Shown here: positions 1 through 64,000 of the stretch, in pieces
Numbering within the stretch: the stretch's first letter is position 1
How the letters are laid out: each line of letters starts with the position of its first letter
Sequence record: PP274704.1
Length of the DNA: 64,000 nt
Origin: Escherichia phage ECp13
Reading direction: 5' to 3' (one strand)
Position numbers and translations under genes: made by a program
The notes under the pieces: generated by a model
Told to the model about the DNA's origin: nothing
Database searches by the model: none
The model's input: the letters and a program-made list of their open reading frames with translations, nothing else

Positions 1-10
1 CACTGAACTA

Positions 11-40
11 GTTTACTTTGCCACAAGGATGTGGTATAAT
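11..40 (+). promoter_or_regulatory. T4-type early promoter (GTTTAC, 18 nt, TATAAT, TGG upstream of -10)
   Basis: GTTTAC 11-16, TATAAT 35-40; near-identical copy at 43480-43509. Confidence 0.6.
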
Positions 41-68
41 GTTCTTACTTTCTACTGAGGAGATTAAT

Positions 69-1070
69 ATGACTCGTAACGAATATATCAAATCGTTCAA
101 TAGCGTTATTGATGATAAAGTTAAACCTATGTCTAGTCAGAATAGTGTGATTTCTATTATCAATCAATGGATCAATAATACTAGTGCAAGTATTGTTTCT
201 TCCGACAAATTTATTTATGAAGTTTGTGAAATTTCTAGTCGTACATATAAAGATGACATTAAGGAAACCTTTAAAGGTTCTCGTCTTCTTTCATACTTAG
301 TCAACAGAGATATTCTTAGTAAATTTGGGAAAGAAATTAAACGAACTAAAGATGTAGTAGGATATAATTGGTTCGGTGATGTTAATTCTTATCATCTTAA
401 TAATAAAGAAGACCCTGAGAATATTTTTACTCGTCGTTGGATTAGTAATTTCAGACTTTTCAAAGGACAAATTCTAAAATCAGCTTCTAAATTATGTTAT
501 GGCGATTATCGTCAAATTCATCCTTTGGCTTCTGATATGATTATCGTAAAAGAAAATGAGCTTGATAAAAATAAAGTAGCTATTTTTGTGAATTATGGAT
601 TTTTTACACCAAACGCTAACCAAAAGAATATTAATAAATTTTTCTCAATTGCTAGCACTATAACTTATCAATTAGAGGCGGCTTTGGGCTGTATGGAAAC
701 TGTAAAAAGTATTCATACATATCCTTTCAAAAATATGTGTGGTTGGGAAGGATATAAAATTATAATTAGCCTTCGTGAAGTGAAATGTGCGTACTCACCG
801 ACTGATAAAGAAATTTACCAACAAAAATGTGAAGAAATTGTGAATACTCCTAAAGAAGAAACTACCCTTGAGGAACTAATGGATAATCTTGATGATTCAC
901 CTGAACCGGTAGAAATTCGTCCAGAAGTTATTGCATTAGAAAAAGCTTATAAGGAAGTTCTAGAAATTTCTAATAAAGCGCAGAAAGAATATGAGCAGGC
1001 TAAAAGGATTTGGGAAGAATCTGTTAATCGCCTGGATCGTCTTGAACAAGCTTTACAATTAATTAAGTAA
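69..1070 (+). CDS. hypothetical early protein, 333 aa (nrdC-region ORF)
   Basis: ORF-track frame; ATG 69 follows GAGGAG; track start at 18 would include the promoter. Confidence 0.6.
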   Translation: MTRNEYIKSFNSVIDDKVKPMSSQNSVISIINQWINNTSASIVSSDKFIYEVCEISSRTYKDDIKETFKGSRLLSYLVNRDILSKFGKEIKRTKDVVGYNWFGDVNSYHLNNKEDPENIFTRRWISNFRLFKGQILKSASKLCYGDYRQIHPLASDMIIVKENELDKNKVAIFVNYGFFTPNANQKNINKFFSIASTITYQLEAALGCMETVKSIHTYPFKNMCGWEGYKIIISLREVKCAYSPTDKEIYQQKCEEIVNTPKEETTLEELMDNLDDSPEPVEIRPEVIALEKAYKEVLEISNKAQKEYEQAKRIWEESVNRLDRLEQALQLIK

Positions 1071-1122
1071 TTTAAAGCCAAGGATGGCTCGGAGTATAAA
1101 TCATTAACCAAGTGAGAAGAAC

Positions 1123-2052
1123 ATGAAAACTCGTAAACATTATATTGATTATTTTGACAGTCTTATTACTAAACACCGTAATTATCAGATCGGACACAGA
1201 GCAGTAATCAATAATATTCTTCGTGATTTCCTTCAATATGTTGGCCAGGAAAATCATATCTGTAAAGATACTCAAAACGCTTATTCTCATTCGTTAGGCA
1301 ATTTGCTTGAATGGTTTAAACGTTCTCGTATGTTATCTTCTACTGTAGCTCGCGATAACATTAAAAACTTTATGAAGCCGAGCTTCATTAAATCTGCAAC
1401 ATCTATAACCGATTTGGTTGAATTTACTATTGTTAACGATGTTAAAAAGACCCACTTGGCTGATTGGTTATCTACCATTCCTGAAACTAAATTTGCTGAT
1501 AAATTTGCTTGTCAATTCAATGACCAAGTGAATATGCTTTTTAAGCATGCTCGCAAACTATTTACCGCTGGTGATGACCGTACAAATACAGTTCATGTTA
1601 AGGACTGGGTTATTGCTGATGAAGTAACACATAAGCCAGGTGGTTCATCAGTGTTAATTAATATCCAGGTTCCTTATTATTACTCACGTAATCTCGGCAC
1701 CATGAACTCTAGAGAAATTAATAAGCACAACAAAACTATTCGTTCGTTGTCTTATAAACTCCGCATGATGTTAAAAATCATGGACGTAGTAGAAATGTAT
1801 GACGAAACCGAAGATAATGGTTCAATGTTATACAGTTCACGCATTCTAATTAAACTGAAGAACCCTAATACATATAAGACAGTTTTAAAAGAGCCTAAAG
1901 TAGAAAAGGTTGATAACCTGAGCGAAGAACGTGAATATCTCAATGCTCGTTTAATTGAAGTTGAAGCTCAGATTGCCGAACACACCAAATCGTTAAAAGT
2001 TCTTAATGCAAAAGCAAATGGTTTACGTAATGCTATTGAGGTGCTGAAATGA
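1123..2052 (+). CDS. hypothetical protein, 309 aa
   Basis: long ORF with SD-like GAGAAG upstream; co-directional with neighbours. Confidence 0.6.
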   Translation: MKTRKHYIDYFDSLITKHRNYQIGHRAVINNILRDFLQYVGQENHICKDTQNAYSHSLGNLLEWFKRSRMLSSTVARDNIKNFMKPSFIKSATSITDLVEFTIVNDVKKTHLADWLSTIPETKFADKFACQFNDQVNMLFKHARKLFTAGDDRTNTVHVKDWVIADEVTHKPGGSSVLINIQVPYYYSRNLGTMNSREINKHNKTIRSLSYKLRMMLKIMDVVEMYDETEDNGSMLYSSRILIKLKNPNTYKTVLKEPKVEKVDNLSEEREYLNARLIEVEAQIAEHTKSLKVLNAKANGLRNAIEVLK

Positions 2053-2366
2053 AAAAGCGTCTATTAGAAGATATTGCGGCTTCAAGTAATTCCAGTCTAA
2101 TTAAAATTATTATGGATGGTGAAGAAGACGATCTGGAAATGCGTGGAAAGATTCATGGTTGTGACGATTTAGATTTTAAACCTCCAGCCTGGGATGCTAT
2201 TATGGCTATGGTTGAACGTCGCGAAAGGGCTTCTAAAAACGTTCCTAATTGTCCTGAATGTGGTACTGAACAGGTTCAATTAATTCATTGGCAGACTAGT
2301 ATTCTTCGTTATAAATGCCGTCATTGCAAACACCGATTTAACCGAGAAGAAAATGACAAAGCGTAA
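2049..2366 (+). CDS. hypothetical zinc-ribbon protein, 105 aa
   Basis: ATGA start/stop overlap with upstream ORF; CPECG...CRHCKH motif. Confidence 0.55.
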
Positions 2367-2595
2367 AGAATATATGGAGACTGCTGAAAAGGCAGTCCGT
2401 GAATTAGCAATAGCGTATTATAATGAACATGGTAAATTTCCTGATAGATACAGCGTGCTTAAATCTGCTTTAACTCGTTCATATAAAAATATGCTATCAG
2501 AAGTAAGTGATATTATATACAAACATAAAGAACAAACGGGCCAAAGTCTTGATTACGACGAGACTTTTAAACAAGTACTAGGAATTAAGGAATAA
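2353..2595 (+). CDS. hypothetical protein, 80 aa
   Basis: ORF overlapping upstream stop; SD GAGAAG. Confidence 0.5.
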
Positions 2596-2596
2596 T

Positions 2597-2860
2597 ATGT
2601 TTAAAGTATATGGTTATGATAGCAACATCCATAAATGCGTGTATTGCGATAATGCAAAACGTCTTTTGACTGTAAAGAAACAGCCATTTGAATTTATCAA
2701 CATTATGCCGGAAAAAGGTGTTTTTGATGATGAGAAAATCGCTGAGCTTCTGACGAAACTAGGTCGTGATACTCAAATTGGTTTGACGATGCCACAAGTA
2801 TTTGCTCCTGATGGAAGTCATATTGGCGGATTTGACCAATTGCGGGAATACTTTAAATGA
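2597..2860 (+). CDS. nrdC: phage thioredoxin/glutaredoxin NrdC
   Basis: 87 aa, CVYC redox motif, sequence matches recalled T4 NrdC. Confidence 0.9.
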   Translation: MFKVYGYDSNIHKCVYCDNAKRLLTVKKQPFEFINIMPEKGVFDDEKIAELLTKLGRDTQIGLTMPQVFAPDGSHIGGFDQLREYFK

Positions 2861-3072
2861 TGCTCGAAGGAACTGATTATATCCATGACTACCGCGGAAG
2901 CGCGGTATATGTAGGTGATGAAGTTGCAGTTTACTATGGGTATGGAACTTTGATGACAGCCAAGGTTATTCAAATTAAAAATAACCGTGCTAAACTTGAA
3001 GTTTATTATTCTAATGGTGAAAAGTCTATTTCTAAATGGAAATATGGCGATTGTATGGTCAAATTGGGGTAA
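2857..3072 (+). CDS. hypothetical protein, 71 aa
   Basis: ATGA overlap with nrdC stop. Confidence 0.5.
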   Translation: MMLEGTDYIHDYRGSAVYVGDEVAVYYGYGTLMTAKVIQIKNNRAKLEVYYSNGEKSISKWKYGDCMVKLG

Positions 3073-3074
3073 AT

Positions 3075-3245
3075 ATGATTTACGATATTAGTGCATCAAG
3101 AACTCCGTCAATGGTTACTATTCCTGCTGAAGAATTAGATCGTCTTCAGAAAATTGAAGAACTTCTTTGGGAAATTGAATCTGATTTGCCATCAGGACTA
3201 GAATCCTGGATTGATTATGAAGAACTTAATAAATTGCGAAATTAA
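3075..3245 (+). CDS. hypothetical protein, 56 aa
   Basis: internal ATG of track ORF 3036..3245, chosen because it follows the upstream stop. Confidence 0.4.
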   Translation: MIYDISASRTPSMVTIPAEELDRLQKIEELLWEIESDLPSGLESWIDYEELNKLRN

Positions 3246-3255
3246 TTGGTGAAAA

Positions 3256-3576
3256 ATGACTATTGAAAATAAATTAGATGTTGATGCAGTTCTGAGTGAA
3301 ATCATCGAAGACCATGATGCATTTTCAGAAAATTATGATTTCGATTTTTCGGATTATCTTAAACCTATCGAAATAGAAGACTGGGTGCAAGATGGTAAAT
3401 GCCAATATCGTCAGTGCATTTATTTTAGTCCAAAACATAACGTTCATGTGTCTGTAAATGAAACTCGCTCAGGTTCTTACCATTCTGACTGGTATTATGC
3501 AGTTCCGACTGTTGAACTAGTCGAGCCCCGTGAACGTGTAGTAACTCAGACAGTACGAGAATGGATTACGCTATAA
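3256..3576 (+). CDS. hypothetical protein, 106 aa
   Basis: ORF with SD GGTGA. Confidence 0.5.
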   Translation: MTIENKLDVDAVLSEIIEDHDAFSENYDFDFSDYLKPIEIEDWVQDGKCQYRQCIYFSPKHNVHVSVNETRSGSYHSDWYYAVPTVELVEPRERVVTQTVREWITL

Positions 3577-3699
3577 AACCTTGGTGGGCGGCTAGATGGG
3601 AAACAGTAGAGCCAGAGCCGGAAGAACCGGTTTACACTGATGAAGAAACAGTATATAATGAACCAACGATAAATGACTTAATTGATATGGAGATGGGAC

Positions 3700-4146
3700 A
3701 TGATTACAGTAGATAAGTGGTTTAGAATTAATCGTGCTGATAAAGGGCTGTGTAATTATTGGCCGGAACTTAGTGCAGGTACTGTCTTTAAAGTTCGTGA
3801 ACTTGCAAAAGAATGCGAAGATGATATAGAACCTGATACTGGAATTATTGAAATTGAACTTTCTGATGGAAAGATTATTAACATCTATGATAAGCCAATT
3901 ACGTATTGGTGCTTGTGGAATACTGAATCAGTAGAAAATGGCGAAATTGAAGAGGTCGTAGAACGAGTTGATCAAGTTATTCATAAACCTGAAGCCGCTT
4001 TTCAAGGTGAACGCATTTCATATGCATTAGCTAAATTAGCTGCACAAGAAAATAACGATGGTTATGAAGGAAATTTAATGCAAGCTGCGGCAGAATATAT
4101 TGAATGGCTTGAAACTCAAAATTCTTTTTCTGACCGAGCGTTTTAA
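3700..4146 (+). CDS. hypothetical protein, 148 aa
   Basis: first ATG (3700) of track ORF that begins at a TTG; GGAG 8 nt upstream. Confidence 0.5.
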   Translation: MITVDKWFRINRADKGLCNYWPELSAGTVFKVRELAKECEDDIEPDTGIIEIELSDGKIINIYDKPITYWCLWNTESVENGEIEEVVERVDQVIHKPEAAFQGERISYALAKLAAQENNDGYEGNLMQAAAEYIEWLETQNSFSDRAF

Positions 4147-4157
4147 TACTTGAAAAT

Positions 4158-4165
4158 AATAAATA
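4158..4165 (+). promoter_or_regulatory. possible late-promoter variant AATAAATA upstream of gene 49
   Basis: 7/8 match to TATAAATA; a start just downstream would fall inside the 4165-4189 hairpin. Confidence 0.3.
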
Positions 4166-4195
4166 CCCTTATCTATTCAAGGTAAGGGTTTTATT
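4165..4195 (+). promoter_or_regulatory. hairpin immediately upstream of gene 49 start, sequestering the SD-like AAGGG
   Basis: perfect 7-bp inverted repeat ACCCTTA/TAAGGGT, 11-nt loop, then TTTATT and ATG 4196; consistent with the T4 gene 49 hairpin-masked initiation described in the literature. Confidence 0.5.
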
Positions 4196-4669
4196 ATGTT
4201 ATTGACTGGCAAATTATACAAAGAAGAAAAACAAAAATTTTATAATGCACAAAATGGTAAATGCTTAATTTGCCAACGAGAACTAAATCCTGATGTTCAA
4301 GCTAATCACCTTGACCATGACCATGAATTAAATGGACCAAAAGCAGGAAAGGTACGTGGATTGCTCTGTAATCTTTGCAATGCAGCGGAAGGTCAAATGA
4401 AGCATAAATTTAATCGTTCTGGCTTAAAGGGACAAGGTGTTGATTATCTTGAATGGTTAGAAAATTTACTTACTTATTTAAAATCCGATTACACCCAAAA
4501 TAATATTCACCCTAACTTCGTTGGAGATAAATCAAAGGAATTTTCTCGTTTAGGAAAAGAGGAAATGATGGCTGAGATGCTTCAAAGAGGATTTGAATAT
4601 AATGAATCTGACACCAAAACACAATTAATAGCTTCATTTAAGAAGCAGCTTAGAAAGAGTTTAAAATGA
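4196..4669 (+). CDS. 49: recombination endonuclease VII (Holliday junction resolvase)
   Basis: 157 aa, Cys-rich zinc motif and HxxDHDH-like segment, matches recalled T4 gp49. Confidence 0.9.
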   Translation: MLLTGKLYKEEKQKFYNAQNGKCLICQRELNPDVQANHLDHDHELNGPKAGKVRGLLCNLCNAAEGQMKHKFNRSGLKGQGVDYLEWLENLLTYLKSDYTQNNIHPNFVGDKSKEFSRLGKEEMMAEMLQRGFEYNESDTKTQLIASFKKQLRKSLK

Positions 4670-6483
4670 CAATTGAAAAAGAAATTGAAGGATTGATTCA
4701 TAAAACTAATAAAGACCTTTTAAACGAGAATGCTAATAAAGATTCTCGTGTTTTTCCAACTCAACGGGACCTTATGGCTGGTATTGTGTCTAAACACATT
4801 GCCAAAAATATGGTCCCGTCTTTTATTATGAAAGCGCATGAAAGCGGAATTATTCATTTCCATGATATTGATTATTCCCCTGCTCTTCCATTTACTAATT
4901 GCTGTTTAGTAGATTTAAAAGGAATGCTTGAGAACGGATTTAAGCTCGGTAATGCGCAGATTGAAACTCCTAAATCAATCGGCGTTGCTACTGCAATTAT
5001 GGCACAAATTACTGCGCAGGTTGCTTCTCATCAATATGGCGGAACGACTTTTGCGAATGTAGATAAAGTACTTTCTCCTTATGTTAAACGCACCTATGCA
5101 AAACATATTGAGGATGCAGAAAAATGGCAAATCGCTGATGCGTTGAATTACGCCCAGTCTAAAACAGAAAAAGACGTATACGATGCATTCCAAGCTTATG
5201 AATATGAAGTAAATACTCTCTTTAGTTCAAACGGACAAACACCTTTTGTAACAATTACGTTTGGTACGGGAACTGACTGGACTGAACGAATGATTCAGAA
5301 AGCAATTCTGAAAAATCGTATTAAAGGCCTTGGTCGCGATGGGATAACTCCTATTTTCCCTAAGCTTGTTATGTTCGTTGAAGAGGGCGTCAATCTTTAT
5401 AAAGATGATCCGAACTATGATATTAAGCAGCTTGCTCTAGAGTGTGCAAGCAAAAGAATGTATCCTGATATTATTTCAGCTAAGAATAATAAAGCTATCA
5501 CCGGTTCATCTGTTCCTGTTTCTCCAATGGGTTGCCGCAGTTTCTTGAGTGTATGGAAAGATTCGACTGGTAATGAAATTCTTGATGGACGTAATAATCT
5601 TGGCGTTGTAACACTGAATCTTCCTCGCATTGCACTAGATTCTTATATTGGAACACAGTTCAATGAACAGAAATTTGCCGAATTGTTCAATGAACGAATG
5701 GATTTGTGTTTTGAAGCTTTGATGTGTAGAATTAGTTCCTTAAAAGGAGTTAAAGCGACTGTTGCTCCTATTCTTTACCAAGAAGGTGCATTCGGGGTTC
5801 GTCTTAAACCTGATGATGACATAATTGAGTTATTTAAAAACGGTAGAAGTTCAGTGTCTTTAGGATACATTGGTATTCACGAATTGAATATTCTTGTCGG
5901 TCGTGATATTGGACAGGAAATTTTAACTAAAATGAATGCTCGTCTTAAGCAGTGGACTGAAAGAACCGGTTTTGCTTTTAGCTTGTATTCTACTCCTGCT
6001 GAAAACCTTTGCTATCGCTTCTGTAAACTTGATACTGAAAAATATGGAAGTGTAAAAGATGTTACTGATAAAGGCTGGTACACTAATAGTTTCCATGTTT
6101 CAGTAGAAGAAAATATTACTCCATTTGAAAAGATTTCCCGCGAAGCTCCATATCATTTCATTGCGACAGGTGGTCACATTTCTTATGTTGAACTTCCTGA
6201 TATGAAAAATAACCTAAAAGGTCTTGAGGCTGTATGGGATTATGCTGCACAGCATTTAGATTATTTTGGCGTTAATATGCCAGTAGATAAGTGTTTTACA
6301 TGCGGAAGTACACATGAAATGACTCCTACTGAAAACGGATTTGTTTGTTCTATTTGTGGAGAAACTGATCCTAAAAAGATGAACACAATAAGAAGAACTT
6401 GTGGTTATTTGGGAAATCCGAATGAACGCGGATTTAATCTCGGCAAAAATAAAGAAATCATGCATAGGGTTAAACACCAATGA
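4666..6483 (+). CDS. nrdD: anaerobic ribonucleoside-triphosphate reductase NrdD, intronless
   Basis: 605 aa continuous ORF; C-terminal Cys4 ribbon and glycyl-radical motif RTCGYLG. Confidence 0.95.
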   Translation: MTIEKEIEGLIHKTNKDLLNENANKDSRVFPTQRDLMAGIVSKHIAKNMVPSFIMKAHESGIIHFHDIDYSPALPFTNCCLVDLKGMLENGFKLGNAQIETPKSIGVATAIMAQITAQVASHQYGGTTFANVDKVLSPYVKRTYAKHIEDAEKWQIADALNYAQSKTEKDVYDAFQAYEYEVNTLFSSNGQTPFVTITFGTGTDWTERMIQKAILKNRIKGLGRDGITPIFPKLVMFVEEGVNLYKDDPNYDIKQLALECASKRMYPDIISAKNNKAITGSSVPVSPMGCRSFLSVWKDSTGNEILDGRNNLGVVTLNLPRIALDSYIGTQFNEQKFAELFNERMDLCFEALMCRISSLKGVKATVAPILYQEGAFGVRLKPDDDIIELFKNGRSSVSLGYIGIHELNILVGRDIGQEILTKMNARLKQWTERTGFAFSLYSTPAENLCYRFCKLDTEKYGSVKDVTDKGWYTNSFHVSVEENITPFEKISREAPYHFIATGGHISYVELPDMKNNLKGLEAVWDYAAQHLDYFGVNMPVDKCFTCGSTHEMTPTENGFVCSICGETDPKKMNTIRRTCGYLGNPNERGFNLGKNKEIMHRVKHQ

Positions 6484-6950
6484 ATTATGATAGATTTTAT
6501 CCTTGCGATTTTGTGAATGGCCCTGGATGCAGGGTCGTTCTTTTCGTTACGGGGTGTTTGCATAAATGCGAAGGGTGTTATAATAAATCAACATGGAATG
6601 CTAGAAATGGCGTTCCATTCACTGGTGAAACACTAGAACAATTAATTGAATGTTTGAATAATGATTATATAGAAGGATTAACTATAACTGGAGGAGACCC
6701 TCTCTATCCTGATAACCGAGATGCTGTTCATTGCATTGTTCAAACAGTAAAAAATCTTTATCCAAATAAAAGCATTTGGTTGTGGACAGGATATAAGTTT
6801 GAAGATATTAAACAACTAGAAATGCTTAAATATGTTGATGTTATTATTGATGGGAAGTATGAGAAAAATCTTCCGACCAAAAAGCTGTGGCGAGGATCAG
6901 ATAATCAGCGACTTTGGTCAAATACCGATGGGGTGTGGAAACATGATTAA
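6480..6950 (+). CDS. nrdG: anaerobic RNR activating protein NrdG (radical SAM)
   Basis: 156 aa; Cys-rich cluster CDFVNGPGC...CLHKCEGC; ATGA overlap with nrdD. Confidence 0.9.
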   Translation: MNYDRFYPCDFVNGPGCRVVLFVTGCLHKCEGCYNKSTWNARNGVPFTGETLEQLIECLNNDYIEGLTITGGDPLYPDNRDAVHCIVQTVKNLYPNKSIWLWTGYKFEDIKQLEMLKYVDVIIDGKYEKNLPTKKLWRGSDNQRLWSNTDGVWKHD

Positions 6951-7065
6951 ATTGAATTATATTATGGACACTATAAATGATATGATTTTTCATTTTGGTC
7001 CAGAATTTTATTCGCAATATAGTTTAGTGCTTATCAATGCTTGGTTAATCAATTAAGGGTAAAAT

Positions 7066-7278
7066 ATGTATAAATTTCGCAAAGGTTTAGCTGATTTTCT
7101 TACAACTGTAACATTCTTTCTGTTTATGGCAGTTGGAGCTATTTTCCTTATTCCTTTTATTGCTATATTTTTCGTGATTAGTTTGATTTCTCCAGAAAAA
7201 GGACTGTCTTCTAGCGAGTTCAATGAGCGTCTGGATAAAATTACTAATAAGCTGAATTCTGCTCTTAGTAAGGAATAG
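7066..7278 (+). CDS. small membrane protein, 70 aa
   Basis: hydrophobic core consistent with TM helices; SD AAGGG. Confidence 0.5.
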   Translation: MYKFRKGLADFLTTVTFFLFMAVGAIFLIPFIAIFFVISLISPEKGLSSSEFNERLDKITNKLNSALSKE

Positions 7279-7280
7279 TT

Positions 7281-7589
7281 GTGAAACAGAACAAGATTGA
7301 AGTCTATGGAATTCCAGATGAAGTAGGTCGTTGTCCTGGATGTCAATCAGTTACAAAACTTCTAAAGGAGCTCAATGCTCCTTTTACTTTCTATAAAGTT
7401 CTTACAAATAATGGTAAGATTGAGTATGATCGTCCACTGATTGTATCTCTTGCTAAACGCGCTGGATTCACATCTCTTAACATTCGTTATCCAGTCATTT
7501 TCATCAATGATTCTAGACAAAAGAATATTAAACACTTCAAAGAAACTCTCATTTCACTTGGATATGATAGAGATATCATAGAAGATTAA
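7281..7589 (+). CDS. nrdH: glutaredoxin-like protein (NrdH-like)
   Basis: 102 aa, GTG start after AAGGA, CPGC redox motif. Confidence 0.7.
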   Translation: MKQNKIEVYGIPDEVGRCPGCQSVTKLLKELNAPFTFYKVLTNNGKIEYDRPLIVSLAKRAGFTSLNIRYPVIFINDSRQKNIKHFKETLISLGYDRDIIED

Positions 7590-7592
7590 GAC

Positions 7593-7614
7593 GGGCCCTC
7601 TGGGCCTTTCTTTC
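7593..7614 (+). terminator. putative rho-independent terminator after nrdH-like gene
   Basis: GGCCC-TCT-GGGCC hairpin followed by T-rich run. Confidence 0.55.
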
Positions 7615-7642
7615 TCACATTCTGTATATTACCATTCTAAGC

Positions 7643-7680
7643 TATCGTTCCCTTCTTATCGTTCCCTTCTTATCGTTCCC
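7643..7680 (+). repeat. tandem direct repeat, 14-bp unit TATCGTTCCCTTCT x 2.7
   Basis: copies at 7643-7656, 7657-7670, partial 7671-7680; intergenic. Confidence 0.9.
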
Positions 7681-7701
7681 TAAAATAATTTTCACAAAGT
7701 T

Positions 7702-7731
7702 GTTTACAACAAGTTCAAACTGTGGTATTAT
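7702..7731 (+). promoter_or_regulatory. T4-type early promoter
   Basis: GTTTAC 7702-7707, 18-nt spacer, TATTAT 7726-7731. Confidence 0.55.
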
Positions 7732-7761
7732 TAACATATGAATTGCCTTTGAGGATTTGAT

Positions 7762-7938
7762 ATGGTTGATAAAGAGATTAAAAGAGATCAGTATTATCGT
7801 GTTAACGGACATATTGTTATTGTTACAGCAGTAGATGATCTAGATGTTCATTATACTGTACTTAAATGGAATAAACAGATGATTTGCGATCGTGCTGTAT
7901 TTAGTTCAGTTGCTAAGGAAATTAAACTCCATGGGTAA
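7762..7938 (+). CDS. hypothetical protein, 58 aa (below ORF-track cutoff)
   Basis: ATG 7762 after GAGGA; hand-translated MVDKEIKRDQYYRVNGH... Confidence 0.4.
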   Translation: MVDKEIKRDQYYRVNGHIVIVTAVDDLDVHYTVLKWNKQMICDRAVFSSVAKEIKLHG

Positions 7939-8224
7939 AACGTATCGTCGTAAAGATTTAAAAGTACGTGATTATGACTATTTCGGAAAGCGTAAAGCTC
8001 CTGATGGTGTAAGTCATAAAGATATGGTTGAAAACATTTTTCGCTCTGATAAATGGCGTAGAATGAAAGGCATTGATTCAGAAGTTAAAGATGAGCTAAA
8101 TCGCCAATTACGTGGTGAAGTAAGAAAGTTGAAAAAATCAGTTTACATTGATGATGATTTTGATTATAATACTTCTCAACGAGTTGCTAAGCGCAAATCA
8201 AACGAGTGCTATCGTTACAGCTGA
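7931..8224 (+). CDS. hypothetical basic protein, 97 aa
   Basis: ATG 7931 after AAGGA, overlapping upstream stop; in frame with track ORF 7892..8224. Confidence 0.5.
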   Translation: MGKTYRRKDLKVRDYDYFGKRKAPDGVSHKDMVENIFRSDKWRRMKGIDSEVKDELNRQLRGEVRKLKKSVYIDDDFDYNTSQRVAKRKSNECYRYS

Positions 8225-8231
8225 GGAAAAT

Positions 8232-8363
8232 ATGAATATCAAACGCATGCTTTTTAAACAAGGATTATACACTTTAAATGTTGCTCCAAAAGGCGATACG
8301 ACCAAGTGGTCAGTAAATGATTGGATTAAATTTATTGATGAAAATGGTAACTGGAAAATTTAA
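8232..8363 (+). CDS. hypothetical protein, 43 aa
   Basis: ATG 8232 after strong SD TGAGGAAAA. Confidence 0.4.
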   Translation: MNIKRMLFKQGLYTLNVAPKGDTTKWSVNDWIKFIDENGNWKI

Positions 8364-8564
8364 ATGAATCCTGAATCTAAATTATCGCAACGAATTGCTG
8401 AAGCTCGTCGTCAGTTCTTTGAAAATATGATAGCCCAAGGTATTGATGACGAAGTTTTTCTAAATTGGTTTTGGAATCACAAATATTCAAGTTGCTCAGG
8501 AGCAATATTAATATCAGCTGCAATGATGTACGAAGGCTGGAAGGGTGCCAAACAGTTTAGCTAA
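8364..8564 (+). CDS. hypothetical protein, 66 aa
   Basis: ORF immediately following previous stop. Confidence 0.5.
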   Translation: MNPESKLSQRIAEARRQFFENMIAQGIDDEVFLNWFWNHKYSSCSGAILISAAMMYEGWKGAKQFS

Positions 8565-8581
8565 GGGCTTCGGCCCTTTTT
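8564..8581 (+). terminator. rho-independent terminator (GGGC-UUCG-GCCC + T5)
   Basis: AGGGCTTCGGCCCT followed by TTTTT. Confidence 0.7.
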
Positions 8582-8616
8582 GGATAATAAAATTTTAATG
8601 AAATTGAGGATAATGT

Positions 8617-8943
8617 ATGACTATTCAAATTAAAAACGCCATCAATTCTTACGCATATGATAAAGTAGTTTCTTTGCTAGAAAAAGGCAATATTGTAACT
8701 CCTCAAATTTTGGATAAATGGGAAAAAGAGCTTCATCAGACGATGAAACAGAATGATCAGAAAATTGGTCGCAATACTGTCCGTGAATTGTTGGTTCAAT
8801 ATATCTTGTCAGAATTTGATGTTAAAGCTTTTGGCGTAGAATCTAAAGCTTATCAAAAGCATGAAATTTCTGATAAAACTATTCGTCGTATGAAAAATCA
8901 ACGCAAGAAAAAATTTGCTGATCTGAAAATTGCTAAGGTATGA
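8617..8943 (+). CDS. hypothetical protein, 108 aa
   Basis: ORF with SD TGAGGA. Confidence 0.55.
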   Translation: MTIQIKNAINSYAYDKVVSLLEKGNIVTPQILDKWEKELHQTMKQNDQKIGRNTVRELLVQYILSEFDVKAFGVESKAYQKHEISDKTIRRMKNQRKKKFADLKIAKV

Positions 8944-9161
8944 ATATGAACGAAGCTCTTATTAACGATTTACGTCTTGCCGGATATGAAGTAAATACAA
9001 ATGGCATTGGTTTAACTCAAATTGAAGGAAATGGATTCATCCTTGAGTATGAATTTAGCCAATGGTGGTTATATGCTAATTATGGCGAATTGATTGAATA
9101 CGTTGACCAGTTTGATTCACTAGATGCAGCTCTTGAAGCGGCTAAGTTGATGAATGTATGA
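8940..9161 (+). CDS. hypothetical protein, 73 aa
   Basis: ATGA overlap with upstream ORF. Confidence 0.5.
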   Translation: MNMNEALINDLRLAGYEVNTNGIGLTQIEGNGFILEYEFSQWWLYANYGELIEYVDQFDSLDAALEAAKLMNV

Positions 9162-9427
9162 AATTTATTAATATTTCTATTACTATTGAAAATTATGGCA
9201 TTTTCTATGTTGATCAATATATGAAAATTTCATTTTTCCCAAATAAGACTGGGGTTGGATATTGGGAAAGCCATGTTTCTGAATTAAATGAAAGTGAATA
9301 TGTTAGCACGCATGAAAAGTTTTTAGACTTTTTATATCACGCTGATTTAACTAGTCATTATATAGATATTCATGAATTTAAAAAGATGATGGAGAAAGTG
9401 TTCCAAGCATACTGCTTACTTAGATAA
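9158..9427 (+). CDS. hypothetical protein, 89 aa
   Basis: ATGA overlap with upstream ORF. Confidence 0.5.
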   Translation: MKFINISITIENYGIFYVDQYMKISFFPNKTGVGYWESHVSELNESEYVSTHEKFLDFLYHADLTSHYIDIHEFKKMMEKVFQAYCLLR

Positions 9428-9505
9428 TTGATATCCTCTATGCTTTAAGATAGATCTTCAAATATTATGATATAATAGATCTATGAATTGAGCTAAGAGG
9501 TGAAA

Positions 9506-10063
9506 ATGTCAGAAACTAAGCCTAAATATAATTACGTAAACAATAAAGAGCTTTTACAAGCTATTATTGATTGGAAAACAGAATTAGCAAATAATAAAGA
9601 CCCAAATAAAGTAGTTCGTCAGAATGATACTATCGGATTAGCCATTATGCTTATTGCAGAAGGCTTATCTAAACGTTTCAACTTTTCAGGATACACCCAA
9701 TCCTGGAAACAAGAAATGATTGCAGATGGTATAGAAGCTTCTATTAAGGGGCTTCATAATTTTGATGAAACGAAATATAAAAACCCACATGCATATATAA
9801 CTCAAGCTTGTTTTAATGCATTCGTCCAACGTATTAAAAAAGAACGTAAGGAAGTTGCAAAGAAATACAGTTACTTCGTTCACAATGTCTATGACAGTCG
9901 TGACGACGATATGGTTGCGTTAGTGGATGAAACTTTTATTCAAGACATCTACGATAAAATGACGCATTACGAAGAATCAACCTATAGAACACCGGGGGCT
10001 GAAAAGAAAAGTGTTGTAGACGATTCTCCTAGTTTGGATTTTTTATATGAGGCTAACGATTAA
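9506..10063 (+). CDS. 55: late-transcription sigma factor gp55
   Basis: 185 aa from ATG 9506 (SD AAGAGGTGA); matches recalled T4 gp55 N-terminus [17 protein letters not shown]. Confidence 0.9.
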
Positions 10064-10265
10064 CCTCTCCGGATTCTTGGAAGAAATACCTGAAGTTGAA
10101 GCTATTCCCTATTTACTTAAAATGTATCTCAGGGAAGTTTTAGCTCTTGACATTGATATTGATCCAGAAAATCCGTATGATACCGCTTTTAAATCTAATG
10201 GTGTAGAATTAAACTATCGGTATCATTTAACAGATGATGATTTTTATTTTATATTAGAGAAATAA
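10047..10265 (+). CDS. hypothetical protein, 72 aa
   Basis: ORF overlapping 3' end of gene 55; weak SD. Confidence 0.4.
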
Positions 10266-10266
10266 T

Positions 10267-10584
10267 ATGACTGATAAACCCGAAATTAATGATGAAGTGG
10301 AAAAGCTTATTTCTTCTATTGAAGAAAAGAACCGTCTTGAAGCAGAAAGAAAAGCAAATAAGTTATTGTCTAAAAACAAACGCGAACTGAACCGTCTTTA
10401 TAAGCACGCTCAGATTGCAGCTGAAAACAATAATTTTGCTCAATACGAATATGCTATCAAGAAAAGTCGGGATATTCTAAAACAGCCATATAACGATGAA
10501 CTCATTAGTATTCTTTGGAAGACTACTAGATCGCAGATTGAGGATATGATTGATGCTTACACACGTAAAATTCAAGCGTCTTAA
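10267..10584 (+). CDS. hypothetical protein, 105 aa
   Basis: ORF with SD GAGAAA. Confidence 0.55.
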   Translation: MTDKPEINDEVEKLISSIEEKNRLEAERKANKLLSKNKRELNRLYKHAQIAAENNNFAQYEYAIKKSRDILKQPYNDELISILWKTTRSQIEDMIDAYTRKIQAS

Positions 10585-10756
10585 AATTAATGCAGGATTT
10601 ACTGAATCTTTGAATGGTCATCTTTGCGTGAAAATTTCTGAAAAAGAATACCATGATAGTTCAATTAAAGAAGTTAATCCTCCTATTGTAAGAGCAGACC
10701 CTAATATGAAAGTGTGGGTTGATTCCTATCAAGTCAAAAAATGGTGGCAACTGTGA
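10553..10756 (+). CDS. hypothetical protein, 67 aa
   Basis: ATG 10553 after GAGGA; overlaps upstream ORF end. Confidence 0.4.
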   Translation: MLTHVKFKRLKINAGFTESLNGHLCVKISEKEYHDSSIKEVNPPIVRADPNMKVWVDSYQVKKWWQL

Positions 10757-10759
10757 AAG

Positions 10760-10933
10760 ATGAACACCCAGACTTCTGAAATAGATTATAATAAAATTCG
10801 TTCCTCTAAAGTAGAAATGATGAGACGCTTTAAAGAGTCTCATGATAAAGCTAAAGCAGAAGGAACTATAACATATAAGCGTATAAAATTTAGAAGCTCT
10901 AATGAGCCTCTGTATGGTGTATTATGCGGATAG
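10760..10933 (+). CDS. hypothetical protein, 57 aa (below ORF-track cutoff)
   Basis: hand-translated ORF ending just before hairpin 10932-10947. Confidence 0.35.
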   Translation: MNTQTSEIDYNKIRSSKVEMMRRFKESHDKAKAEGTITYKRIKFRSSNEPLYGVLCG

Positions 10934-10955
10934 GAGCTTCGGCTCCTATATTGCT
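10932..10955 (+). terminator. possible terminator hairpin (AGGAGC-UUCG-GCUCCU)
   Basis: perfect stem, UUCG loop, weak T tract. Confidence 0.4.
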
Positions 10956-10999
10956 TTATAAATTTTTGGTAAAATAAACCAAAACAATGAGGATATTAA

Positions 11000-12202
11000 A
11001 TGAAAGTATGCATTTTTATGGCTCGAGGTCTTGAAGGTTGCGGCGTAACTAAATTTTCTCTCGAGCAGCGTGATTGGTTTATTAAAAATGGTCATGAAGT
11101 AACTTTGGTTTATGCTAAAGATAAATCATTTACCCGTAATTGCGCGCATGATTATAAATCATTTTCAATTCCGGTTTTATTGGCAAAAGAATACGATAAA
11201 ACACTTAAGCTGGTAAATGATTGTGATATTCTAATTATCAATTCAGTTCCTGCTACTTCAGTCGAAGAAGACACTATTAATAACTATAAAAAAATTATTG
11301 ATAACATTAAACCTTCAGTTCGTGTTGTAGTTTATCAACATGACCATTCTTCTCTTTCTTTGCGCCGAAATTTGGGATTAGAAGAAACTGTTCGTCGAGC
11401 TGATGTTATTTTTAGTCATTCTGATAATGGCGATTTTAATAAAGTTTTGATGAAAGAATGGTATCCAGAAACAGTTTCTCTGTTTGATGATATTGAAGAA
11501 GCACCGACTGTATACAACTTTCAGCCTCCTATGGATATTGCGAAGGTTCGATCAACCTACTGGAAAGATGTTTCTGAAATTAATATGAATGTCAACCGTT
11601 GGATCGGTCGTACGACTACATGGAAAGGTTTTTATCAGATGTTTGATTTTCACGAAAAACATCTTAAACCTGCGGGATTAAGTACTATTATGGAAGGTCT
11701 GGAACGTTCTCCTGCGTTCATTCCTATTAAAGAAAAAGGAATTCCATACGAATATTATCGTCTTCATCAAGTAGACCAAATTAAAATTGCTCCTAATTTG
11801 CCGACGCAAATTCTCGACCGTTATGTAAATAGCGAAATGCTTGAACGCATGAGTAAATCCGGATTTGGTTATCAGCTGAGTAAGTTGGATAAAAAATATC
11901 TACAACGTTCTTTAGAATATACTCATCTCGAGCTTGGTGCGTGTGGAACAATTCCAGTATTTTGGAAATCTACTGGCGAAAATTTAAAATTCCGTGTTGA
12001 TAATACTCCGTTAATTTCTCATGATAGCGGTATCGTTTGGTTTGATGAAAATGACATGGAATCAACATTTGAGCGTATTAAAGAACTGTCATCTGACCGA
12101 AATCTTTATGACCGTGAACGCGAAAAAGCTTATGAATTTTTGTATCAGCATCAAGATTCAAGCTTCTGCTTTAAAGAACAGTTTGACATTATTACAAAAT
12201 AA
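11000..12202 (+). CDS. a-gt: DNA alpha-glucosyltransferase
   Basis: 400 aa, matches recalled T4 AGT length and N-terminus. Confidence 0.9.
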   Translation: MKVCIFMARGLEGCGVTKFSLEQRDWFIKNGHEVTLVYAKDKSFTRNCAHDYKSFSIPVLLAKEYDKTLKLVNDCDILIINSVPATSVEEDTINNYKKIIDNIKPSVRVVVYQHDHSSLSLRRNLGLEETVRRADVIFSHSDNGDFNKVLMKEWYPETVSLFDDIEEAPTVYNFQPPMDIAKVRSTYWKDVSEINMNVNRWIGRTTTWKGFYQMFDFHEKHLKPAGLSTIMEGLERSPAFIPIKEKGIPYEYYRLHQVDQIKIAPNLPTQILDRYVNSEMLERMSKSGFGYQLSKLDKKYLQRSLEYTHLELGACGTIPVFWKSTGENLKFRVDNTPLISHDSGIVWFDENDMESTFERIKELSSDRNLYDREREKAYEFLYQHQDSSFCFKEQFDIITK

Positions 12203-12225
12203 AGGGCTTCGGCCCTTTAGCTTTA
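12202..12225 (+). terminator. hairpin/terminator after a-gt (AAGGGC-UUCG-GCCCUU)
   Basis: perfect stem, UUCG loop, short T run. Confidence 0.5.
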
Positions 12226-12241
12226 TACGGAGTTTGATATA

Positions 12242-12382
12242 ATGATATTTCTTGGATATGTGATACTTTTTCTCGCGTTTTATCTATTCACTAGAGCATG
12301 TTGGATTGGGTTCTTTAGCACTCCAGATGGATTTATTTCAATAATTTTATTTTGCATTTCAATGACGGTTCTTGATATATGA
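12242..12382 (+). CDS. small hydrophobic peptide, 46 aa
   Basis: ATG 12242 after GGAG; stop overlaps gene 47 start (ATGA); predicted TM. Confidence 0.4.
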   Translation: MIFLGYVILFLAFYLFTRACWIGFFSTPDGFISIILFCISMTVLDI

Positions 12383-13398
12383 AAATTTTAAATTTAGGTG
12401 ATTGGCATTTAGGTGTTAAAGCCGACGACGAGTGGGTTCAATCCATTCAGTTGGATGGAATTAAACAAGCAATAGAATATTCTAAGAAAAACGGAATTAC
12501 TACATGGATTCAATACGGCGATATTTTTGATGTGCGAAAAGCAATCACGCATAAAACTATGGAGTTCGCTCGTGAAATAGTTCAAATGCTTGATGATGCT
12601 GGTATTATCCTACATACTGTTGTAGGAAACCATGATATGCACTTTAAAAATACTTTAACTCCAAATGCTTCTACTGAGCTTTTGGCTAAATATCCTAATG
12701 TTAAAGTATATGATAAGCCTACTACAGTAGATTTTGACGGATGTTTGATTGATTTAATTCCTTGGATGTGTGAAGAAAATACTGGTGAAATTCTTGAACA
12801 CATCAAAACTTCATCTGCTTCTTTTTGTGTTGGTCACTGGGAGCTGAATGGATTTTATTTTTATAAAGGAATGAAATCTCACGGTCTTGAACCTGATTTC
12901 CTTAAGACTTATAAAGAAGTGTGGTCTGGTCACTTCCATACTATCTCTGAGGCTGCTAACGTCAGATATATTGGGACACCATGGACACTAACTGCGGGTG
13001 ACGAGAATGACCCTCGCGGGTTCTGGATGTTTGATACAGAAACAGAACGAATGGAATTTATTCCAAACAACACTACCTGGCATCGTCGAATTCAATATCC
13101 ATTTAAGGGAAAAATTGACTATAAAGATTTTACAAATCTATCAGTGCGTGTTATAGTAACTGAAGTAGACAAAAATCTAACGAAGTTCGAATCTGAACTA
13201 GAAAAAGTTGTGCATTCATTACGAGTTGTGTCAAAGATTGATAACTCTGTTGAGTCAGATGATAGTGAAGAAGTTGAAGTTCAATCTCTTCAGACGTTAA
13301 TGGAAGAATACATTAATGCAATTCCAGACATCACTGATTCTGATCGCGAAGCACTTATTCAATATGCAAACCAGTTATATGTAGAGGCAACACAATGA
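12379..13398 (+). CDS. 47: recombination nuclease subunit gp47 (Mre11-like)
   Basis: 339 aa; metallophosphoesterase motifs GDWHLG, GNHD, GH.H. Confidence 0.9.
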   Translation: MKILNLGDWHLGVKADDEWVQSIQLDGIKQAIEYSKKNGITTWIQYGDIFDVRKAITHKTMEFAREIVQMLDDAGIILHTVVGNHDMHFKNTLTPNASTELLAKYPNVKVYDKPTTVDFDGCLIDLIPWMCEENTGEILEHIKTSSASFCVGHWELNGFYFYKGMKSHGLEPDFLKTYKEVWSGHFHTISEAANVRYIGTPWTLTAGDENDPRGFWMFDTETERMEFIPNNTTWHRRIQYPFKGKIDYKDFTNLSVRVIVTEVDKNLTKFESELEKVVHSLRVVSKIDNSVESDDSEEVEVQSLQTLMEEYINAIPDITDSDREALIQYANQLYVEATQ

Positions 13399-13658
13399 CT
13401 TTTGATGAATTTAAAAATGTTATGATGAGTCAGCATTTTGAATGCGAAGTAAAAGATGATATTGGGCATAAAGAAATTATTGAATATTGGTTTGAACCGC
13501 TAGAGGTTGAAGATAATTGTATTAAAAAGGTTACGGTCTGCACTGACTGGGCTGTATCTTTTAACTTCAACATTTTAGATAATGACACACCTAAATCATT
13601 ACAAGATATGGCTGTATCTTGTATTAAGGATGCATATTGTGAAGTTTTCGACATTTGA
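13395..13658 (+). CDS. hypothetical protein, 87 aa
   Basis: ATGA overlap with gene 47. Confidence 0.5.
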   Translation: MTFDEFKNVMMSQHFECEVKDDIGHKEIIEYWFEPLEVEDNCIKKVTVCTDWAVSFNFNILDNDTPKSLQDMAVSCIKDAYCEVFDI

Positions 13659-13845
13659 CATTAACGATGAATTCATAGCAAATATTGATTACACCGAAGA
13701 AGATTCTAGATATGTTGGAATAATTTATATCACATCAAAAGCAGCGCAAGGTGTTGTTTGCATGGCTGAATTTGATGAATACTTTTTAGATTATGATGAT
13801 ATGATAGAATGGTCTAAAAGATACATTAAAAGGAATCTTTTGTGA
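13630..13845 (+). CDS. hypothetical protein, 71 aa
   Basis: ATG 13630 after AAGGA; overlaps previous ORF by 29 nt. Confidence 0.45.
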   Translation: MHIVKFSTFDINDEFIANIDYTEEDSRYVGIIYITSKAAQGVVCMAEFDEYFLDYDDMIEWSKRYIKRNLL

Positions 13846-15524
13846 AGAATTTTAAACTAAACCGAGTTAGGTATCAAAATATAATGTCAGTAGGTGGAAA
13901 TCCTATTGACATTCAACTAGATAAGGTTCAAAAAACTCTTATTACTGGACGAAATGGCGGTGGTAAGTCTACTATGTTAGAAGCCATCACATTTGGGCTT
14001 TTTGGCAAGCCATTCCGTGATGTAAAGAAAGGCCAATTAATAAACAGCACAAATAAGAAAGAACTTTTAGTTGAACTGTGGATGGAATATGATGAGAAAA
14101 AGTACTATATCAAAAGAGGACAAAAACCAAATGTTTTCGAAATCACCGTTAACGGTACACGTCTTAATGAATCTGCCAGCAGTAAAGATTTCCAAGCAGA
14201 ATTTGAACAGCTTATCGGAATGTCATATGCCAGTTTCAAGCAGATTGTTGTCCTTGGTACAGCAGGGTATACCCCTTTCATGGGTTTGTCGACCCCTGCA
14301 CGAAGAAAGCTTGTGGAAGACCTGCTCGAGGTAGGAACATTAGCTGAAATGGATAAGCTTAATAAAGCACTAATACGTGAATTAAATTCACAAAACCAAG
14401 TGCTTGATGTTAAAAAAGATAGTATTATCCAACAAATTAAAATATATAATGATAACGTTGAACGCCAGAAAAAATTAACTGGTGATAACCTTACTCGTCT
14501 ACAGAATATGTATGATGATTTGGCAAAAGAAGCCAGAACGTTAAAATCGGAAATAGAAGAAGCTAATGAAAGATTAGTTAATATTGTTTTGGATGAAGAC
14601 CCGACTGATGCATTTAATAAAATCGGTCAAGAAGCATTTTTAATTAAATCAAAAATTGACTCGTATAATAAAGTCATTAATATGTATCACGAAGGTGGAT
14701 TATGTCCAACCTGTTTGTCACAATTAAGTTCCGGTGATAAAGTTGTTTCTAAAATTAAAGATAAAGTTTCTGAATGCACGCATTCGTTTGAACAGCTTTC
14801 AACACATCGTGATAATTTAAAAGTTCTCGTTGATGAATACCGAGATAATATTAAAACCCAACAGACGTTGGCAAATGATATTCGCAATAAAAAGCAATCT
14901 CTAATCACGACTGTAGATAAAGCTAAAAAAGTTAAAGCAGCTATAGAAAAAGCATCATCTGAGTTTATTGACCATGCTGATGAAATAGCACTGCTTCAAG
15001 AAGAACTTGATAAAATTGTTAAGACAAAAACTAATTTAGTAATGGAAAAATACCACAGAGGAATTTTGACTGATATGCTCAAAGATTCTGGTATTAAAGG
15101 TGCTATTATTAAAAAGTACATTCCATTATTTAATAAGCAGATTAACCATTATCTTAAAATAATGGAAGCGGATTATGTGTTTACATTAGATGAAGAATTT
15201 AATGAGACAATTAAATCCCGCGGTCGTGAAGATTTTAGTTATGCTTCATTTAGTCAAGGCGAAAAAGCACGAATTGATATTGCTCTTTTATTTACTTGGC
15301 GTGATATTGCTGAAAAAGTTTCAGGTGTTAAAATAAACACATTAATTCTTGACGAAGTTTTTGATTCAGCAACTGATGTTGAAGGTGTAAAAGCTATTTC
15401 AACTATTTTAGATAGTTTAAAAAATACTAATGTTTTTGTTATTTCGCATAGAGACCATGATCCACAAGCATACGGTCAGCATCTTCAAATGAAGAAAGTT
15501 GGTCGATTTACTGTAATGGTTTAA
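13842..15524 (+). CDS. 46: recombination nuclease subunit gp46 (Rad50/SbcC-like ATPase)
   Basis: 560 aa, GTG start after AAGGA; Walker A GRNGGGKST, coiled-coil with CPTC hook, signature/Walker B near C-terminus. Confidence 0.9.
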   Translation: MKNFKLNRVRYQNIMSVGGNPIDIQLDKVQKTLITGRNGGGKSTMLEAITFGLFGKPFRDVKKGQLINSTNKKELLVELWMEYDEKKYYIKRGQKPNVFEITVNGTRLNESASSKDFQAEFEQLIGMSYASFKQIVVLGTAGYTPFMGLSTPARRKLVEDLLEVGTLAEMDKLNKALIRELNSQNQVLDVKKDSIIQQIKIYNDNVERQKKLTGDNLTRLQNMYDDLAKEARTLKSEIEEANERLVNIVLDEDPTDAFNKIGQEAFLIKSKIDSYNKVINMYHEGGLCPTCLSQLSSGDKVVSKIKDKVSECTHSFEQLSTHRDNLKVLVDEYRDNIKTQQTLANDIRNKKQSLITTVDKAKKVKAAIEKASSEFIDHADEIALLQEELDKIVKTKTNLVMEKYHRGILTDMLKDSGIKGAIIKKYIPLFNKQINHYLKIMEADYVFTLDEEFNETIKSRGREDFSYASFSQGEKARIDIALLFTWRDIAEKVSGVKINTLILDEVFDSATDVEGVKAISTILDSLKNTNVFVISHRDHDPQAYGQHLQMKKVGRFTVMV

Positions 15525-15579
15525 TTTATAAGAGATTATGCTTTAATTTATTAGAGTATAATCTCTATGGAGGAAAAAC

Positions 15580-15768
15580 ATGGAATATTCAACTGGACAG
15601 CATCTATTAACTATTCCTGAAATAAAACGATATATTCTGAGAAATAATTTTTCTAATGAAGAGCATATAGTTACTGAATCTATGCTTAAGAATGCATTTA
15701 AAGCAGAATATACGAAAATAATGTCCAACAGAAATGAAGCTTGGACTGTTACTGATTATTATGACTAA
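15580..15768 (+). CDS. hypothetical protein, 62 aa
   Basis: ATG after GGAGGAAAAAC. Confidence 0.55.
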   Translation: MEYSTGQHLLTIPEIKRYILRNNFSNEEHIVTESMLKNAFKAEYTKIMSNRNEAWTVTDYYD

Positions 15769-15777
15769 AGGTGTATT

Positions 15778-16167
15778 ATGACTAAAATTACTGTGAATTA
15801 TACTGTTGATGTAAAAGATATTCAGCCAAAACACGTGCGTTCTGAATCAAATCCACAAAACCAAAATAAAATTCGTCGAGCATGGGTTTTGTCTCTTTCT
15901 GATAACGCGATGGAAGTTATTCAGAGCAAAATTAAATCTGCACCTGCTCGTCATGCGTATTATGAAGCTATCGATCGTGAAGTAAGCAATAAATGGATTG
16001 AACTAATGCGCAAACATACGGCAGAATCTCTAAATGCTGGTGCTAAATTTATTATGACTTCATGTGGTGAACGCCTTGAAGACGATTATTGTGGTAATGC
16101 AGATGAACGTCTAATTGTTGCTGCTCAAATTGTTGCAGAAACAATTGCTGCCGATTTTAATCGTTAA
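15778..16167 (+). CDS. rpbA: RNA polymerase binding protein RpbA
   Basis: 129 aa; position between 46 and 45 and length match T4 rpbA. Confidence 0.7.
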
Positions 16168-16222
16168 TTGCTTTATTAAATTAGTTATAAAATTAAATCT
16201 CATTTGAATTGAAGGAAATTAC

Positions 16223-16909
16223 ATGAAACTGTCTAAAGATACTACTGCTCTGCTTAAAAATTTCGCTACTATTAACTCTGGTATTATGCTTAAATCTGGT
16301 CAATTTATTATGACTCGCGCAGTTAATGGTACAACTTATGCGGAAGCAAATATTTCTGACACTATTGATTTTGATGTAGCGATTTACGATTTGAACGGTT
16401 TTCTCGGTATTCTGTCTCTAGTTAATGATGATGCAGAAATTTCCCAGTCAGAAGATGGTAATATTAAAATTGCTGATGCCCGTTCAACAATTTTTTGGCC
16501 AGCAGCCGATCCGAGTACAGTAGTTGCTCCTAATAAACCAATTCCATTCCCGGTAGCATCTGTTGTTACCGAAATTAAAGCTGAAGACCTTCAACAGCTG
16601 TTGCGTGTATCTCGCGGTCTGCAGATTGATACAATTGCTATCACAGTAAAAGAAGGTAAAATCGTAATTAACGGTTTTAATAAAGTAGAAGATTCTGCTT
16701 TGACTCGTGTTAAATATTCTTTGACTCTTGGTGATTATGATGGTGAAAATACATTTAATTTCATTATCAATATGGCAAATATGAAAATGCAACCAGGAAA
16801 TTATAAACTTCTGCTCTGGGCAAAAGGTAAACAGGGTGCTGCTAAATTTGAAGGTGAACACGCGAATTATGTAGTAGCTCTTGAAGCTGATTCTACCCAC
16901 GACTTTTAA
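16223..16909 (+). CDS. 45: sliding clamp gp45
   Basis: 228 aa, matches recalled T4 gp45. Confidence 0.9.
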   Translation: MKLSKDTTALLKNFATINSGIMLKSGQFIMTRAVNGTTYAEANISDTIDFDVAIYDLNGFLGILSLVNDDAEISQSEDGNIKIADARSTIFWPAADPSTVVAPNKPIPFPVASVVTEIKAEDLQQLLRVSRGLQIDTIAITVKEGKIVINGFNKVEDSALTRVKYSLTLGDYDGENTFNFIINMANMKMQPGNYKLLLWAKGKQGAAKFEGEHANYVVALEADSTHDF

Positions 16910-16911
16910 TA

Positions 16912-16930
16912 AAGGGCTTCGGCCCTTAAA
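16912..16930 (+). terminator. hairpin after gene 45 (AAGGGC-UUCG-GCCCUU)
   Basis: perfect stem, UUCG loop; weak T tract. Confidence 0.5.
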
Positions 16931-16958
16931 TTTACACTAAAACTTGAATGAGGAAATT

Positions 16959-17918
16959 ATGATTACTGTAAATGAAAAAGAACACATTCTTGAACAGAAA
17001 TATCGTCCATCTACTATCGATGAATGTATTCTTCCCGCCTTTGATAAAGAAACCTTTAAATCTATTACAAGTAAAGGTAAAATTCCACATATTATTCTTC
17101 ATTCTCCTTCTCCAGGAACAGGTAAAACAACTGTAGCAAAAGCATTGTGTCATGATGTAAATGCTGATATGATGTTTGTGAATGGATCAGATTGTAAAAT
17201 TGATTTCGTTCGTGGTCCTTTGACTAATTTTGCTAGTGCAGCTTCATTTGATGGTCGTCAAAAAGTAATCGTTATTGATGAATTTGACCGTTCAGGGTTA
17301 GCAGAGTCTCAGCGACATCTTCGTTCCTTTATGGAAGCTTATAGTTCAAACTGTAGTATTATTATTACTGCTAACAATATTGATGGTATTATTAAACCGC
17401 TTCAGTCACGCTGCCGAGTTATTACATTCGGTCAACCGACCGATGAAGATAAAATTGAAATGATGAAGCAGATGATTCGTCGATTGACTGAAATCTGCAA
17501 GCATGAAGGAATTGCTATAGCTGATATGAAAGTTGTAGCAGCTTTGGTTAAAAAGAATTTTCCTGATTTTCGTAAAACTATTGGTGAGCTCGATAGTTAT
17601 TCATCTAAAGGTGTTTTGGATGCTGGTATTTTATCACTGGTTACTAACGATCGTGGTGCTATTGATGATGTTCTTGAGTCTCTCAAAAATAAAGATGTTA
17701 AACAGCTCAGAGCTTTAGCACCAAAATATGCAGCTGATTATTCGTGGTTCGTAGGTAAACTTGCCGAAGAAATCTATACACGTGTAACTCCGCAAAGTAT
17801 TATTCGTATGTATGAAATTGTTGGTGAAAATAACCAGTATCATGGAATTGCGGCTAATACGGAATTACATTTAGCATATCTTTTCATTCAATTAGCATGC
17901 GAAATGCAGTGGAAGTGA
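16959..17918 (+). CDS. 44: clamp loader large subunit gp44 (AAA+)
   Basis: 319 aa from ATG 16959 (SD TGAGGAAATT); Walker A GTGKTT. Confidence 0.9.
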
Positions 17919-17919
17919 T

Positions 17920-18483
17920 ATGAGCTTATTTGAAGATGATATTCAATTAAACGAGCATCAAGTTGCTTGGTATTCAAAAGATTGGACAGCTGTCCAATCT
18001 GCTGCTGATTCTTTTAAGGAAAAAGCTGAAAATGAATTTTTTGAAATAATTGGAGCTATTAATAATAAAACTAAATGCTCTATTGCTCAAAAAGATTATT
18101 CAAAATACATGGTTGAGAATGCATTATCACAATTTCCTGAATGCATGCCAGCTGTATATGCTATGAATTTAATTGGATCAGGTTTAAGCGATGAAGCCCA
18201 TTTTAATTATCTGATGGCTGCTGTTCCTCGTGGTAAAAGATATAGTAAATGGGCAAAACTGGTTGAAGATTCTACCGAAGTATTGATTATTAAGTTACTT
18301 GCTAAGCGGTATCAAGTTAATACAAATGATGCAATTAACTATAAATCAATTCTTACTAAAAATGGAAAACTACCTTTAGTATTAAAAGAACTAAAAGGTT
18401 TAGTCACGGATGATTTTTTGAAAGAAGTGACTAAGAACGTAAAAGAACAGAAACAACTCAAAAAACTAGCATTGGAATGGTAA
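17920..18483 (+). CDS. 62: clamp loader small subunit gp62
   Basis: 187 aa, start overlaps gene 44 stop. Confidence 0.85.
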
Positions 18484-18484
18484 A

Positions 18485-18853
18485 ATGATTGAAATTACTC
18501 TTAAAAAACCTGAAGATTTTCTGAAAGTAAAAGAAACTTTGACTCGTATGGGAATTGCTAATAATAAAGATAAAGTTCTGTATCAGTCCTGCCACATTCT
18601 TCAGAAAAAAGGACTATACTATATCGTCCATTTTAAAGAAATGCTTCGTATGGATGGTCGCCAGGTTGAAATGACAGAAGAAGATGAAGTTCGCCGTGAT
18701 TCGATTGCGTGGCTGTTAGAAGATTGGGGGCTGATTGAAATCGTTCCTGGTCAAAGAACTTTTATGAAAGATTTAACTAATAACTTCCGAGTTATTTCTT
18801 TTAAACAAAAACACGAATGGAAACTCGTTCCTAAATATACGATTGGTAATTAA
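18485..18853 (+). CDS. regA: translational repressor RegA
   Basis: 122 aa, matches recalled T4 RegA. Confidence 0.85.
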   Translation: MIEITLKKPEDFLKVKETLTRMGIANNKDKVLYQSCHILQKKGLYYIVHFKEMLRMDGRQVEMTEEDEVRRDSIAWLLEDWGLIEIVPGQRTFMKDLTNNFRVISFKQKHEWKLVPKYTIGN

Positions 18854-18855
18854 GC

Positions 18856-18878
18856 AAGGGGCTTCGGCCCCTTATTTG
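18856..18878 (+). terminator. hairpin/terminator after regA (AAGGGGC-UUCG-GCCCCUU)
   Basis: perfect GC stem with UUCG loop, TT.TTT downstream. Confidence 0.55.
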
Positions 18879-18894
18879 GAGTATAATATATCAA

Positions 18895-18913
18895 GAGCCT
18901 AATAACTCGGGCT
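18895..18913 (+). promoter_or_regulatory. gene 43 translational operator hairpin
   Basis: GAGCC-UAAUAACUC-GGGCU just upstream of SD AAGGA and ATG 18932; matches the published gp43 autoregulatory RNA operator as I recall it. Confidence 0.55.
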
Positions 18914-18931
18914 ATAAACTAAGGAATATCT

Positions 18932-21628
18932 ATGAAAGAATTTTATATCTCTATCGAAACAGTCGGAAATAACATTGTTGAGCGTTATATTGATGAAAAT
19001 GGAAAGGAACGTACTCGTGAAGTAGAATATCTTCCGACTATGTTTAGGCATTGTAAGGAAGAGTCAAAATACAAAGACATTTATGGTAAAAATTGTGCTC
19101 CTCAAAAATTTCCATCAATGAAAGATGCACGAGACTGGATGAAGCGAATGGAAGACATCGGTCTCGAAGCTCTTGGTATGAACGATTTTAAACTCGCTTA
19201 TATCAGTGATACATATGGTTCAGAAATTGTTTATGACCGAAAATTTGTTCGTGTAGCTAACTGTGACATTGAGGTTACTGGCGATAAATTTCCTGACCCA
19301 ATGAAAGCAGAATATGAAATTGATGCTATCACTCATTACGATTCAATTGACGACCGTTTTTACGTCTTTGATTTGTTGAATTCAATGTACGGTTCAGTAT
19401 CAAAATGGGATGCAAAGTTAGCTGCTAAGCTTGACTGTGAAGGTGGTGATGAAGTTCCTCAAGAAATTCTTGACCGAGTAATTTATATGCCATTCGATAA
19501 TGAGCGTGATATGCTCATGGAATATATTAATCTCTGGGAACAGAAACGACCTGCTATTTTTACCGGTTGGAATATTGAGGGATTTGACGTTCCGTATATT
19601 ATGAATCGCGTTAAAATGGTTCTCGGTGAACGCAGTATGAAACGCTTCTCTCCAATCGGTCGAGTAAAATCTAAACTAATTCAAAATATGTACGGTAGCA
19701 AAGAAATTTATTCTATTGATGGCGTATCTATTCTTGATTATTTAGATTTGTACAAGAAATTCGCATTTACTAATTTGCCATCGTTCTCTTTGGAATCAGT
19801 TGCTCAACATGAAACCAAAAAAGGTAAATTGCCGTACGATGGTCCTATTAATAAACTTCGTGAAACTAATCATCAACGATACATTAGTTATAACATCATT
19901 GACGTAGAATCAGTTCAAGCAATTGATAAAATTCGTGGGTTTATCGATCTAGTTTTAAGTATGTCTTATTACGCTAAAATGCCTTTTTCTGGTGTAATGA
20001 GTCCTATTAAAACTTGGGATGCTATTATTTTTAACTCACTGAAAGGTGAACATAAGGTTATTCCTCAACAAGGTTCGCACGTTAAACAGAGTTTTCCAGG
20101 TGCATTTGTGTTTGAACCTAAACCGATTGCTCGTCGATACATTATGAGTTTTGACTTGACGTCTCTGTATCCTAGCATTATTCGTCAGGTTAACATTAGT
20201 CCTGAGACTATTCGCGGGCAGTTTAAAGTTCATCCAATTCATGAATATATCGCAGGAACAGCTCCTAAGCCAAGTGATGAATATTCTTGCTCTCCGAATG
20301 GATGGATGTATGATAAGCACCAAGAAGGTATCATTCCAAAGGAAATCGCTAAAGTATTTTTCCAGCGTAAAGATTGGAAAAAGAAAATGTTCGCGGAAGA
20401 AATGAATGCCGAAGCTATTAAAAAGATTATTATGAAAGGTGCAGGGTCTTGCTCAACTAAACCAGAAGTTGAACGATATGTTAAGTTCAGTGATGATTTC
20501 TTAAACGAATTATCGAATTACACCGAATCTGTTCTTAATAGTCTGATCGAAGAATGTGAAAAAGCAGCTACACTTGCTAACACAAATCAGCTGAACCGTA
20601 AAATTCTTATTAACAGTCTTTATGGTGCTCTTGGTAATATTCATTTCCGTTACTATGATTTGCGAAATGCTACTGCTATCACAATTTTCGGTCAAGTCGG
20701 TATTCAGTGGATTGCTCGCAAAATTAATGAATATCTGAATAAAGTATGTGGAACTAATGGTGAAGATTTCATCGCAGCAGGTGATACTGATTCGGTATAT
20801 GTTTGTGTAGATAAAGTTATTGAAAAAGTAGGTCTTGATCGCTTTAAAGAACAAAATGATTTAGTTGAATTCATGAATCAGTTTGGTAAGAAAAAGATGG
20901 AACCTATGATTGATGTTGCATATCGTGAGTTATGTGATTATATGAATAACCGCGAGCATCTGATGCATATGGACCGTGAAGCTATTTCTTGCCCTCCGCT
21001 TGGTTCAAAGGGTGTTGGTGGATTTTGGAAAGCGAAAAAACGTTATGCTCTGAACGTTTATGATATGGAAGATAAGCGATTTGCCGAACCGCATCTAAAA
21101 ATCATGGGTATGGAAACTCAGCAGAGCTCAACACCAAAAGCAGTACAAGAAGCTCTCGAAGAAAGTATTCGTCGTATTCTTCAGGAAGGCGAAGAGTCTG
21201 TCCAAGAATACTACAAGAACTTTGAGAAAGAATATCGTCAACTTGACTATAAAGTTATTGCTGAAGTAAAAACTGCGAACGATATAGCGAAATATGATGA
21301 TAAAGGTTGGCCAGGATTTAAATGCCCGTTCCATATTCGTGGCGTACTAACTTATCGTCGAGCTGTTAGCGGTTTAGGTGTAGCTCCAATTTTGGATGGA
21401 AATAAGGTAATGGTTCTTCCATTACGTGAAGGAAATCCATTTGGTGATAAGTGCATTGCTTGGCCATCAGGCACAGAACTTCCAAAAGAAATTCGTTCTG
21501 ACGTACTGTCTTGGATTGACTACTCAACTTTGTTCCAAAAATCGTTTGTTAAACCGCTTGCGGGTATGTGTGAATCGGCAGGTATGGACTATGAGGAAAA
21601 AGCTTCGTTAGACTTCCTGTTTGGCTGA
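18932..21628 (+). CDS. 43: DNA polymerase gp43 (family B)
   Basis: 898 aa; exo and pol motifs (DIE, YGDTDS-like). Confidence 0.95.
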   Translation: MKEFYISIETVGNNIVERYIDENGKERTREVEYLPTMFRHCKEESKYKDIYGKNCAPQKFPSMKDARDWMKRMEDIGLEALGMNDFKLAYISDTYGSEIVYDRKFVRVANCDIEVTGDKFPDPMKAEYEIDAITHYDSIDDRFYVFDLLNSMYGSVSKWDAKLAAKLDCEGGDEVPQEILDRVIYMPFDNERDMLMEYINLWEQKRPAIFTGWNIEGFDVPYIMNRVKMVLGERSMKRFSPIGRVKSKLIQNMYGSKEIYSIDGVSILDYLDLYKKFAFTNLPSFSLESVAQHETKKGKLPYDGPINKLRETNHQRYISYNIIDVESVQAIDKIRGFIDLVLSMSYYAKMPFSGVMSPIKTWDAIIFNSLKGEHKVIPQQGSHVKQSFPGAFVFEPKPIARRYIMSFDLTSLYPSIIRQVNISPETIRGQFKVHPIHEYIAGTAPKPSDEYSCSPNGWMYDKHQEGIIPKEIAKVFFQRKDWKKKMFAEEMNAEAIKKIIMKGAGSCSTKPEVERYVKFSDDFLNELSNYTESVLNSLIEECEKAATLANTNQLNRKILINSLYGALGNIHFRYYDLRNATAITIFGQVGIQWIARKINEYLNKVCGTNGEDFIAAGDTDSVYVCVDKVIEKVGLDRFKEQNDLVEFMNQFGKKKMEPMIDVAYRELCDYMNNREHLMHMDREAISCPPLGSKGVGGFWKAKKRYALNVYDMEDKRFAEPHLKIMGMETQQSSTPKAVQEALEESIRRILQEGEESVQEYYKNFEKEYRQLDYKVIAEVKTANDIAKYDDKGWPGFKCPFHIRGVLTYRRAVSGLGVAPILDGNKVMVLPLREGNPFGDKCIAWPSGTELPKEIRSDVLSWIDYSTLFQKSFVKPLAGMCESAGMDYEEKASLDFLFG

Positions 21629-21640
21629 TAGAAAAAATCT

Positions 21641-21663
21641 AGGGACCTCCGGGTCCCTTTTTC
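21641..21663 (+). terminator. rho-independent terminator after gene 43
   Basis: GGGACC-UCCG-GGUCCC followed by TTTTT. Confidence 0.75.
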
Positions 21664-21745
21664 ATACAAGTAATATAAATCTATACTTAGGAAAAATAGA
21701 TGATTCTAGGTCCTGTAAATTCATTAAAAATTTTTTCACAAAACT

Positions 21746-21775
21746 GTTTACAAGACTGTTCCTCTGTGGTACTAT
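21746..21775 (+). promoter_or_regulatory. T4-type early promoter
   Basis: GTTTAC 21746-51, 18-nt spacer, TACTAT; ~40-bp block nearly identical to 48462-48500. Confidence 0.55.
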
Positions 21776-21809
21776 TACTCTATCAACCAATACAAATTTG
21801 GAGAATGAA

Positions 21810-22190
21810 ATGAAAATTGCTATTTTGGTTATTGCATTGGGTCTTACTGGTTGTGTAGCTCAAGGACCAGTAGTAAATCAGTCTGATGCAGGAAAAATTG
21901 TAAACTGTTCAAGCAAATTTTATAATCCTAACGTCAAGTGTTATAAAGAAGCTCCAAAACAGACAGTAGAACAAATGCAGGCGAATTTTGACGAAGCTAT
22001 TCGTCCAGATGAATCTGCTCAAGCATATCGTAATTCAGATGTAATTACACGCGAAGAAAAAATTGAAAACTACTGCGCCGAACTTTGGGCTAATTGGGCT
22101 AATAATTACCAATGGCGAACTGGTAAAAATGCTCCAATGGAGTATGTAGTGAATTCTTATAATTCATGTGTAAAAAATTTGACTAAGTGA
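21810..22190 (+). CDS. putative lipoprotein, 126 aa (imm.1-position ORF)
   Basis: ATG 21810 after GGAGA; signal MKIAILVIALGLTGC; upstream part of track ORF is translated promoter. Confidence 0.5.
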   Translation: MKIAILVIALGLTGCVAQGPVVNQSDAGKIVNCSSKFYNPNVKCYKEAPKQTVEQMQANFDEAIRPDESAQAYRNSDVITREEKIENYCAELWANWANNYQWRTGKNAPMEYVVNSYNSCVKNLTK

Positions 22191-22197
22191 GGAAAAG

Positions 22198-22449
22198 ATG
22201 GAAACTTTAGTAGCAGGTTCAATTTTTATGGTTTTAGTTTCATGCGTGTTGGCTATTATTATATACATGCTTCCATGGTTCATCGCCTTGATGCGCGGGT
22301 CAAAATCGACAGTAGGAATCTTTTTCACATCTTTACTGTTTAACTGGTCAATTATTGGTTGGTTTATTACATTTATTTGGTCAATTGCGGGTGAAACTAA
22401 AAAATCTGTGCAGCAAAATCAAGTAATTATCATCAGAGAGAAGGAATGA
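22198..22449 (+). CDS. imm: superinfection immunity protein Imm
   Basis: 83 aa membrane protein; matches recalled T4 Imm. Confidence 0.8.
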   Translation: METLVAGSIFMVLVSCVLAIIIYMLPWFIALMRGSKSTVGIFFTSLLFNWSIIGWFITFIWSIAGETKKSVQQNQVIIIREKE

Positions 22450-22595
22450 AAAGCAAAATTTTAACAGTATTGCTTTTAATCTTGATGATTATAATAAGTA
22501 TATACTATAGCGTAACGGTTCCTTGTATGATTCCAACGCTTATTATAGGGTGGAGTTTATTACTGTTACAAGTTAAATATGAATGTATCAATTGA
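22446..22595 (+). CDS. small membrane peptide, 49 aa
   Basis: ATGA overlap with imm stop; strongly hydrophobic; below ORF-track cutoff. Confidence 0.4.
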   Translation: MKSKILTVLLLILMIIISIYYSVTVPCMIPTLIIGWSLLLLQVKYECIN

Positions 22596-22602
22596 GGTTT
22601 AA

Positions 22603-23343
22603 ATGATTAATGACTCTTTGACAGTTGAAGAAACTCGTCTTCATTTGGGAATTGCGTTAAAGGAAAAAGATTTCGTAATTGATAAAACTGGCGTTAAAAC
22701 TATTGAAATTATTGGCGCATCATTTGTAGCAGATGAACCGTTTATTTTTGGCGCTCTTAATGATGAATACATTCAGCGTGAACTTGAATGGTATAAATCT
22801 AAAAGTTTGTTTGTTAAAGATATTCCGGGTGAAACACCGAAGATTTGGCAACAGGTAGCATCTTCTAAAGGCGAAATTAACTCGAATTATGGTTGGGCCA
22901 TCTGGTCAGAAGATAACTATGCCCAGTATGATATGTGTTTAGCTGAACTTGGTCAAAATCCTGATTCTCGACGTGGTATCATGATTTATACTCGTCCATC
23001 CATGCAGTTTGACTACAATAAAGATGGTATGTCAGATTTCATGTGTACGAATACAGTACAGTACCTGATTCGTGATAAGAAAGTCAATGCAGTAGTAAGC
23101 ATGCGTTCAAATGACGTGGTCTTCGGATTCCGTAATGATTATGCATGGCAAAAATACGTACTAGATAAATTAGTATCTGATTTGAATGCAGGTGATTCAA
23201 CTCGTCAGTATAAAGCAGGTTCCATTATATGGAATGTCGGGAGCCTTCATGTGTATTCCCGTCATTTTTATTTGGTTGACCATTGGTGGAAAACTGGCGA
23301 AACTCATATTGCGAAAAAAGATTATAACGGTGAGTGGAAATGA
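22603..23343 (+). CDS. 42: dCMP hydroxymethylase gp42
   Basis: 246 aa, thymidylate-synthase-like fold motifs. Confidence 0.9.
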   Translation: MINDSLTVEETRLHLGIALKEKDFVIDKTGVKTIEIIGASFVADEPFIFGALNDEYIQRELEWYKSKSLFVKDIPGETPKIWQQVASSKGEINSNYGWAIWSEDNYAQYDMCLAELGQNPDSRRGIMIYTRPSMQFDYNKDGMSDFMCTNTVQYLIRDKKVNAVVSMRSNDVVFGFRNDYAWQKYVLDKLVSDLNAGDSTRQYKAGSIIWNVGSLHVYSRHFYLVDHWWKTGETHIAKKDYNGEWK

Positions 23344-24182
23344 TTCAATTCGTAATTCCAAGCTATCAACGCGTAGGGGCAGTTTCTGCCCTTGATATGT
23401 TTCCGACTGATTATGAACCTCATATTGTAGTACGTGAACACGAAGAAAAAGCTTATTATGACGCTTACGGGTCTAGAGCTAAAATTATAACTATTCCTGA
23501 TGATGTTAATGGAATTGCTGGTACTCGTAAAGCAATTACTGATATGTATGCAGGTCAACGAATTTGGATGATTGATGATGATACTACTATTCGTATGAGT
23601 TCAATGCGAAAGAAAGATGATCGTCGCTGCGTAGATAAAATTAATCAGTTAACTCGTGAACAGTTCTATGAATTGATTCAATACGTTGAAGATGCCATGG
23701 ATTGCGGGTATTATCACGGTCATGCTCGTCTACCTATTTTTAAAATTACTTCATCTTGGGGTAATTATCGTGAAAATTCATATGGATTCACGAATACTTG
23801 GTATGACCTCGGGAAACTTACAACAGAACAAATTGGGTATGGAAAAATTGATTTATGCGAAGATATGTATGCATTTCTCAATTTAATTAATCAAGGTTAT
23901 CCGCATTTGGCCTTGTTCAAATATCTGGTTGTGTCTGGAAAAGCACAGGCTCCTGGCGGATGTAGTTCAATTCGTAGTAATTCAAAACATAATAGAGCTC
24001 TTGAGCAAATCAATAGAGAGTTTCCAGAGCAAGCTCGTTGGAAAACATCGAATATCGAAAAGAGAAAATCGTTGGGTGAAGAAGACGAGCCATTAAAAGT
24101 TCTTCGCATGTGTGTTTCGCGCAAAGAAAAATCAGAAGCATTTCATAAGTTTAATGCTATTCATCCAATAGCAGTTGATTAA
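23340..24182 (+). CDS. glycosyltransferase, not T4 beta-gt; likely T2/T6-type beta-alpha-glucosyltransferase
   Basis: 280 aa, ATGA overlap with gene 42; DxD motif in WMIDDDTTI; does not match recalled T4 BGT sequence. Confidence 0.6.
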   Translation: MIQFVIPSYQRVGAVSALDMFPTDYEPHIVVREHEEKAYYDAYGSRAKIITIPDDVNGIAGTRKAITDMYAGQRIWMIDDDTTIRMSSMRKKDDRRCVDKINQLTREQFYELIQYVEDAMDCGYYHGHARLPIFKITSSWGNYRENSYGFTNTWYDLGKLTTEQIGYGKIDLCEDMYAFLNLINQGYPHLALFKYLVVSGKAQAPGGCSSIRSNSKHNRALEQINREFPEQARWKTSNIEKRKSLGEEDEPLKVLRMCVSRKEKSEAFHKFNAIHPIAVD

Positions 24183-24206
24183 TGCCTAAATTTATTGTGT
24201 TATAAT
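24183..24206 (+). promoter_or_regulatory. possible middle promoter for uvsX (TGCCT MotA-box-like + TATAAT)
   Basis: ATGCCTAAA 18 nt upstream of TATAAT 24201-24206; imperfect MotA box. Confidence 0.3.
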
Positions 24207-24259
24207 TACTCTATCTTTAACCAGTGAGGAAAATATAATGTTGCCTATGGAAAAAATGA

Positions 24260-25441
24260 ATGTCTATTGCAGATTTAAAATCCCGTTTGATTAAAGCTTC
24301 CACTTCTAAAATGACTGCTGAACTGACTACATCTAAATTCTTTAATGAAAAGGATGTAATCCGTACAAAAATTCCAATGCTTAATATCGCTATTTCTGGT
24401 GCGATTGATGGTGGTATGCAGTCTGGTTTAACCATTTTTGCAGGTCCTTCTAAACACTTTAAATCAAATATGTCTTTGACTATGGTTGCGGCGTATTTGA
24501 ACAAATATCCTGACGCGGTATGTCTATTCTATGATAGCGAATTTGGTATTACTCCAGCTTATTTGCGATCCATGGGAGTTGACCCGGAACGAGTAATTCA
24601 TACACCAATCCAGTCAGTTGAACAGCTGAAAATTGATATGGTGAATCAGCTTGAAGCTATTGAGCGTGGTGAAAAAGTTATTGTATTCATCGACTCAATT
24701 GGTAATATGGCTTCTAAGAAAGAAACGGAAGATGCCTTGAATGAAAAATCTGTGGCAGATATGACTCGTGCTAAATCACTGAAGTCATTATTCCGTATTG
24801 TTACTCCTTATTTTAGTATTAAAAACATTCCATGCGTTGCGGTTAACCATACAATTGAAACAATTGAAATGTTTAGTAAAACCGTGATGACAGGTGGTAC
24901 AGGCGTAATGTATTCGGCTGATACCGTATTCATTATCGGTAAGCGCCAGATTAAAGATGGTTCTGATCTTCAGGGGTATCAATTTGTTCTAAATGTAGAA
25001 AAATCTCGTACCGTTAAAGAAAAAAGTAAATTCTTTATTGATGTTAAATTTGACGGTGGTATCGATCCTTATTCTGGATTGTTAGATATGGCTCTTGAAT
25101 TAGGATTTGTGGTAAAACCTAAAAATGGCTGGTATGCTCGTGAATTTCTTGACGAAGAAACCGGCGAGATGATTCGCGAAGAAAAATCTTGGCGTGCAAA
25201 AGATACCAACTGCACTACATTCTGGGGTCCTTTATTTAAGCATCAGCCATTCCGAGACGCTATTAAACGTGCTTATCAGTTAGGTGCTATTGATAGTAAT
25301 GAAATTGTTGAAGCTGAAGTTGATGAATTGATTAACTCAAAGGTTGAAAAATTTAAATCTCCAGAAAGTAAAAGTAAATCAGCAGCTGATTTAGAAACTG
25401 ACCTAGATCAGTTAAGTGATATGGAAGAATTTAATGAATAA
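24260..25441 (+). CDS. uvsX: recombinase UvsX (RecA-like)
   Basis: 393 aa; Walker A GPSKHFKS; matches recalled T4 UvsX. Confidence 0.9.
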   Translation: MSIADLKSRLIKASTSKMTAELTTSKFFNEKDVIRTKIPMLNIAISGAIDGGMQSGLTIFAGPSKHFKSNMSLTMVAAYLNKYPDAVCLFYDSEFGITPAYLRSMGVDPERVIHTPIQSVEQLKIDMVNQLEAIERGEKVIVFIDSIGNMASKKETEDALNEKSVADMTRAKSLKSLFRIVTPYFSIKNIPCVAVNHTIETIEMFSKTVMTGGTGVMYSADTVFIIGKRQIKDGSDLQGYQFVLNVEKSRTVKEKSKFFIDVKFDGGIDPYSGLLDMALELGFVVKPKNGWYAREFLDEETGEMIREEKSWRAKDTNCTTFWGPLFKHQPFRDAIKRAYQLGAIDSNEIVEAEVDELINSKVEKFKSPESKSKSAADLETDLDQLSDMEEFNE

Positions 25442-25778
25442 AGATGATTTAGATTTAGATCTAGAAATTATCGATGAATCCCCCTCTTCGGAGGGGGAAG
25501 AAGAAAGAAAAGAACGTCTTTTTAATGAATCTCTTAAGATAATTAAATCTGCCATGGAAAATGTTATCCAGGAGATTGTTATTAAACTAGAAGACGGTTC
25601 TACACACATTGTGTATGTGACAAAATTAGATTGGGTTGATGGAAAAGTCGTAATGGACTTTGCTGTTCTTGACCAAGAAAGAAAAGCTGAGTTAGCTCCT
25701 CATGTAGAAAAATGTATTACAATGCAACTACAAGATGCATTTAATAAAAGGTCAAAGAAAAAATTTAAATTCTTTTAA
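25434..25778 (+). CDS. 40: head vertex assembly chaperone gp40
   Basis: 114 aa from ATG 25434 (SD GGAAG), overlapping uvsX stop. Confidence 0.65.
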   Translation: MNKDDLDLDLEIIDESPSSEGEEERKERLFNESLKIIKSAMENVIQEIVIKLEDGSTHIVYVTKLDWVDGKVVMDFAVLDQERKAELAPHVEKCITMQLQDAFNKRSKKKFKFF

Positions 25779-25787
25779 GGAGTAAGT

Positions 25788-27215
25788 GTGGTAGAAATTA
25801 TTCTTTCTCATCTCATATTTGATCAAGCTTATTTTTCAAAAGTTTGGCCATATATGGATTCAGAATATTTTGAAAGTGGTCCAGCTAAAAATACATTCAA
25901 ATTAATTAAATCTCATGTTAATGAGTACCATAGCGTTCCATCTATTAATGCGTTAAATGTTGCATTAGAAAATAGTTCATTTACTGAAACAGAATATTCT
26001 GGTGTAAAAACACTTATTTCGAAACTAGCCGATTCTCCAGAAGACCACAGCTGGTTAGTAAAAGAAACAGAAAAATATGTTCAGCAAAGGGCGATGTTTA
26101 ATGCTACGTCTAAAATAATTGAAATTCAAACCAATGCTGAGCTTCCTCCGGAAAAACGAAATAAGAAAATGCCGGATGTTGGTGCTATTCCTGACATTAT
26201 GCGCCAAGCATTATCAATTTCATTTGATAGCTACGTTGGTCATGATTGGATGGATGACTACGAAGCACGTTGGCTATCTTATATGAATAAAGCTCGTAAG
26301 GTTCCATTTAAACTCAAAATTCTAAATAAAATTACTAAAGGCGGAGCTGAAACTGGAACACTAAACGTTTTAATGGCTGGTGTTAACGTTGGTAAGTCAT
26401 TAGGTCTGTGTTCATTGGCAGCAGATTATTTACAGCTCGGTCATAATGTTCTTTACATTTCAATGGAAATGGCAGAAGAAGTCTGTGCTAAGCGTATTGA
26501 CGCTAATATGCTTGATGTTTCTCTTGATGACATTGATGACGGGCATATTTCTTACGCTGAGTATAAAGGAAAAATGGAAAAATGGCGTGAGAAATCTACT
26601 CTCGGCCGTTTAATCGTTAAGCAATATCCTACTGGTGGAGCAGACGCTAACACATTTCGATCGCTTTTAAACGAATTGAAGCTCAAGAAGAATTTTGTTC
26701 CAACAATCATTATTGTTGACTATCTGGGTATTTGTAAATCTTGCCGCATTAGAGTTTATTCAGAAAATAGTTACACAACTGTTAAAGCTATCGCAGAGGA
26801 ATTGCGTGCTCTGGCTGTTGAAACTGAAACTGTTCTTTGGACTGCAGCACAGGTTGGTAAACAAGCTTGGGATTCTTCTGATGTTAACATGAGCGATATC
26901 GCAGAATCTGCCGGTCTTCCAGCAACAGCCGATTTTATGCTTGCGGTCATTGAAACCGAGGAGTTAGCAGCTGCTGAACAACAACTCATTAAGCAAATCA
27001 AATCACGATATGGTGATAAGAATAAATGGAATAAGTTTTTGATGGGTGTTCAAAAAGGAAATCAGAAATGGGTAGAAATTGAACAAGATTCTACTCCAAC
27101 TGAAGTGAACGAAGTAGCAGGTTCACAGCAGATTCAGGCTGAACAGAATCGCTATCAAAGAAACGAATCTGCTCGAGCTCAGTTAGATGCTTTGGCAAAT
27201 GAATTAAAATTTTAG
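25788..27215 (+). CDS. 41: replicative DNA helicase gp41 (DnaB-like)
   Basis: 475 aa, GTG start after AAGGAG; Walker A GVNVGKS. Confidence 0.95.
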   Translation: MVEIILSHLIFDQAYFSKVWPYMDSEYFESGPAKNTFKLIKSHVNEYHSVPSINALNVALENSSFTETEYSGVKTLISKLADSPEDHSWLVKETEKYVQQRAMFNATSKIIEIQTNAELPPEKRNKKMPDVGAIPDIMRQALSISFDSYVGHDWMDDYEARWLSYMNKARKVPFKLKILNKITKGGAETGTLNVLMAGVNVGKSLGLCSLAADYLQLGHNVLYISMEMAEEVCAKRIDANMLDVSLDDIDDGHISYAEYKGKMEKWREKSTLGRLIVKQYPTGGADANTFRSLLNELKLKKNFVPTIIIVDYLGICKSCRIRVYSENSYTTVKAIAEELRALAVETETVLWTAAQVGKQAWDSSDVNMSDIAESAGLPATADFMLAVIETEELAAAEQQLIKQIKSRYGDKNKWNKFLMGVQKGNQKWVEIEQDSTPTEVNEVAGSQQIQAEQNRYQRNESARAQLDALANELKF

Positions 27216-27245
27216 TTTACAAGCTGACAAGACTATGGTATAGTA
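27216..27245 (+). promoter_or_regulatory. T4-type early promoter
   Basis: GTTTAC 27216-21, 18-nt spacer, TGG-TATAGT; 9-bp inverted repeat 27228-36/27245-53 brackets the -10. Confidence 0.5.
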
Positions 27246-27273
27246 GTCTTGTTGGTTAAATGAGGAGATTGTT

Positions 27274-27456
27274 ATGGAATTGGTAAAGGTAGTTTTTATG
27301 GGGTGGTTTAAGAACGAAAGCATATTTGCTAAAGAAATCACAATGATGAAAGATGACGTTCAATGGGCTACTACTCAATATGCTGAAGTTAATAAAGCGC
27401 TAGTTAAAGCTTTCATTGATGACAAGAAAGTATGTGAAGTGGATTGCCGAGGATAA
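27274..27456 (+). CDS. dmd: Dmd-like protein (antitoxin against host RnlA/LsoA in T4)
   Basis: 60 aa, directly downstream of gene 41 as in T4 (61.5). Confidence 0.6.
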   Translation: MELVKVVFMGWFKNESIFAKEITMMKDDVQWATTQYAEVNKALVKAFIDDKKVCEVDCRG

Positions 27457-27457
27457 T

Positions 27458-27715
27458 ATGCATATTGTTTTATTTAAACCTACTCCGTATAATGTCAGGA
27501 AAAATACTCAATTCAAAGCACTTATTGCAGATACGTGGGAATTAGTATTAGATATTCCAGCAGAAGAAAGTCCTCCATTTGGTCGAGTGGAATTTATTAA
27601 GTTTGCTGTGCGCCCTACGAAGCGACAGATTCGTCAATGCAAAAGATACTTTCGTAAAATCGTCAAGTTAGAGAAACAGTTTGTAACATGTGATTATACA
27701 GAAGTTTTAAAATAA
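27458..27715 (+). CDS. hypothetical protein, 85 aa
   Basis: ATG 27458 after GAGGATAAT. Confidence 0.5.
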   Translation: MHIVLFKPTPYNVRKNTQFKALIADTWELVLDIPAEESPPFGRVEFIKFAVRPTKRQIRQCKRYFRKIVKLEKQFVTCDYTEVLK

Positions 27716-27717
27716 TT

Positions 27718-27747
27718 GTTTACTTTTATTGGAAATTGAGATACTAT
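27718..27747 (+). promoter_or_regulatory. T4-type early promoter
   Basis: GTTTAC 27718-23, 18-nt spacer, TACTAT. Confidence 0.5.
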
Positions 27748-27773
27748 AAACATAAACTACTGAGGAGATTATC

Positions 27774-28067
27774 ATGAAAAAATTTATCTTTGCTGCAATT
27801 TTTGCTTTATCTTCTTGCGCTGCTCAGCCTGCTATGGCGGGTTATGACAAAGATTTGTGTGAATGGTCTATGACTGCAGATCAGACTGAAGTTGAAACTC
27901 AAATTGAAGCGGATATTATGAATATCGTTGAGCGTGATCATCCTGAAATGAAAGCTGAAGTGCAAAAACAACTTAAGTCTGGTGGTGTAATGCAGTATAA
28001 TTACGTTCTGTATTGCGATAAAAACTTTAATAATAAAAATATCATCGCTGAAGTGGTAGGTGAGTAA
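27774..28067 (+). CDS. sp: spackle periplasmic protein (Sp-like)
   Basis: 97 aa with signal peptide MKKFIFAAIFALSSCAAQPAMA; size and position match T4 sp (61.3). Confidence 0.65.
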   Translation: MKKFIFAAIFALSSCAAQPAMAGYDKDLCEWSMTADQTEVETQIEADIMNIVERDHPEMKAEVQKQLKSGGVMQYNYVLYCDKNFNNKNIIAEVVGE

Positions 28068-28079
28068 TTAGAGGTTAGT

Positions 28080-28436
28080 ATGTACAGTTCTGAATTTTCA
28101 TATTTAAAAATGGAAAAAATTTCATACGATTTCATAGATGAAAAGATTTATTACAGCTTCCATGAACCGCGTTTTAATAGTGAGGTTGGGTTTATTGTAG
28201 TAAAAGACAATTTCATTTTAAAGATATATTCGGCATTAAAGGATTTTCATTACGAAAATATTAACCTAAAATTTGATAAAGAAAACGTTCGTAATTGTGC
28301 AGTAACAATTACAGGAAATAAAGGTACATGTGTTATGCTATCTGATGAAATTAATGATTTGTTAAATGATGTAGAAAAGGTTGCTATTCCATCTATTGAT
28401 GACCAAATTTTTAATGCTTTTATGAATAGAGGTTAA
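28080..28436 (+). CDS. hypothetical protein, 118 aa
   Basis: ORF between sp and 61. Confidence 0.5.
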   Translation: MYSSEFSYLKMEKISYDFIDEKIYYSFHEPRFNSEVGFIVVKDNFILKIYSALKDFHYENINLKFDKENVRNCAVTITGNKGTCVMLSDEINDLLNDVEKVAIPSIDDQIFNAFMNRG

Positions 28437-28437
28437 T

Positions 28438-28602
28438 ATGAAAACATATAAAGAATTTATTAAAGAAGATATGGTAGCTGGAGATTCAGGTGGTAATCCT
28501 GAAAATATCTCCACTGGAACAACGTCAGGTGCTGTAGTAAATAAAGGTCCTGAACAGATTCCTAAAAAGAAAAAAGAGGAATCTAAAGAAAAAGAAGAGT
28601 AA
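28438..28602 (+). CDS. hypothetical Lys/Glu-rich protein, 54 aa
   Basis: hand-translated ORF; below ORF-track cutoff. Confidence 0.45.
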   Translation: MKTYKEFIKEDMVAGDSGGNPENISTGTTSGAVVNKGPEQIPKKKKEESKEKEE

Positions 28603-28604
28603 AA

Positions 28605-29633
28605 ATGTCATCAATACCTTGGATTGATAATGAGTTTGCATACCGTGCATTAGCTCATTTACCTAAATTCACACAAGTAAATAATAGTTCAACTTTTAAA
28701 TTGCGGTTTAGATGCCCTGTTTGTGGAGATTCAAAAACCGACCAAAATAAAGCCCGTGGATGGTATTATGGTGATAATAATGAAGGAAATATTCATTGTT
28801 ATAACTGCAACTATCATGCACCAATCGGAATATATTTAAAGGAGTTTGAACCTGATTTATATCGTGAGTATATCTTTGAAATAAGAAAAGAAAAAGGTAA
28901 AAGTCGTCCAGTAGAAAAACCTAAAGAACTTCCTAAACAACCTGAGAAGAAAATAATTAAATCTCTTCCGTCATGCATTAGATTAGATAAACTGGCGGAA
29001 GACCATCCAATTATAAAATATGTAAAAGCTCGTTGTATTCCAAAGAATAAATGGAAATATCTTTGGTTTACAACCGAATGGCCTAAATTAGTTAATAGTA
29101 TAGCGCCAGGAACATATAAAAAGGAAATACCTGAGCCTCGTCTTGTTATTCCAATTTATAATGCTAACGGAAAAGCTGAGTCTTTTCAAGGACGTGCATT
29201 AAAGAAAGATGCTCCTCAAAAATATATCACCATCAAAGCTTATCCTGAGGCAACAAAAATTTATGGAGTTGAACGGGTTAAAGATGGTGATGTATATGTT
29301 CTAGAAGGACCTATAGATTCACTTTTTATTGAAAATGGTATAGCTATTACGGGCGGTCAATTAGACCTAGAAATTGTTCCATTTAAAGATAGACGTGTAT
29401 GGGTTTTAGATAATGAACCTCGTCATCCTGACACTATTAAACGAATGACTAAATTGGTCGATGCAGGAGAAAGGGTTATGTTTTGGGACAAATCTCCCTG
29501 GAAATCAAAAGATGTTAATGATATGATTAGAAAGGAAGGTGCAACCCCTAAACAAATTATGGAATATATGAAAAATAATATTGCCCAAGGGTTGATGGCT
29601 AAAATGCGGCTATCTAAATATGCTAAGATTTAA
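28605..29633 (+). CDS. 61: DNA primase gp61
   Basis: 342 aa; N-terminal Cys4 zinc ribbon CPVCGDS...CYNC; TOPRIM-like core. Confidence 0.9.
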   Translation: MSSIPWIDNEFAYRALAHLPKFTQVNNSSTFKLRFRCPVCGDSKTDQNKARGWYYGDNNEGNIHCYNCNYHAPIGIYLKEFEPDLYREYIFEIRKEKGKSRPVEKPKELPKQPEKKIIKSLPSCIRLDKLAEDHPIIKYVKARCIPKNKWKYLWFTTEWPKLVNSIAPGTYKKEIPEPRLVIPIYNANGKAESFQGRALKKDAPQKYITIKAYPEATKIYGVERVKDGDVYVLEGPIDSLFIENGIAITGGQLDLEIVPFKDRRVWVLDNEPRHPDTIKRMTKLVDAGERVMFWDKSPWKSKDVNDMIRKEGATPKQIMEYMKNNIAQGLMAKMRLSKYAKI

Positions 29634-29830
29634 ATTAACCCAACTAAAGCAAATGCTAAATCTACGAATGTATCAAGAGTAATTACTGGAATATTAACGC
29701 CATGAGCAATAGCAATTGGCGATAAAACAAAATTCCAGAGTAAAATTCCTACCATAGCAGAAATAGTAAAAGCTATACGTTTTTTATTACCTTTTATGGC
29801 ATTAACAAGTGCCATTAATTTTTGTACCAT
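29630..29830 (-). CDS. small membrane protein, 66 aa, antisense to flanking genes
   Basis: minus-strand ORF with AGGAGG 4 nt before ATG; two hydrophobic segments; stop overlaps gene 61 stop. Confidence 0.4.
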   Translation of the reverse strand: MVQKLMALVNAIKGNKKRIAFTISAMVGILLWNFVLSPIAIAHGVNIPVITLDTFVDLAFALVGLI

Positions 29831-29843
29831 ATGTCCTCCTTAT

Positions 29844-29867
29844 TGCTTTATATATTTATTGTATAAT
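29844..29867 (+). promoter_or_regulatory. putative middle promoter for gene 56 (MotA box TTGCTTTA + TATAAT)
   Basis: TTGCTTTA 29844-51, TATAAT 29862-67. Confidence 0.4.
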
Positions 29868-29901
29868 TAATCTACTAACCCATGAATTGAAAGGAAAAAT
29901 A

Positions 29902-30419
29902 ATGGCTTACTTTAATGAATGTAGTCAACTGATTGAAGGCGCTGATAAAGCTCAAAATGAATACTGGGATATTCTCGGCGATGAAAAAGACCCGCTGCAG
30001 GTTATGCTTGATATGCAGAAATCTCTGCAGGTTCGTTTAGCTAAAGATAAACCTGAATATAACCGTCATCCTGATGATTTGGCTACTGCAGGTGAAGTTG
30101 TTGATTGGCTGCGTAATCAGAAAGATTATATTGATGATGAATTCCGCGAACTTCTGACTTCTCTTGGTGGTATGAGCAATGGCGAAAAAGATGCATCTGC
30201 TGTATGGAAGCTTGGAAGTCGCAACACGGTGAACGTCGTGAAACTCTGATTACTGACTTATCTCCACAAGACCAGTTGGAAATTAAATTCGAAATGATTG
30301 ATATTCTTCATTTCGTTCTGAACATGTTCCAAGGTCTCGGTCTTACGGCTGAAGAAATCTTTAAACTTTATTATCTGAAAAATGCTGAAAACTTCGCTCG
30401 TCAAGACCGAGGTTATTAA
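29902..30419 (+). pseudogene. 56: dCTPase (dCTP pyrophosphatase, MazG-like) gp56 interrupted by an apparent 1-nt deletion
   Basis: N-terminal 116 codons in one frame (stop 30247-49), C-terminal conserved part in -1 frame from ~30204; joint length ~171 aa as in T4 gp56. Confidence 0.65.
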
Positions 30420-30453
30420 TATAAACGACGGCTTAAAAGCTGTGAGAATTTAT

Positions 30454-30461
30454 TATAAATA
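30454..30461 (+). promoter_or_regulatory. late promoter TATAAATA for soc
   Basis: exact TATAAATA about 30 nt upstream of soc ATG. Confidence 0.7.
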
Positions 30462-30491
30462 GTCATGTAATTTAAATAAAAGGAGAATTAC

Positions 30492-30737
30492 ATGGCTAGT
30501 ACTCGCGGTTATGTTAATATTAAAACATTTGAGCAGAAATTAGATGGAAATAAGAAAATTGAAGGAAAGGAAATTTCTGTAGCTTTCCCTCTTTATTCTG
30601 ACGTTCACAAAATTTCTGGTGCTCATTACCAGACATTCCCTTCAGAAAAAGCAGCATATACTACTGTATACGAAGAAAATCAACGTGATGCATGGATTGC
30701 TGCAAACGAAGATCTGTGGAAAGTAACTGGTGGTTAA
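30492..30737 (+). CDS. soc: small outer capsid protein Soc
   Basis: 81 aa; matches recalled T4 Soc; late promoter upstream. Confidence 0.85.
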   Translation: MASTRGYVNIKTFEQKLDGNKKIEGKEISVAFPLYSDVHKISGAHYQTFPSEKAAYTTVYEENQRDAWIAANEDLWKVTGG

Positions 30738-30744
30738 TAAATTC

Positions 30745-30770
30745 AAGGACTCCTTCGGGAGTCCTTTTTT
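30745..30770 (+). terminator. rho-independent terminator after soc
   Basis: GGACUCC-UUCG-GGAGUCC followed by TTTTTT. Confidence 0.8.
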
Positions 30771-30780
30771 CATTTTACCG

Positions 30781-30810
30781 GTTTACTTTCCAAAACAAGT
30801 ATGGTATAAT
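30781..30810 (+). promoter_or_regulatory. T4-type early promoter
   Basis: GTTTAC 30781-86, 18-nt spacer, TGG-TATAAT. Confidence 0.6.
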
Positions 30811-30836
30811 AAAATTATCTTATAGAGGAGAGCACT

Positions 30837-31049
30837 ATGTTAAATCGTTGGATTAAACCAAATGAAGACCTCCAGAAGGTTCTTGATAAAGCTATCTCTG
30901 ATAAATGGGGTATGAAAAGCTGGGATTGTGATATCGTCACGCATTCATTCATGATGCATGCAGATGGTTCAGTCGAGTTCAATGCTGAAATGCGATACAC
31001 TGACTGGGGTGGATTTCAAAGAGTCGAATTTCAAAGAGGCTTTTTGTAA
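30837..31049 (+). CDS. hypothetical protein, 70 aa
   Basis: ATG after AGAGGAGAG. Confidence 0.5.
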   Translation: MLNRWIKPNEDLQKVLDKAISDKWGMKSWDCDIVTHSFMMHADGSVEFNAEMRYTDWGGFQRVEFQRGFL

Positions 31050-31169
31050 TGTTTATCTTTAATTGGTTTAAAAGTTTCTTTACGGATTTTTTTCTCTACA
31101 ACTCCCGGAGAAGGTGTAGTTCCTATTTCAAATGACTACCTTCCTTTAACTGTAGTTGAATATGTTTAT

Positions 31170-31388
31170 ATGGGAGATGGAACAGTAGAAGCGGTTACTA
31201 TGACTTATGAAGAAGCCCAGGAATATTATAAAAATCCTTGGCGCTGGTCAACACCTACATCATCTAATGCGCAGAATACACAGTCTAGTTCTGATTCATA
31301 TGACACTAATGTTCCTGTTCATGTATGGACGGGCGATTCATGTGGAAGTTCTTGTGATTCTAGTTGTTCATCTACATCTTGTGATTGA
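31170..31388 (+). CDS. hypothetical protein with Cys/Ser-rich C-terminus, 72 aa
   Basis: C-terminal [17 protein letters not shown]; weak start context. Confidence 0.4.
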
Positions 31389-31882
31389 GGAAAATTATGG
31401 AAGCGATTTTGTTTGAAATGTATATTAGCAGTAATAGTTTGTCGTTTGCTAAAGACGTTCCAATTACCGTAGCAGTAATGATTGATAAGGGTTATTGTGA
31501 CCCAATGTATCTTGTAGAAAATTTCGTTTCAATGCCAGTTCCAGAAGATGCTGAAATAAAACTTAAAAAGATTGGTATTATTGAAACTGTACCAAATATT
31601 CCATTTAGAGCAATTGAAGCATTTACTAAATCAGAATACATTAATGTTAGCGCAGAACAATATAATGATAATCCTTTATCTTTCTATTCGTATGATTCAG
31701 TATATAGTTGGAAAATAGATAAAGGAAATAAATTTATAATTGCGAGTGAAGATGCTTTATCATACTTTATTTCTTCTGTATGGAATAGTTTACATCCAAA
31801 TTTGCTAAAAATTCATGAATTTGATGATGCTCCTACTGTTATTTTAGGTAAAACAAATGAAAGTTCTGAAGAAGATGCTTGA
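31385..31882 (+). CDS. hypothetical protein, 165 aa
   Basis: ATGA overlap with previous ORF. Confidence 0.55.
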
Positions 31883-32060
31883 ATGGTTCAATAGACCAAA
31901 CTCAATGTATATTGACGATGGTTGGGTTGAACAAGCAAATAAAGAAATGCAGAACGAATCGGAAGAATGGATGAAATCAATGATTAGTGCTGAGAAAGAA
32001 AAGAAATTAGAACGCTCAGCACTTAAATTAATGAGAGACATCTATGGGGATAAATCGTGA
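31857..32060 (+). CDS. hypothetical protein, 67 aa
   Basis: ORF overlapping 3' end of previous gene. Confidence 0.45.
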
Positions 32061-32213
32061 ACAAAGATATGACATTAGAAGAGGCTAAAGCTAAAGCAAA
32101 CGAAGCACTGGATTTGCTTCTTAAAATCGGTAGTAAAATGATGGAAGAAAATGAGAAATATATCCAGGAAAACAAAATTCCTGACGGCCCATTAGTAGGC
32201 AAGAGGAAATCAC

Positions 32214-32684
32214 ATGATTGAAGTAGCAAAACGATATTCAATAGAATTTATGTCTAAAGAAGGTAAATCAGTAAATACACTTAATAAAAATTGCTCATTA
32301 ATTATTCCTTTAGCAGAAAATCCGGATCGTTTAATTAAAGATATAAAAGAAAGAAAATATCCAGAAAATGTTATTCTAGTTATAAAGCATACTGAAGATA
32401 TTTTGCATAATACAGATTCACCGTTTTCTTCTTCTGAAGCTTTAACTATTAAAGGCTATAAAAGAGCTCATGAATATAGTCTTTTTGACCTGTTTGAAGA
32501 CGATAAAGTTAAATTAGCTAGTCAACCTTCTAAAAGTAAAACATTCATTATTGAAGATATTAAAGATATAAATGCATTTATTAAGATGGTCTGGGCTCAT
32601 TTTGATGTTGGACTACGCTGGAGAATGTCCGAAGAAGAAAGAAAGATTATTGAAGCTAATCGTCATTTTGGTTTTTATCGCTAG
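32214..32684 (+). CDS. hypothetical protein, 156 aa
   Basis: ORF with SD AAGAGGAAA. Confidence 0.55.
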
Positions 32685-32692
32685 GAATTAAT

Positions 32693-32875
32693 ATGGATTT
32701 ATTTGAGATGTTAGAAGATAATCATTCTACGAATATCCAGAATGATTCTAGTGATTATAAGAAAGAGTACCGTATAGTATTACAGAATTATGGAATTGAA
32801 GCCCCAGATGCTCTTCTAGAAGAACTAGCTTCATACCATCTTGACCCTCCGCCCTGGGCTCCCTGGGCAAAATAA
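32693..32875 (+). CDS. hypothetical protein, 60 aa
   Basis: short ORF after AGGAATTAAT. Confidence 0.45.
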   Translation: MDLFEMLEDNHSTNIQNDSSDYKKEYRIVLQNYGIEAPDALLEELASYHLDPPPWAPWAK

Positions 32876-32886
32876 TTCAAAAAGTT

Positions 32887-32916
32887 GTTTACTTTCCTTC
32901 CTAACAATGATATGAT
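32887..32916 (+). promoter_or_regulatory. T4-type early promoter
   Basis: GTTTAC 32887-92, 18-nt spacer, TATGAT. Confidence 0.5.
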
Positions 32917-32942
32917 AGCTTCTGAAGTATATGGAGGCTATC

Positions 32943-33566
32943 ATGATTATTAATCTCGCAGATGTTGAACAGTTATCTATAAAAGCTGAAAGTGTCGATT
33001 TTCAATATGATATGTATAAAAAGGTCTGTGAAAAATTTACTGACTTTGAACAGTCAATTCTTTGGCAATGTATGGAAGCCAAAAAGAATGAAGCTCTTCA
33101 TCGGCAGTTGAATAAAATCGTTAAAAAGCATTTAACTAAATCGCCTTATCAGCTATATCGTGGTATATCAAAATCGACAAAAGAACTCATTAAAGATTTA
33201 CAAGTTGGAGAAGTGTTTTCAACGAACAGAGTAGATTCATTTACTACTAGTTTGCATACAGCATGTGGTTTTTCTTATGTTGAATATTCCACTGAAATAA
33301 TATTTCGCTTAAAAACTGATAAAGCTTTTAATTATTCTGACCATATCAGCGATATTATACTTTCTTCTCCTAATACTGAGTTTAAGTATACATATGAAGA
33401 TACTGATGGATTAGATTCAGAACGTACTGATAACTTAACGATGATTGTACGTGAACAAGAATGGATGATTCCAATTGGAAAGTATAAAATAACTTCTATT
33501 TCAAAAGAAAAATTACACGATTCATTTGGAACATTTAAAGTGTATGATATTGAGGTAGTTGAATGA
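32943..33566 (+). CDS. modB: ADP-ribosyltransferase ModB
   Basis: 207 aa from ATG 32943; R / S-T-N / E-x-E (REQEWMIP) motifs. Confidence 0.75.
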   Translation: MIINLADVEQLSIKAESVDFQYDMYKKVCEKFTDFEQSILWQCMEAKKNEALHRQLNKIVKKHLTKSPYQLYRGISKSTKELIKDLQVGEVFSTNRVDSFTTSLHTACGFSYVEYSTEIIFRLKTDKAFNYSDHISDIILSSPNTEFKYTYEDTDGLDSERTDNLTMIVREQEWMIPIGKYKITSISKEKLHDSFGTFKVYDIEVVE

Positions 33567-34165
33567 AATATTCAGCAATGCAATTAAAAGATTTTAAAAT
33601 CAAATCAATGGATGCATCGGTGCGTGCTTCTATTCGCGAAGAATTACTTTCTGAAGGATTTAATTTATCCGAAATTGAACTTTTAATTCATTGTATTACT
33701 AATAAGCCAGACGATCATTCTTGGTTAAATGAAATAATCAAATCTCGTTTGGAACCAAACGATAAACCTCTTTGGAGAGGTGTTCCAGTTGAGACTAAGC
33801 AGGTGTTAAATCAAGGAATTGATATTATTACATTTGATAAAGTAGTATCAGCTTCATATGATAAAAATATAGCTCTACATTTTGCTTCTGGATTAGAATA
33901 CAATACACAAGTTATTTTTGAATTCAAAGCTCCTATGGTATTTAATTTCCAGGAGTATGCTATAAAAGCTCTACGTTGTAAAGAATATAGTCCGAGTTTT
34001 AAGTTTCCAGATAGCCATCGCTATCGTAATATGGAATTAGTTTCAGATGAACAAGAAGTAATGATACCTGCTGGAAGTGTATTTAGAATTGCGGATAGAT
34101 ACGAGTATAAAAAGTATTCAACATACACTATCTATACTCTTGATTTTGAAGGATTTAATCTATAA
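33563..34165 (+). CDS. modA: ADP-ribosyltransferase ModA
   Basis: 200 aa; paralog of upstream ORF with DEQEVMIP motif. Confidence 0.75.
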   Translation: MKYSAMQLKDFKIKSMDASVRASIREELLSEGFNLSEIELLIHCITNKPDDHSWLNEIIKSRLEPNDKPLWRGVPVETKQVLNQGIDIITFDKVVSASYDKNIALHFASGLEYNTQVIFEFKAPMVFNFQEYAIKALRCKEYSPSFKFPDSHRYRNMELVSDEQEVMIPAGSVFRIADRYEYKKYSTYTIYTLDFEGFNL

Positions 34166-34221
34166 TGGAAGGACTTAGATTCATTATACCACGAAAGTTT
34201 TAAAGCATTTTTCATAAAGTT

Positions 34222-34251
34222 GTTTACAAACTGAAGTAAAAATGTTATAGT
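34222..34251 (+). promoter_or_regulatory. T4-type early promoter
   Basis: GTTTAC 34222-27, 18-nt spacer, TATAGT. Confidence 0.5.
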
Positions 34252-34281
34252 ATAAGTAGTTAACCCGTCCGTGAGAAAAAT

Positions 34282-35028
34282 ATGAAACTGTCTAAAAATC
34301 AAATTCGTAAAATTACACGTCGTCTAGAGCATACCCAGGCATCTGCTAAAAGACGTTCTAAAGATTTTAACTTAGACTTCAATTACATTAAGAACATTTT
34401 AGATCAGAAAGTTTGCGCTTACTCAGGAGAACCTTTTGATAATCGTATTGAAGGAGAGAAATTATCATTAGAACGTTTTGATAATAACGTTGGATACATT
34501 AAAGGGAATGTTATTGCAGTAAAGAAAAAGTACAATACATTTCGTTCTGATTATACTTTAGAAGAGTTGATTGAAAAGCGTGATTTATTTGCTTTGCGAA
34601 TTGGTCGTTCATCTGCGAAAAAGGTTCATAAACTAAATTTAGATGAAAAGAAATGGGCTAAAATCAAAAAGACTTATAATCAAATTAAAGCTATACAGAA
34701 AAAACGTGAAAACCGAATTGAACACATTTCTCAGCTTTCTAAATCAAAACAAACCTCTGACATTAAGCTAACGATTGTAGCACTCAAAGCTCGTATTGAT
34801 GGTTCTCGTATAGCAGAAGGAACTGAAGTTGTTAAATTGAACGTTCTTCTTAAAGGCTCTGATTGGAAAACTGTGAAAAAGTTGTCAGAAGCAGAAATGC
34901 AATATGATATGTGTGATAAAATTATTCAAGGTGTAGAGCGGTATCAAAACTTGTCTTTTATTGATAAACTTAAACTGAAAAGAGGATACCCGCTAAATTG
35001 TTCAATTTTTAAACTTATCCGAGGATAA
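34282..35028 (+). CDS. srd: Srd-like protein
   Basis: 248 aa; position upstream of dda.1/dda as in T4; name from position and length only. Confidence 0.5.
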   Translation: MKLSKNQIRKITRRLEHTQASAKRRSKDFNLDFNYIKNILDQKVCAYSGEPFDNRIEGEKLSLERFDNNVGYIKGNVIAVKKKYNTFRSDYTLEELIEKRDLFALRIGRSSAKKVHKLNLDEKKWAKIKKTYNQIKAIQKKRENRIEHISQLSKSKQTSDIKLTIVALKARIDGSRIAEGTEVVKLNVLLKGSDWKTVKKLSEAEMQYDMCDKIIQGVERYQNLSFIDKLKLKRGYPLNCSIFKLIRG

Positions 35029-35029
35029 T

Positions 35030-35341
35030 ATGTTTTATGTATATGCGATAGTGTATAGAGACAAAGATGGATTTGCAGTGCCTGTTCCTCTTGATGAACA
35101 TCGTCCTGCTGTATTTTTTGAAAGGGAGATTGCTGATAAAGTTTTTACAACTCTTAAAGAGCAGTATCTACTAGCTTTAGGTATGGGAATTCCTAGATTA
35201 GTTGAGACTCCACGCAAGTTTTGGTTTAATAAAATAGAAGTTAAACATGTTAAGCCTGATGTAGACACACAAAGATTATATCGGCGAATTTTAGATACTG
35301 GGCGTATTGTTAGTATACCAATTGCAGGGAATTTACGATGA
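35030..35341 (+). CDS. hypothetical protein, 103 aa
   Basis: ORF overlapping dda start. Confidence 0.5.
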   Translation: MFYVYAIVYRDKDGFAVPVPLDEHRPAVFFEREIADKVFTTLKEQYLLALGMGIPRLVETPRKFWFNKIEVKHVKPDVDTQRLYRRILDTGRIVSIPIAGNLR

Positions 35342-36657
35342 CATTTGATGATTTGACAGAAGGCCAGAAAAATGCCTTTAACATCGTTATGAGGGCTATT
35401 AAAGAAAAGAAACATCATGTAACTATTAATGGACCTGCTGGTACTGGTAAGACTACTCTTACTAAGTTCATCATTGAAGCCTTAATATCTACGGGCGAAA
35501 CTGGCATTATTTTAGCAGCTCCTACTCATGCAGCTAAAAAGATTCTTTCAAAACTGTCAGGGAAAGAAGCGAGTACTATTCACAGTATTCTCAAAATTAA
35601 CCCGGTAACATATGAAGAAAACGTTCTTTTTGAACAAAAAGAAGTACCGGATTTAGCTAAATGTAGAGTATTAATCTGCGACGAAGTGTCAATGTATGAT
35701 AGAAAGCTATTTAAAATTCTGCTTTCAACTATCCCGCCGTGGTGTACTATAATTGGAATAGGCGATAATAAGCAAATTAGACCTGTTGACCCAGGAGAAA
35801 ACACCGCTTATATCAGTCCGTTCTTTACACATAAAGATTTTTATCAGTGTGAACTCACTGAAGTTAAACGCAGTAATGCTCCTATTATTGATGTAGCTAC
35901 TGATGTTCGCAACGGTAAGTGGATTTATGATAAAGTTGTTGACGGGCATGGAGTACGTGGATTTACTGGTGATACCGCTTTACGTGATTTTATGGTAAAT
36001 TATTTTTCAATCGTAAAATCACTAGACGATTTGTTTGAAAATCGCGTAATGGCATTTACGAATAAATCTGTTGATAAGTTAAATAGCATTATTCGCAAAA
36101 AGATTTTTGAAACTGATAAAGATTTTATCGTTGGTGAAATTATTGTAATGCAGGAACCATTAATTAAAACATATAAAATTGATGGAAAGCCTGTGTCAGA
36201 AATTATTTTTAATAACGGACAATTAGTTCGTATTATAGAAGCAGAGTATACATCAACATTTGTTAAAGCTCGTGGTGTTTCTGGAGAATATCTAATTCGT
36301 CATTGGGATTTAACGGTAGAAACTTACGGCGATGATGAATATTATCGTGAAAAGATTAAAATAATTTCATCTGATGAAGAGCTGTATAAGTTTAACTTAT
36401 TTTTAGGTAAAACGGCAGAAACGTATAAAAATTGGAATAAAGGTGGAAAAGCTCCGTGGAGTGATTTTTGGGATGCTAAATCACAGTTTAGTAAAGTGAA
36501 AGCACTTCCTGCATCAACATTCCATAAAGCTCAGGGCATGTCTGTAGACCGTGCTTTCATCTATACACCTTGTATTCATTATGCAGATGCTGAATTGGCT
36601 CAGCAGCTTCTTTATGTTGGTGTCACTCGTGGTCGTTATGATGTGTTTTATGTGTGA
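35338..36657 (+). CDS. dda: Dda DNA helicase (SF1B)
   Basis: 439 aa; Walker A GPAGTGKTT. Confidence 0.9.
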   Translation: MTFDDLTEGQKNAFNIVMRAIKEKKHHVTINGPAGTGKTTLTKFIIEALISTGETGIILAAPTHAAKKILSKLSGKEASTIHSILKINPVTYEENVLFEQKEVPDLAKCRVLICDEVSMYDRKLFKILLSTIPPWCTIIGIGDNKQIRPVDPGENTAYISPFFTHKDFYQCELTEVKRSNAPIIDVATDVRNGKWIYDKVVDGHGVRGFTGDTALRDFMVNYFSIVKSLDDLFENRVMAFTNKSVDKLNSIIRKKIFETDKDFIVGEIIVMQEPLIKTYKIDGKPVSEIIFNNGQLVRIIEAEYTSTFVKARGVSGEYLIRHWDLTVETYGDDEYYREKIKIISSDEELYKFNLFLGKTAETYKNWNKGGKAPWSDFWDAKSQFSKVKALPASTFHKAQGMSVDRAFIYTPCIHYADAELAQQLLYVGVTRGRYDVFYV

Positions 36658-36663
36658 GGATAT

Positions 36664-36924
36664 ATGATTAACATCAATTCAAAATATTTAAATCGTCTAA
36701 TAGATGGTATAAAGAAGCACACTGATAAGCAAGATAACCTCAGTGTTATGGTAACAGGAGCTGAGCTCCTTTATAAGCTTAATCTTATAAGTGATACTAT
36801 ACTAGCAATTAAACGAATTGAAAAACAATCATATCACAGTAATACAGACACGGTAATTACGCTAGATGAAAGTGTCTGTAAGCTGTTGATTAAATTTGAG
36901 GAAGCTATTCGTGGAAATAACTAA
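36664..36924 (+). CDS. hypothetical protein, 86 aa
   Basis: ORF after GTGAGGATAT. Confidence 0.5.
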   Translation: MININSKYLNRLIDGIKKHTDKQDNLSVMVTGAELLYKLNLISDTILAIKRIEKQSYHSNTDTVITLDESVCKLLIKFEEAIRGNN

Positions 36925-37156
36925 AGACCAGTTTTATCTGCTTCAAGATAAAGTGAGCGAAATTTATGAAATAGCTTATAGTAAAAATCGTACAAATGTA
37001 AAAATTGAATCAGGCAAGTTAATGCTTCAATTGGAAGAAATTGAACGAGATTTGATTGCGTTAGAATTCTTTTGCGGTGAAGTGAAAACTGTTACAATCA
37101 GTGATTATGTTTTAGGTGAAATTAGCCATCTTTATAAGGCGGTTATTAATGATTGA
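36911..37156 (+). CDS. hypothetical protein, 81 aa
   Basis: GTG 36911 after GAGGAAG; paralogous to next ORF. Confidence 0.4.
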   Translation: MEITKDQFYLLQDKVSEIYEIAYSKNRTNVKIESGKLMLQLEEIERDLIALEFFCGEVKTVTISDYVLGEISHLYKAVIND

Positions 37157-37391
37157 ATTAAGTTTGCATCAGTTTAAGTCTCTTATGGCAAATGTTAAAG
37201 CTGTCATTCAAGAAAATTCAGGACCTGATAATGTTACTATTCGCGAAAAAGCTTTAAAGATAGTATACAGTCTTGAAGAGATACAAAAAGATATTGAATC
37301 TATGGCAAAATTTATTGATGAGCCCATTAATAAAGTTTATATCCAAGATTATACTGTAGGTCAAATTCGCGATTTAGCGAGGAAAATTTAA
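37149..37391 (+). CDS. hypothetical protein, 80 aa
   Basis: ATG 37149 after TAAGGCGG; paralogous to previous ORF. Confidence 0.45.
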   Translation: MIELSLHQFKSLMANVKAVIQENSGPDNVTIREKALKIVYSLEEIQKDIESMAKFIDEPINKVYIQDYTVGQIRDLARKI

Positions 37392-38074
37392 TGTTTGATT
37401 TTATTATAGATTTTGAAACAATGGGAAGCGGTGAAAAGGCAGCTGTTATTGATTTGGCTGTTATTGCCTTTGACCCTAATCCAGAAGTAGTTGAAACATT
37501 TGATGAATTAGTTTCACGCGGCATTAAAATCAAGTTTGATTTAAAAAGCCAAAAAGGACATCGTCTTTTTACTAAAAGCACTATCGAATGGTGGAAAAAT
37601 CAATCTCCTGAAGCTCGAAAAAATATTGCACCATCAGATGAAGATGTAAGCACTATCGATGGTATTGCAAAATTTAATGATTACATCAATGCGCATAATA
37701 TCGATCCTTGGAAATCTCAAGGCTGGTGCCGTGGAATGTCGTTTGATTTTCCAATTTTAGTTGATCTCATTCGTGATATTCAGCGTCTTAACGGCGTTTC
37801 CGAGAATGAGCTTGATACGTTTAAGTTAGAACCTTGTAAATTCTGGAATCAACGCGATATTCGCACCAGAATTGAAGCACTTCTGCTTGTTCGTGATATG
37901 ACCACATGTCCTCTTCCAAAGGGAACTTTAGACGGGTTCGTTGCGCATGATTCTATTCATGACTGTGCGAAAGACATCCTGATGATGAAGTATGCTTTGC
38001 GATATGCTATGGGTCTTGAAGATGCTCCGTCAGAGGAAGAGTGCGATCCTCTATCTCTTCCAACAAAACGATAA
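37391..38074 (+). CDS. dexA: exonuclease A (DnaQ-like 3'-5' exonuclease)
   Basis: 227 aa; DFET exonuclease motif. Confidence 0.85.
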   Translation: MFDFIIDFETMGSGEKAAVIDLAVIAFDPNPEVVETFDELVSRGIKIKFDLKSQKGHRLFTKSTIEWWKNQSPEARKNIAPSDEDVSTIDGIAKFNDYINAHNIDPWKSQGWCRGMSFDFPILVDLIRDIQRLNGVSENELDTFKLEPCKFWNQRDIRTRIEALLLVRDMTTCPLPKGTLDGFVAHDSIHDCAKDILMMKYALRYAMGLEDAPSEEECDPLSLPTKR

Positions 38075-38080
38075 AAAGTT

Positions 38081-38110
38081 GTTTACTTCCTCGGTTAGTT
38101 GTGGTATTAT
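38081..38110 (+). promoter_or_regulatory. T4-type early promoter
   Basis: GTTTAC 38081-86, 18-nt spacer, TGG-TATTAT. Confidence 0.55.
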
Positions 38111-38137
38111 AACACCATAGCTACTGAGGATAATAAA

Positions 38138-38647
38138 ATGAAAATTTATCGTGTTGAATCATCGTTTAGTATTCTTGATTATGAAGATGCTATAACAATA
38201 CGTCGAAATCTTTGTGTTCAAATAACGCCGTACAGGAGTATAATAGATTCATGGAGCGAAGAGTGGCTATTACGTGTAGGTTATAGTAGACCTAATTTTA
38301 TGCATCATAGCGATAATAATAAAAGAATTCCTCTTCCGCGCGAAGACAAATTATTAGTTAAAAATGCTAATATAGCAATTAATACTAAATTTGAGAAAGA
38401 GGAATATGTAGGCGTAGATCACTATATTCCAGGATGGTTTATAGCTCTTTATCATTTTGCTTTCGCTAGTGAATATGATATGATGAGATGGTTCACACGA
38501 GAAGAGCGTGAAGAATTATCTTCTAAAGGATTTTATCTCGCTGTATACGAAGTTCCTGAAGATGAAGTTATCATTGGCGGACACCAAGTAATGTTCCGTA
38601 AATCCCATGCTGAACTTGTAGATTTTATTGAAATGAGACAATTATGA
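38138..38647 (+). CDS. hypothetical protein, 169 aa
   Basis: ATG 38138 after TGAGGATAATAAA. Confidence 0.5.
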   Translation: MKIYRVESSFSILDYEDAITIRRNLCVQITPYRSIIDSWSEEWLLRVGYSRPNFMHHSDNNKRIPLPREDKLLVKNANIAINTKFEKEEYVGVDHYIPGWFIALYHFAFASEYDMMRWFTREEREELSSKGFYLAVYEVPEDEVIIGGHQVMFRKSHAELVDFIEMRQL

Positions 38648-39186
38648 AATTTAATTATAATCCTGAATACACCCCAAATCCTATAGATAAAATATTTGAT
38701 ATGGATACAGCAAGCATGTACGGCACTCTTGTTAAACCATTAGAAATTAAGGAAACCTTTATGACTGCTCGGATCATCGAAATTGGCAAAACCTACAAAC
38801 TGGTTGAAACTGAAATTAAAACTACTGAACTAAGTTTGGGTTATAAAGCATTGACCAGTGTTTTGGGTGAAGGCGAGTTTGTGGTTAAAAGTTTTTCAAA
38901 AAGTAATTGGCATGATAAGAATAAAGCTTACGTGATTCGAGCACAACGCTTAGATAATGATGAAGTAATTAAAACTATAGTCTTTGAAGTAGAGCTTATC
39001 CTCTTCCAAGAATGCGATCCTACTGACCTTCTAACTCGTGCTGTAGCTATCAAGACTCCATTTGTTTCGGTCTATGGTTGGGTAACAGACCAGTGGATTG
39101 AAGATGGTGTTGAACTTCTGAACGTGGTTCATGCAGGCGATTTTAGCGTAGTACCTCGTAGTGCAGTGGTAGCTATTTTGAATTAA
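38644..39186 (+). CDS. hypothetical protein, 180 aa
   Basis: ATGA overlap with previous ORF. Confidence 0.55.
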   Translation: MKFNYNPEYTPNPIDKIFDMDTASMYGTLVKPLEIKETFMTARIIEIGKTYKLVETEIKTTELSLGYKALTSVLGEGEFVVKSFSKSNWHDKNKAYVIRAQRLDNDEVIKTIVFEVELILFQECDPTDLLTRAVAIKTPFVSVYGWVTDQWIEDGVELLNVVHAGDFSVVPRSAVVAILN

Positions 39187-39188
39187 TA

Positions 39189-39218
39189 GTTTACAAACTC
39201 TTGGGACCAGAGTATAAT
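39189..39218 (+). promoter_or_regulatory. T4-type early promoter with inverted repeat across the -10
   Basis: GTTTAC 39189-94, TATAAT 39213-18; GGGACCA 39202-08 and TGGTCCC 39218-24. Confidence 0.5.
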
Positions 39219-39262
39219 GGTCCCGTGGAGTATAAAATCTTTTTAACAAGTGAGAGATAACT

Positions 39263-39760
39263 ATGATTATTAATATTGGTGAAATTGCTCGTGTATCTGA
39301 TAAATCCCGTTCTAAAGCAGCAGGAAAATTGGTTGAAATTGTAAGCATTCAGCTTAAACACGGTGTTAAAGATGAAGATTCTGAAGTAAAAGTGCGTATC
39401 ATTCCTAAAGATGGAAAATCTAAACCTCAGTTTGGCTATGTTCGTGCGAAATTTATTGAGTCTGCGTTTTTGAAAGCTGTTCCTGCTAAAGGAATTGAAA
39501 CGATTGATACTTCGCATGTAGGCGTAGACTTTAAGTGGAAACTCGGTCAAGCTATTAAGTTCGTTGCTCCTTATGAATTCGAATTTACTGAAGATGAGGA
39601 AGGGGTTGTTCAAAAACACCGTACTCGCGCTATGTGTGCATACATTACCGATCAGTGGGTAGAAGATGGCGTTAAGTTGTACAACGCGGTATTTTTAGGA
39701 ACATACAAAGTCATTCCAGAAAGTTGGATTAAACACTATAGCAAAGCCCGCTGTGCATAA
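39263..39760 (+). CDS. motB: MotB-like protein
   Basis: 165 aa; position relative to dexA and 39 as in T4; name from position and length only. Confidence 0.5.
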   Translation: MIINIGEIARVSDKSRSKAAGKLVEIVSIQLKHGVKDEDSEVKVRIIPKDGKSKPQFGYVRAKFIESAFLKAVPAKGIETIDTSHVGVDFKWKLGQAIKFVAPYEFEFTEDEEGVVQKHRTRAMCAYITDQWVEDGVKLYNAVFLGTYKVIPESWIKHYSKARCA

Positions 39761-39790
39761 AGTTTAAAATTTTTTCATAAAACTATATAC

Positions 39791-39833
39791 ATCAGTAGTT
39801 GATTATGGTACTATATCAATATCAACTACTGAT
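39791..39833 (+). promoter_or_regulatory. 13-bp perfect inverted repeat enclosing a -10-like TACTAT
   Basis: ATCAGTAGTTGAT 39791-803 and ATCAACTACTGAT 39821-833, 17-nt spacer; leader shared with motA promoter region. Confidence 0.45.
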
Positions 39834-39857
39834 ACAGAAAACAACTTGGAGAATAAA

Positions 39858-40127
39858 ATGGAAAACTTAATTATCATCGAACAATCTTTCAACGATTATG
39901 GTATGGCTTACGGTTATCGTGCGATAATGGAAGATTCTCGTGGATGTGTTATCGATATTGCTGAATGTAAAGATTTACTGCAGCTTTTGAAGATTGTTCG
40001 TAAAAATTGGGATTGTGAAAACATTAAAGTTCGTGTTGTAACGGAAGAAGAAACTGTTTTTCATGATGTAAAATTCGCCAAAGGTGCTGCCACTCTTCTG
40101 AAACGCATCGCTCCAATGTTCAATTAA
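39858..40127 (+). CDS. hypothetical protein, 89 aa
   Basis: ATG 39858 after GGAGAATAAA. Confidence 0.5.
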   Translation: MENLIIIEQSFNDYGMAYGYRAIMEDSRGCVIDIAECKDLLQLLKIVRKNWDCENIKVRVVTEEETVFHDVKFAKGAATLLKRIAPMFN

Positions 40128-40140
40128 TGAGGAAATTGTA

Positions 40141-40356
40141 ATGAAACGTAAAAATGTTCAGAATTGCACTAATGACGAATTTGAAGATGTATTATTCGAT
40201 CCAGATTTGGTAGTAGTTCAAAAGGAACACACCGTTAAGTTTACTCACTTGACTTCGGTTTATGTGTATGAAAAGGTTGGTGATAAACAACCCATTTACG
40301 GTGTATTCCGTGAAATTACTGAAAATGGCACAACTTACTGGAAGGAAATTTATTAA
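40141..40356 (+). CDS. hypothetical protein, 71 aa
   Basis: ORF after GAGGAAATTGTA. Confidence 0.5.
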
Positions 40357-40775
40357 TGGCTATTAGATTTGAAGTTAATAAATGGTATCAATTTAAAAAT
40401 AAACAAGCTCAAGAAAATTTTATTAAAGACCATACTGATAACGGAATCTATGCACGCCGTTTAGGTATGCATCCTTTTAAAATTTTAGATGTTGACCATC
40501 TTGGTCGTCCTACTAAAATTGTGACATCTACTGGCACAGTTGGATATGCAAAACATGGTGATATCCTTGATGAAAACTTTATCTGGCTCTCTACCAACGA
40601 AGCTGGGTTCTTTGATGAAGTGGAAAATCCATATCAGGCAGCTGAAGAGCAAGAGCAGGAAGAGCAAGAACAAATAGAAGATTTCACAGAATTTCCTATC
40701 ATGAAAGTTACTATTGAAAATAATGAACAGGCATGGTCCTTGTATCAGATGTTGAAAGCACACTTTAAGGAATAA
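40356..40775 (+). CDS. hypothetical protein with acidic Glu/Gln repeat, 139 aa
   Basis: ATGA-type overlap; [16 protein letters not shown] tract. Confidence 0.5.
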
Positions 40776-40777
40776 TT

Positions 40778-40954
40778 ATGCCAATGTATGATTATAAATG
40801 CCAATCCGAAGATTGCGGGCATGAATATGAAAAAATTAAAAAGATTTCTGAACGAGAAAATGATGTTTGTCCTAAATGTCATCGTCTGTCTACTCGTCGG
40901 CCTTCTGCTCCTAAGCATGTGAATGGTGGATTTTACGACTTACTTAAAGGGTGA
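40778..40954 (+). CDS. small zinc-ribbon protein, 58 aa
   Basis: hand-translated; CQSEDCGH...CPKCH four-Cys ribbon; below ORF-track cutoff. Confidence 0.45.
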   Translation: MPMYDYKCQSEDCGHEYEKIKKISERENDVCPKCHRLSTRRPSAPKHVNGGFYDLLKG

Positions 40955-40956
40955 TT

Positions 40957-41328
40957 ATGTTTAAAATCGGTAAGAAATATCGTGTTCGTGAAGGTGAAGA
41001 AAAGAAATATCTGCTTTCTTCTATTTATAGGAATGGTTCTATTAATGCCGTAATATCTACAAGCGAATTTATCGTTGAAGATATGAAAGGTAATAATGTT
41101 ACAATGATTAGTACAGCATCTGGAAATGACGGAAAAATTCTTCACAGTTTTCAGAGTAATGTTCTAATATATGATGAAGAATTTGACTTCTTCGAAGAAG
41201 TTCCTGAAGATTTTAGTTTTGAATGCACTATCACTATGAAATCTGGCGACCCTCTTTCTTTTACGGTTAAAGATGAAAGAAGCCGCTTGAGAATTATTAG
41301 TCTCCTTCAAGCCATTAAATTTGAGTGA
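40957..41328 (+). CDS. hypothetical protein, 123 aa
   Basis: ATG 40957 after AAGGGTGATT. Confidence 0.5.
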   Translation: MFKIGKKYRVREGEEKKYLLSSIYRNGSINAVISTSEFIVEDMKGNNVTMISTASGNDGKILHSFQSNVLIYDEEFDFFEEVPEDFSFECTITMKSGDPLSFTVKDERSRLRIISLLQAIKFE

Positions 41329-41332
41329 AATT

Positions 41333-41593
41333 ATGAAATATGTTAATCGTTCTATCGCGGCATTAGTATTAGCAGTGTCTTTAGCAGGATGTACTGATGC
41401 TGATAATGCAACCAAAGTTTTGTCTTCAAGTGGGTTTACTAATATTGAAATCACTGGATACAATTGGTTCGGTTGCTCTGAAAATGATTTCCAACATACT
41501 GGATTTCGTGCTATTGGACCTACCGGGCAGAAAGTAGAAGGAACCGTATGTTCTGGTCTATTCTTCAAGGATTCGACTATCCGTTTTAAATAA
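41333..41593 (+). CDS. putative lipoprotein, 86 aa
   Basis: signal and lipobox ALVLAVSLAGC. Confidence 0.5.
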   Translation: MKYVNRSIAALVLAVSLAGCTDADNATKVLSSSGFTNIEITGYNWFGCSENDFQHTGFRAIGPTGQKVEGTVCSGLFFKDSTIRFK

Positions 41594-41617
41594 AAGGCCT
41601 TCGGGCCTTTAGCTTTA
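41594..41617 (+). terminator. hairpin/terminator (AAGGCC-UUCG-GGCCUU)
   Basis: perfect stem with UUCG loop, short T run. Confidence 0.5.
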
Positions 41618-41662
41618 TGATTACCGGAGTATAATATTCCCGAAACCAAACGAGGATAAGTG

Positions 41663-43480
41663 ATGATTAAGAATGAAATTAAAATTCTGAGCGATATTGA
41701 ACATATCAAAAAGCGTAGCGGCATGTACATTGGCTCTTCCGCTAATGAAATGCATGAGCGCTTTCTGTTTGGTAAATGGGAAAGTGTTCAGTATGTACCT
41801 GGTCTTGTTAAGCTTATTGATGAAATTATCGATAACTCAGTAGATGAAGGTATTCGTACTAAGTTTAAATTCGCGAATAAAATTAATGTTACTATCAAAA
41901 ACAATCAAGTAACAGTTGAAGATAACGGTCGTGGTATTCCACAAGCGATGGTTAAAACACCTACTGGTGAAGAAATTCCCGGTCCTGTTGCCGCCTGGAC
42001 TATTCCAAAAGCAGGTGGTAACTTCGGTGATGATAAAGAACGTGTCACTGGCGGTATGAACGGTGTTGGTTCTAGTTTAACTAACATTTTTTCTGTGATG
42101 TTTGTCGGTGAAACTGGCGACGGTCAAAATAATATTGTAGTTCGTTGTTCAAATGGCATGGAAAATAAATCATGGGAAGATATTCCCGGAAAATGGAAAG
42201 GAACTCGTGTTACTTTCATTCCTGATTTTATGTCATTTGAAACTAATGAGCTGTCTCAAGTTTATCTTGACATTACACTGGATCGTCTCCAGACACTTGC
42301 AGTAGTTTATCCTGATATTCAATTTACCTTTAATGGTAAAAAGGTTCAGGGTAATTTTAAGAAATATGCACGCCAATATGATGAGCATGCTATTGTTCAA
42401 GAACAAGAAAATTGTTCTATTGCGGTTGGTCGTTCACCAGATGGTTTTCGTCAATTAACATACGTCAATAACATTCATACTAAGAATGGTGGCCATCACA
42501 TTGACTGCGTTATGGATGATATTTGTGAAGACCTTATTCCACAAATCAAACGTAAGTTCAAAATTGATGTAACTAAAGCACGTGTTAAAGAATGTTTGAC
42601 TATCGTTATGTTTGTTCGTGATATGAAAAACATGCGATTTGATTCTCAGACTAAAGAGCGTTTGACTTCTCCATTTGGTGAAATTCGTAGTCATATTCAG
42701 CTTGATGCTAAAAAGATTTCACGTGCTATTTTAAATAATGAAGCAATTTTAATGCCAATTATTGAAGCTGCCTTGGCTCGTAAATTGGCAGCAGAAAAAG
42801 CAGCAGAAACTAAAGCAGCTAAAAAGGCTTCTAAAGCTAAGGTTCATAAACATATTAAAGCGAATCTTTGTGGTAAAGACGCTGACACTACTCTTTTCTT
42901 GACTGAGGGTGATTCTGCTATCGGATATCTTATTGATGTTCGTGATAAAGAACTTCATGGTGGTTATCCATTGCGTGGTAAAGTTCTCAACAGTTGGGGT
43001 ATGTCATATGCTGATATGCTTAAAAACAAAGAACTGTTTGATATTTGTGCAATTACTGGATTAGTTCTTGGTGAAAAAGCTGAAAACTTGAATTATCATA
43101 ATATTGCTATTATGACCGATGCTGACCATGATGGTCTAGGAAGCATTTATCCTTCTCTGCTCGGATTTTTTAGTAATTGGCCAGAACTGTTTGAACAAGG
43201 AAGAATTCGCTTCGTCAAAACTCCTGTAATCATCGCTCAGGTCGGTAAAAAACAAGAATGGTTTTATACAGTCGCTGAATATGAGAGTGCCAAAGATGCT
43301 CTACCTAAACATAGCATCCGTTATATTAAGGGACTTGGCTCTTTGGAAAAATCTGAATATCGTGAGATGATTCAAAACCCAGTATATGATGTTGTTAAAC
43401 TTCCTGAGAACTGGAAAGAGCTTTTTGAAATGCTCATGGGAGATAATGCTGACCTTCGTAAAGAATGGATGAGCCAATAG
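41663..43480 (+). CDS. 39: DNA topoisomerase II large subunit gp39 (GyrB-like), single ORF covering T4 genes 39+60
   Basis: 605 aa from ATG 41663 (SD GAGGATAAG); GHKL ATPase and TOPRIM motifs; no interruption. Confidence 0.9.
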   Translation: MIKNEIKILSDIEHIKKRSGMYIGSSANEMHERFLFGKWESVQYVPGLVKLIDEIIDNSVDEGIRTKFKFANKINVTIKNNQVTVEDNGRGIPQAMVKTPTGEEIPGPVAAWTIPKAGGNFGDDKERVTGGMNGVGSSLTNIFSVMFVGETGDGQNNIVVRCSNGMENKSWEDIPGKWKGTRVTFIPDFMSFETNELSQVYLDITLDRLQTLAVVYPDIQFTFNGKKVQGNFKKYARQYDEHAIVQEQENCSIAVGRSPDGFRQLTYVNNIHTKNGGHHIDCVMDDICEDLIPQIKRKFKIDVTKARVKECLTIVMFVRDMKNMRFDSQTKERLTSPFGEIRSHIQLDAKKISRAILNNEAILMPIIEAALARKLAAEKAAETKAAKKASKAKVHKHIKANLCGKDADTTLFLTEGDSAIGYLIDVRDKELHGGYPLRGKVLNSWGMSYADMLKNKELFDICAITGLVLGEKAENLNYHNIAIMTDADHDGLGSIYPSLLGFFSNWPELFEQGRIRFVKTPVIIAQVGKKQEWFYTVAEYESAKDALPKHSIRYIKGLGSLEKSEYREMIQNPVYDVVKLPENWKELFEMLMGDNADLRKEWMSQ

Positions 43481-43509
43481 TTTACTTTACCACAAGGATG
43501 TGGTATAAT
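43480..43509 (+). promoter_or_regulatory. T4-type early promoter
   Basis: GTTTAC 43480-85, 18-nt spacer, TGG-TATAAT; near-identical to 11-40. Confidence 0.6.
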
Positions 43510-43534
43510 TAATTGGGCAAATGAGGATATTGAA

Positions 43535-43738
43535 ATGAAATCATATAGAGTAAATTTAGAACTTTTTGATAAAGCAGTTCATCGAGAATATAGAATCATT
43601 CAACGCTTTTTCGATATGGGAGAAGCTGAAGAGTTTAAAAACCGCTTTAAGGATATTAGAGATAAAATTCAATCCGACACCGCAACTAAAGATGAACTAC
43701 TAGAAGTTGCTGAAGTTATTAAACGCAATATGAATTAA
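43535..43738 (+). CDS. hypothetical protein, 67 aa
   Basis: ORF after ATGAGGATATTGAA. Confidence 0.5.
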
Positions 43739-43748
43739 TGAGGAAATT

Positions 43749-45925
43749 ATGATTATCACCACTGAAAAAGAAACAATTCTTGGTAATGGTTCTAAATCAA
43801 AAGCATTTAGCATCACAGCATCTCCTAAAGTATTCAAAATTCTGTCATCTGATTTGTATACAAACAAGATTCGCGCAGTAGTCCGTGAATTGATTACCAA
43901 CATGATTGATGCCCATGCTCTCAATGGAAATCCTGAAAAATTTATCATTCAAGTTCCAGGACGATTAGATCCGCGATTTGTTTGTCGAGATTTTGGTCCA
44001 GGTATGAGCGATTTTGATATTCAAGGTGATGATAATTCTCCTGGGTTGTATAATTCATACTTTAGTTCATCTAAGGCTGAATCTAACGATTTCATTGGTG
44101 GATTTGGTTTAGGTTCTAAATCTCCGTTTAGTTATACTGATACATTTAGTATTACTTCATATCATAAAGGCGAAATTCGTGGTTATGTAGCTTACATGGA
44201 TGGCGATGGTCCACAAATTAAACCTACATTTGTAAAAGAAATGGGTCCAGATGATAAAACTGGTATTGAAATCGTAGTTCCAGTTGAAGAAAAAGACTTT
44301 AGAAACTTTGCTTATGAAGTTTCTTATATCATGCGACCATTCAAAGATTTAGCTATCATTAATGGTCTTGACCGCGAAATTGATTATTTTCCGGATTTTG
44401 ATGACTATTACGGCGTAAATCCAGAAAGATACTGGCCAGATCGTGGTGGATTGTATGCTATCTATGGCGGTATTGTTTATCCTATCGATGGTGTTATTAG
44501 AGACCGTAACTGGTTAAGCATCCGTAATGAAGTGAATTACATTAAGTTTCCAATGGGTTCACTTGATATTGCTCCATCACGCGAAGCTCTTTCACTAGAT
44601 GATCGTACTCGTAAAAATATTATTGAGCGTGTTAAAGAGCTTAGTGAGAAGGCATTCAATGAAGATGTAAAACGATTTAAAGAATCTACATCTCCTCGTC
44701 ATACATACCGTGAATTGATGAAGATGGGATATTCTGCTCGAGATTATATGATTAGTAATTCAGTCAAATTTACGACTAAAAATCTGTCATATAAGAAGAT
44801 GCAAAGCATGTTTGAACCAGATAGTAAGCTATGCAATGCAGGAGTTGTGTATGAAGTAAATCTTGACCCTCGACTGAAACGCATTAAGCAAAGTCATGAA
44901 ACTTCAGCCGTTGCATCAAGTTATCGTCTGTTCGGTATTAATACAACAAAAATTAATATCGTTATTGATAATATTAAAAATCGCGTTAATATTGTCCGTG
45001 GATTAGCGCATGCGTTAGATGATAAAGAATTTAATAACACTTTAAATATTCATCACAACGAGCGTCTTCTGTTTATTAATCCGGAAGTAGAATCGCAGAT
45101 TGATTTACTCCCTGATATTATGGCAATGTTTGAAAGTGATGAAGTTAACTTCATCACTTGTCAGAAATTGAAGCTTTAGTTAAAAGTTATATTCCGAAGG
45201 CAGTTAAAAGTAAAGCTCCTCGTCCTAAAGCTGCTACTGCGTTTAAGTTTGAAATTAAAGACGGGCGCTGGGAAAAAGAGGAACTGTTTACACTTACGTC
45301 AGAAGCAGATGAAATTACTGGTTATGTAGCATACATGCATCGTTCTGATATTTTCTCTATGGATGGTACTACATCGCTCTGTAATCCGTCTACGAGTATT
45401 TTGACTCGTATGGCTAATCTTATTGGCATTAATGAATTTTATGTTATTCGTCCACTTTTGCAGAAAAAGGTAAAAGAACTTGGTCAGTGCCAATGTATTT
45501 TTGAAACTCTACGTGATTTATATGTAGATGCTTTTGATGATGTAGATTATGATAAGTATGTAGGTTATTCAAGTTCAGCTAAACGATATATTGATAAAAT
45601 TATCAAGTATCCTGAGTTAGATTTTATGATGAAGTACTTCAGTGTAGATGAAGTTTCCGAAGAATATACACGACTCGCTAATATGGTTAGTTCATTACAG
45701 GGTGTATATTTCAACTGTGGAAAAGATACCATCGGTCATGACATCTGGACAGTAACTAATCTTTTTGATGTATTATCAAACAATGCTTCAAAAAACAGTG
45801 ATAAAATGGTTACTGAGTTTACTAAGAAATTCCGTATTGTTTCCGACTTCATCGGTTATCGCAACTCTTTAAGTGATGATGAAGTTTCCCAAATCGCTAA
45901 AACTATGAAGGCCCTTGCGGCCTAA
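43749..45925 (+). pseudogene. rIIA: rIIA interrupted by an apparent 1-nt deletion
   Basis: 476-codon ORF (43749..45179) continues in -1 frame as 255-codon ORF (45158..45925); sum ~ rIIA length (~725 aa in T4); GHKL ATPase-like N-terminus. Confidence 0.65.
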
Positions 45926-45936
45926 TAAGGAAAATT

Positions 45937-46875
45937 ATGTACAATATTAAATGCCTGACCAAAAACGAACAATCTGAAATTGTCAAACTGTATTCAAGTG
46001 GTAATTACACCCAACAGGAATTGGCTGATTGGCAAGGTGTATCGGTGGACACAATCCGTCGTGTTTTGAAAAATGCTGAAGAAGCTGAGCGCTCTAAAGT
46101 TACTATTAGTGGTGATATTACAGTTAAAGTTAATAGCGATGCAGTTATTGCTCCAGTTGCTAAATCTGACATTATTTGGAATGCATCTAAAAAATTCATT
46201 TCAATTACTGTTGACGGTGTAACTTATAACGCAACTCCTAATACTCATTCAAACTTCCAGGAAATTCTTAATCTGCTTGTTGCAGATAAATTGGAAGAAG
46301 CGGCACAAAAAATTAATGTTCGACGCGCTGTTGAAAAATATATTTCCGGTGATGTTCGAATTGAAGGTGGAAGCTTGTTCTATCAAAATATTGAATTGCG
46401 ATCTGGTTTAGTTGATCGTATTCTCGATTCGATGGAAAAAGGCGAAAACTTTGAATTTTATTTTCCGTTCTTGGAAAATCTGTTGGAAAACCCGAGCCAA
46501 AAAGCGGTATCTCGACTCTTTGATTTCTTGGTAGCAAACGATATTGAAATCACAGAAGATGGTTACTTCTATGCTTGGAAAGTAGTTCGCAGTAATTACT
46601 TTGATTGTCATTCAAATACTTTTGATAACAGTCCTGGTAAAGTAGTTAAAATGCCACGTACTCGTGTGAATGACGATGATACACAAACTTGTTCTCGTGG
46701 TCTGCATGTGTGTTCTAAATCTTATATTCGTCACTTTGGCAGTTCAACCAGCCGAGTTGTAAAAGTTAAAGTACATCCTCGCGATGTAGTATCAATTCCG
46801 ATTGATTACAATGATGCTAAAATGCGTACCTGCCAATACGAAGTAGTTGAAGACGTTACTGAACAATTTAAATAA
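45937..46875 (+). CDS. rIIB: rIIB protein
   Basis: 312 aa; matches recalled T4 rIIB. Confidence 0.9.
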   Translation: MYNIKCLTKNEQSEIVKLYSSGNYTQQELADWQGVSVDTIRRVLKNAEEAERSKVTISGDITVKVNSDAVIAPVAKSDIIWNASKKFISITVDGVTYNATPNTHSNFQEILNLLVADKLEEAAQKINVRRAVEKYISGDVRIEGGSLFYQNIELRSGLVDRILDSMEKGENFEFYFPFLENLLENPSQKAVSRLFDFLVANDIEITEDGYFYAWKVVRSNYFDCHSNTFDNSPGKVVKMPRTRVNDDDTQTCSRGLHVCSKSYIRHFGSSTSRVVKVKVHPRDVVSIPIDYNDAKMRTCQYEVVEDVTEQFK

Positions 46876-46889
46876 GGGCTTCGGCCCTT
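46874..46889 (+). other. GC-rich UUCG hairpin without T tract after rIIB
   Basis: AAGGGC-UUCG-GCCCUU directly followed by SD of next ORF. Confidence 0.5.
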
Positions 46890-46903
46890 AACTAAGGAAA
46901 ATT

Positions 46904-47098
46904 ATGTTAGGTTATCAAGCACGAGTAAAAGAAGAATACGATCAATTAATGCTCAAAATTAATGCACTGAGCAAATTTTTAGAAAGCACAAAGTTTCTAA
47001 CGATTAATGAAGTTGAGCAAGAACTGCTGCTTTCGCAGCTCATCTCAATGAAATCTTACGCAGATTGTTTAGAAAAAAGAATTGCACAATTCAAATAA
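46904..47098 (+). CDS. hypothetical protein, 64 aa
   Basis: ORF after AAGGAAAATT. Confidence 0.5.
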   Translation: MLGYQARVKEEYDQLMLKINALSKFLESTKFLTINEVEQELLLSQLISMKSYADCLEKRIAQFK

Positions 47099-47102
47099 AA
47101 TA

Positions 47103-47125
47103 AGGGGCTTCGGCCCTTTTGTTTT
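47103..47125 (+). terminator. rho-independent terminator (GGGGC-UUCG-GCCC + TTTTGTTTT)
   Basis: GC stem, UUCG loop, T-rich tail. Confidence 0.7.
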
Positions 47126-47136
47126 AAGGAAAAATT

Positions 47137-47466
47137 ATGATTTATTGTATGAATATCGGTGATTCCGACATAAAAGAGATTAAACTGCACGGAAATCATC
47201 ATGCTAATATTGTGTACTGCAATAAATTTGAGTTTGGTCACGAAAAACTTGGGTTTCTTTACTGCAATGATATTATAGTCATGGATAAAAAGGAACTCGA
47301 TGAACTTGACCATGAGTCTTTAGATGAAAATGACCGAATTTATTACGGCACTCTTAAAGTATATAACGCTTATCTCAGCGGTAAAAAGGAAAGTCTAAAT
47401 GCAGAAAACGAATCCGGGTTTACAGAGACTATTTCAGATTCCGACATTTACCCTATCGAACAGTGA
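47137..47466 (+). CDS. hypothetical protein, 109 aa
   Basis: ORF after AAGGAAAAATT; 3' end overlaps next ORF by 68 nt. Confidence 0.45.
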   Translation: MIYCMNIGDSDIKEIKLHGNHHANIVYCNKFEFGHEKLGFLYCNDIIVMDKKELDELDHESLDENDRIYYGTLKVYNAYLSGKKESLNAENESGFTETISDSDIYPIEQ

Positions 47467-47956
47467 CTTGACTAGTGAAATGAAGGTCAAAATTGCTGAT
47501 ACAGCAAGATACTCTTTAAAACAAAATCCAAATCAGGATAAAGCAGAAGTTATTGAAAGATGTCGTATCGCGGTGTACGCAGAATTTTTTGTAGCAGATT
47601 GGCTAAGTGGGTATGTTAACAAAGGCCAAGAAGATGTTAATGACCCGTATACATATGCATGGGATGTATTGGCGCATCCAAGATACTGCGGGCTTCGTGT
47701 AGAAGTTAAGACACATCAAACTGACTCACGTTGGATTTCTGTAACAACAGGATGCAGCGGAGAGTATCCATATGGTTCTGGAATAAATCTAGGGCCCATT
47801 CTGAATCATCAGGTCGCTGACTGTATAATTATATTCAACACTAAAGAAATTCATCCAGGTGTCATCCAGTACACTCCGAAGTTCATTGGTGATAGAGAAG
47901 ACCTTCGTAAGGTTGTAAGAAAAAGCAACTACAACGGATGGTATCTTTCCATTTAA
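47399..47956 (+). CDS. denB: endonuclease IV (DenB-like)
   Basis: 185 aa as in T4 DenB; position after rIIB; start could instead be internal Met at 47480; name from position and length only. Confidence 0.55.
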   Translation: MQKTNPGLQRLFQIPTFTLSNSDLTSEMKVKIADTARYSLKQNPNQDKAEVIERCRIAVYAEFFVADWLSGYVNKGQEDVNDPYTYAWDVLAHPRYCGLRVEVKTHQTDSRWISVTTGCSGEYPYGSGINLGPILNHQVADCIIIFNTKEIHPGVIQYTPKFIGDREDLRKVVRKSNYNGWYLSI

Positions 47957-47973
47957 AAAATTTTCACAAAACG

Positions 47974-48003
47974 GTTTACATACCACAAGGACTGTGGTAC
48001 TAT
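47974..48003 (+). promoter_or_regulatory. T4-type early promoter
   Basis: GTTTAC 47974-79, 18-nt spacer, TGG-TACTAT. Confidence 0.55.
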
Positions 48004-48037
48004 ACAACTATCAACTGATACGGATTTGGAGAATAAA

Positions 48038-48244
48038 ATGTTTACTACAGCTGAATTAAAACGAGCAAAAGCTAAGAAAGGGCAAGGAAAATATAAAGCT
48101 GAATTAGTTAAAGAACTTCAGTTTGCTGAGGCTGAATTGAATTCAATGATTATTCAAAATGCTCCAGAAACTGAAATTGCTCTTAAACGTATTGCGAATA
48201 AGTGTCTTCGTGATGCAATCGTCGATCTTTTAGCAGATTATTGA
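48038..48244 (+). CDS. hypothetical protein, 68 aa
   Basis: ATG 48038 after GGAGAATAAA. Confidence 0.5.
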   Translation: MFTTAELKRAKAKKGQGKYKAELVKELQFAEAELNSMIIQNAPETEIALKRIANKCLRDAIVDLLADY

Positions 48245-48461
48245 GTAAAATGAAAATCATTGAGATTGAACTATGAGTTCATTGTGGTGGTGTTTTGTTT
48301 GGTTAATTAGTATTCCATTAATTTGTTTAACATTTACTTTTGTAATGAGGTTATTATGAAAATTTTGAATTCTGTGCTTATTGCTTGTGCGTGGTGGGTT
48401 GCGCAAGTTTCGGCAGTGGTGATTGGTATTCACATTTATTACGAATATTTTTAAAAAAGTT

Positions 48462-48491
48462 GTTTACAAGACTGTTCCTCTGTGGTATTAT
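48462..48491 (+). promoter_or_regulatory. T4-type early promoter
   Basis: GTTTAC 48462-67, 18-nt spacer, TGG-TATTAT. Confidence 0.55.
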
Positions 48492-48519
48492 TACCCTATC
48501 AACTACGGAGGAACAGAAA

Positions 48520-48633
48520 ATGAAAAAGATTGTTAAAGCTATATGGAATGTAGTTATAATACTAGTAGTTTTGAGTATATTCCCAATCGTTTTAATGATT
48601 GATGTATTAAACGCTTACTTTGGATTTATGTGA
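48520..48633 (+). CDS. small membrane peptide, 37 aa
   Basis: ATG 48520 after CGGAGGAACAG; hydrophobic. Confidence 0.35.
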   Translation: MKKIVKAIWNVVIILVVLSIFPIVLMIDVLNAYFGFM

Positions 48634-48640
48634 GGAAAAT

Positions 48641-48838
48641 ATGAAGCGTAAACGCAGTGCTTTTACATTTATTGAATGGTTTTTCGATAATATTTTTCCA
48701 GCTTTATTCATTTTCATGCTGATTTTTGCCTTAGGTTCAGTTGTAGTTGGAATTTATTTGATGGCAGTTGTCGGAATGGACATTCATCAAAATGGCTTAA
48801 AATCTGTTGTTGAAACAATTTGGAATGGTGTAAAATAA
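48641..48838 (+). CDS. small membrane protein, 65 aa
   Basis: ATG 48641 after TGAGGAAAAT; hydrophobic core. Confidence 0.45.
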   Translation: MKRKRSAFTFIEWFFDNIFPALFIFMLIFALGSVVVGIYLMAVVGMDIHQNGLKSVVETIWNGVK

Positions 48839-48953
48839 TGAATTTACTAAGCATTTGGTTTTATATTTTCATGTTTTACGTTGGTGCAAATTTTCCGTAT
48901 TGGATGGGATGGTCAACAACTGCATTTGGATTTTATACTCCCTGAGGTGAATT

Positions 48954-49169
48954 ATGAAAATTTTTAAAGATGTAAAAGTTGGTGAAATTTTTTGCTTGGA
49001 TAGTGGTGATCAGTTAATTCGTATTTCACCTCTTAAGAGCACTAGCGAGAAAATGACAGTTAATGCTACTTTAGCAAATAACAGTAATGAACGTTTCTGT
49101 ATTGAAAACGATACTGAAACTTATACTGTAGAAGAGTTCTGGGAATTGAGCGTCGACTGCGACGATTAA
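48954..49169 (+). CDS. hypothetical protein, 71 aa
   Basis: ORF after TGAGGTGAATT. Confidence 0.5.
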   Translation: MKIFKDVKVGEIFCLDSGDQLIRISPLKSTSEKMTVNATLANNSNERFCIENDTETYTVEEFWELSVDCDD

Positions 49170-49228
49170 TTTATCGGCCGTGTGTATTCATGCGGCCTTG
49201 GAGTAGAAAATAATTAGAGGAAATTAAT

Positions 49229-49684
49229 ATGAAATACATGACTGTTACTGATTTGAATAATGCAGGTGCTACTGTTATTGGTACAATCAAGGGCGGTGAA
49301 TGGGTTTTTGGAACTCCACATAAAGACATTTTATCTACACCTGGATTTTACTTTTTAGTGAGTAAATTTGGTGGTCCATTTGATAGTCCGTGTGTATCTG
49401 CACGATTTTATGTAGGTAATCAGCGTTCTAAGCAAGGATTCAGTGCAGTTCTAAGTCATATTCGTCAGCGTCGGTCTCAGCTTGCGCGTACTATTGCAAA
49501 TAATAATGTTCCATATACAGTATTTTATCTTCCTGCTTCTAAGATGAAACCTTTGACGACAGGATTTGGAAAAGGTCAGTTAGCTTTAGCGTTTACTCGT
49601 AATCATCATTCTGAGTATCAAACACTTGAAGAAATGAATCGTATGTTGGCTGATAACTTTAAATTTGTTTTACAGGCATACTAA
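49229..49684 (+). CDS. ndd: nucleoid disruption protein Ndd
   Basis: 151 aa; matches recalled T4 Ndd. Confidence 0.8.
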
Positions 49685-49857
49685 TGAAAGCTCTATTTGT
49701 AATGGGTTACCTATTAGTTTTAGCCTTATTCACAGTGACCGGAATCTTTATGGCTTTAGGTCTACCTCTTAATGATAATGCGGCTGTCGTGATGTGTGTA
49801 GGTGGCGGATTTATCTGTTTTGAACGTTTATGCAAAATGTGTGGTGTGTATGAGTAA
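49684..49857 (+). CDS. small membrane protein, 57 aa
   Basis: ATG overlapping ndd stop (TAATG); hydrophobic. Confidence 0.4.
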
Positions 49858-49930
49858 TTTCCATAACGAACATGTGATGCAGTTCTATCGTAACAATCTT
49901 AAAACCAAAGGCGTCTTCGGACGCCAGTGA
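49850..49930 (+). CDS. stp: Stp peptide (activator of host PrrC anticodon nuclease in T4)
   Basis: 26 aa [26 protein letters not shown], matches recalled T4 Stp; hairpin GGCGTC-UUCG-GACGCC inside 3' end. Confidence 0.7.
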
Positions 49931-49937
49931 GGAAAAT

Positions 49938-50096
49938 ATGAATATCGCAAAATTATTAGGAGTTATTTCATTTATTTGTTGGATAGTAGCATGTGTTTTA
50001 ACTATCTGTATCGATGCTAGCAGTGTGTTTTCACAAGCTTTAGCCCAGGGTATGTGTGCATATTTAACATTTGTGTTGTTATCTACTAATGATTAA
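49938..50096 (+). CDS. small membrane protein, 52 aa
   Basis: ATG after TGAGGAAAATA; hydrophobic, Cys-containing. Confidence 0.4.
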   Translation: MNIAKLLGVISFICWIVACVLTICIDASSVFSQALAQGMCAYLTFVLLSTND

Positions 50097-50233
50097 GAAA
50101 ATCTTGGGCTATTCATTAGCCCTTGCTACTTTATTGGTAGCACTATATTATGGAGTAATGTTCGGATTAATTCAAGTCGTGCTTTTCATTTCTGATGTTA
50201 TTATGGCACTACATTCACTAGTATGGTAAATTT

Positions 50234-51562
50234 ATGCAACTGAATAATCGCGATTTAAAAAGTATCATTGATAATGAAGCATTGGCTTATGCTATGTACA
50301 CGGTTGAAAATCGTGCTATCCCAAATATGATTGATGGATTTAAGCCAGTTCAACGATTTGTTATTGCTCGAGCTCTTGATTTGGCACGAGGAAATAAAGA
50401 TAAGTTTCACAAACTCGCTTCTATTGCAGGTGGTGTAGCAGACCTTGGATATCATCATGGTGAAAACTCTGCACAAGATGCTGGGGCTTTGATGGCTAAT
50501 ACTTGGAATAATAACTTTCCTTTGTTAGACGGTCAAGGAAACTTTGGTTCTCGTACCGTTCAAAAAGCAGCGGCAAGTCGTTATATTTTTGCTCGTGTAA
50601 GTAAAAATTTCTATAACGTATATAAAGATACTGAATATGCTCCGGTACATCAAGATAAAGAACACATTCCGCCTGCTTTCTATTTGCCTATTATTCCTAC
50701 TGTTCTTCTTAATGGTGTTTCCGGTATTGCAACTGGTTATGCAACTTACATTCTTCCTCATAGTGTTTCTTCTGTCAAGAAAGCTGTATTGCAAGCTCTT
50801 CAAGGAAAGAAAGTAACTAAACCGAAGGTAGAATTCCCAGAATTTCGCGGTGAAGTCGTTGAAATTGACGGTCAATATGAAATTCGTGGAACATACAAGT
50901 TTACTTCACGAACTCAAATGCATATCACTGAGATTCCATATAAGTATGATCGTGAAACTTACGTGAGTAAAATCTTAGACCCGCTTGAAGATAAAGGTTT
51001 CATTACGTGGGATGATGCTTGCGGTGAGCATGGTTTTGGCTTTAAAGTTAAATTCCGTAAAGAATACTCTTTGAGTGATAACGAAGAAGAACGTCATGCA
51101 AAAATTATGAAAGACTTCGGGTTGATTGAGCGTCGTTCCCAGAATATTACCGTTATTAATGAGAAAGGAAAACTACAAGTTTACGATAACGTAGTTGATT
51201 TAATCAAAGACTTCGTTGAAGTTCGTAAAACTTATGTCCAAAAACGAATTGATAACAAAATCAAAGAAACTGAATCAGCATTTCGTTTAGCCTTTGCCAA
51301 GGCACATTTCATTAAGAAAGTAATTTCAGGTGAAATTGTTGTACAGGGTAAAACTCGCAAAGAACTGACCGAAGAACTTTCTAAAATTGATATGTATTCT
51401 TCTTATGTTGATAAACTAGTTGGAATGAATATTTTTCATATGACTTCCGACGAAGCAAAGAAACTTGCTGAAGAAGCTAAAGCTAAAAAAGAAGAAAACG
51501 AATATTGGAAAACTACTGATGTAGTTACAGAATACACCAAAGATTTAGAGGAAATCAAATGA
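50234..51562 (+). CDS. 52: DNA topoisomerase II medium subunit gp52 (GyrA-like)
   Basis: 442 aa; matches recalled T4 gp52. Confidence 0.9.
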   Translation: MQLNNRDLKSIIDNEALAYAMYTVENRAIPNMIDGFKPVQRFVIARALDLARGNKDKFHKLASIAGGVADLGYHHGENSAQDAGALMANTWNNNFPLLDGQGNFGSRTVQKAAASRYIFARVSKNFYNVYKDTEYAPVHQDKEHIPPAFYLPIIPTVLLNGVSGIATGYATYILPHSVSSVKKAVLQALQGKKVTKPKVEFPEFRGEVVEIDGQYEIRGTYKFTSRTQMHITEIPYKYDRETYVSKILDPLEDKGFITWDDACGEHGFGFKVKFRKEYSLSDNEEERHAKIMKDFGLIERRSQNITVINEKGKLQVYDNVVDLIKDFVEVRKTYVQKRIDNKIKETESAFRLAFAKAHFIKKVISGEIVVQGKTRKELTEELSKIDMYSSYVDKLVGMNIFHMTSDEAKKLAEEAKAKKEENEYWKTTDVVTEYTKDLEEIK

Positions 51563-51713
51563 GTCCATTCATAGGTATTACAAGCGCTGCATTAGTATCT
51601 GGTAGCATTTTACTGGCGGGTTTAGGTGTTGTTCCTGCCGTAGCAGGAGGTCTTCTTGCGTTCGGAATTCAACGTGTTATCATGACAGTTATCACAGTCA
51701 TGCAGTAATTTTA

Positions 51714-51740
51714 GGGAGAGCCAAGGCTCTCCCTTTTTTA
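51714..51740 (+). terminator. rho-independent terminator
   Basis: GGGAGAGCC-AA-GGCUCUCCC followed by TTTTTT. Confidence 0.8.
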
Positions 51741-51764
51741 TTTCAAAAATTTTTTCACAAAACG

Positions 51765-51794
51765 GTTTACAACCAAAGCATACTGTGGTATTAT
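51765..51794 (+). promoter_or_regulatory. T4-type early promoter for motA
   Basis: GTTTAC 51765-70, 18-nt spacer, TGG-TATTAT. Confidence 0.6.
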
Positions 51795-51835
51795 ACAACT
51801 ATCAACTACTGATACAGAATTACGGAGATTAGAAA

Positions 51836-52471
51836 ATGTCTAAAGTAACTTACATCATCAAAGCTTCTAACGATGTTCTGAATGAAAAAACTGCTGCGAT
51901 TTTAATTACCATTGCTAAGAAAGATTTCATTACAGCTGCAGAAGTTCGTGAGGTGCATCCAGATTTAGGTAACGCAGTAGTTAATAGTAATATTGGGGTA
52001 TTGATTAAAAAAGGCCTGGTGGAGAAATCTGGTGATGGATTAATCATTACAGGTGAAGCTCAGGATATTATTTCAAATGCAGCAACTTTATATGCGCAGG
52101 AAAATGCTCCTGAACTGCTGAAAAAACGAGCAACTCGTAAAGCTCGTGAGATTACTTCCGATATGGAAGAAGATAAAGACTTCATGTTAAAACTTTTAGA
52201 TGAAAATGGATTTGTTCTTAAAAAGGTTGAAACTTACCGCAGTAACTATCTTGCTATTTTAGAAAAACGCACTCACGGAATTCGTAATTTTGAAATTAAT
52301 AACAATGGAAATATGCGAATTTTTGGATACAAAATGATGGAACACCATATTCAGAAATTTACTGATATCGGAATGTCATGTAAAATCGCTAAAAACGGCA
52401 ATGTGTATCTTGACATTAAACGCTCAGCAGACAACATTGAAGCAGTAATCACCGTAGCATCCGAACTGTGA
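51836..52471 (+). CDS. motA: middle transcription activator MotA
   Basis: 211 aa; matches recalled T4 MotA. Confidence 0.9.
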   Translation: MSKVTYIIKASNDVLNEKTAAILITIAKKDFITAAEVREVHPDLGNAVVNSNIGVLIKKGLVEKSGDGLIITGEAQDIISNAATLYAQENAPELLKKRATRKAREITSDMEEDKDFMLKLLDENGFVLKKVETYRSNYLAILEKRTHGIRNFEINNNGNMRIFGYKMMEHHIQKFTDIGMSCKIAKNGNVYLDIKRSADNIEAVITVASEL

Positions 52472-52481
52472 GGAATAAATA

Positions 52482-52811
52482 ATGAACAAGTTAGAAATTG
52501 TTAATGAACTTCGTCGTTGTGCAGAACCCACTCAAGAGGGGTGGGACATCTGGTACCATGGAGCTTATCTTGGAAGTATCGTAAAGATTAAGACTGGTAA
52601 ATACATGATTATTCGTGAAAGTAAAGATGCTCCAGTAGGTATTCGCAATAATTTTATGGCAGCGATAAGTTCCTTTACAGATTCAGCTTATGAAATTTAT
52701 CTCGCCGATTGTAAAGAATTCCAGGAATCTCAACCGGTTATTCGCTCAATTGGTGTTAACAAAGCACAGCAGAAAACTTTGTGGCAGCGTATTAAAGGAT
52801 GGTTTAAATGA
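52482..52811 (+). CDS. hypothetical protein, 109 aa
   Basis: ORF after GAGGAATAAATA. Confidence 0.55.
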
Positions 52812-53269
52812 ACCCATTTATTAATCGTTTAAAAATGCTGAATGTGCCTTTATCTCGTGAAACTCCAGAAAGTCTTGTTGAAAAATTTAAAGCGCATGGT
52901 TATAAATGCACAGAAGAAGATATTCTTACAGAAGTTCCTGAAATCTGTTGGCAGACTGCGTATTGGGACGAAAACCAAAAATATCAACGACGAATTGTTT
53001 GCGCAGCCAACCGTTTTAAATTAAAAGATGGACGAACTCTTGTTATTCCGGGTGCTCGTCATTATTCTAAAGATATGGCAGAAGTTTTAGATGTAGTTAA
53101 ACCTCAATTAGTTACTCAACAAGTTTGTGATGATGACCAAGGGTTTATTGATCAGTATAGTAATTATTGGACACGTGAAGAAGCAATGATTATTGCAACT
53201 TACGCCGGACAAGTACGTATTGAACGCGGTGGTAGTGAAAAAGAACTTTACTCTGAGGACCTTTACTAA
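52808..53269 (+). CDS. hypothetical protein, 153 aa
   Basis: ATGA overlap. Confidence 0.55.
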
Positions 53270-53565
53270 TGAATATTAAAAAGTTTCAAATTGATGGAAT
53301 TAAGAATCAAATCCAGGCGTTGGAATATGCCAATAAAATGATGTCAACTAATTGGGGAATTTATGCCAATGAACCGGCATTTCAATTCTGTAATATGGAA
53401 TTCACGAAAAAGCTCGTAGGAAAAGATTATGTATGTCCATTTAGTTCTCCAGTAAATGGAATGTTAAAACCTGCTTTACGCGATCTTTATATTGCGATGA
53501 ACGAAGAAATGATAAAAGAACTAAAACGTCAACTGAAGGTGATTCAATTTGGCCAGGGAAATTAA
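53269..53565 (+). CDS. hypothetical protein, 98 aa
   Basis: TAATG overlap. Confidence 0.5.
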   Translation: MNIKKFQIDGIKNQIQALEYANKMMSTNWGIYANEPAFQFCNMEFTKKLVGKDYVCPFSSPVNGMLKPALRDLYIAMNEEMIKELKRQLKVIQFGQGN

Positions 53566-53767
53566 TTCAAAATCCGATTATTTTAATTCTCTCAATGATA
53601 AAGATAAAAATTTAATACGGCATTTTATTGTTGAGATGGGATATACTGACACACGTGATTTAAGAGAACATATATTTGAATGTGGTGTAGCTAAAAAGTT
53701 TTCATTCACATGCAAATGTTTGAGAGAGGTAATTCAGCACTATGAACAATTTAGTCGCAAAACATAA
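53549..53767 (+). CDS. hypothetical protein, 72 aa
   Basis: overlaps previous ORF end. Confidence 0.4.
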   Translation: MAREINSKSDYFNSLNDKDKNLIRHFIVEMGYTDTRDLREHIFECGVAKKFSFTCKCLREVIQHYEQFSRKT

Positions 53768-53850
53768 TTTTAATAAAGCTTCTGTCCATAAGGATAAGAA
53801 GAAAGCGTTTAAAGAATCTAATCGCAAACAGAAACATAAGGGGAAGGTCT

Positions 53851-54129
53851 ATGATTATTGATTCTCAGTCTGTGGTTCAATACACAATCAAAATTGATAT
53901 TCTAGAAAAGCTATATAAGTTTTTACCAAATTTATACCACTCAATTGTTAATGAATTAGTTGAAGAACTGCATCTTGAGAATAATGATTTCTTGGTTGGA
54001 ACTTATAAAGACCTCTCAAAAGCAGGATATTTTTACGTAATTCCAGCTCCAGGAAAAAGTATTGATGATGTATTAAAAACTATAATGATTTATGTCCATG
54101 ATTATGAAATTGAAGATTATTTCGAATGA
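53851..54129 (+). CDS. hypothetical protein, 92 aa
   Basis: ORF after AAGGGGAAGG. Confidence 0.5.
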   Translation: MIIDSQSVVQYTIKIDILEKLYKFLPNLYHSIVNELVEELHLENNDFLVGTYKDLSKAGYFYVIPAPGKSIDDVLKTIMIYVHDYEIEDYFE

Positions 54130-54290
54130 GTCATAATCTTGAAAAGGTAATCGAGCATAATGTAGCTCAGGAACGTAAGTCGTTCAAGGAATTCGTAGAA
54201 AAAATTTTTGAAGAAAATACTACAGACCAGTTTACAAATCAAGCGTCTGATGATATTATAACAAAGTCAACTAATTGAGTGGTATAGTTA

Positions 54291-54563
54291 ATGAATAAAA
54301 ATATTGATACAGTTCGTGAAATTATTACTGTTGCGTCTATTTTGATTAAATTTTCCAGAGAAGATATTGTTGAGAATCGCGCTAATTTTATTGCATTTCT
54401 GAATGAGATTGGAGTAACGCATGAAGGTAGAAAGTTAAATCAGAATTCATTCCGTAAAATTGTTTCTGAATTAACTCAAGAAGATAAGAAAACCCTCATC
54501 GACGAATTCAACGAGGGTTTTGAGGGTGTATATCGATATCTAGAGATGTATACAAACAAATAA
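54291..54563 (+). CDS. asiA: anti-sigma-70 protein AsiA
   Basis: 90 aa; matches recalled T4 AsiA. Confidence 0.85.
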   Translation: MNKNIDTVREIITVASILIKFSREDIVENRANFIAFLNEIGVTHEGRKLNQNSFRKIVSELTQEDKKTLIDEFNEGFEGVYRYLEMYTNK

Positions 54564-55220
54564 TTATTTAGCCCTTCCTAATATTCTGGCCGCCTGAGCA
54601 CATATTGATTCAAGGCGGTCATTACTTATATGATCATTTCTATACCAGTACATGGTTATTGTTCCAGCATAGATATTATCCAAATTGAAATATGGACAAC
54701 TGTACATGTAATTTATTTCGGGAGTAGGCTTTTTAGTCGGTAAAAAAGCAAATTTTGAGTTGGAATAATAATGACGTCCATTTAAATGAACTGCATATTC
54801 ATCCATAGTTTTATCAACAGGATATCCTCCAAGTGATTTTTCACTTATTGTTGAAGGTAATTTTCCTTCATATGCTATAATATCAACAAAATAGTTTAAG
54901 TTTTTAGGGCGGAAAGAATACACCGCACTAAAGTCTGCCTCAGATGATATATGAACTATCTGGAGTTGTTCCAGGGCGACAGATTCAAAGCGTGCATTTC
55001 TTTCCTTTTCAATAATTTCACTGTATGTTTCATACTTTGATTGCTTATAGTACTCAAAGAAACTATCTCCCCTATACCAAACAATCGCCATTATAAACAA
55101 AAGAATTACGACAGCTACCCGGGAAGCAAGAACTTTCCCGGTAGCGTTATCTTTGAACAAGCGATCTAGAACACCAAACAGAACATCAGAGGGCGAAAAT
55201 GATATTCTAGGTGCTGCCAT
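54564..55220 (-). CDS. t: holin T
   Basis: 218 aa; one TM segment near N-terminus; matches recalled T4 holin t. Confidence 0.9.
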   Translation of the reverse strand: MAAPRISFSPSDVLFGVLDRLFKDNATGKVLASRVAVVILLFIMAIVWYRGDSFFEYYKQSKYETYSEIIEKERNARFESVALEQLQIVHISSEADFSAVYSFRPKNLNYFVDIIAYEGKLPSTISEKSLGGYPVDKTMDEYAVHLNGRHYYSNSKFAFLPTKKPTPEINYMYSCPYFNLDNIYAGTITMYWYRNDHISNDRLESICAQAARILGRAK

Positions 55221-55250
55221 AGACCCTCCTTTTAAGGATATTTATTCAAA

Positions 55251-59373
<4,123 letters not shown>

Positions 59374-59381
59374 AAGTCCTC

Positions 59382-60038
59382 TTAATAATAGCCGAAATCT
59401 TGAACAGAATCCTTAATAACAATTTGATCAAATCGTGGAACATGCGAAGGTTGAGATGCAGGATTCTGTGAAAAAAGGTTTGGCGCGGTTAAGTTACCTG
59501 TCATAGTATCTCCAGAGCGTAATACCCTAGAGTTTGCGTTTGCTGTAACAATATTTATTGCTCCATCGACATAATCTTTCCGCGTGAGGTCATAATTATT
59601 TACTGGAGATAATGAAGTTGCGCGTATTTGTGATGCTTCAATTACGCCCTTTGAGCTAATATCTCCATTTCGTGTGTTAATTACTACAGTTCTACCTGCT
59701 GTTCCTTGTGATGATTTAAAACCAATACCATACCACGAAACAATATCCATATTTGTAGTATCATACGTGGCATTATCACCAGGACCAGCAAAAATACCAT
59801 TGTCACCTGACCCTGCACCGGGAACAGTCATTCCTTTATTAAAAATTACTTTATTTAAATACGTGCCACCATTAGCTTTAGAAACGAAATCATTATCAGC
59901 AGCTTGTGGTTTATTATATTCTGAATATATTTTAAATGATTTATAGAGTACATCGTCACCGGCTGGATTCAATGGAAAATTTCCTTGATGCCAAATGACA
60001 GAGCCTCCAGTTGTTGAACCTACTTTTAAATCAGCCAT
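59382..60038 (-). CDS. 36: long tail fibre hinge connector gp36
   Basis: 218 aa; position and size match T4 gp36. Confidence 0.85.
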   Translation of the reverse strand: MADLKVGSTTGGSVIWHQGNFPLNPAGDDVLYKSFKIYSEYNKPQAADNDFVSKANGGTYLNKVIFNKGMTVPGAGSGDNGIFAGPGDNATYDTTNMDIVSWYGIGFKSSQGTAGRTVVINTRNGDISSKGVIEASQIRATSLSPVNNYDLTRKDYVDGAINIVTANANSRVLRSGDTMTGNLTAPNLFSQNPASQPSHVPRFDQIVIKDSVQDFGYY

Positions 60039-60062
60039 TGTATGCCCCTTTATTTTAATAGT

Positions 60063-60070
60063 ATTTATAA
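60063..60070 (-). promoter_or_regulatory. late promoter TATAAATA for gene 36
   Basis: plus-strand TATTTATA about 25 nt upstream of gp36 start on minus strand. Confidence 0.6.
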
Positions 60071-60073
60071 AGA

Positions 60074-60096
60074 AAAAGGGAACCCGAAGGCTCCCT
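60074..60096 (-). terminator. rho-independent terminator after gene 35
   Basis: minus-strand GGGAGCC-UUCG-GGUUCCC (one G-U pair) followed by UUUUU. Confidence 0.65.
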
Positions 60097-60100
60097 CAAT

Positions 60101-61216
60101 TTAAACTTCTCTAAATTCTTGTCCAAACACTTTACCAGTTTTAGACGATGCTTGTGTAGGAAGTACCATTATATCCGGAGGTGAAGCAGATTCACAGACA
60201 TAATTAACTCGAATACCATTGACGCCAAATTCAGCAGGTTTTGAAATTCCGCCATTTCTTGATACTTCAGAAAAGCTTAAATTTTTCATGCCACCTTGAC
60301 CTGCTTGCGCAGTTCTTTGTGCATATATCGTAAATCCTACTGCATTTTCTGGAATAACTACATAATCTTCCTTTAATTCCCATGACCCAGCTTGTCCAGT
60401 AAACTCGGCATGTGTTGAAGAAATATATCCATTCGATTCATCATAAAAACGGATAGATATATTTGTAGTTCCAAGCGCAAGTAAATCTGCATCAGCATAT
60501 AACTGCGCTTTAAGATAAAGAACATCGCCAGGAATTAAATTATAATCAGAGAGTTTACTTATTGCGGATGAAGTTGGTAAACGTGCAATTTCGTTATTAG
60601 TTCCACCGACTGCTGACATAAATTGCTCCACGCTTTCATATGTTCTTTTAGGAAATCCCGTAGCTCCAACGTCTTCTAAACTGTCAAATACAACATCTAA
60701 AATAGTTTGATAGTCATCTGTGCTTTTTCTATTACTTAGTTTAACATGTTCTAATGCAATAGCTCCTTTGGAAGAAGTATAAAAGGCAGCATATGATACG
60801 TCAAATCTTGACAATAAAGAATCAGATGGAAAAGCAGACGTTCCTGCTGCTCTTAACCAAGATACTACTTCAGGAGGAAAATTAACCTTTCCGCTAGTTA
60901 ATATAGCAACAAGTCTGTTATTCGCCAAAGAATTCATGAAACTAACAAAAGCAGCTGATGTAGTATCATTTGAAGTCGAAAAAGCATATGACTTACTATC
61001 AACTAATGCTCCAGTGGAAGGGTCAAAAACTCTTAAATGAAGACCTGCGCTAAATGTTTGGCTTCCAACAAGATTATCCTGAAATTTAACATATGGACCT
61101 GCTGTAGAAAGCGGGCAAGAACCCGCTATACTTATTTTATATCTTACTGAATTGCTTTCCGATAAAAATGGCGTTTGGACATATCCTTGTCCAAACTCTG
61201 CCATAAATTTTTCCAT
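60101..61216 (-). CDS. 35: long tail fibre hinge subunit gp35
   Basis: 371 aa; position and size match T4 gp35. Confidence 0.85.
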   Translation of the reverse strand: MEKFMAEFGQGYVQTPFLSESNSVRYKISIAGSCPLSTAGPYVKFQDNLVGSQTFSAGLHLRVFDPSTGALVDSKSYAFSTSNDTTSAAFVSFMNSLANNRLVAILTSGKVNFPPEVVSWLRAAGTSAFPSDSLLSRFDVSYAAFYTSSKGAIALEHVKLSNRKSTDDYQTILDVVFDSLEDVGATGFPKRTYESVEQFMSAVGGTNNEIARLPTSSAISKLSDYNLIPGDVLYLKAQLYADADLLALGTTNISIRFYDESNGYISSTHAEFTGQAGSWELKEDYVVIPENAVGFTIYAQRTAQAGQGGMKNLSFSEVSRNGGISKPAEFGVNGIRVNYVCESASPPDIMVLPTQASSKTGKVFGQEFREV

Positions 61217-61224
61217 AATACCTC

Positions 61225-64000
61225 TTATTCAACCCATTCAAATTTAACCGTTTTATTCACTGGGTCAGGAATAATGCGAACATTACCAATTCGTAAGAAA
61301 TCACGAATAGTAAGATTCCCCATTATAGCATTATCAGATGGTAAAGCACCGATATCAGATGGCTGAGGAGGGTTACCTCCATCAAATACCTGAACAAAAC
61401 TTGACCAAGAGTTTTTGGTTTTCTGCCATGTACGCGTCCAGCGAGTGGTACGTGCTTCTGGAGTCGTTGGATAAGTAATCCAATCTTGGTAAAGTGAATC
61501 GAGTGTGTTACCAAACTGAGTCAATGTACCAGGAGATTTAACCTCTTCGCCACGTTCTAAGTATGGAAGCCCAGTCACTTCATTAGTTTTTTCAACCATT
61601 TCAAAATAACCCGGGAACTGGTTATAAGTGGCTGAATCATTAATATCGATTGACCAGAATCCTACAGTATCAGATGTTGGCGCACGGGTATATAAGTCAG
61701 ATGTTTTAACACCTTGAGAACGAATTCTCGAGTTAACAGTCAAACCACCTGAATTTATAGTAGCACCTTTGGCAATGATTAAGCTTTCACCAATCGTTAC
61801 TTGACCAGATGCATTATTAATAGTTAATGGACGTAATCCATTAAATCCACCAGTCTGATCGCCCGATGCAGTAAGCATAAAATTCGTTACTGACCCGTCA
61901 TTGCGAACAATAAAACCATAATTTCCGTTAATAGCACGGAAAGCATTTGCGCTTCGAGAAATAATTTCACCACTTGCAGTGACTGAATTACCAAATGTTG
62001 CTACACCATTTGCATTCAATGTTCCTAAAGCATTCACATTTATTGGCATTACAGTACCATTAATGCTAAATGCTATATTACCATCTTTATCGCGTTGAGA
62101 ATAAAAGTGATAAGATGTTTCATCACTAACTTCAAATACGGTAGAACGTGTTGTGTTTGATTCCCCACTAAATTGATTCCCCCACACGCTGACTGTCATC
62201 GTTTGAGCCGGGTTCGTTCCAGTTTGAGGTCCTTTCTCAAAAATCAGACGAGTTGCTGTTCCATCAGTATTAGAAATAGTTAGTGTACTATTTGCCGAAA
62301 CTGATCCACCAAACGTAGCAGTACTAGATGATACAAGAGGGGCACTCAGATTCGTTTGTTGTGTTAAGGTTAGTGAACCATTAACCGTCTGCGCAATATC
62401 CCTACGAATGAACTGGGATGAATCTAGACCATCCAATAAATTACTATCTGCAGCTTTTGCTTTTAACGGCAAATAATTTGCTAATACACGGTTTAATTCA
62501 TATGGCGATACTGCATAGCTATTTTTTTCGTATAATTCTAATGACTGTGTTGAACCAACGGTATCATTACCAACGAATGTAATTGAACCAGATGAAGTTT
62601 TAACAAAACCTCTTACCAGAGTAGTTGCTGCCCAAGTAGGTTCACTCTGTACAATCCATTTTAAATTTTTTGGAGATACAGCAGTATTTGCTGACGTTCC
62701 AGCTACAGTTTCAACCTGAGTTGCAACTTTAATAACGCCTTCTTGCGCTTCAGTAGATTTAGTACCTAAAAGCTTTTTAGGAGTTATTAGAACATTATCT
62801 AATGTTCCTGCAGCAGCTTCAACTTGTGTAGCCACACGAAGTGTACCACGCTGTGTCTCATTTGCTTCAAGAATATTAAGGGTATAATGGTCCCAGAGAG
62901 TTCCTGATTCAACTAATCCAGATAGAGCAACAACAGAAGTACGATCAGTACTATTAAATCTAGTTTTAATTTTTAATGGTGTAGAGATACGAGTATCGTC
63001 GACGCCTGCGTCGAATTCAACTTGTGTAGCAATTTCAGCTATACCACTTAAACTTTCAGTTGCTTTACGGTCATTTAAAGTTTTAGGAGTGACTGCACGA
63101 GTATAATCAGTTCCAGTATTAACTTCACTTTGCGTAGCAATTTCAATTAAACCAATTCTTCCATCAGTTGATGTCTTTTTATGTAACGTTTCTGGCGTTA
63201 CAACCGCATTTGCCCATCCTTCTTGACTCTGTCCAGCAATTACTTCACTTTCAACTGCTAAAATTACTGCGCCTTGCTGTGTTGGAGTAGCTTTATACTG
63301 ATCCAGTGCTTTAGGCGAAACAACTAAATTATTAGTGTTTTTATTGTAAACATTTGTACCATTTAATTCACGACTAGAAGCTGGAGTAGCTCCTGCAGTA
63401 GATACAAAGGTTACAATACCAGATAATGATTCAGAACCTTGTCGAGCTTGAAGCTTTTTAGGAGTGATGATTGTAGTATCATCAGTACCTGCGTTAGTTT
63501 CTTGCTGTGTAGCAATTTCAGCAACACCTCTACGAGTTTCTGTAGCAGTTCTTTCATTCAGCTTTTTAGGAGTGATGATAATATCGTCAGCAAAAGAGAA
63601 CGTAGTATCCTGATTCACTTGAGCGGTAGTTGCTATTCTTGCGATACCTCTACGAGTTTCTGTAGCAGTACGGTTAGCTAATGTTTCTGGAGTAATTGCT
63701 AATTCTTTTTGTGGAGAATTTTCTAAATCGACGTTAGCTTGAGCTTGTGTAGCTAAAGCAATTACACCTAATCTTGCTCTAGTAGAATTATTTAAAGAAT
63801 CGACTCTTTCAACCGTTGGAACGTTTTGCTGTACAACCCAGTATTTTCCGTCAGAATCTTCGATATAAGCAAGTTGTAAAACTGGAACATAATTAGTTTC
63901 ACCGTTAAAAACTAATTCTTGAACAGTCACCCATTCAGCCTCAGGCGGATATTCTGAACGTTTTGGGAATTGCAGCAATTGAACTGAAGAAGCAATTTTA
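61225..64000 (-). CDS. 34: long tail fibre proximal subunit gp34, 5' end beyond window
   Basis: open frame to window edge; the 917 aa in window match recalled T4 gp34 C-terminal region; track start at 63978 is a TTG artefact. Confidence 0.9.
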   Translation of the reverse strand, partial: KIASSVQLLQFPKRSEYPPEAEWVTVQELVFNGETNYVPVLQLAYIEDSDGKYWVVQQNVPTVERVDSLNNSTRARLGVIALATQAQANVDLENSPQKELAITPETLANRTATETRRGIARIATTAQVNQDTTFSFADDIIITPKKLNERTATETRRGVAEIATQQETNAGTDDTTIITPKKLQARQGSESLSGIVTFVSTAGATPASSRELNGTNVYNKNTNNLVVSPKALDQYKATPTQQGAVILAVESEVIAGQSQEGWANAVVTPETLHKKTSTDGRIGLIEIATQSEVNTGTDYTRAVTPKTLNDRKATESLSGIAEIATQVEFDAGVDDTRISTPLKIKTRFNSTDRTSVVALSGLVESGTLWDHYTLNILEANETQRGTLRVATQVEAAAGTLDNVLITPKKLLGTKSTEAQEGVIKVATQVETVAGTSANTAVSPKNLKWIVQSEPTWAATTLVRGFVKTSSGSITFVGNDTVGSTQSLELYEKNSYAVSPYELNRVLANYLPLKAKAADSNLLDGLDSSQFIRRDIAQTVNGSLTLTQQTNLSAPLVSSSTATFGGSVSANSTLTISNTDGTATRLIFEKGPQTGTNPAQTMTVSVWGNQFSGESNTTRSTVFEVSDETSYHFYSQRDKDGNIAFSINGTVMPINVNALGTLNANGVATFGNSVTASGEIISRSANAFRAINGNYGFIVRNDGSVTNFMLTASGDQTGGFNGLRPLTINNASGQVTIGESLIIAKGATINSGGLTVNSRIRSQGVKTSDLYTRAPTSDTVGFWSIDINDSATYNQFPGYFEMVEKTNEVTGLPYLERGEEVKSPGTLTQFGNTLDSLYQDWITYPTTPEARTTRWTRTWQKTKNSWSSFVQVFDGGNPPQPSDIGALPSDNAIMGNLTIRDFLRIGNVRIIPDPVNKTVKFEWVE

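Follow-up and report, generated by a model that had tools for sequence, protein, structure and literature searches.

Blocks of nearly identical sequence recur ahead of unrelated small genes in Escherichia phage ECp13 (record PP274704.1). This raises the question of whether they are repeated because of what they do as promoters, or because they serve as sites at which small genes are exchanged. The window, i.e., the whole stretch of 64,000 nt analysed here, is a segment of a Tequatrovirus (T4-like) genome; its + strand carries the early genes, and early transcription proceeds along it.

Anatomy and distribution of the cassettes

A preliminary description had reported dispersed near-identical blocks and read them as early-promoter/leader cassettes. 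All of these blocks exist at the coordinates given for them, and the family is larger than was listed: the window contains 16 co-oriented cassettes, all on the early-gene (+) strand. Each is ordered as an A/T-rich UP region, a -35 element (GTTTAC), a 17-bp spacer, an extended -10 element (TGTGGTAYWAT), a short leader, a GGAG Shine-Dalgarno (SD) sequence and an ATG about 20-40 nt past the predicted start site. They are listed here with the start of the TTTACx hexamer of each:

1..71, +, nrdC.4 orthologue cassette (T4 ~50937): hexamer 12; -35 GTTTAC 11-16; -10 TATAAT 35-40; ATG 69; UP region truncated by the window edge; spacer hairpin CCACA-AGGA-TGTGG
7683..7764, +, cassette at the T4 55.6 position, long family: hexamer 7703; UP AAATAATTTTCACAAAGTT; -35 7702-7707; -10 7726-7731; ATG 7762
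21727..21812, +, imm.1 cassette, long family: hexamer 21747; spacer the same as that of ndd.4; ATG 21810
27195..27276, +, dmd cassette: hexamer 27216; 15-bp hairpin around the -10 (-18.9 kcal/mol, z -4.5)
27698..27776, +, sp (spackle) cassette: hexamer 27719; neither TGn motif nor strong hairpin
30745..30839, +, putative terminator and mrh.2 orthologue cassette: hairpin of a putative intrinsic terminator at 30745-30766, with a T-run after it; hexamer 30782; ATG 30837
32867..32933, +, modB cassette: hexamer 32888; hairpin (-17.8 kcal/mol) pairing the -10 region with SD GGAGG and the AUG
34201..34284, +, srd cassette: hexamer 34223; long-type UP region AAAGCATTTTTCATAAAGTT
38060..38140, +, motB.2 cassette: hexamer 38082; hairpin (-23.7 kcal/mol, z -7.4) pairing spacer UCCUC... 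with SD ...GAGGA
39168..39265, +, motB cassette: hexamer 39190; hairpin around the -10 (-19.7 kcal/mol)
39766..39860, +, cef-locus cassette, long family: hexamer 39786; -35 ATATAC; hairpin (-20.2 kcal/mol) pairing spacer ATCAGTAGTTGAT with leader ATCAACTACTGAT; SD GGAGAATAAAA, an exact match to the RegB/S1 consensus; ATG 39858 opening a variable ORF
43478..43537, +, rIIA.1 cassette: hexamer 43481; core with 97% identity to that at 9-40
47955..48041, +, cassette at the ndd.6 position, 3' of denB, long family: hexamer 47975; SD GGAGAATAAAA; ATG 48039
48443..48523, +, ndd.4 orthologue cassette: hexamer 48463; 15-bp hairpin (-23.2 kcal/mol, z -6.4) pairing spacer CUGUUCCUCUGUGGU with the SD-containing arm ACUACGGAGGAACAG
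51713..51838, +, putative terminator and motA cassette, long family: putative intrinsic terminator 51713-51734; hexamer 51766; RegB-type SD GGAGATTAGAA; ATG 51836
54210..54293, +, asiA cassette, within the 3' end of asiA.1: hexamer 54231; ATG 54291

The core pattern GTTTAC-N15-TGGTAYWAT, with at most two mismatches, gave 17 matches against 0.67 ± 0.77 in shuffled sequence, and none on the - strand of the window. At a threshold of 12 bits or more, a weight matrix trained on the very 16 sites recovered the same 16 and nothing else in the window, again with no site on the - strand. Being A/T-rich and short, the cassettes might suggest a miniature transposable element, or similarity by chance between low-complexity sequences; these counts, with 16 copies on one strand and none on the other, reject both, as do the narrow range of distances to the start codon, the orthologous positions in all relatives, and the lack of terminal inverted repeats and target-site duplications at the cassettes. 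We give such an origin practically no credence. Across 545 records, nearly all of them Tequatrovirus, a 92-nt cassette is found about 5.8 times per record.

GTTTAC at -36 to -31 is exact in 15 of the 16 cassettes; the exception (39786) has a poor -35, ATATAC, which all seven other genomes compared retain. Every cassette has a 17-bp spacer, A at -11 and T at -7 are invariant, and TG at -15/-14 occurs in 14 (it is missing at 27719 and 39190). The poor -35 and the two copies without TGn are points against the promoter reading. Information peaks at -36 to -31 (GTTTAC), at -16 to -7 (TGGTAT.AT), at the A-rich positions -40, -42 and -54 and in a T-tract at -47/-46, and the Shine-Dalgarno regions of the leaders fit GGAGRAYARAA.

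All 16 cassettes have an orthologue at the syntenic T4 position, i.e., at the loci after which they are named above, which bears out their reading as early-promoter cassettes; the annotation of the T4 GenBank record itself holds no promoter features. The published T4 early consensus has GTTTAC at -36 to -31, an A-rich UP-like region at -40 to -44 and a GT-rich extended -10 (PMC1524935), and Hinton describes T4 early promoters as "uber UP/-35/TGn/-10" promoters with additional consensus (PMC2988021). The ECp13 cassettes agree with T4 early promoters (Pe) in consensus, 17-bp spacer, TG-extended -10, A-rich UP region, orientation and genomic positions. There is no essential difference, although individual alleles differ and two ECp13 cassettes precede ORFs that T4 lacks (39858-40127 and 48039-48244); the second of these variable ORFs is replaced in four relatives. 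Judging from T4 orthology and consensus, from which promoter activity is predicted, the dispersed repeats are very probably sigma-70-dependent early promoters of a T4-like phage with short 5' leaders, and start sites would lie about 7 nt past the -10.

As such they belong to the T4 early promoters already described, which in T-even phages correspond to PeSL elements (Repoila 1994, Arbiol 2010, Comeau 2014). Since both the promoter family and its placement beside swappable small genes have been described before, the identification is correct but ordinary. It provides a promoter map of the ECp13 early region, with 16 transcription units and their leaders, that can be used in annotation.

The stacking of elements suggests how a cassette might work. 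The A/T-rich UP region, which would contact the RNA polymerase alpha subunits, the -35 GTTTAC, the 17-bp spacer and the TGn-extended -10 are followed by an initially transcribed ATCAAC-type leader and a GGAG Shine-Dalgarno that matches the target of the RegB/S1 nuclease. Together they would yield a burst of transcription and translation straight after infection and then quick inactivation of the message. RegB cleavage of the cassette leaders is likewise predicted; the motA mRNA is an early product and a documented RegB target, cleaved at its SD (PMC2988021).

Identity beyond the promoter consensus

Identity between copies is not limited to the 30-bp promoter consensus and reaches into UP regions, spacers and leaders. 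Under a column-shuffle null, the best pair is identical at 71 of 100 positions vs 55 ± 1.9 from consensus alone, the best-matching spacer at 13 of 13 positions vs 8.4 ± 0.8, and the longest exact run measures 27 nt vs 13.8 ± 1.5. The imm.1 (21746-21790) and ndd.4 (48462-48500) copies have GTTTACAAGACTGTTCCTCTGTGGTA(C/T)TATTAC(T/C)CTATCAAC in common, as the preliminary description had noted; this pair contains the 27-nt run and the fully identical low-information spacer, and the imm.1 promoter of ECp13 bears a spacer of the ndd.4 type. The near-identity reported for 11-40 and 43480-43509 was also recovered (nrdC.4 at 9-40 and rIIA.1 at 43478-43509, 31 of 32 core positions matched). A leader had been described as common to the copies at 47961, 51752 and 39766. 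These do belong to one six-copy, 62-nt long family, which takes in 47955-48016, 51746-51807, 39766-39827, 7683 and 21727, and the cef-locus (39786) and motA (51766) leaders have a 20-nt exact run, TATCAACTACTGATACAGAA; the copy at 47975 reads ATCAACTGATACGG instead, and the quoted leader is therefore not literally common to all three.

Could selection for maximal promoter strength have produced this identity independently at each locus, with neither common ancestry nor exchange? The T4 early-promoter consensus is known to exceed the -35 and -10 elements (PMC2988021), and the position-specific consensus accounts for much of the identity in the UP, -35 and -10 regions. However, it does not extend to the spacer positions identical in the imm.1/ndd.4 pair, which carry close to zero information, nor to the exact runs of 20-27 nt, which are longer than in any of 500 column shuffles, and a single combination of spacer and leader stands at three T4 loci (imm.1 in its T2 allele, ndd.4 and nrdC.8). 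We consider pure convergence very unlikely.

Identity beyond the consensus would rather have two sources. The first would be sub-families whose common spacers and leaders reflect shared descent and occasional exchange of segments. Mosaic cassette alleles are present at one locus (5 of 7 derived sites, p ~0.045, from few alleles), and one IMG/VR contig contains a new pairing of UP region and spacer. The second would be constraint on the spacers themselves, because about half of the cassettes pair the spacer with the -10 region or the leader in hairpins.

Small-ORF turnover beside the cassettes

PeSLs (RB49/phi1; PST/T4; nt-1/KVP40) combine an AT-rich region and an early promoter with a stem-loop, an SD and an ATG, a layout that the ECp13 cassettes share as far as they have a hairpin. 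Where they have one, it may, as in PeSLs, precede the promoter, lie inside it or overlap it, and variable small ORFs are neighbours of PeSLs and of some ECp13 cassettes. The resemblance to PeSLs pointed out in the preliminary description agrees with the treatment of T-even elements by Arbiol 2010 and Comeau 2014, and the PST/T4 consensus TTTACW-N17-TAYWAT (PMC4122927) fits most ECp13 cassettes. For Arbiol 2010, the likeness of T-even elements to the RB49 PeSLs is one of analogy and not of homology (PMC2839356). Homology to the RB49/phi1 elements, which have a near-perfect TTGACA promoter and polyG/polyC stems (PMC2839356), was not found for the ECp13 cassettes: their -35 is GTTTAC and their stems are neither polyG nor polyC. 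They also differ from PeSLs in that a strong stem-loop occurs in only 7 of 16 cassettes and a terminator-like one in only two, and in that a single indel among the junctions analysed is bounded by two cassettes. In the accounts given in PMC2839356 and PMC4122927, Repoila et al. 1994 described repeated early-promoter elements at T-even internal-protein (IP) loci, with weak AT-rich stem-loops flanking shuffled small genes. As portrayed there, these too are T4-type early promoters, but the IP loci lie outside the window.

The cassettes might accordingly be recombination substrates in the first place, with exchange from cassette to cassette excising or inserting an ORF, possibly as a mini-circle, and acting as the main driver of small-ORF shuffling, as in the model published for the T4/PST pair, the ndd.4/ndd.5 locus included (Comeau 2014, PMC4122927). 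In eight genomes, ORF-sized indels adjoin cassettes at 7 of 17 variable sites, vs 1.5 under a uniform null (p=0.0002), and a variable ORF directly follows 4 of 5 long-family cassettes vs 1 of 9 others (Fisher p=0.023, post hoc). Of seven relatives, six carry an additional ORF of 233-280 bp after the promoter and ahead of imm.1 (21.8 kb). The ORF at 39.8 kb is found in some genomes and missing from others, and CrRp10 has an insertion upstream; at 48.0 kb there are three alleles, and the replacement at 48016 sets in precisely within the conserved leader CTATCA. The insertion at 51.8 kb, in Paracelsus, is an extra ORF before motA that lies between two promoters with the leader CTATCAAATAAATGAACTGAAAC, the one clear case of an indel bounded by two cassettes. 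The Paracelsus ORF, the start of the replacement at 48016 and the mosaic cassette alleles all speak for such a role.

Several observations count against such a role. When breakpoints are drawn from gene boundaries, there is no excess of indels at cassettes (p=0.38), and 10 of the 17 events lie elsewhere, four of them at T4 homing-endonuclease loci. Most cassette-adjacent junctions are microhomologies of 7-13 bp at the SD or ATG (ATGAAAATTG, TAAAATG, GCATAAAGTTTAA), outside the promoter core. The T4 allele of the cef locus is an internal ORF deletion. In T2 and CrRp10 the deletions begin 20-30 nt into the ORF after the motB.2 cassette, and their ends lie inside an ORF and immediately ahead of the next -35. 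Finally, the 14 cassettes that fall inside the stretch compared in six other relatives are present there bar a few copies (nearly all cases in ESh26, Paracelsus, JEP6, CrRp10 and AV122), and their spacers are locus-specific; with positions thus fixed across the eight genomes, the cassettes do not behave as mobile units. Recombination as their primary role is a serious possibility, yet one that we hold to be somewhat improbable.

The earlier proposal that the cassettes mark likely exchange points is thus upheld in that ORF-scale breakpoints do lie at the flagged cassettes (21.8, 39.8, 48.0 and 51.8 kb); the variable ORF near imm.1, however, lies at 21.81 kb and not at 22.4 kb. Given the parity with other gene boundaries and the prevalence of SD/ATG microhomologies, the cassettes can be said to mark exchange points, whereas a part in driving the exchange is hypothetical. 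Under the promoter reading, the first ORF after a cassette may be a tolerated slot for small accessory genes, in which case gain, loss and replacement of ORFs would recur there. This turnover seems to rely mainly on short repeats around translation starts, with cassette-to-cassette homology involved only now and then, a mechanism that we infer from the junctions. For the T-even PeSL model these eight genomes advise caution, as the cassettes mark variable slots at a breakpoint density not above that of other gene boundaries. The four promoter-proximal slots with accessory-ORF turnover are candidate neutral insertion sites for the engineering of T4-like phages.

Hairpins with promoter-embedded arms

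Strong hairpins (-13 kcal/mol or stronger) occur in 7 of 16 cassettes vs 3.3% of controls (p=4e-7), with z-scores of -4 to -7. Three further cassettes have a 7-bp spacer hairpin (z ~-2), and six have none. T-runs follow a hairpin only at 30745-30766 and 51713-51734, the two terminator-like cases; the hairpins enclosing the -10 are without them.

In three of the strong hairpins (modB, motB.2 and ndd.4), the Shine-Dalgarno downstream pairs with promoter DNA that lies 5' of the start site. This points, tentatively, to spacer/-10 DNA serving as an anti-Shine-Dalgarno arm in at least three cassettes (modB 32900-32955, motB.2 38085-38140, ndd.4 48465-48525; -18 to -24 kcal/mol), so that access to the SD would be set by transcript origin; we regard this proposal as less likely than not. 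Because the arm lies upstream of the start site, transcripts initiated at the cassette would have a free SD and be translatable and RegB-accessible. In read-through transcripts from upstream early promoters the SD would be masked (at modB the AUG as well), which would render them untranslatable and RegB-resistant.

The same geometry is found in T4 e, soc, 49 and I-TevI, whose hairpins sequester the ribosome-binding site and contain an internal promoter (reviewed in PMC3014915); there the 5' arm lies upstream of the proximal start site, and masking of the SD/AUG is hence confined to read-through transcripts. The internal promoter is late in those genes, whereas at modB, motB.2 and ndd.4 it is a predicted early promoter. 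If functional, the ECp13 hairpins would make translation and RegB sensitivity depend on which promoter a transcript came from, limit the expression of modB, motB.2 and ndd.4 to a promoter-proximal burst, and explain why spacers free of consensus information are conserved locus by locus. The "promoter inside the hairpin" logic would then reach early promoters, beyond the late ones, and these promoter-embedded anti-SD hairpins might be the only element of the cassettes that goes beyond the literature.

Early-promoter cassettes of the window phage

The dispersed repeats are T4-type early-promoter cassettes, each consisting of an UP region, a -35 hexamer GTTTAC, a 17-bp spacer, an extended -10, a leader and a Shine-Dalgarno (SD) sequence with its ATG. 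Megablast placed the window in Tequatrovirus, with Shigella phage ESh26 as the top match (97-98% identity); T4-like coliphages align in their hundreds at 93-97%. According to the alignment to T4 (AF158101), a GenBank record in which we looked for promoter features and found none annotated, T4 early transcription runs along the + strand of the window. The gene order is as follows:

+ strand, first half: nrdC.4, nrdD, 55, a-gt, 47/46, 45/44/62, regA, 43, imm, 42, uvsX, 41, 61
+ strand, second half: 56, soc, modB/modA, srd, dda, dexA, motB, cef/goF, 39, rIIA, rIIB, denB, ndd, 52, motA, asiA
Opposite strand, past about 54.5 kb: t, 38, 37, 36, 35, 34

Aligning the matches of a permissive -35/-10 scan yielded 16 + strand sites, and the spacer is 17 bp in every one of them. 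They are named here by the downstream gene or by the start of the TTTACx hexamer, such as:

12, + strand: nrdC.4 cassette
21747, + strand: imm.1 cassette
39786, + strand: cef-locus cassette
43481, + strand: rIIA.1 cassette
47975, + strand: ndd.6 cassette
48463, + strand: ndd.4 cassette

The pattern GTTTAC-N15-TGGTAYWAT with at most two mismatches had 17 matches (0.67 expected), namely the 16 cassettes and one two-mismatch match within the gene 44 orthologue. A weight matrix made from the 16 cassettes, circular for these training sites and informative on the absence of - strand copies, gave no further site of at least 12 bits on either strand. A generic sigma-70 scan of the window was uninformative, with 56 matches (58.8 expected), and an Rfam search of the window matched no family. 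The preliminary description had reported near-identical promoter/leader blocks scattered across the window; every block quoted there was present, and the observation is confirmed. The repeat finder grouped them into a six-copy 62-nt family (7683, 21727, 39766, 47955, 48443 and 51746), a 29-nt UP/-35 family bringing in 34201, and a 32-nt family pairing 9-40 with 43478-43509 at 97%, with looser members at 27213 and 30779. Strand bias, fixed positions and the lack of terminal repeats rule out that the repeats are transposons or MITEs, or arose by chance. A 92-nt cassette query hit 3138 places in total, about 5.8 per genome over 545 phage records, nearly all Tequatrovirus. The -35 of the cef-locus cassette (39785-39790) reads ATATAC, not GTTTAC, and is kept in T4, ESh26, Paracelsus, JEP6, CrRp10 and AV122.

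Columns -36..-31 (GTTTAC), -16..-7 (TGGTAT.AT) and A/T positions from -54 to -38 have a high information content; that of -30..-18 is about zero. This anatomy agrees with that published for T4 early promoters, which have GTTTAC at -36..-31, an A-rich UP-like stretch at -40..-44 and a GT-rich stretch on the 5' side of -12 (Nolan et al., PMC1524935), and which Hinton describes as UP/-35/TGn/-10 promoters with additional consensus regions (PMC2988021). The 3' ends of the cassettes are SD regions fitting the RegB/S1 target GG*AGRAYARAA (PMC3014915), with an exact match at 39786 and 47975 (GGAGAATAAAA) and 10 of 11 positions each for imm.1 (GGAGAATGAAA) and motA (GGAGATTAGAA); motA mRNA, an early product, is a documented RegB substrate (PMC2988021). 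Thus, every segment of the repeat has an established functional reading.

The promoter-early stem-loop (PeSL) element was defined in RB49/phi1: an AT-rich region and a strong early promoter are combined with an SD/ATG and with a stem-loop that can take any of five positions. PeSLs are enriched there beside differential ORFans (PMC2839356). Comeau et al. recognised PeSLs also in the PST/T4 pair, gave their consensus as TTTACW-N17-TAYWAT and chose the ndd.4/ndd.5 exchange as the example (PMC4122927), a locus that falls within the window. According to Arbiol et al., such elements had earlier been seen by Repoila et al. (1994) at T-even internal-protein loci; the authors regard the T-even elements as analogous, but not homologous, to the RB49 PeSLs (PMC2839356). 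The cassette family is therefore already known; recognising it in the window was correct and extends it to another phage of a genus with very many sequenced genomes.

Sub-families and conservation in relatives

Some cassette pairs are more alike than the promoter consensus demands. The imm.1 and ndd.4 cassettes agree at 13 of 13 spacer positions and have a 27-nt exact run in common, the cef-locus and motA cassettes match at 22 of 26 leader positions (including a 20-nt run), and imm.1 and ndd.6 match at 71 of 100 positions. When every alignment column was shuffled among the promoters, the maxima were 55 +/- 1.9 for overall identity (largest 64), 8.4 +/- 0.8 for the spacer (largest 12) and 13.8 +/- 1.5 for run length (largest 22). 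Overall identity, spacer identity and run length thus exceed this null, so the repeats are more than a 30-bp consensus and the cassette family has sub-families.

In the T4 scan, which covers the entire window, each of the 16 cassettes had a promoter counterpart at its syntenic position. ESh26, Paracelsus, JEP6, CrRp10 and AV122 were compared only from about 20.5 kb on, hence for 14 cassettes (imm.1 through asiA), of which 12-14 were detected per relative. Throughout T4 and the five relatives each orthologue keeps its locus-specific spacer, and none of the six scans gave a - strand match. For T2, the comparison consisted of three cassettes (imm.1, motB.2 and motB) inspected by eye. The paralogous pairs nrdC.4/rIIA.1 and imm.1/ndd.4 are also present in T4, which makes these relationships old; the promoter upstream of T4 nrdC.8 is a third carrier of the imm.1/ndd.4 spacer type. 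A literature search for genome-wide mapping of T4 start sites returned nothing relevant.

Gene-content differences and synteny breakpoints

Compared with T4, the window phage is without mobA/60.1 and the gene 60 bypass segment (41660-43480), so that the topoisomerase large subunit is a single 606-aa ORF. The nrdD intron with I-TevII is apparently absent, nrdD being a continuous 605-aa ORF (4666-6483); mobC, mobB, dam and segF are missing (gaps at 6480-6500, 10984-11009, 29841-29862 and 30382-30454), and a T2-type glucosyltransferase ORF (23334-24182) replaces b-gt/segA. A 1-bp deletion near 45149 relative to ESh26 (GTTAAC-TTC in the window vs GTTAACATTC) breaks the rIIA gene (43749-45925) in two, giving ORFs 43749-45179 and 45158-45925; in five of the relatives examined, rIIA is annotated as an uninterrupted full-length gene of 2178 bp. 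Either a real rII frameshift mutation or an error in sequencing accounts for the split.

Between 20.5 and 54.5 kb, 17 distinct ORF-scale events emerged when the window was compared by chained blastn alignments with T4, ESh26, Paracelsus, JEP6, CrRp10, AV122 and T2. In seven of them, a breakpoint falls between -70 and +50 relative to an inferred start site:

imm.1 cassette: additional ORF between promoter and imm.1 in 6 of 7 relatives
motB.2-motB.1: two independent deletions of about 1 kb (CrRp10; T2)
Immediately upstream of the 39786 cassette: ORF inserted in CrRp10
39858-40127: ORF present or absent
ORF following the 47975 cassette: three alleles
Ahead of motA: additional ORF in Paracelsus

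The preliminary description had likened the cassettes to PeSLs marking likely exchange points, and flanking gene content across T-even genomes does break at several of them. Uniform placement would predict 1.5 cassette-adjacent events (p=0.0002). Against gene boundaries, about 14 of 72 of which carry a cassette, the observed number is as expected (p=0.38), and against the first gene after a promoter p is 0.09. A variable ORF lies directly downstream of 4 of 5 long-family cassettes vs 1 of 9 others (p=0.023, for a post-hoc split). The cassettes are not demonstrably hotter for breakpoints than other gene boundaries; the PeSL-like reading is supported for promoter/leader cassettes with breakpoints alongside, but a causal role in shuffling is not demonstrated by the eight genomes compared.

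The canonical structure, an ORF between two cassettes, was found only for the motA insertion of Paracelsus, where a 23-nt leader is repeated. There (L004, 31760-32170), a 75-aa extra ORF lies between motA.1 and motA, and both flanking early promoters have the leader CTATCAAATAAATGAACTGAAAC. The additional imm.1-locus ORF is bounded by a 10-bp repeat, ATGAAAATTG, made of two start codons and their first codons, ORF 48039-48244 has TAAAATG at both bounds, and GCATAAAGTTTAA marks the bounds of the CrRp10 insertion. The T2 and CrRp10 deletions leave the first 20-30 nt of motB.2 and stop shortly before the motB -35 (window 38158-39179), bringing the motB.2 and motB promoters to about 150 bp apart; the sites lie at about 17043 in CrRp10 (L006) and about 19292 in T2 PV648364 (L009), an 'escape mutant' record. 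The replacement allele at 48016 starts exactly within the conserved CTATCA leader. Cassette-mediated ORF loss was rejected for the T4 cef-locus allele: the ORF driven by this cassette in T4 is a remnant, an internal 200-bp deletion having left the start codon and the 3' end.

At seven sites the imm.1 promoter of the window differs from the majority of its orthologues, and five of the seven equal the ndd.4 paralogue (p about 0.045). The T2 imm.1 locus carries an ndd.4-type spacer and leader, and one IMG/VR contig joins an ndd.4-type UP region to a rIIA.1-type spacer. As sequence comparisons, the imm.1-locus alleles lend support to some putative exchange between cassettes.

Hairpins and other repeats

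In 36-nt sliding windows, a hairpin of -13 kcal/mol or below occurred in 7 of 16 cassettes vs 3.3% of 365 same-strand control windows (binomial p=4e-7). Folded with flanks, the cassette hairpins reached -15 to -24 kcal/mol with z-scores of -4 to -7. Two are ordinary terminators directly upstream of a promoter (30745-30766 and 51713-51734). Another five, in the dmd, modB, motB.2, motB and cef-locus cassettes, contain the -10 hexamer together with the start site, and a sixth, at ndd.4, spans spacer to SD. A small, weak spacer hairpin (z about -2), CCACA-AGGA(C/T)-TGTGG, is common to cassettes 12, 43481 and 47975. In three of the hairpins, sequence upstream of the inferred start site supplies the 5' arm, and the SD (with the AUG in modB) forms the 3' arm:

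32900-32955, + strand: modB hairpin, -17.8 kcal/mol
38085-38140, + strand: motB.2 hairpin, -23.7 kcal/mol
48465-48525, + strand: ndd.4 hairpin, -23.2 kcal/mol

Only read-through transcripts could form these predicted hairpins. On hand inspection of the seven scanned genomes and three IMG/VR contigs, too small a sample for a formal covariation test, all stem substitutions (C/U opposite G, G to A opposite U) preserve pairing; the IMG/VR scan for ndd.4-type cassettes had given 7 loci, 4 of them orthologous. The known e/soc/49/I-TevI hairpins have the same geometry, but enclose a late promoter instead of an early one, and a literature search on early-promoter hairpins returned nothing relevant. 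A putative function of the promoter-embedded anti-SD hairpins is a lead, and the sole aspect of the finding that possibly merits a small follow-up.

Intergenic GGGCTTCGGCCC hairpins with a UUCG loop recur at 8567-8578, 12206-12217, 16916-16927, 18860-18872, 41598-41610, 46878-46889 and 47108-47119 (repeat families D5, D6 and D8) and are probably intrinsic terminators or RNA stabilisers. According to Arbiol (2010, PMC2839356), Mosig (1998) had found GGGC/GCCC motifs where T4 deletions in the 56-dda region end. The gene 34 orthologue (proximal long-tail-fibre; 61225-63978, - strand) contains diverged direct repeats of about 30-70 nt at 62720-63768 (families D2 and D11). The translation initiation regions of gene 44 (16947-16992) and rIIA (43737-43782) are 80% identical across 46 nt, with the common sequence AATGAGGAAATTATGATTA...GAAAAAGAA..ATTCTTG. 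The T4 mRNAs of both genes are targets of the translational repressor RegA, and the likeness may represent a shared RegA operator.

Follow-up and report, generated by a model that had tools for sequence, protein, structure and literature searches.

A T2/T6-type glucosyl-DNA beta-glucosyltransferase very probably occupies the slot between gene 42 and uvsX in Escherichia phage ECp13

The gene located between gene 42 and uvsX in phage ECp13 almost certainly encodes a T2/T6-type glucosyl-DNA beta-glucosyltransferase of the Pfam TAGT family (beta-glucosyl-HMC-alpha-glucosyltransferase; gene synonyms ba-gt, ggt and g-gt), an enzyme classified as EC 2.4.1.28. It extends over positions 23340-24182 on the plus strand of the 64-kb stretch of DNA that was analysed as a whole (referred to as the window) and specifies 280 aa, followed by a stop codon at 24180-24182. 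The original prediction, made from the letters of the sequence, had placed a 280-aa ORF carrying the motif WMIDDDTTI between gene 42 and uvsX; its coordinates and length as well as the motif, which corresponds to residues 76-84 (nt 23565-23591), were confirmed.

Results

Genomic context of the ba-gt gene

The window is a Tequatrovirus (T-even) segment, and the 12 kb around the ORF share 97-98% identity with numerous coliphages and phages of Shigella (PBM-1, EPIMAM01, sb3 and pSs-1 amongst them). The genes on the plus strand follow the order 43 - imm.1 - imm - 49-aa ORF - 42 - ba-gt ORF - uvsX - 40 - 41. Gene 43 (18932-21628) encodes the DNA polymerase, while gene 42 (22603-23343), which agrees with T4 gene 42 in length and position, encodes the dCMP hydroxymethylase for the hmC precursor (246 aa, thymidylate-synthase family PF00303). 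The downstream landmark is the recombinase gene uvsX (24260-25441, plus strand; PF21134, E 4.7e-39, plus RecA). In T2 and T6, ba-gt occupies the slot between gene 42 and uvsX just as it does in the window, whereas the T4 slot holds the 351-aa b-gt, as stated in the original prediction, and then the homing endonuclease gene segA. That the TAGT position is syntenic with the T4 beta-GT has been stated before (PMC13390438). Further upstream, the window contains an intact alpha-gt gene for the DNA alpha-glucosyltransferase (11000-12202, plus strand; 400 aa), which matches PF11440 over profile positions 1-354 of 355 with an E-value of 1.6e-235.

Between imm and gene 42 lies a hydrophobic 49-aa ORF (22446-22595, plus strand) that shares 4 nt with the 3' end of imm. 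The T2 annotation lists it as a hypothetical protein (PV648364, 58524-58673), and the corresponding gap of 153 nt in the T4 reference is without any annotation where T2 and the window have this ORF.

The program-made list of ORFs gives the ba-gt frame as 23334..24182 (+) with a GTG start; an ATG two codons later, at 23340, yields exactly 280 aa and matches the start annotated in T2. The two genes have the tetranucleotide ATGA (23340-23343) in common, which contains both this ATG and the TGA stop codon of gene 42, and by way of this overlap ba-gt appears to be translationally coupled to gene 42. The spacer upstream of uvsX (24183-24259, plus strand) contains no segA but the elements TGCCTAA and TATAAT separated by 11 nt, an arrangement which, judged by the T4 MotA-box consensus, resembles a T4 middle promoter. 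A sigma-70 promoter scan of 22400-24400 returned 11 sites, not above the 9.2 seen in shuffled sequences, and did not list the candidate promoter in 24183-24259. The terminator scan of the same region returned two sites against a shuffled expectation of 1.0, again not above it. That scan flagged a hairpin inside ba-gt itself (23374-23394, plus strand, codons 12-18), in which a 9-bp stem, TAGGGGCAG-TTT-CTGCCCTTG, is followed by a T-rich stretch.

Homologues of segA, segF and dam were searched for in the 64-kb window and none was found. In T4, segA has b-gt and uvsX as its neighbors, and segF adjoins gene 56, a location that corresponds to 29640-30500 in the window. Two groups of Tequatrovirus isolates that differ in their gentiobiosyl fraction are set apart by whether or not they carry a Dam-like gene (PMC13390438).

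Assignment of the protein to the T2/T6-type family

When 50,697 phage records were searched by tblastn, 689 contained a homologue of the ORF protein, and in 685 the match covered 80% or more. Identity reaches at least 99% in 177 records and falls between 95 and 99% in a further 294, and a second cluster of homologues at 60-80% identity comprises T4-like phages of Klebsiella, Enterobacter, Salmonella and Citrobacter. Most of the homologue records carry the name beta-glucosyl-HMC-alpha-glucosyltransferase, which is also the name of the matching family PHROG 842 (E 5.6e-89). The Pfam TAGT profile PF20691 is matched with 38.8 bits against a gathering cut-off of 27.5, residues 3-207 of the protein aligning to profile positions 2-205 of 205. 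Since full-length homologues are found in hundreds of phages and curated family profiles are matched as well, the ORF is not a product of chance.

The proteins of phages ZCEC15 and UFV05 are 100% identical to the ORF protein, and the differences from the T2 and T6 enzymes are merely allelic. Compared with T2 ba-gt, 276 of the 280 residues are identical (98.6%, in two independent T2 records), and the T2 changes relative to the window protein are R11H, K92R, I101V and P251S. The T6 protein shares 275 of the 280 residues (~98%) and differs by Y40N, D55G, K92R, I101V and R106H, with an additional amber codon in one T6 record. The window thus has R11 and P251 in common with T6 and nearly all other phages, as opposed to H11 and S251 in T2, while its K92 and I101 stand against R92 and V101 in both T2 and T6. 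Together with the shared length and slot, the intact alpha-gt partner and the PHROG 842 and PF20691 matches, this near-identity bears out the proposal that the gene is of the T2/T6 type.

By contrast, every comparison with T4 b-gt was negative. BLASTP of the ORF protein against T4 b-gt gave a best E-value of 3.4, which is at noise level, and instead of the high identity to the T4 enzyme that would have spoken against the original prediction, the lack of similarity on which it had relied was thereby upheld. A tblastn search of the whole 64-kb window with T4 b-gt found no such gene (best E 0.7), and the PF09198 profile did not match the ORF protein at E-values up to 1. The alternative that the ORF is a T4 beta-gt orthologue which has diverged strongly within the ancestral slot has nothing but the shared position between gene 42 and uvsX in its favor. 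We reject it outright, as BLASTP and tblastn detect no similarity, the two proteins belong to different Pfam families (PF20691 versus PF09198) and their folds are of different classes, GT-A versus GT-B (PMC13216743). In the structural model described below, the two-domain GT-B fold is replaced by one GT-A-type domain matching GT2 enzymes.

Predicted fold and conserved residues

A search of the PDB sequences with the single ORF protein returned only noise, and no member of the TAGT family has a solved structure. Both the analysis of conservation and the AlphaFold2 model were based on an alignment of 40 homologues collected down to ~20% identity. Residues I6, R11, R63, D79, D80, D81, D175, G186, G206, G207 and R212 are invariant in this alignment, and P7 and Y9 are conserved in at least 90% of its members. 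The model (pLDDT 92.1, pTM 0.90) consists of a single domain with alternating strands and helices. Its top matches in the PDB according to Foldseek are all GT-A/GT2 proteins, namely AvpGT, WrtF, RmlT, the chondroitin polymerase K4CP, TarP, TarS and SpsA, with E-values of ~1e-6 to 1e-5 and TM scores of ~0.5 at 10-14% identity. When the profile of the 40 homologues was used to search the PDB sequences, AvpGT was retrieved as well (E 2.2e-4), in an alignment pairing IPSYkR with IPTYNR and MiDDD with LDDDD.

According to the model, the ORF protein is a small single-domain GT-A enzyme closest to GT2. The TAGT of T6 has previously been modelled as GT-A and placed as a sister to GT2, while alpha-GT and beta-GT are both GT-B enzymes (PMC13216743); our model-based assignment with AlphaFold2 and Foldseek independently reproduces this placement.

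Three conserved elements can be assigned putative roles on the basis of the model and of a remote analogy to GT2 enzymes (TM ~0.5, 10-14% identity). The IPSYQR motif (residues 6-11; 23355-23372, plus strand) follows strand beta-1, aligns to IPTYNR of AvpGT and K4CP, and by this analogy may contact the nucleotide or nucleotide sugar. The DDD triplet D79-D81 (23574-23582, plus strand), the DxD motif within WMIDDDTTI, is located at the end of the strand formed by residues 74-78 (E74-78) in the model and aligns to DDDD of AvpGT, from which we infer that it would hold a divalent metal ion and the pyrophosphate of UDP-glucose. D175 in the sequence CEDMYAF (23862-23864, plus strand) is the candidate catalytic base and likely acts as the general base of an inverting displacement; in the alignment with AvpGT it falls into a second stretch, not significant on its own, whose match to the ED motif region is weak. 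An inverting displacement is proposed because a beta-linked product can only be formed from UDP-alpha-glucose with inversion.

Predicted pathway and expected modification of ECp13 DNA

In the pathway envisaged for ECp13, the gene 42 product would make hm-dCMP and replication would then put hmC into the DNA. The alpha-gt product would add an alpha-linked glucose to give alpha-glucosyl-hmC, the presumed acceptor for ba-gt, which in turn would use UDP-glucose to attach a second, beta-1,6-linked glucose to the alpha-glucose and so generate gentiobiosyl-hmC. This corresponds to the published chemistry of TAGT, in which the second, beta-linked glucose is placed on alpha-glucosyl-hmC (PMC13390438, PMC13216743, PMC11078745, bioRxiv 2026.02.25.707755). 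In a T6 delta-ba-gt mutant, gentiobiosyl-hmC is lost and alpha-glucosyl-hmC only is left (PMC11078745, bioRxiv 2026.02.25.707755).

How much of the second glucose is added cannot be read from identity alone, because near-identical enzymes yield a gentiobiosyl-hmC share of ~5% in T2 and ~72% in T6 (PMC13390438, bioRxiv 2026.02.25.707755). HPLC/MS of the DNA of QOTSP, whose protein is 98.9% identical to the ORF protein, revealed about one third hmC and two thirds gentiobiosyl-hmC with a trace of alpha-glucosyl-hmC, while other Tequatrovirus isolates have hmC, gentiobiosyl-hmC and alpha-glucosyl-hmC in a 1:2:2 ratio (PMC13390438). By analogy with these DNA data, and because the window encodes the consensus R11 (codon 11, nt 23370-23372) rather than the T2-specific H11, we would expect ECp13 DNA to have a high, T6-like level of gentiobiosyl-hmC and no beta-glucosyl-hmC.

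The H11 residue of T2 was seen in two independent records (PV648364, AP018813), against an R11 that does not vary in the 40-member alignment. The exact N-terminal 39-mer of T2 is carried by 8 of the 681 matching phage records, seven of them T2 and the remaining one SV76, whose genome equals that of T2 in length, in a scan restricted to exact matches, which H11 records with another nearby change would escape. R11H is a candidate cause of the inverted gentiobiosyl levels of T2 and T6, because R11 is invariant, lies within the putative nucleotide-binding motif IPSYxR and is replaced by histidine in the low-gentiobiosyl phage T2. That this T2-specific substitution is responsible for the inversion, so that the R11 allele of the window would be fully active and the DNA T6-like and mostly diglucosylated, is nonetheless a tentative idea to which we give less than even chances. 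Such a hypomorphic allele would be of interest for the family of genes and would not point to a peculiarity of the window itself.

The T6 records differ from each other close to this site. In MH550421 (minus strand), codon 10 of ggt is a TAG amber codon and the annotated CDS (261 aa) begins at M20, a start that would drop the conserved IPSYxR motif; in AP018814, codon 10 is CAA (Gln).

Two further readings accept the family assignment. The enzyme might be present yet weak or silent, as it apparently is in T2, whose gene is 98.6% identical and whose DNA nevertheless contains only ~5% gentiobiosyl-hmC; ECp13 DNA would in that case be essentially mono-alpha-glucosylated, and the amber at codon 10 in one T6 record illustrates that the function can be lost in laboratory stocks. 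The window ORF, however, is intact and has the consensus residues R11 and P251 in place of the H11 and S251 of T2, the exact H11 N-terminus is confined to the T2 and SV76 records, and natural isolates with near-identical proteins contain 40-67% gentiobiosyl-hmC (PMC13390438), all of which makes a weak or silent enzyme very unlikely. Alternatively, a TAGT-family enzyme could have a different specificity here, whether by glycosylating hmC directly, by employing another sugar nucleotide or by accepting beta-glucosyl-hmC. Diversity within the family would allow for this: TAGT genes can accompany either alpha-GT or beta-GT or stand by themselves, distant members are just 20-30% identical, and substrate discrimination is considered unresolved by the authors of PMC13216743. 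Against it stand the mere five differences from the genetically characterised T6 enzyme, none of which affects an invariant position of the family, the alpha-gt partner and the absence of beta-gt in the window, and the gentiobiosyl-hmC made by phages with 98.9% identical proteins, so that we regard a deviating specificity as extremely improbable. Transfer of a second, beta-linked glucose onto alpha-glucosyl-hmC by an active ba-gt product remains our preferred reading.

An apparent frameshift in gene 56

Gene 56 of the hmC pathway, which encodes a dCTPase/dUTPase (29902-30419, plus strand), is broken in the window by a 1-nt deletion near 30211-30212. tblastn finds the gene in two pieces in different frames, and the ORFs 29902-30249 and 30204-30419 overlap. 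Compared with the nearest relatives EC121 and Sfk20, one C is missing near 30211, which turns AAGCCTTGG into AAGCTTGG and also makes a HindIII site. Exact-match scans of IMG/VR with 29- and 30-mers found neither the frameshifted nor the intact version of the gene and thus carry no weight for either explanation. Established T4 genetics has demonstrated that gp56 is needed to exclude cytosine from T-even DNA. Because gp56 is essential in this respect, the frameshift is probably an error of sequencing or assembly, and a real mutation is the less likely explanation; were it genuine, the glucosyltransferases would act on DNA of altered composition.

Discussion

The ba-gt gene of ECp13 resembles three groups of glycosyltransferases to different degrees. 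With the TAGT family it shares the whole 205-position profile PF20691 above the gathering threshold, the predicted GT-A fold and the invariant DDD. The name TAGT (TET-associated glycosyltransferase) goes back to a genomic association with TET/JBP dioxygenases, which the profile does not require. The family acceptor is a hydroxyl on the base, whereas T-even ba-gt acts on a sugar already attached to the base; likewise, in TET-associated TAGT systems a TET/JBP dioxygenase acts on the DNA, whereas T-even hmC is made through gene 42 before replication. T4 b-gt (GT63, PF09198) has the genomic slot, the use of UDP-glucose, the beta linkage and the hmC DNA target in common with ba-gt, but is unrelated in sequence and is a GT-B enzyme of 351 aa as compared to a GT-A enzyme of 280 aa according to our model. 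Moreover, the acceptor of T4 b-gt is the hydroxymethyl group of hmC, that of ba-gt the 6-OH of the alpha-glucose, and segA follows b-gt in T4 but is missing behind the window ba-gt. The bacterial GT2 enzymes with a GT-A fold (AvpGT, TarP/TarS, SpsA, K4CP and WrtF) are the best structural neighbors and have a similar N-terminal IP(S/T)Y(N/x)R motif and a DxD motif, yet at TM ~0.5 and 10-14% identity they are remote, and their acceptors are glycans, teichoic acids and small molecules rather than DNA.

In phages that encode such glucosyltransferases, alpha-GT or beta-GT is usually combined with TAGT, while alpha-GT together with beta-GT occurs in only 6 of 753 genomes, those of T4 and its close relatives (PMC13216743). 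The combination of alpha-GT with TAGT is thus common, and the alpha-gt and beta-gt pairing of T4 is the rare arrangement that makes T4 the odd one. Most T4-like coliphages have ba-gt at this position and not the T4 beta-gt, and the gene identified in the window, although correctly recognised, is an ordinary one. Its position, family, fold class and knockout phenotype have already been published, as has the gene itself, and no new biology is claimed here.

The original prediction also held that a second glucose would alter the sensitivity to modification-dependent restriction, and suggested GmrSD-type hosts as a test. The literature sustains the former point for two other defences. The alpha-glucosyl-hmC glycosylase Brig1 spares gentiobiosyl-hmC DNA, and T6 delta-ba-gt is more sensitive to Brig1 (PMC11078745); the deglucosylating enzyme BapA can act on T6 DNA only once g-gt has been removed (bioRxiv 2026.02.25.707755). 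The second glucose therefore protects against Brig1 and BapA. GmrSD, on the other hand, attacks alpha-glucosyl-, beta-glucosyl- and gentiobiosyl-hmC alike (PMC13216743), which makes it a less clear discriminator.

For annotation, the value of the assignment is that the phage can be labelled a T6/T2-type modifier (alpha-gt and TAGT) and not a T4-type one (alpha-gt and beta-gt). Beyond this, it is ba-gt that decides whether hmC in a T-even phage is mono- or di-glucosylated, the latter in the form of gentiobiosyl-hmC, and hence which host defences can act.

What the first reader, a model, noticed from the sequence alone, without database searches (positions are those of the whole stretch)
29630..29830. 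Convergent minus-strand membrane ORF between primase gene 61 and gene 56
This 66-codon ORF runs opposite to all neighbouring early genes. It has a near-ideal AAGGAGG 4 nt before its ATG, an AT-rich upstream with an AATAAATA late-promoter-like box, and two hydrophobic segments; its stop overlaps the gene 61 stop tail-to-tail. From memory, T4 carries dam (and oriA) between 61 and 56; here the gap is only 268 bp and holds this ORF instead, but I cannot confirm the T4 arrangement without a search. It could be a late small membrane protein, or an antisense ORF arising by chance in AT-rich DNA.
Basis: partly seen in the sequence, partly recalled or inferred. Interest (0 to 1): 0.5.

Follow-up and report, generated by a model that had tools for sequence, protein, structure and literature searches.

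The report
Conserved late membrane gene beside primase
The small backwards-facing ORF after the primase gene is a real, conserved gene of T4-type phages that most likely makes a tiny inner-membrane protein late in infection; many genomes already list it as a hypothetical protein, the T4 and T2 reference records omit it, and its function is untested.

Summary
The 66-codon minus-strand ORF (29630-29830) is there exactly as described, and it is a real gene. Length alone proves nothing, because 28 comparable antisense ORFs lie in the early region. Three things set this one apart. It is intact in all 20 copies examined, from eight Tevenvirinae genera. Its substitutions follow a coding pattern (variable columns 35/13/49 by codon position, dN/dS about 0.1-0.3, synonymous sites saturated between genera). 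It matches phrog_2024 at E=5e-31, while eight control antisense ORFs match nothing. A strong Shine-Dalgarno sequence (SD) and a near-consensus T4 late-promoter box (AATAAATA here) lie 12-22 nt upstream of the ATG in every genus. In this window only soc and the holin gene t share that combination. The predicted product is a single-pass membrane protein, N-terminus inside, with invariant W-N...P...G...P residues. RB51 annotates the same ORF under the gene name RB32ORF030w. Function is unknown, and the occasional "holin" label is unsupported. My best guess is a late membrane protein that works by helix-helix association, with its transcript also reading antisense into gene 61. This is an ordinary but solid finding.

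The parts
29630..29830 (-). CDS of the 66-aa small membrane protein (phrog_2024; RB32ORF030w/RB69ORF029w family), stop codon included
   Evidence: ORF; homologues; phrog_2024 E=5e-31; coding-type substitution; the only frame open in all 20 copies
29835..29841 (-). Shine-Dalgarno AAGGAGG, 4 nt before the ATG
   Evidence: AGGAG(G) is conserved upstream of every orthologue; holin t in this window has the same SD and spacing
29853..29860 (-). T4 late-promoter-like box AATAAATA (A at -13 instead of T), 22 nt before the ATG; the implied start site near 29847 is inferred
   Evidence: box conserved 12-22 nt upstream in eight genera and three unrelated upstream contexts; A(-13) is the commonest variant among listed T4 late promoters (PMC2988020; PMC1524935)
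29796..29825 (+). Terminator-like hairpin ATGGCATT-AACA-AGTGCCAT plus TAATTTTTGT on the early strand, lying inside codons ~2-12 of the ORF; a possible attenuator or terminator of transcripts leaving gene 61
   Evidence: 3 terminator-like sites against 0.3 expected in the 801-bp scan 29300-30100; this hairpin is one of them; present in all Tequatrovirus copies, absent in Mosigvirus; fPS-2 record annotates a terminator at the equivalent place
29844..29867 (+). Middle-promoter-like element for gene 56: MotA-box-like TGCTTTA (29844-29850), 11-nt spacer, TATAAT (29862-29867); its spacer contains the complement of the late box
   Evidence: sequence read directly; match to the T4 middle-promoter consensus is from my own knowledge; fPS-2 record annotates a 'predicted middle promoter' at the equivalent place
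28605..29633 (+). Gene 61 (DNA primase), convergent with the ORF; the two stop codons overlap
29902..30419 (+). Gene 56 (dCTPase), downstream neighbour; split here by a 1-nt deletion near 30210

Best explanation
The ORF is a genuine protein-coding gene, conserved in position across the phage subfamily Tevenvirinae and always convergent with the primase gene 61. SHOWN: it is under purifying selection as a protein, and it is the only reading frame in the region that stays open in all genera. INFERRED from sequence: it has its own promoter, a one-mismatch variant of the T4 late promoter (AATAAATA, A at -13). The gp55-RNA polymerase would use this late in infection, giving a leader of about 17 nt with a strong SD. 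INFERRED: the product inserts into the inner membrane as a single-pass protein. The lysine/arginine-rich N-terminus (net +1 to +5 across the family) would be cytoplasmic. One helix of about 26 residues, rich in Ala/Gly/Ser, spans the membrane. The roughly 22-residue, mildly acidic C-terminal tail (a short helix) would lie at the periplasmic face. SPECULATIVE: the invariant Trp-Asn in mid-membrane, together with the Pro, a nearly invariant Ala and the invariant Gly (N33/A40/G44 lie on one helical face, an AxxxG-type packing motif), suggests that the protein acts by helix-helix association. The partner could be itself or another membrane protein, in a late envelope-related process such as lysis timing. 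No terminator separates the ORF from gene 61, so the late transcript must also read antisense into the primase gene. This could be a secondary, RNA-level effect.
For: Conservation: tblastn finds the ORF in 692 phage records, 686 of them over >=80% of its length. 502 records have it at >=80% identity, the same number as have gp61 at >=80% identity. A broadened profile finds 119 protein clusters of 41-73 aa; truncated fragments aside, they are 62-69 aa, and every cluster with a long contig comes from a genome-sized (~160-175 kb) T4-like phage sequence. Coding signature: 13 distinct nucleotide versions among 14 copies give 35/13/49 variable columns at codon positions 1/2/3. dN/dS is 0.08-0.30 within genera. 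Between Tequatrovirus and Mosigvirus pS is ~0.76-0.79 (saturated) against pN ~0.32. The ORF frame has 0 stops in all 20 copies. The only other partly open frame is gene 61's frame continued past its stop; it has no start codon, a TGA in this very window, and 1-3 stops in five other genera. Synteny: the ORF is convergent with gene 61 in Tequatro-, Mosig-, Moon-, Dhaka-, Jiaoda-, Gelderland- and Gaprivervirus loci, with overlapping stops in six of these seven and an 18-nt gap in Jiaodavirus. Its upstream side meanwhile accepts dam, homing endonucleases or MazG-like genes. A Karamvirus-like phage, ZX14, was matched by tblastn only. Expression signals: a NATAAATA or ATTAAATA box lies 12-22 nt before the ATG and an AGGAG(G) SD is present in every genus, and these are the only conserved blocks upstream. 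In this window only soc, t and this ORF combine the two. The holin gene t uses the identical AATAAATA...AAGGAGG-4 nt-ATG layout. These 8-mers are 3- to 5-fold depleted in the window. The literature accepts A(-13) variants as late promoters and late transcripts of either polarity (PMC2988020; PMC1524935). Protein: AlphaFold2 (AF2) mean pLDDT 77 with helices 2-12, 16-42 and 52-63. Hydropathy and charge asymmetry are, invariant W32 N33 P38 G44 P48. Controls: eight other long antisense ORFs have no PHROG match.
Against: I could find no expression data for this ORF (RNA 5' end, Ribo-seq or mass spectrometry), and no paper mentions it. The late box is never the perfect TATAAATA in any genus, and the in-vivo strength of variant boxes is not established (PMC2988020). 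Topology rests on hydropathy, charge bias and an AF2 monomer model only, and the TM segment is only moderately hydrophobic (best 15-residue Kyte-Doolittle mean 1.5-2.4). The functional step (helix association, an envelope or lysis role) has no direct support. The gene sits nowhere near lysis genes and has been lost in at least one Karamvirus, so it is dispensable in some lineages.
Confidence: 0.7

Rival explanations
1. It is a chance antisense ORF in AT-rich DNA with no product.
For: ORFs of this size are common on the antisense strand of this window: 28 of >=60 aa in the early region.
Against: It is intact at constant length in all 20 copies from eight genera, although synonymous sites are saturated. 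It shows a coding-type substitution pattern, a full-length PHROG match while eight control ORFs have none, and conserved SD and promoter boxes.
Confidence: 0.02
2. The region is conserved because of signals on the early (+) strand, and the minus-strand ORF is only their shadow. Those signals would be a terminator after gene 61, the middle promoter of gene 56, or a read-through extension of gene 61.
For: A terminator-like hairpin with a T-run lies inside the ORF's 5' end on the + strand in all Tequatrovirus copies. A middle-promoter-like element lies just upstream of gene 56 (fPS-2 annotation). The frame of gene 61 stays open past its stop through the whole ORF in T4, T2, RB51 and Mosigvirus.
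Against: The hairpin is absent in Mosigvirus, where the ORF is still conserved. The + strand frame has a TGA in this window and two relatives and 1-3 stops in five other genera, and it has no start codon. Regulatory DNA does not give position-2-poor, position-3-rich variation across 200 bp or residue-specific protein conservation. These + strand signals most likely coexist with the gene.
Confidence: 0.03
3. It is a holin (or pinholin-like second hole-former), as a few database records label it.
For: It is small, has one TM helix and is probably late. It shares the promoter and SD layout of holin t. It is labelled 'Holin' in UniProt for phage OE5505 and 'putative holin' in KP1079.
Against: No member matches any Pfam holin family at E<=10. 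The C-terminus is hydrophobic rather than the charged tail typical of holins. The gene lies between replication genes, not next to e, t or the spanin genes. These phages already have holin T (54564-55220 in this window). From my own knowledge, T4 t-null mutants do not lyse, so no second holin substitutes. The labels carry no evidence.
Confidence: 0.08
4. The main function is at the RNA level: late convergent transcription from this promoter produces antisense RNA across the 3' part of gene 61 and shuts down primase expression late. The peptide would be secondary.
For: No terminator-like site was found on the minus strand in the 2.3 kb downstream of the ORF. The stop-to-stop overlap with gene 61 is kept in six of the seven genera whose loci were examined. 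T4 is known to transcribe both strands at several sites at different times (PMC2988020).
Against: An antisense role needs the promoter but not a conserved protein. Here the amino-acid sequence, the length and a strong SD are all under selection. In Jiaodavirus a hairpin separates the ORF from gene 61. An antisense effect may well exist alongside the protein.
Confidence: 0.1

Closest known systems
RB32ORF030w / RB69ORF029w hypothetical proteins (phrog_2024), annotated in RB51 (under the gene name RB32ORF030w), mogra, VR5, Merlin, S16-like phages and hundreds of other T4-like genomes
   Same: It is the same family: full-length HMM match at E=5e-31, copies 100% identical in deposited genomes, and the same position convergent with gene 61.
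   Different: Nothing differs; the window's ORF is an ordinary member. The family has no assigned function, and it is missing from the T4 (NC_000866) and T2 (NC_054931) reference annotations.
T4 holin gene t (expression signals only)
   Same: In this window both genes have AATAAATA, then 7-11 nt, AAGGAGG, 4 nt and ATG, on the late (minus) strand. Both encode N-in single-pass membrane proteins (the topology of T is from my own knowledge).
   Different: T is 218 aa with a large periplasmic domain and lies in the late tail-fibre/lysis region. The ORF is 66 aa, shares no sequence similarity with T, and is embedded among early replication genes.
T4 soc: a late gene embedded in an early-gene region
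   Same: soc lies two genes away. It has its own late promoter (TATAAATA at 30454-30461) and a strong SD inside a block of early and middle genes.
   Different: soc is co-oriented with the early genes and encodes a soluble capsid decoration protein with a perfect late box. The ORF is in the opposite orientation, encodes a membrane protein and has a variant box.
T4 antiholin RI, N-terminal signal-anchor-release (SAR) domain
   Same: The two hydrophobic segments share weak local similarity (8/20 identities including FVLSP; pairwise E=0.009). Both are rich in Ala/Gly/Ser, which is the compositional hallmark of SAR domains.
   Different: The ORF has no RI-like periplasmic globular domain, only about 22 residues after the helix. 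The FVLSP match is confined to Tequatrovirus copies, and similarity between hydrophobic segments is expected by chance. This is not evidence of homology.

Membership tests
phrog_2024 (RB32ORF030w/RB69ORF029w family) | Full-length match to the family HMM | tested here: met
   E=5.4e-31, residues 2-66 against profile positions 1-65 of 65; all 11 divergent members tested match the same PHROG
phrog_2024 (RB32ORF030w/RB69ORF029w family) | Position: convergent with and abutting the 3' end of primase gene 61 | tested here: met
   Window and loci from seven genera; an eighth genus, Karamvirus (ZX14), rests on a tblastn hit only
phrog_2024 (RB32ORF030w/RB69ORF029w family) | Length 62-69 aa with invariant W-N...P...G...P core | tested here: met
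T4 late (gp55/gp33/gp45-dependent) genes | TATAAATA box at -13 to -6 relative to the start site | tested here: inconclusive
   7 of 8 match (AATAAATA) at a suitable distance from the SD and ATG. A(-13) is the commonest variant, at 9 of 50 listed T4 late promoters. The box is conserved across genera. No start site has been mapped.
T4 late (gp55/gp33/gp45-dependent) genes | Late RNA 5' end that depends on genes 55/33 and on replication | not testable with these tools
   No transcript data accessible; no paper found
Holins | Small protein with at least one transmembrane helix | tested here: met
   Helix 16-42 in the AF2 model; hydropathy
Holins | Hydrophilic, highly charged C-terminal tail | tested here: not met
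   The C-terminus is ...FVDLAFALVGLI, hydrophobic, with net charge -2 to 0 across the family
Holins | Match to a described holin family, or location in a lysis cassette next to the endolysin | tested here: not met
   No Pfam or NCBIfam hit at E<=10. The neighbours are primase and dCTPase; t lies ~25 kb away in the window.
Holins | Lethal hole formation that releases endolysin | not testable with these tools
   Needs experiment
SAR-type antiholin (RI-like) | N-terminal SAR domain followed by a periplasmic domain that binds holin T | tested here: not met
   Only a 20-residue hydrophobic similarity (E=0.009 pairwise), and no periplasmic domain (about 22 residues remain after the helix)
Intrinsic terminator of gene 61 (+ strand reading of the same DNA) | GC-containing stem-loop followed by a T-run, conserved among relatives | tested here: inconclusive
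   Present at 29796-29825 and in all Tequatrovirus copies, absent in Mosigvirus; activity untested

The most novel reading that the evidence does not exclude
T4 itself, the best-studied phage, carries an unannotated gene conserved across the Tevenvirinae. Its product would be a late 66-aa inner-membrane protein with an Asn-containing, SAR-like transmembrane helix. It would bind the single transmembrane helix of holin T or another membrane partner and tune lysis timing or lysis inhibition. Its read-through transcript would also silence the primase gene late in infection. Gaprivervirus carries two diverged tandem copies, which hints at partner-specific variants.
Probability: 0.12. Interest if true: 0.6.

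Novelty: already known. Interest (0 to 1): 0.3.

Why it matters
The finding mainly matters as an annotation point. A gene that has been kept for the whole history of the Tevenvirinae, and is annotated as 'hypothetical protein' in hundreds of relatives, is absent from the T4 and T2 reference records. Expression atlases, proteomics searches and genome-wide knock-down screens built on those records will therefore miss it. It also adds a candidate to the short list of late small membrane proteins of T-even phages. Those known so far (T, RI, the spanins) all act in lysis control. The locus is a compact example of DNA read on both strands: a coding sequence that doubles as a terminator hairpin for the opposite strand, and a late promoter nested in the spacer of an opposing middle promoter. 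None of this overturns current understanding.

Tried and rejected
1. Pfam and NCBIfam scans of the ORF and of 11 family members found nothing meaningful; single hits to COX7B (0.028) and SNARE (0.14) are noise.
2. A profile search of 1.84 billion representative proteins found only 7 hits, all family members or fragments, plus one spurious 1255-aa protein. The family is confined to T4-like phages, so no bacterial or prophage context is available to suggest a function.
3. A Foldseek search of the AF2 model against viral structures found only family members. Other hits had E>0.5 and were generic helical hairpins. I ran no further search on a 66-aa helical protein.
4. Eight completed literature searches, by ORF name, by possible T4-style gene names, and for T4 Ribo-seq, start-site mapping or unannotated genes, found no paper on this ORF. 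The T4 genome review (PMC150520) is not held.
5. The resemblance to the RI SAR domain, which I first recalled from memory, turned out on checking to be 8/20 identities between hydrophobic segments. I rejected it as evidence of homology.
6. I looked for the gene at another locus in Karamvirus, hoping for informative neighbours. Where present (ZX14) it is again next to the primase, and KaAlpha has lost it.
7. Outside the Tevenvirinae (Krischvirus, Slopekvirus, Pseudotevenvirus, Tulanevirus, an Acinetobacter phage) there is no counterpart at the locus. In the first three, gene 56 follows gene 61 within 4-15 nt.

Full report
WHAT IS THERE. The window is a Tequatrovirus (T4-like) genome segment. 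The 1.5 kb around the finding is 98.5% identical to Shigella phage Sfk20 and Escherichia phage EC121. Early and middle genes run on the + strand and late genes on the minus strand. Gene 61 (primase) occupies 28605-29633, and gene 56 (dCTPase) starts at 29902. In the 268-bp gap between them a 66-codon ORF runs on the minus strand, 29830 down to 29630. Its stop codon overlaps the gene 61 stop in the palindrome TTAA. AAGGAGG lies 4 nt before its ATG (29835-29841), and AATAAATA lies at 29853-29860, 22 nt before the ATG.

IS IT MORE THAN CHANCE? Length says nothing: the early-gene part of the window holds 28 minus-strand ATG-ORFs of at least 60 aa. What is unusual is the set of signals. Of the 139 ORFs of >=60 aa in the window, only three combine an AAGGAG(G) Shine-Dalgarno sequence with a NATAAATA box within 45 nt upstream. 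They are soc (a known late gene, perfect TATAAATA at 30454-30461), the holin gene t (54564-55220, annotated 'holin' in near-identical phages) and this ORF. These 8-mers are also scarce in the genome. TATAAATA occurs 3 times against 9.4 expected, and VATAAATA 6 times against 27.8. That fits selection against stray late promoters.

IT IS A REAL GENE. tblastn finds the ORF in 692 phage records, 686 of them over at least 80% of its length. 502 records carry it at >=80% identity, the same number as carry gp61 at >=80% identity. Mosigvirus copies are about 50% identical. I extracted 14 copies, 13 of them distinct at the nucleotide level, from Tequatrovirus and Mosigvirus. Variable alignment columns fall 35/13/49 on codon positions 1/2/3. 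Nei-Gojobori dN/dS is 0.08-0.30 within genera. Between the two genera synonymous sites are saturated (pS 0.76-0.79), while pN is 0.32 and length differs by one codon.

A six-frame control raised a complication. One frame on the opposite strand is also free of stops in T4, T2, RB51 and Mosigvirus, and its third codon positions coincide with those of the ORF. That frame is simply gene 61's frame continued past its stop. It has no start codon of its own. It carries a TGA in this very window and in two relatives, and 1-3 stops in Moon-, Dhaka-, Jiaoda-, Gelderland- and Gaprivervirus. The minus-strand ORF is intact in all 20 copies. The opposite-strand frame is therefore a shadow, not the gene.

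The ORF matches phrog_2024 (function unknown) over its full length at E=5e-31. Eight other long antisense ORFs from the same window match no PHROG.

SYNTENY AND DISTRIBUTION. A convergent ORF of 63-69 aa abuts gene 61 in RB51 (gene name RB32ORF030w, 'similar to RB69ORF029w'), mogra (Mosigvirus), Merlin (Moonvirus), VR5 (Dhakavirus), KP1079 (Jiaodavirus), UTK0003 (Gelderlandvirus) and TH15 (Gaprivervirus). A Karamvirus-like phage, ZX14, was matched by tblastn only. The stops overlap in all the examined loci except Jiaodavirus, where an 18-nt hairpin-containing spacer intervenes. All of these proteins belong to phrog_2024. A profile search of 5.8 billion proteins returns 119 clusters of 41-73 aa. 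Truncated fragments aside, lengths are 62-69 aa, and every cluster with a long contig comes from a phage genome of about 160-175 kb. A profile search of 1.84 billion representatives finds nothing outside the family.

The upstream side of the gene is plastic. T4 and T2 have dam there (T2 has a further ORF as well), fPS-2, VR5 and KP1079 have homing endonucleases, and Merlin has a MazG-like ORF. The junction with gene 61 never changes. TH15 has two diverged copies in tandem, 8 nt apart, behind a single CATAAATA box. The gene is absent from the Karamvirus KaAlpha. It is also absent from Krisch-, Slopek- and Pseudotevenvirus, where gene 56 follows gene 61 within 4-15 nt, and from Aeromonas and Acinetobacter relatives. 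It is therefore specific to the Tevenvirinae and occasionally lost.

THE T4 QUESTION. However, T4 also has this ORF, at NC_000866 17738-17938 on the + strand, in the 309-bp stretch between dam and 61 that the reference record leaves unannotated. T2 is the same. The ORF does not stand in for dam. dam is an insertion between the ORF's promoter and gene 56.

HOW IT IS PROBABLY EXPRESSED (inferred). There is no minus-strand gene upstream to read through from, so the ORF needs its own promoter. A near-consensus late box precedes the ATG in every genus:
- AATAAATA in the window type, Mosigvirus and Dhakavirus, 21-22 nt upstream
- GATAAATA in T4 and T2, 21 nt
- CATAAATA in Jiaoda- and Gaprivervirus, 12-16 nt
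- ATTAAATA in Moon- and Gelderlandvirus, 14-15 nt
Together with AGGAG(G), this box is the only conserved block in otherwise unrelated upstream sequence. Geiduschek and Kassavetis list 50 T4 late-promoter sites. Of these, 32 are perfect, nine have A at -13, and most of the rest have another single deviation. They note that variants are used in vitro and that several are linked to in-vivo 5' ends, and that late transcripts can have either polarity (PMC2988020). Nolan et al. found that the T at -13 is poorly conserved in T4-like phages (PMC1524935). In this window the undisputed late gene t has the same AATAAATA...AAGGAGG-4 nt-ATG layout. Applying the -13 to -6 rule places the start near 29847 and gives a 17-nt leader. 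This step is inference; I found no transcript or proteomic data.

WHAT THE PRODUCT LOOKS LIKE (inferred). AlphaFold2, run on a shallow 7-sequence alignment, gives mean pLDDT 77 with helices at 2-12, 16-42 and 52-63. Across the family the N-terminal ~17-23 residues carry net charge +1 to +5. The central 26 residues are hydrophobic but rich in Ala, Gly, Ser and Thr. The last ~22 residues carry net charge -2 to 0. By the positive-inside rule this is a single-pass protein, N-in and C-out, whose short C-terminal helix lies at the periplasmic face. That second hydrophobic stretch is too short, and contains two Asp, so it is unlikely to be a second span. W32, N33, P38, G44 and P48 are invariant, and A40 and G64 nearly so. 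An invariant Asn in mid-membrane plus an AxxxG motif on the same helical face (positions 33/40/44) is the kind of surface that drives helix-helix association. This last point draws on established knowledge of membrane-protein packing and is my inference.

WHAT ELSE THE SAME DNA DOES. On the + strand, a terminator-like hairpin with a T-run (29796-29825) sits inside codons ~2-12 of the ORF. It is present in all Tequatrovirus copies but not in Mosigvirus, so it cannot explain conservation of the ORF, though it may attenuate transcripts leaving gene 61. Just beyond the ORF's start, TGCTTTA-11 nt-TATAAT (29844-29867) looks like the MotA-dependent middle promoter of gene 56 (consensus from my own knowledge). 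The fPS-2 record annotates a terminator and a middle promoter at the equivalent places. The complement of the late box lies in that promoter's spacer. No terminator-like site was found on the minus strand in the 2.3 kb downstream of the ORF. A late transcript would therefore read antisense into gene 61. That may be a secondary effect on primase expression, but it does not account for selection on the protein.

FUNCTION. The function is unknown. Two records call the protein a holin, but nothing supports this. It matches no holin family, it has a hydrophobic rather than charged C-terminus, it lies among replication genes, and holin T is present in the same genome. A resemblance to the SAR domain of antiholin RI amounts to 8/20 identities between hydrophobic segments, which is not evidence of homology. 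My committed guess, at low confidence, is a late inner-membrane protein that acts through helix-helix association in an envelope-related late process such as lysis timing.

VERDICT. The 'chance ORF' reading and the 'instead of dam' idea are rejected. Databases already list the object as a conserved hypothetical protein (phrog_2024). The modest news is that the T4 and T2 reference annotations lack it and that nobody appears to have studied it.

Noticed in passing
window 29902-30419 (deletion near 30210-30211): Gene 56 (dCTPase), essential in hydroxymethylcytosine-containing T-even phages, is split into two ORFs (29902-30249 and 30204-30419). The cause is a 1-nt deletion relative to RB51 (GGAAG-CTTGG against GGAAGCCTTGG). 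It is either a sequencing error or a genuine frameshift.
   Followed up: partly
L024 (Escherichia virus TH15, Gaprivervirus) 4001-4198 and 4207-4407: Two diverged tandem paralogues of the small membrane protein, one of the Tequatro/Mosig type and one of the Dhakavirus type, lie 8 nt apart behind a single CATAAATA box. The second overlaps the gene 61 stop.
   Followed up: partly
window 29796-29825 (+) and 29844-29867 (+): A terminator-like hairpin for the early strand is embedded in the ORF's first codons. A MotA-box-like middle promoter for gene 56 has, in its spacer, the complement of the ORF's late box. This is a compact stretch of DNA used on both strands.
   Followed up: partly
window 29634-29830 (+), frame of gene 61: The gene 61 reading frame stays open for 65 codons past its stop in T4, T2, RB51 and Mosigvirus. 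It is a 'shadow' of the antisense gene whose third codon positions coincide with the ORF's. It is closed by a TGA in this window.
   Followed up: yes
window 4158-4165 (+), 55239-55246 (-): Besides the ORF's own box, two of the other four AATAAATA boxes in the window sit upstream of known genes. One is 30 nt before the endonuclease VII-like gene 49 ORF (MLLTGKLYKEEKQKF...) and one is 18 nt before holin t. The A(-13) variant therefore looks like a working late promoter in this genome.
   Followed up: partly
NC_000866 17626-17934 (L005 2627-2935); NC_054931 16552-16838: The T4 and T2 reference records leave the interval between gene 61 and its upstream neighbour (dam in T4, T2_032 in T2) unannotated, although it holds an intact copy of this conserved gene with SD and GATAAATA box.
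   Followed up: yes
L018 (Klebsiella phage KaAlpha, Karamvirus) 2229-2513: In this Karamvirus the convergent gene is missing. A co-directional 94-aa ORF overlaps the gene 61 stop instead; it resembles (by eye, untested) the MazG-like ORF beside gene 56 in Merlin. Another Karamvirus-like phage (ZX14) keeps the membrane-protein gene.
   Followed up: partly

Follow-up and report, generated by a model that had tools for sequence, protein, structure and literature searches.

Does Escherichia phage ECp13 carry a broken gene 56, or is the break confined to the sequence on record? In the 64,000-nt stretch of PP274704.1 analysed here (hereafter the window), gene 56, which codes for a predicted dCTPase/dUTPase of the all-alpha NTP pyrophosphatase type, occupies positions 29902–30419 on the plus strand. 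It is read in two overlapping frames, and a single ORF of 172 codons is recovered if one C is restored. The dCTPase keeps cytosine out of phage DNA and averts self-destruction by the phage's own nucleases. If the break were real, a viable T-even phage with functional denB and without an intact gene 56 would contradict this long-standing rule of T4 nucleotide metabolism, and would indicate either a split enzyme or a back-up pathway. Overall, the split of gene 56 proves to be a correct observation but is probably not a biological feature.

Reading frames and the missing base at gene 56

The window is a segment of a Tequatrovirus (T4-like, pSs-1 group). Shigella phages sb3, Sfk20 and pSs-1 match it at 97–98% identity across tens of kilobases, and no record identical to it was found in the phage collection. 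Gene 56 is flanked by the primase gene (gene 61, 28605–29633) and by soc (30492–30737). On the minus strand at 29630–29830, a place that dam occupies in T4 (between genes 61 and 56), there is a hydrophobic-looking ORF of 66 aa; it has no Pfam match and is annotated as hypothetical in Sfk20, EC121, P922, pSs-1 and sb3.

The N-terminal ORF of gene 56 (29902–30249, plus strand) runs from ATG 29902 to TGA 30247–30249 and encodes 115 aa, which agrees with the 116 codons given in the earlier note once the stop is counted. The C-terminal ORF (30204–30419, plus strand) runs from ATG 30204 to TAA 30417–30419, encodes 71 aa and carries the conserved part DLSPQDQLEIKFEMIDILHFVLNMF...AEEIFKLYYLKN.... The ORFs and their translations bear out the earlier description of this part as lying in an offset frame that overlaps the N-terminal one: the two frames are one base apart and share the stretch 30204–30249. 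The N-terminal ORF is native up to K103 (30208–30210), after which come 12 out-of-frame codons (LGSRNTVNVVKL) and the TGA. The C-terminal ORF consists of M-E-A followed by native W105–Y172. The acidic metal-binding motifs of the gp56 family, ExxE and ExxExxD, are present and are shared out over both ORFs: the invariant residues D79, E80 and E83 of the DDEFRE motif sit in the N-terminal ORF, and E127, E131 and D134, also invariant, sit in the C-terminal one, together with the EIKFEMID motif and the Pfam dUTPase_2 match. In a Pfam search the 71-aa ORF matched PF08761 with 34.3 bits (cut-off 22.9), and the N-terminal ORF alone gave no match to PF08761.

Alignment of the whole window with sb3, Sfk20 and pSs-1 locates the lesion between 30211 and 30212 (plus strand), where one C of a CC pair is absent. 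Against GTATGGAAGCCTTGG in the relatives, the window has GTATGGAAGCTTGG; in codons, GTA TGG AAG CCT TGG AAG stands against GTATGGAAGCTTGGAAG, with AAG CCT TGG (K-P-W) at the break itself replaced by AAGCTTGG. The change from CC to C incidentally makes an AAGCTT site. Gene 56 is intact in Sfk20, EC121 and P922 (519 nt, 172 codons in each), and the sole gap between these genes and the window copy is the one C. The claim of the earlier note that the frame is broken by a single base is thus confirmed, as is its expectation that one added base would mend it. The proposed site (30214–30216) proved to be displaced, the actual position lying 2–4 nt upstream, and the protein recovered on restoring the C has 172 aa, matching the closest relatives, not the ~171 aa foreseen.

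Apart from the gap the gene is almost unchanged. A query of 621 nt from the gene 56 region is 99.2% identical to Sfk20 and 98.9% identical to EC121, in both of which the corresponding stretch has 622 nt. Since the 209 nt on the 3' side of the gap are 100% identical to Sfk20, no pseudogene decay is apparent.

We then compared the break with gene 56 sequences in public collections. Scans of viral, metagenome and genome contig collections gave no exact match to the junction sequence of the window, and exact-product look-ups did not find either of the two shortened gene 56 products among called genes on record. The best public match, 99.2% identical, has an intact gene 56. For IMG/VR the exact-junction scan is uninformative, because the intact Sfk20 junction is also unmatched there, relatives differing at neighbouring wobble positions. 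IMG/VR loci were collected by a protein-guided locus search, and all 42 of them encode gp56 in one frame (41 with 171–174 aa, and one in which the match begins at residue 39). The codon at the break site is intact in 42 of 42, being CCN in most and AAA in the T4-like ones. A two-cistron gene 56 in relatives, which the earlier note had named as evidence against a broken gene, was seen in none of the 42 loci and none of 175 protein hits. The window copy itself does not form one uninterrupted ORF of ~171–175 codons, since it consists of two ORFs one base offset.

Among the gp56 protein clusters listed, 117 of 120 have a length of 171–175 aa. The three short exceptions are P0042, a contig-end fragment of gp56; P0059, a protein of 157 aa from an ENA contig with a 15-residue in-frame internal deletion (TAGEVVDWLRNQKDY) that takes out part of the long helix preceding the DDEFRE motif; and P0077, discussed below. 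None of them is two-cistron, and we rejected these shortened proteins as a precedent for a split gene.

The break falls inside the motif SAVWK(P/K)WK, which is kept even in relatives that are 59–74% identical; K103, W105 and K106 are invariant in an alignment of 37 sequences. The most variable stretch of gp56, residues 107–120 (window ~30219–30262), lies directly after WK(P/K)WK and includes such versions as SQHGERRETLITD, ARYIEAQEKRIDE and ADHVKMQETY. Its polymorphism may be connected with the targeting of gene 56 by endonucleases.

Single-base indels elsewhere in the window and the origin of the break

The earlier note had also reported a second 1-nt break, in rIIA, and alignment confirms it at 45149–45150 (plus strand), where an A is lost (AACATTC to AACTTC). 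This deletion, private to the window and outside any homopolymer, splits rIIA (43749–45925) into 43749–45179 (476 aa) and 45158–45925 (255 aa), and a query of 401 nt across it corresponds to 402 nt in eight of the eight best relatives listed. Two substitutions lie near the deletion, the three closest relatives reading CATTATTTG and the window CATCACTTG. A third lesion affects an mrh.1-like ORF (31004–31388), in which the T run at 31087–31093 (plus strand) has 7 T in the window against 6 T in all 12 fetched relatives, T4 among them. This private 1-nt indel splits the ORF into 31004–31135 and 31050–31388. The same T7 allele was noted in one independent IMG/VR metagenome contig (L015, 2126–2145), so the run may be prone to natural slippage or to recurrent homopolymer error.

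Comparison of reference ORFs with the window thus shows that 1-nt indels interrupt three real genes, namely gene 56, rIIA and the mrh.1-like ORF. By the same test, no real gene of at least 100 aa is broken in sb3, Sfk20 or pSs-1 (~50 kb), where only spurious antisense ORFs are split. The placement of indels differs as well: three of the four private 1-nt indels of the window are inside genes, and sb3 and Sfk20 together have eight private short indels whose length is not a multiple of three, every one of them intergenic (Fisher estimate for this contrast, p ~0.02). Indels that are blind to coding sequence have the look of errors, or of mutations too recent for filtering. General sequence noise is not supported for substitutions, as 77% of the private substitutions of the window are synonymous, compared with 76–77% in each of the relatives. 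Private substitutions therefore behave like real divergence, and any error process would have to be confined to indels. Two longer length changes relative to sb3 and pSs-1, both of them multiples of three, were also seen: a 15-nt insertion at 7641–7673, in a tract of short direct repeats with units like CTTATCGTTCCCTT, and, at 7769, loss of the 6 nt TGGTTG. The view of the earlier note that the rIIA break makes sequencing error more likely but does not decide the matter is upheld, and the third break, in the mrh.1-like ORF, pushes further toward an artefact.

The genes that surround cytosine exclusion are in good order. As the earlier note had judged, denB and gene 42 are intact: denB (47399–47956) is full length and 98% identical to T4 DenB, and gene 42, the alpha-glucosyltransferase gene and a beta-alpha-type glucosyltransferase gene are all undamaged. 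The genes alc and denA lie outside the 64-kb window. In a T4 gene 56 mutant, stable DNA synthesis needs the loss of denB, and plaques need the loss of alc too (PMC1635256). Given intact denB, gene 42 and glucosyltransferase genes, a true gene 56 null in this denB+ background should, by the T4 literature, not be viable, which supports the earlier remark that a null would be unexpected here.

Taken together, these data make it likely that the split of gene 56 is an indel-type sequencing or assembly error in an ordinary T4-type gene. The error reading is favoured because only one base is missing from a gene that is otherwise nearly identical to its relatives and shows no sign of decay; because the allele is unique, gene 56 is intact in relatives and the break falls in a conserved motif; because three in-gene 1-nt indels occur here and none in sb3, Sfk20 or pSs-1; and because denB and gene 42 are intact and recoding signals are lacking (see below). 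One C of the CC pair at 30211/30212 would have been dropped in the deposited or assembled sequence, and we infer that the phage's physical genome does not carry the lesion. The real phage would then most likely make a single gp56 of 172 aa. This protein would hydrolyse dCTP/dCDP (and dUTP/dUDP), so that only hydroxymethyl-dCTP would enter DNA.

Several observations run against an error. Most platform errors fall in long homopolymers, and the CC-to-C change and the loss of a lone A, two of the three indels here, are outside such runs. The share of synonymous changes among private substitutions indicates that the sequence is otherwise of good quality. Moreover, rIIA and mrh.1 are dispensable, and both lesions there could be real; if they are, the argument that leads from three errors to a poor assembly is weakened. 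Mutants in rII are commonly enriched during laboratory propagation of T4.

A rival reading takes the frameshift to be real but recent, arising in the sequenced stock as a loss of function and not as an evolved feature. The genome would in that case belong to a defective variant complemented at high multiplicity, to a leaky mutant, or to a phage with compensation outside the window, such as in alc. We regard a recent frameshift as a possible but distinctly less probable origin of the break. It accommodates a substitution quality equal to that of relatives, two non-homopolymer deletions that are atypical of platform errors, an rIIA lesion that could be genuine given the enrichment of rII mutants in the laboratory, and the lack of decay beyond the break, in keeping with a very recent event. 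It is harder to reconcile with the intact denB, as a T4 gene 56 mutant with denB makes no stable DNA (PMC1635256), or with an allele found nowhere else, either in contig collections or among called gene products. In addition, a defective genome would have to dominate the consensus of the lysate.

Prospects for a functional enzyme from two frames

On a further reading the deletion would be real and the enzyme still made, either as two non-covalently associated chains or as a full-length chain produced by a -1 slip. Along the first route, residues 1–103 plus the out-of-frame tail would pair with a chain of M-E-A plus residues 105–172, re-initiated at AUG 30204. Along the second, tRNA-Lys would occasionally slip by -1 on GAAAAAG (30185–30191). 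We consider it very unlikely that the break is functional in either of these ways, and the evidence for each is set out here.

A shift of -1 anywhere in 30141–30249 would restore the gene 56 frame, the target frame being open from 30141. Within this stretch no slippery heptamer of the form X XXY YYZ occurs in the zero frame, and the only spot that permits -1 re-pairing of a tRNA is the AAA codon at 30187, inside GAAAAAG. No stimulatory RNA structure was detected around or downstream of the site: the native sequence folds with –19.9 kcal/mol (z-score +0.94), and 167 of 200 shuffled sequences fold at least as well. Nor was a frameshift arrangement seen in Sfk20, EC121, P922, the 42 IMG/VR loci or the listed protein clusters. 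We rejected programmed -1 frameshifting, as both the heptamer and the structure are missing.

Separate translation of the C-terminal ORF has in its favour an in-frame AUG at 30204, located 7 nt upstream of the deletion. No Shine-Dalgarno sequence precedes it in the 20 nt upstream (GAAAAAGATGCATCTGCTGT), and the stop of the N-terminal ORF at 30247 is 43 nt downstream. In overlapping genes of T4 re-initiation extends over roughly seven codons (PMC2988022), and ATG 30204, with the N-terminal stop 43 nt further on, is outside this range. Separate translation is disfavoured for lack of a Shine-Dalgarno sequence and survives only as a low-probability rival. A natural two-cistron enzyme gene would have its own ribosome-binding site or a start beside the upstream stop, and would be split in independent relatives; neither trait was found for gene 56 of the window.

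The position of the cut was assessed on the all-helical AlphaFold model of P0003, an intact homologue (mean pLDDT 86, pTM 0.80). A low-confidence loop at residues 91–106 connects helix 63–88, bearing DDEFRE, with helices 122–145, bearing EIKFEMID. The model predicts that the cut would fall at the end of this loop and not in a core helix, which counts in favour of a two-chain enzyme. Against this, the loop holds the invariant residues K96, A98, K103, W105 and K106, and no two-cistron or frameshifted arrangement exists at the site in 42 loci and 175 protein hits.

The broader proposition that a plaque-forming denB+ phage truly has the single-C allele in its genome, and would obtain gp56 from two chains or by -1 slippage or would exclude cytosine without gp56, is hardly credible.

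Homing endonucleases are recurrent neighbours of gene 56. In T4, segF (L008, 1107–1781) lies downstream and overlaps the 3' end of gene 56; in Killian (L051, 852–1502) and ECO07P1 (L052, 852–1502) an HNH gene is found immediately upstream; and JE01 and GRNsp7 show a similar two-piece gene 56 match with a 'homing endonuclease' annotation. The window has neither segF nor an HNH gene beside gene 56. SegF-type endonucleases cut gene 56 of phages that lack segF. Of all the explanations, a repair scar left at the target of such an enzyme is the most improbable: gene 56 is a documented target of T4 SegF (PMC2988022, Table 1; PMC2330249), homing endonuclease genes adjoin it in relatives and gp56 varies most in the stretch that directly follows the break, but breaks of the T4 type are repaired by recombination, which leaves conversion tracts instead of 1-nt scars, and an essential gene would still be inactivated.

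If, as we think likely, an indel-type error has split an ordinary gene 56, the practical lesson on present evidence concerns annotation quality. With at least three frames broken by 1 nt in 64 kb, caution is called for before gene 56, rIIA and the mrh.1-like ORF are described as pseudogenes or split genes.

Comparison with known systems

Gene 56 of the window occupies the same place, from the primase gene to soc, as its orthologues in T4 (gp56, NP_049646), Sfk20, EC121 and pSs-1, and shares with T4 gp56 orthologues the DDEFRE and EIKFEMID motifs and the PF08761 match. Relative to T4 gp56, the N-terminal fragment is 74% identical and the C-terminal ORF 66%, compared with 74% for the intact Sfk20 protein. 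The difference lies in the frame: the window has ORFs of 115 and 71 aa, whereas every relative examined at the break site has one ORF of 171–175 aa.

At the level of the fold, the model of the intact homologue resembles human and mouse DCTPP1/RS21-C6 in a Foldseek search (probability 0.99, TM 0.42 by query and 0.60 by target, with weak E-values). Deinococcus DR2231 and E. coli MazG are further best PDB matches, all through the helical bundle. All these matches are weak (E-values of at least 0.19, identity 9–19%), and a sequence search of the PDB with gp56 matched no chain. By the model, gp56 would differ from DCTPP1, DR2231 and MazG in an added N-terminal helix pair and in the long flexible loop 91–106.

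A truncated gene 56 is also present in Escherichia phage vB_EcoP_EP32B (OR544955.1, 156.7 kb), where a 'dCTP pyrophosphatase' of 104 aa (P0077) departs from the family after GGM of the same loop. This is not a 1-nt indel: the stretch from gene 56 to soc measures 171 nt in EP32B versus ~545 nt in the window, and its sequence is consistent with a deletion from codon 92 of gene 56 to the region upstream of soc. At the EP32B locus (L053, 1501–1961) gene 56 joins a late-promoter-like TATAAATA followed by a Shine-Dalgarno sequence, and soc ends at 47 aa. The EP32B truncation may reflect the true loss of part of an essential gene or a faulty assembly.

A further parallel is provided by the T4dC laboratory strains (42am, 56am, denB, alc), in which the gene 56 frame is lost, as it is in the window. 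These strains need mutations in denB and alc to form plaques (PMC1635256), whereas denB of the window is intact and 98% identical to that of T4.
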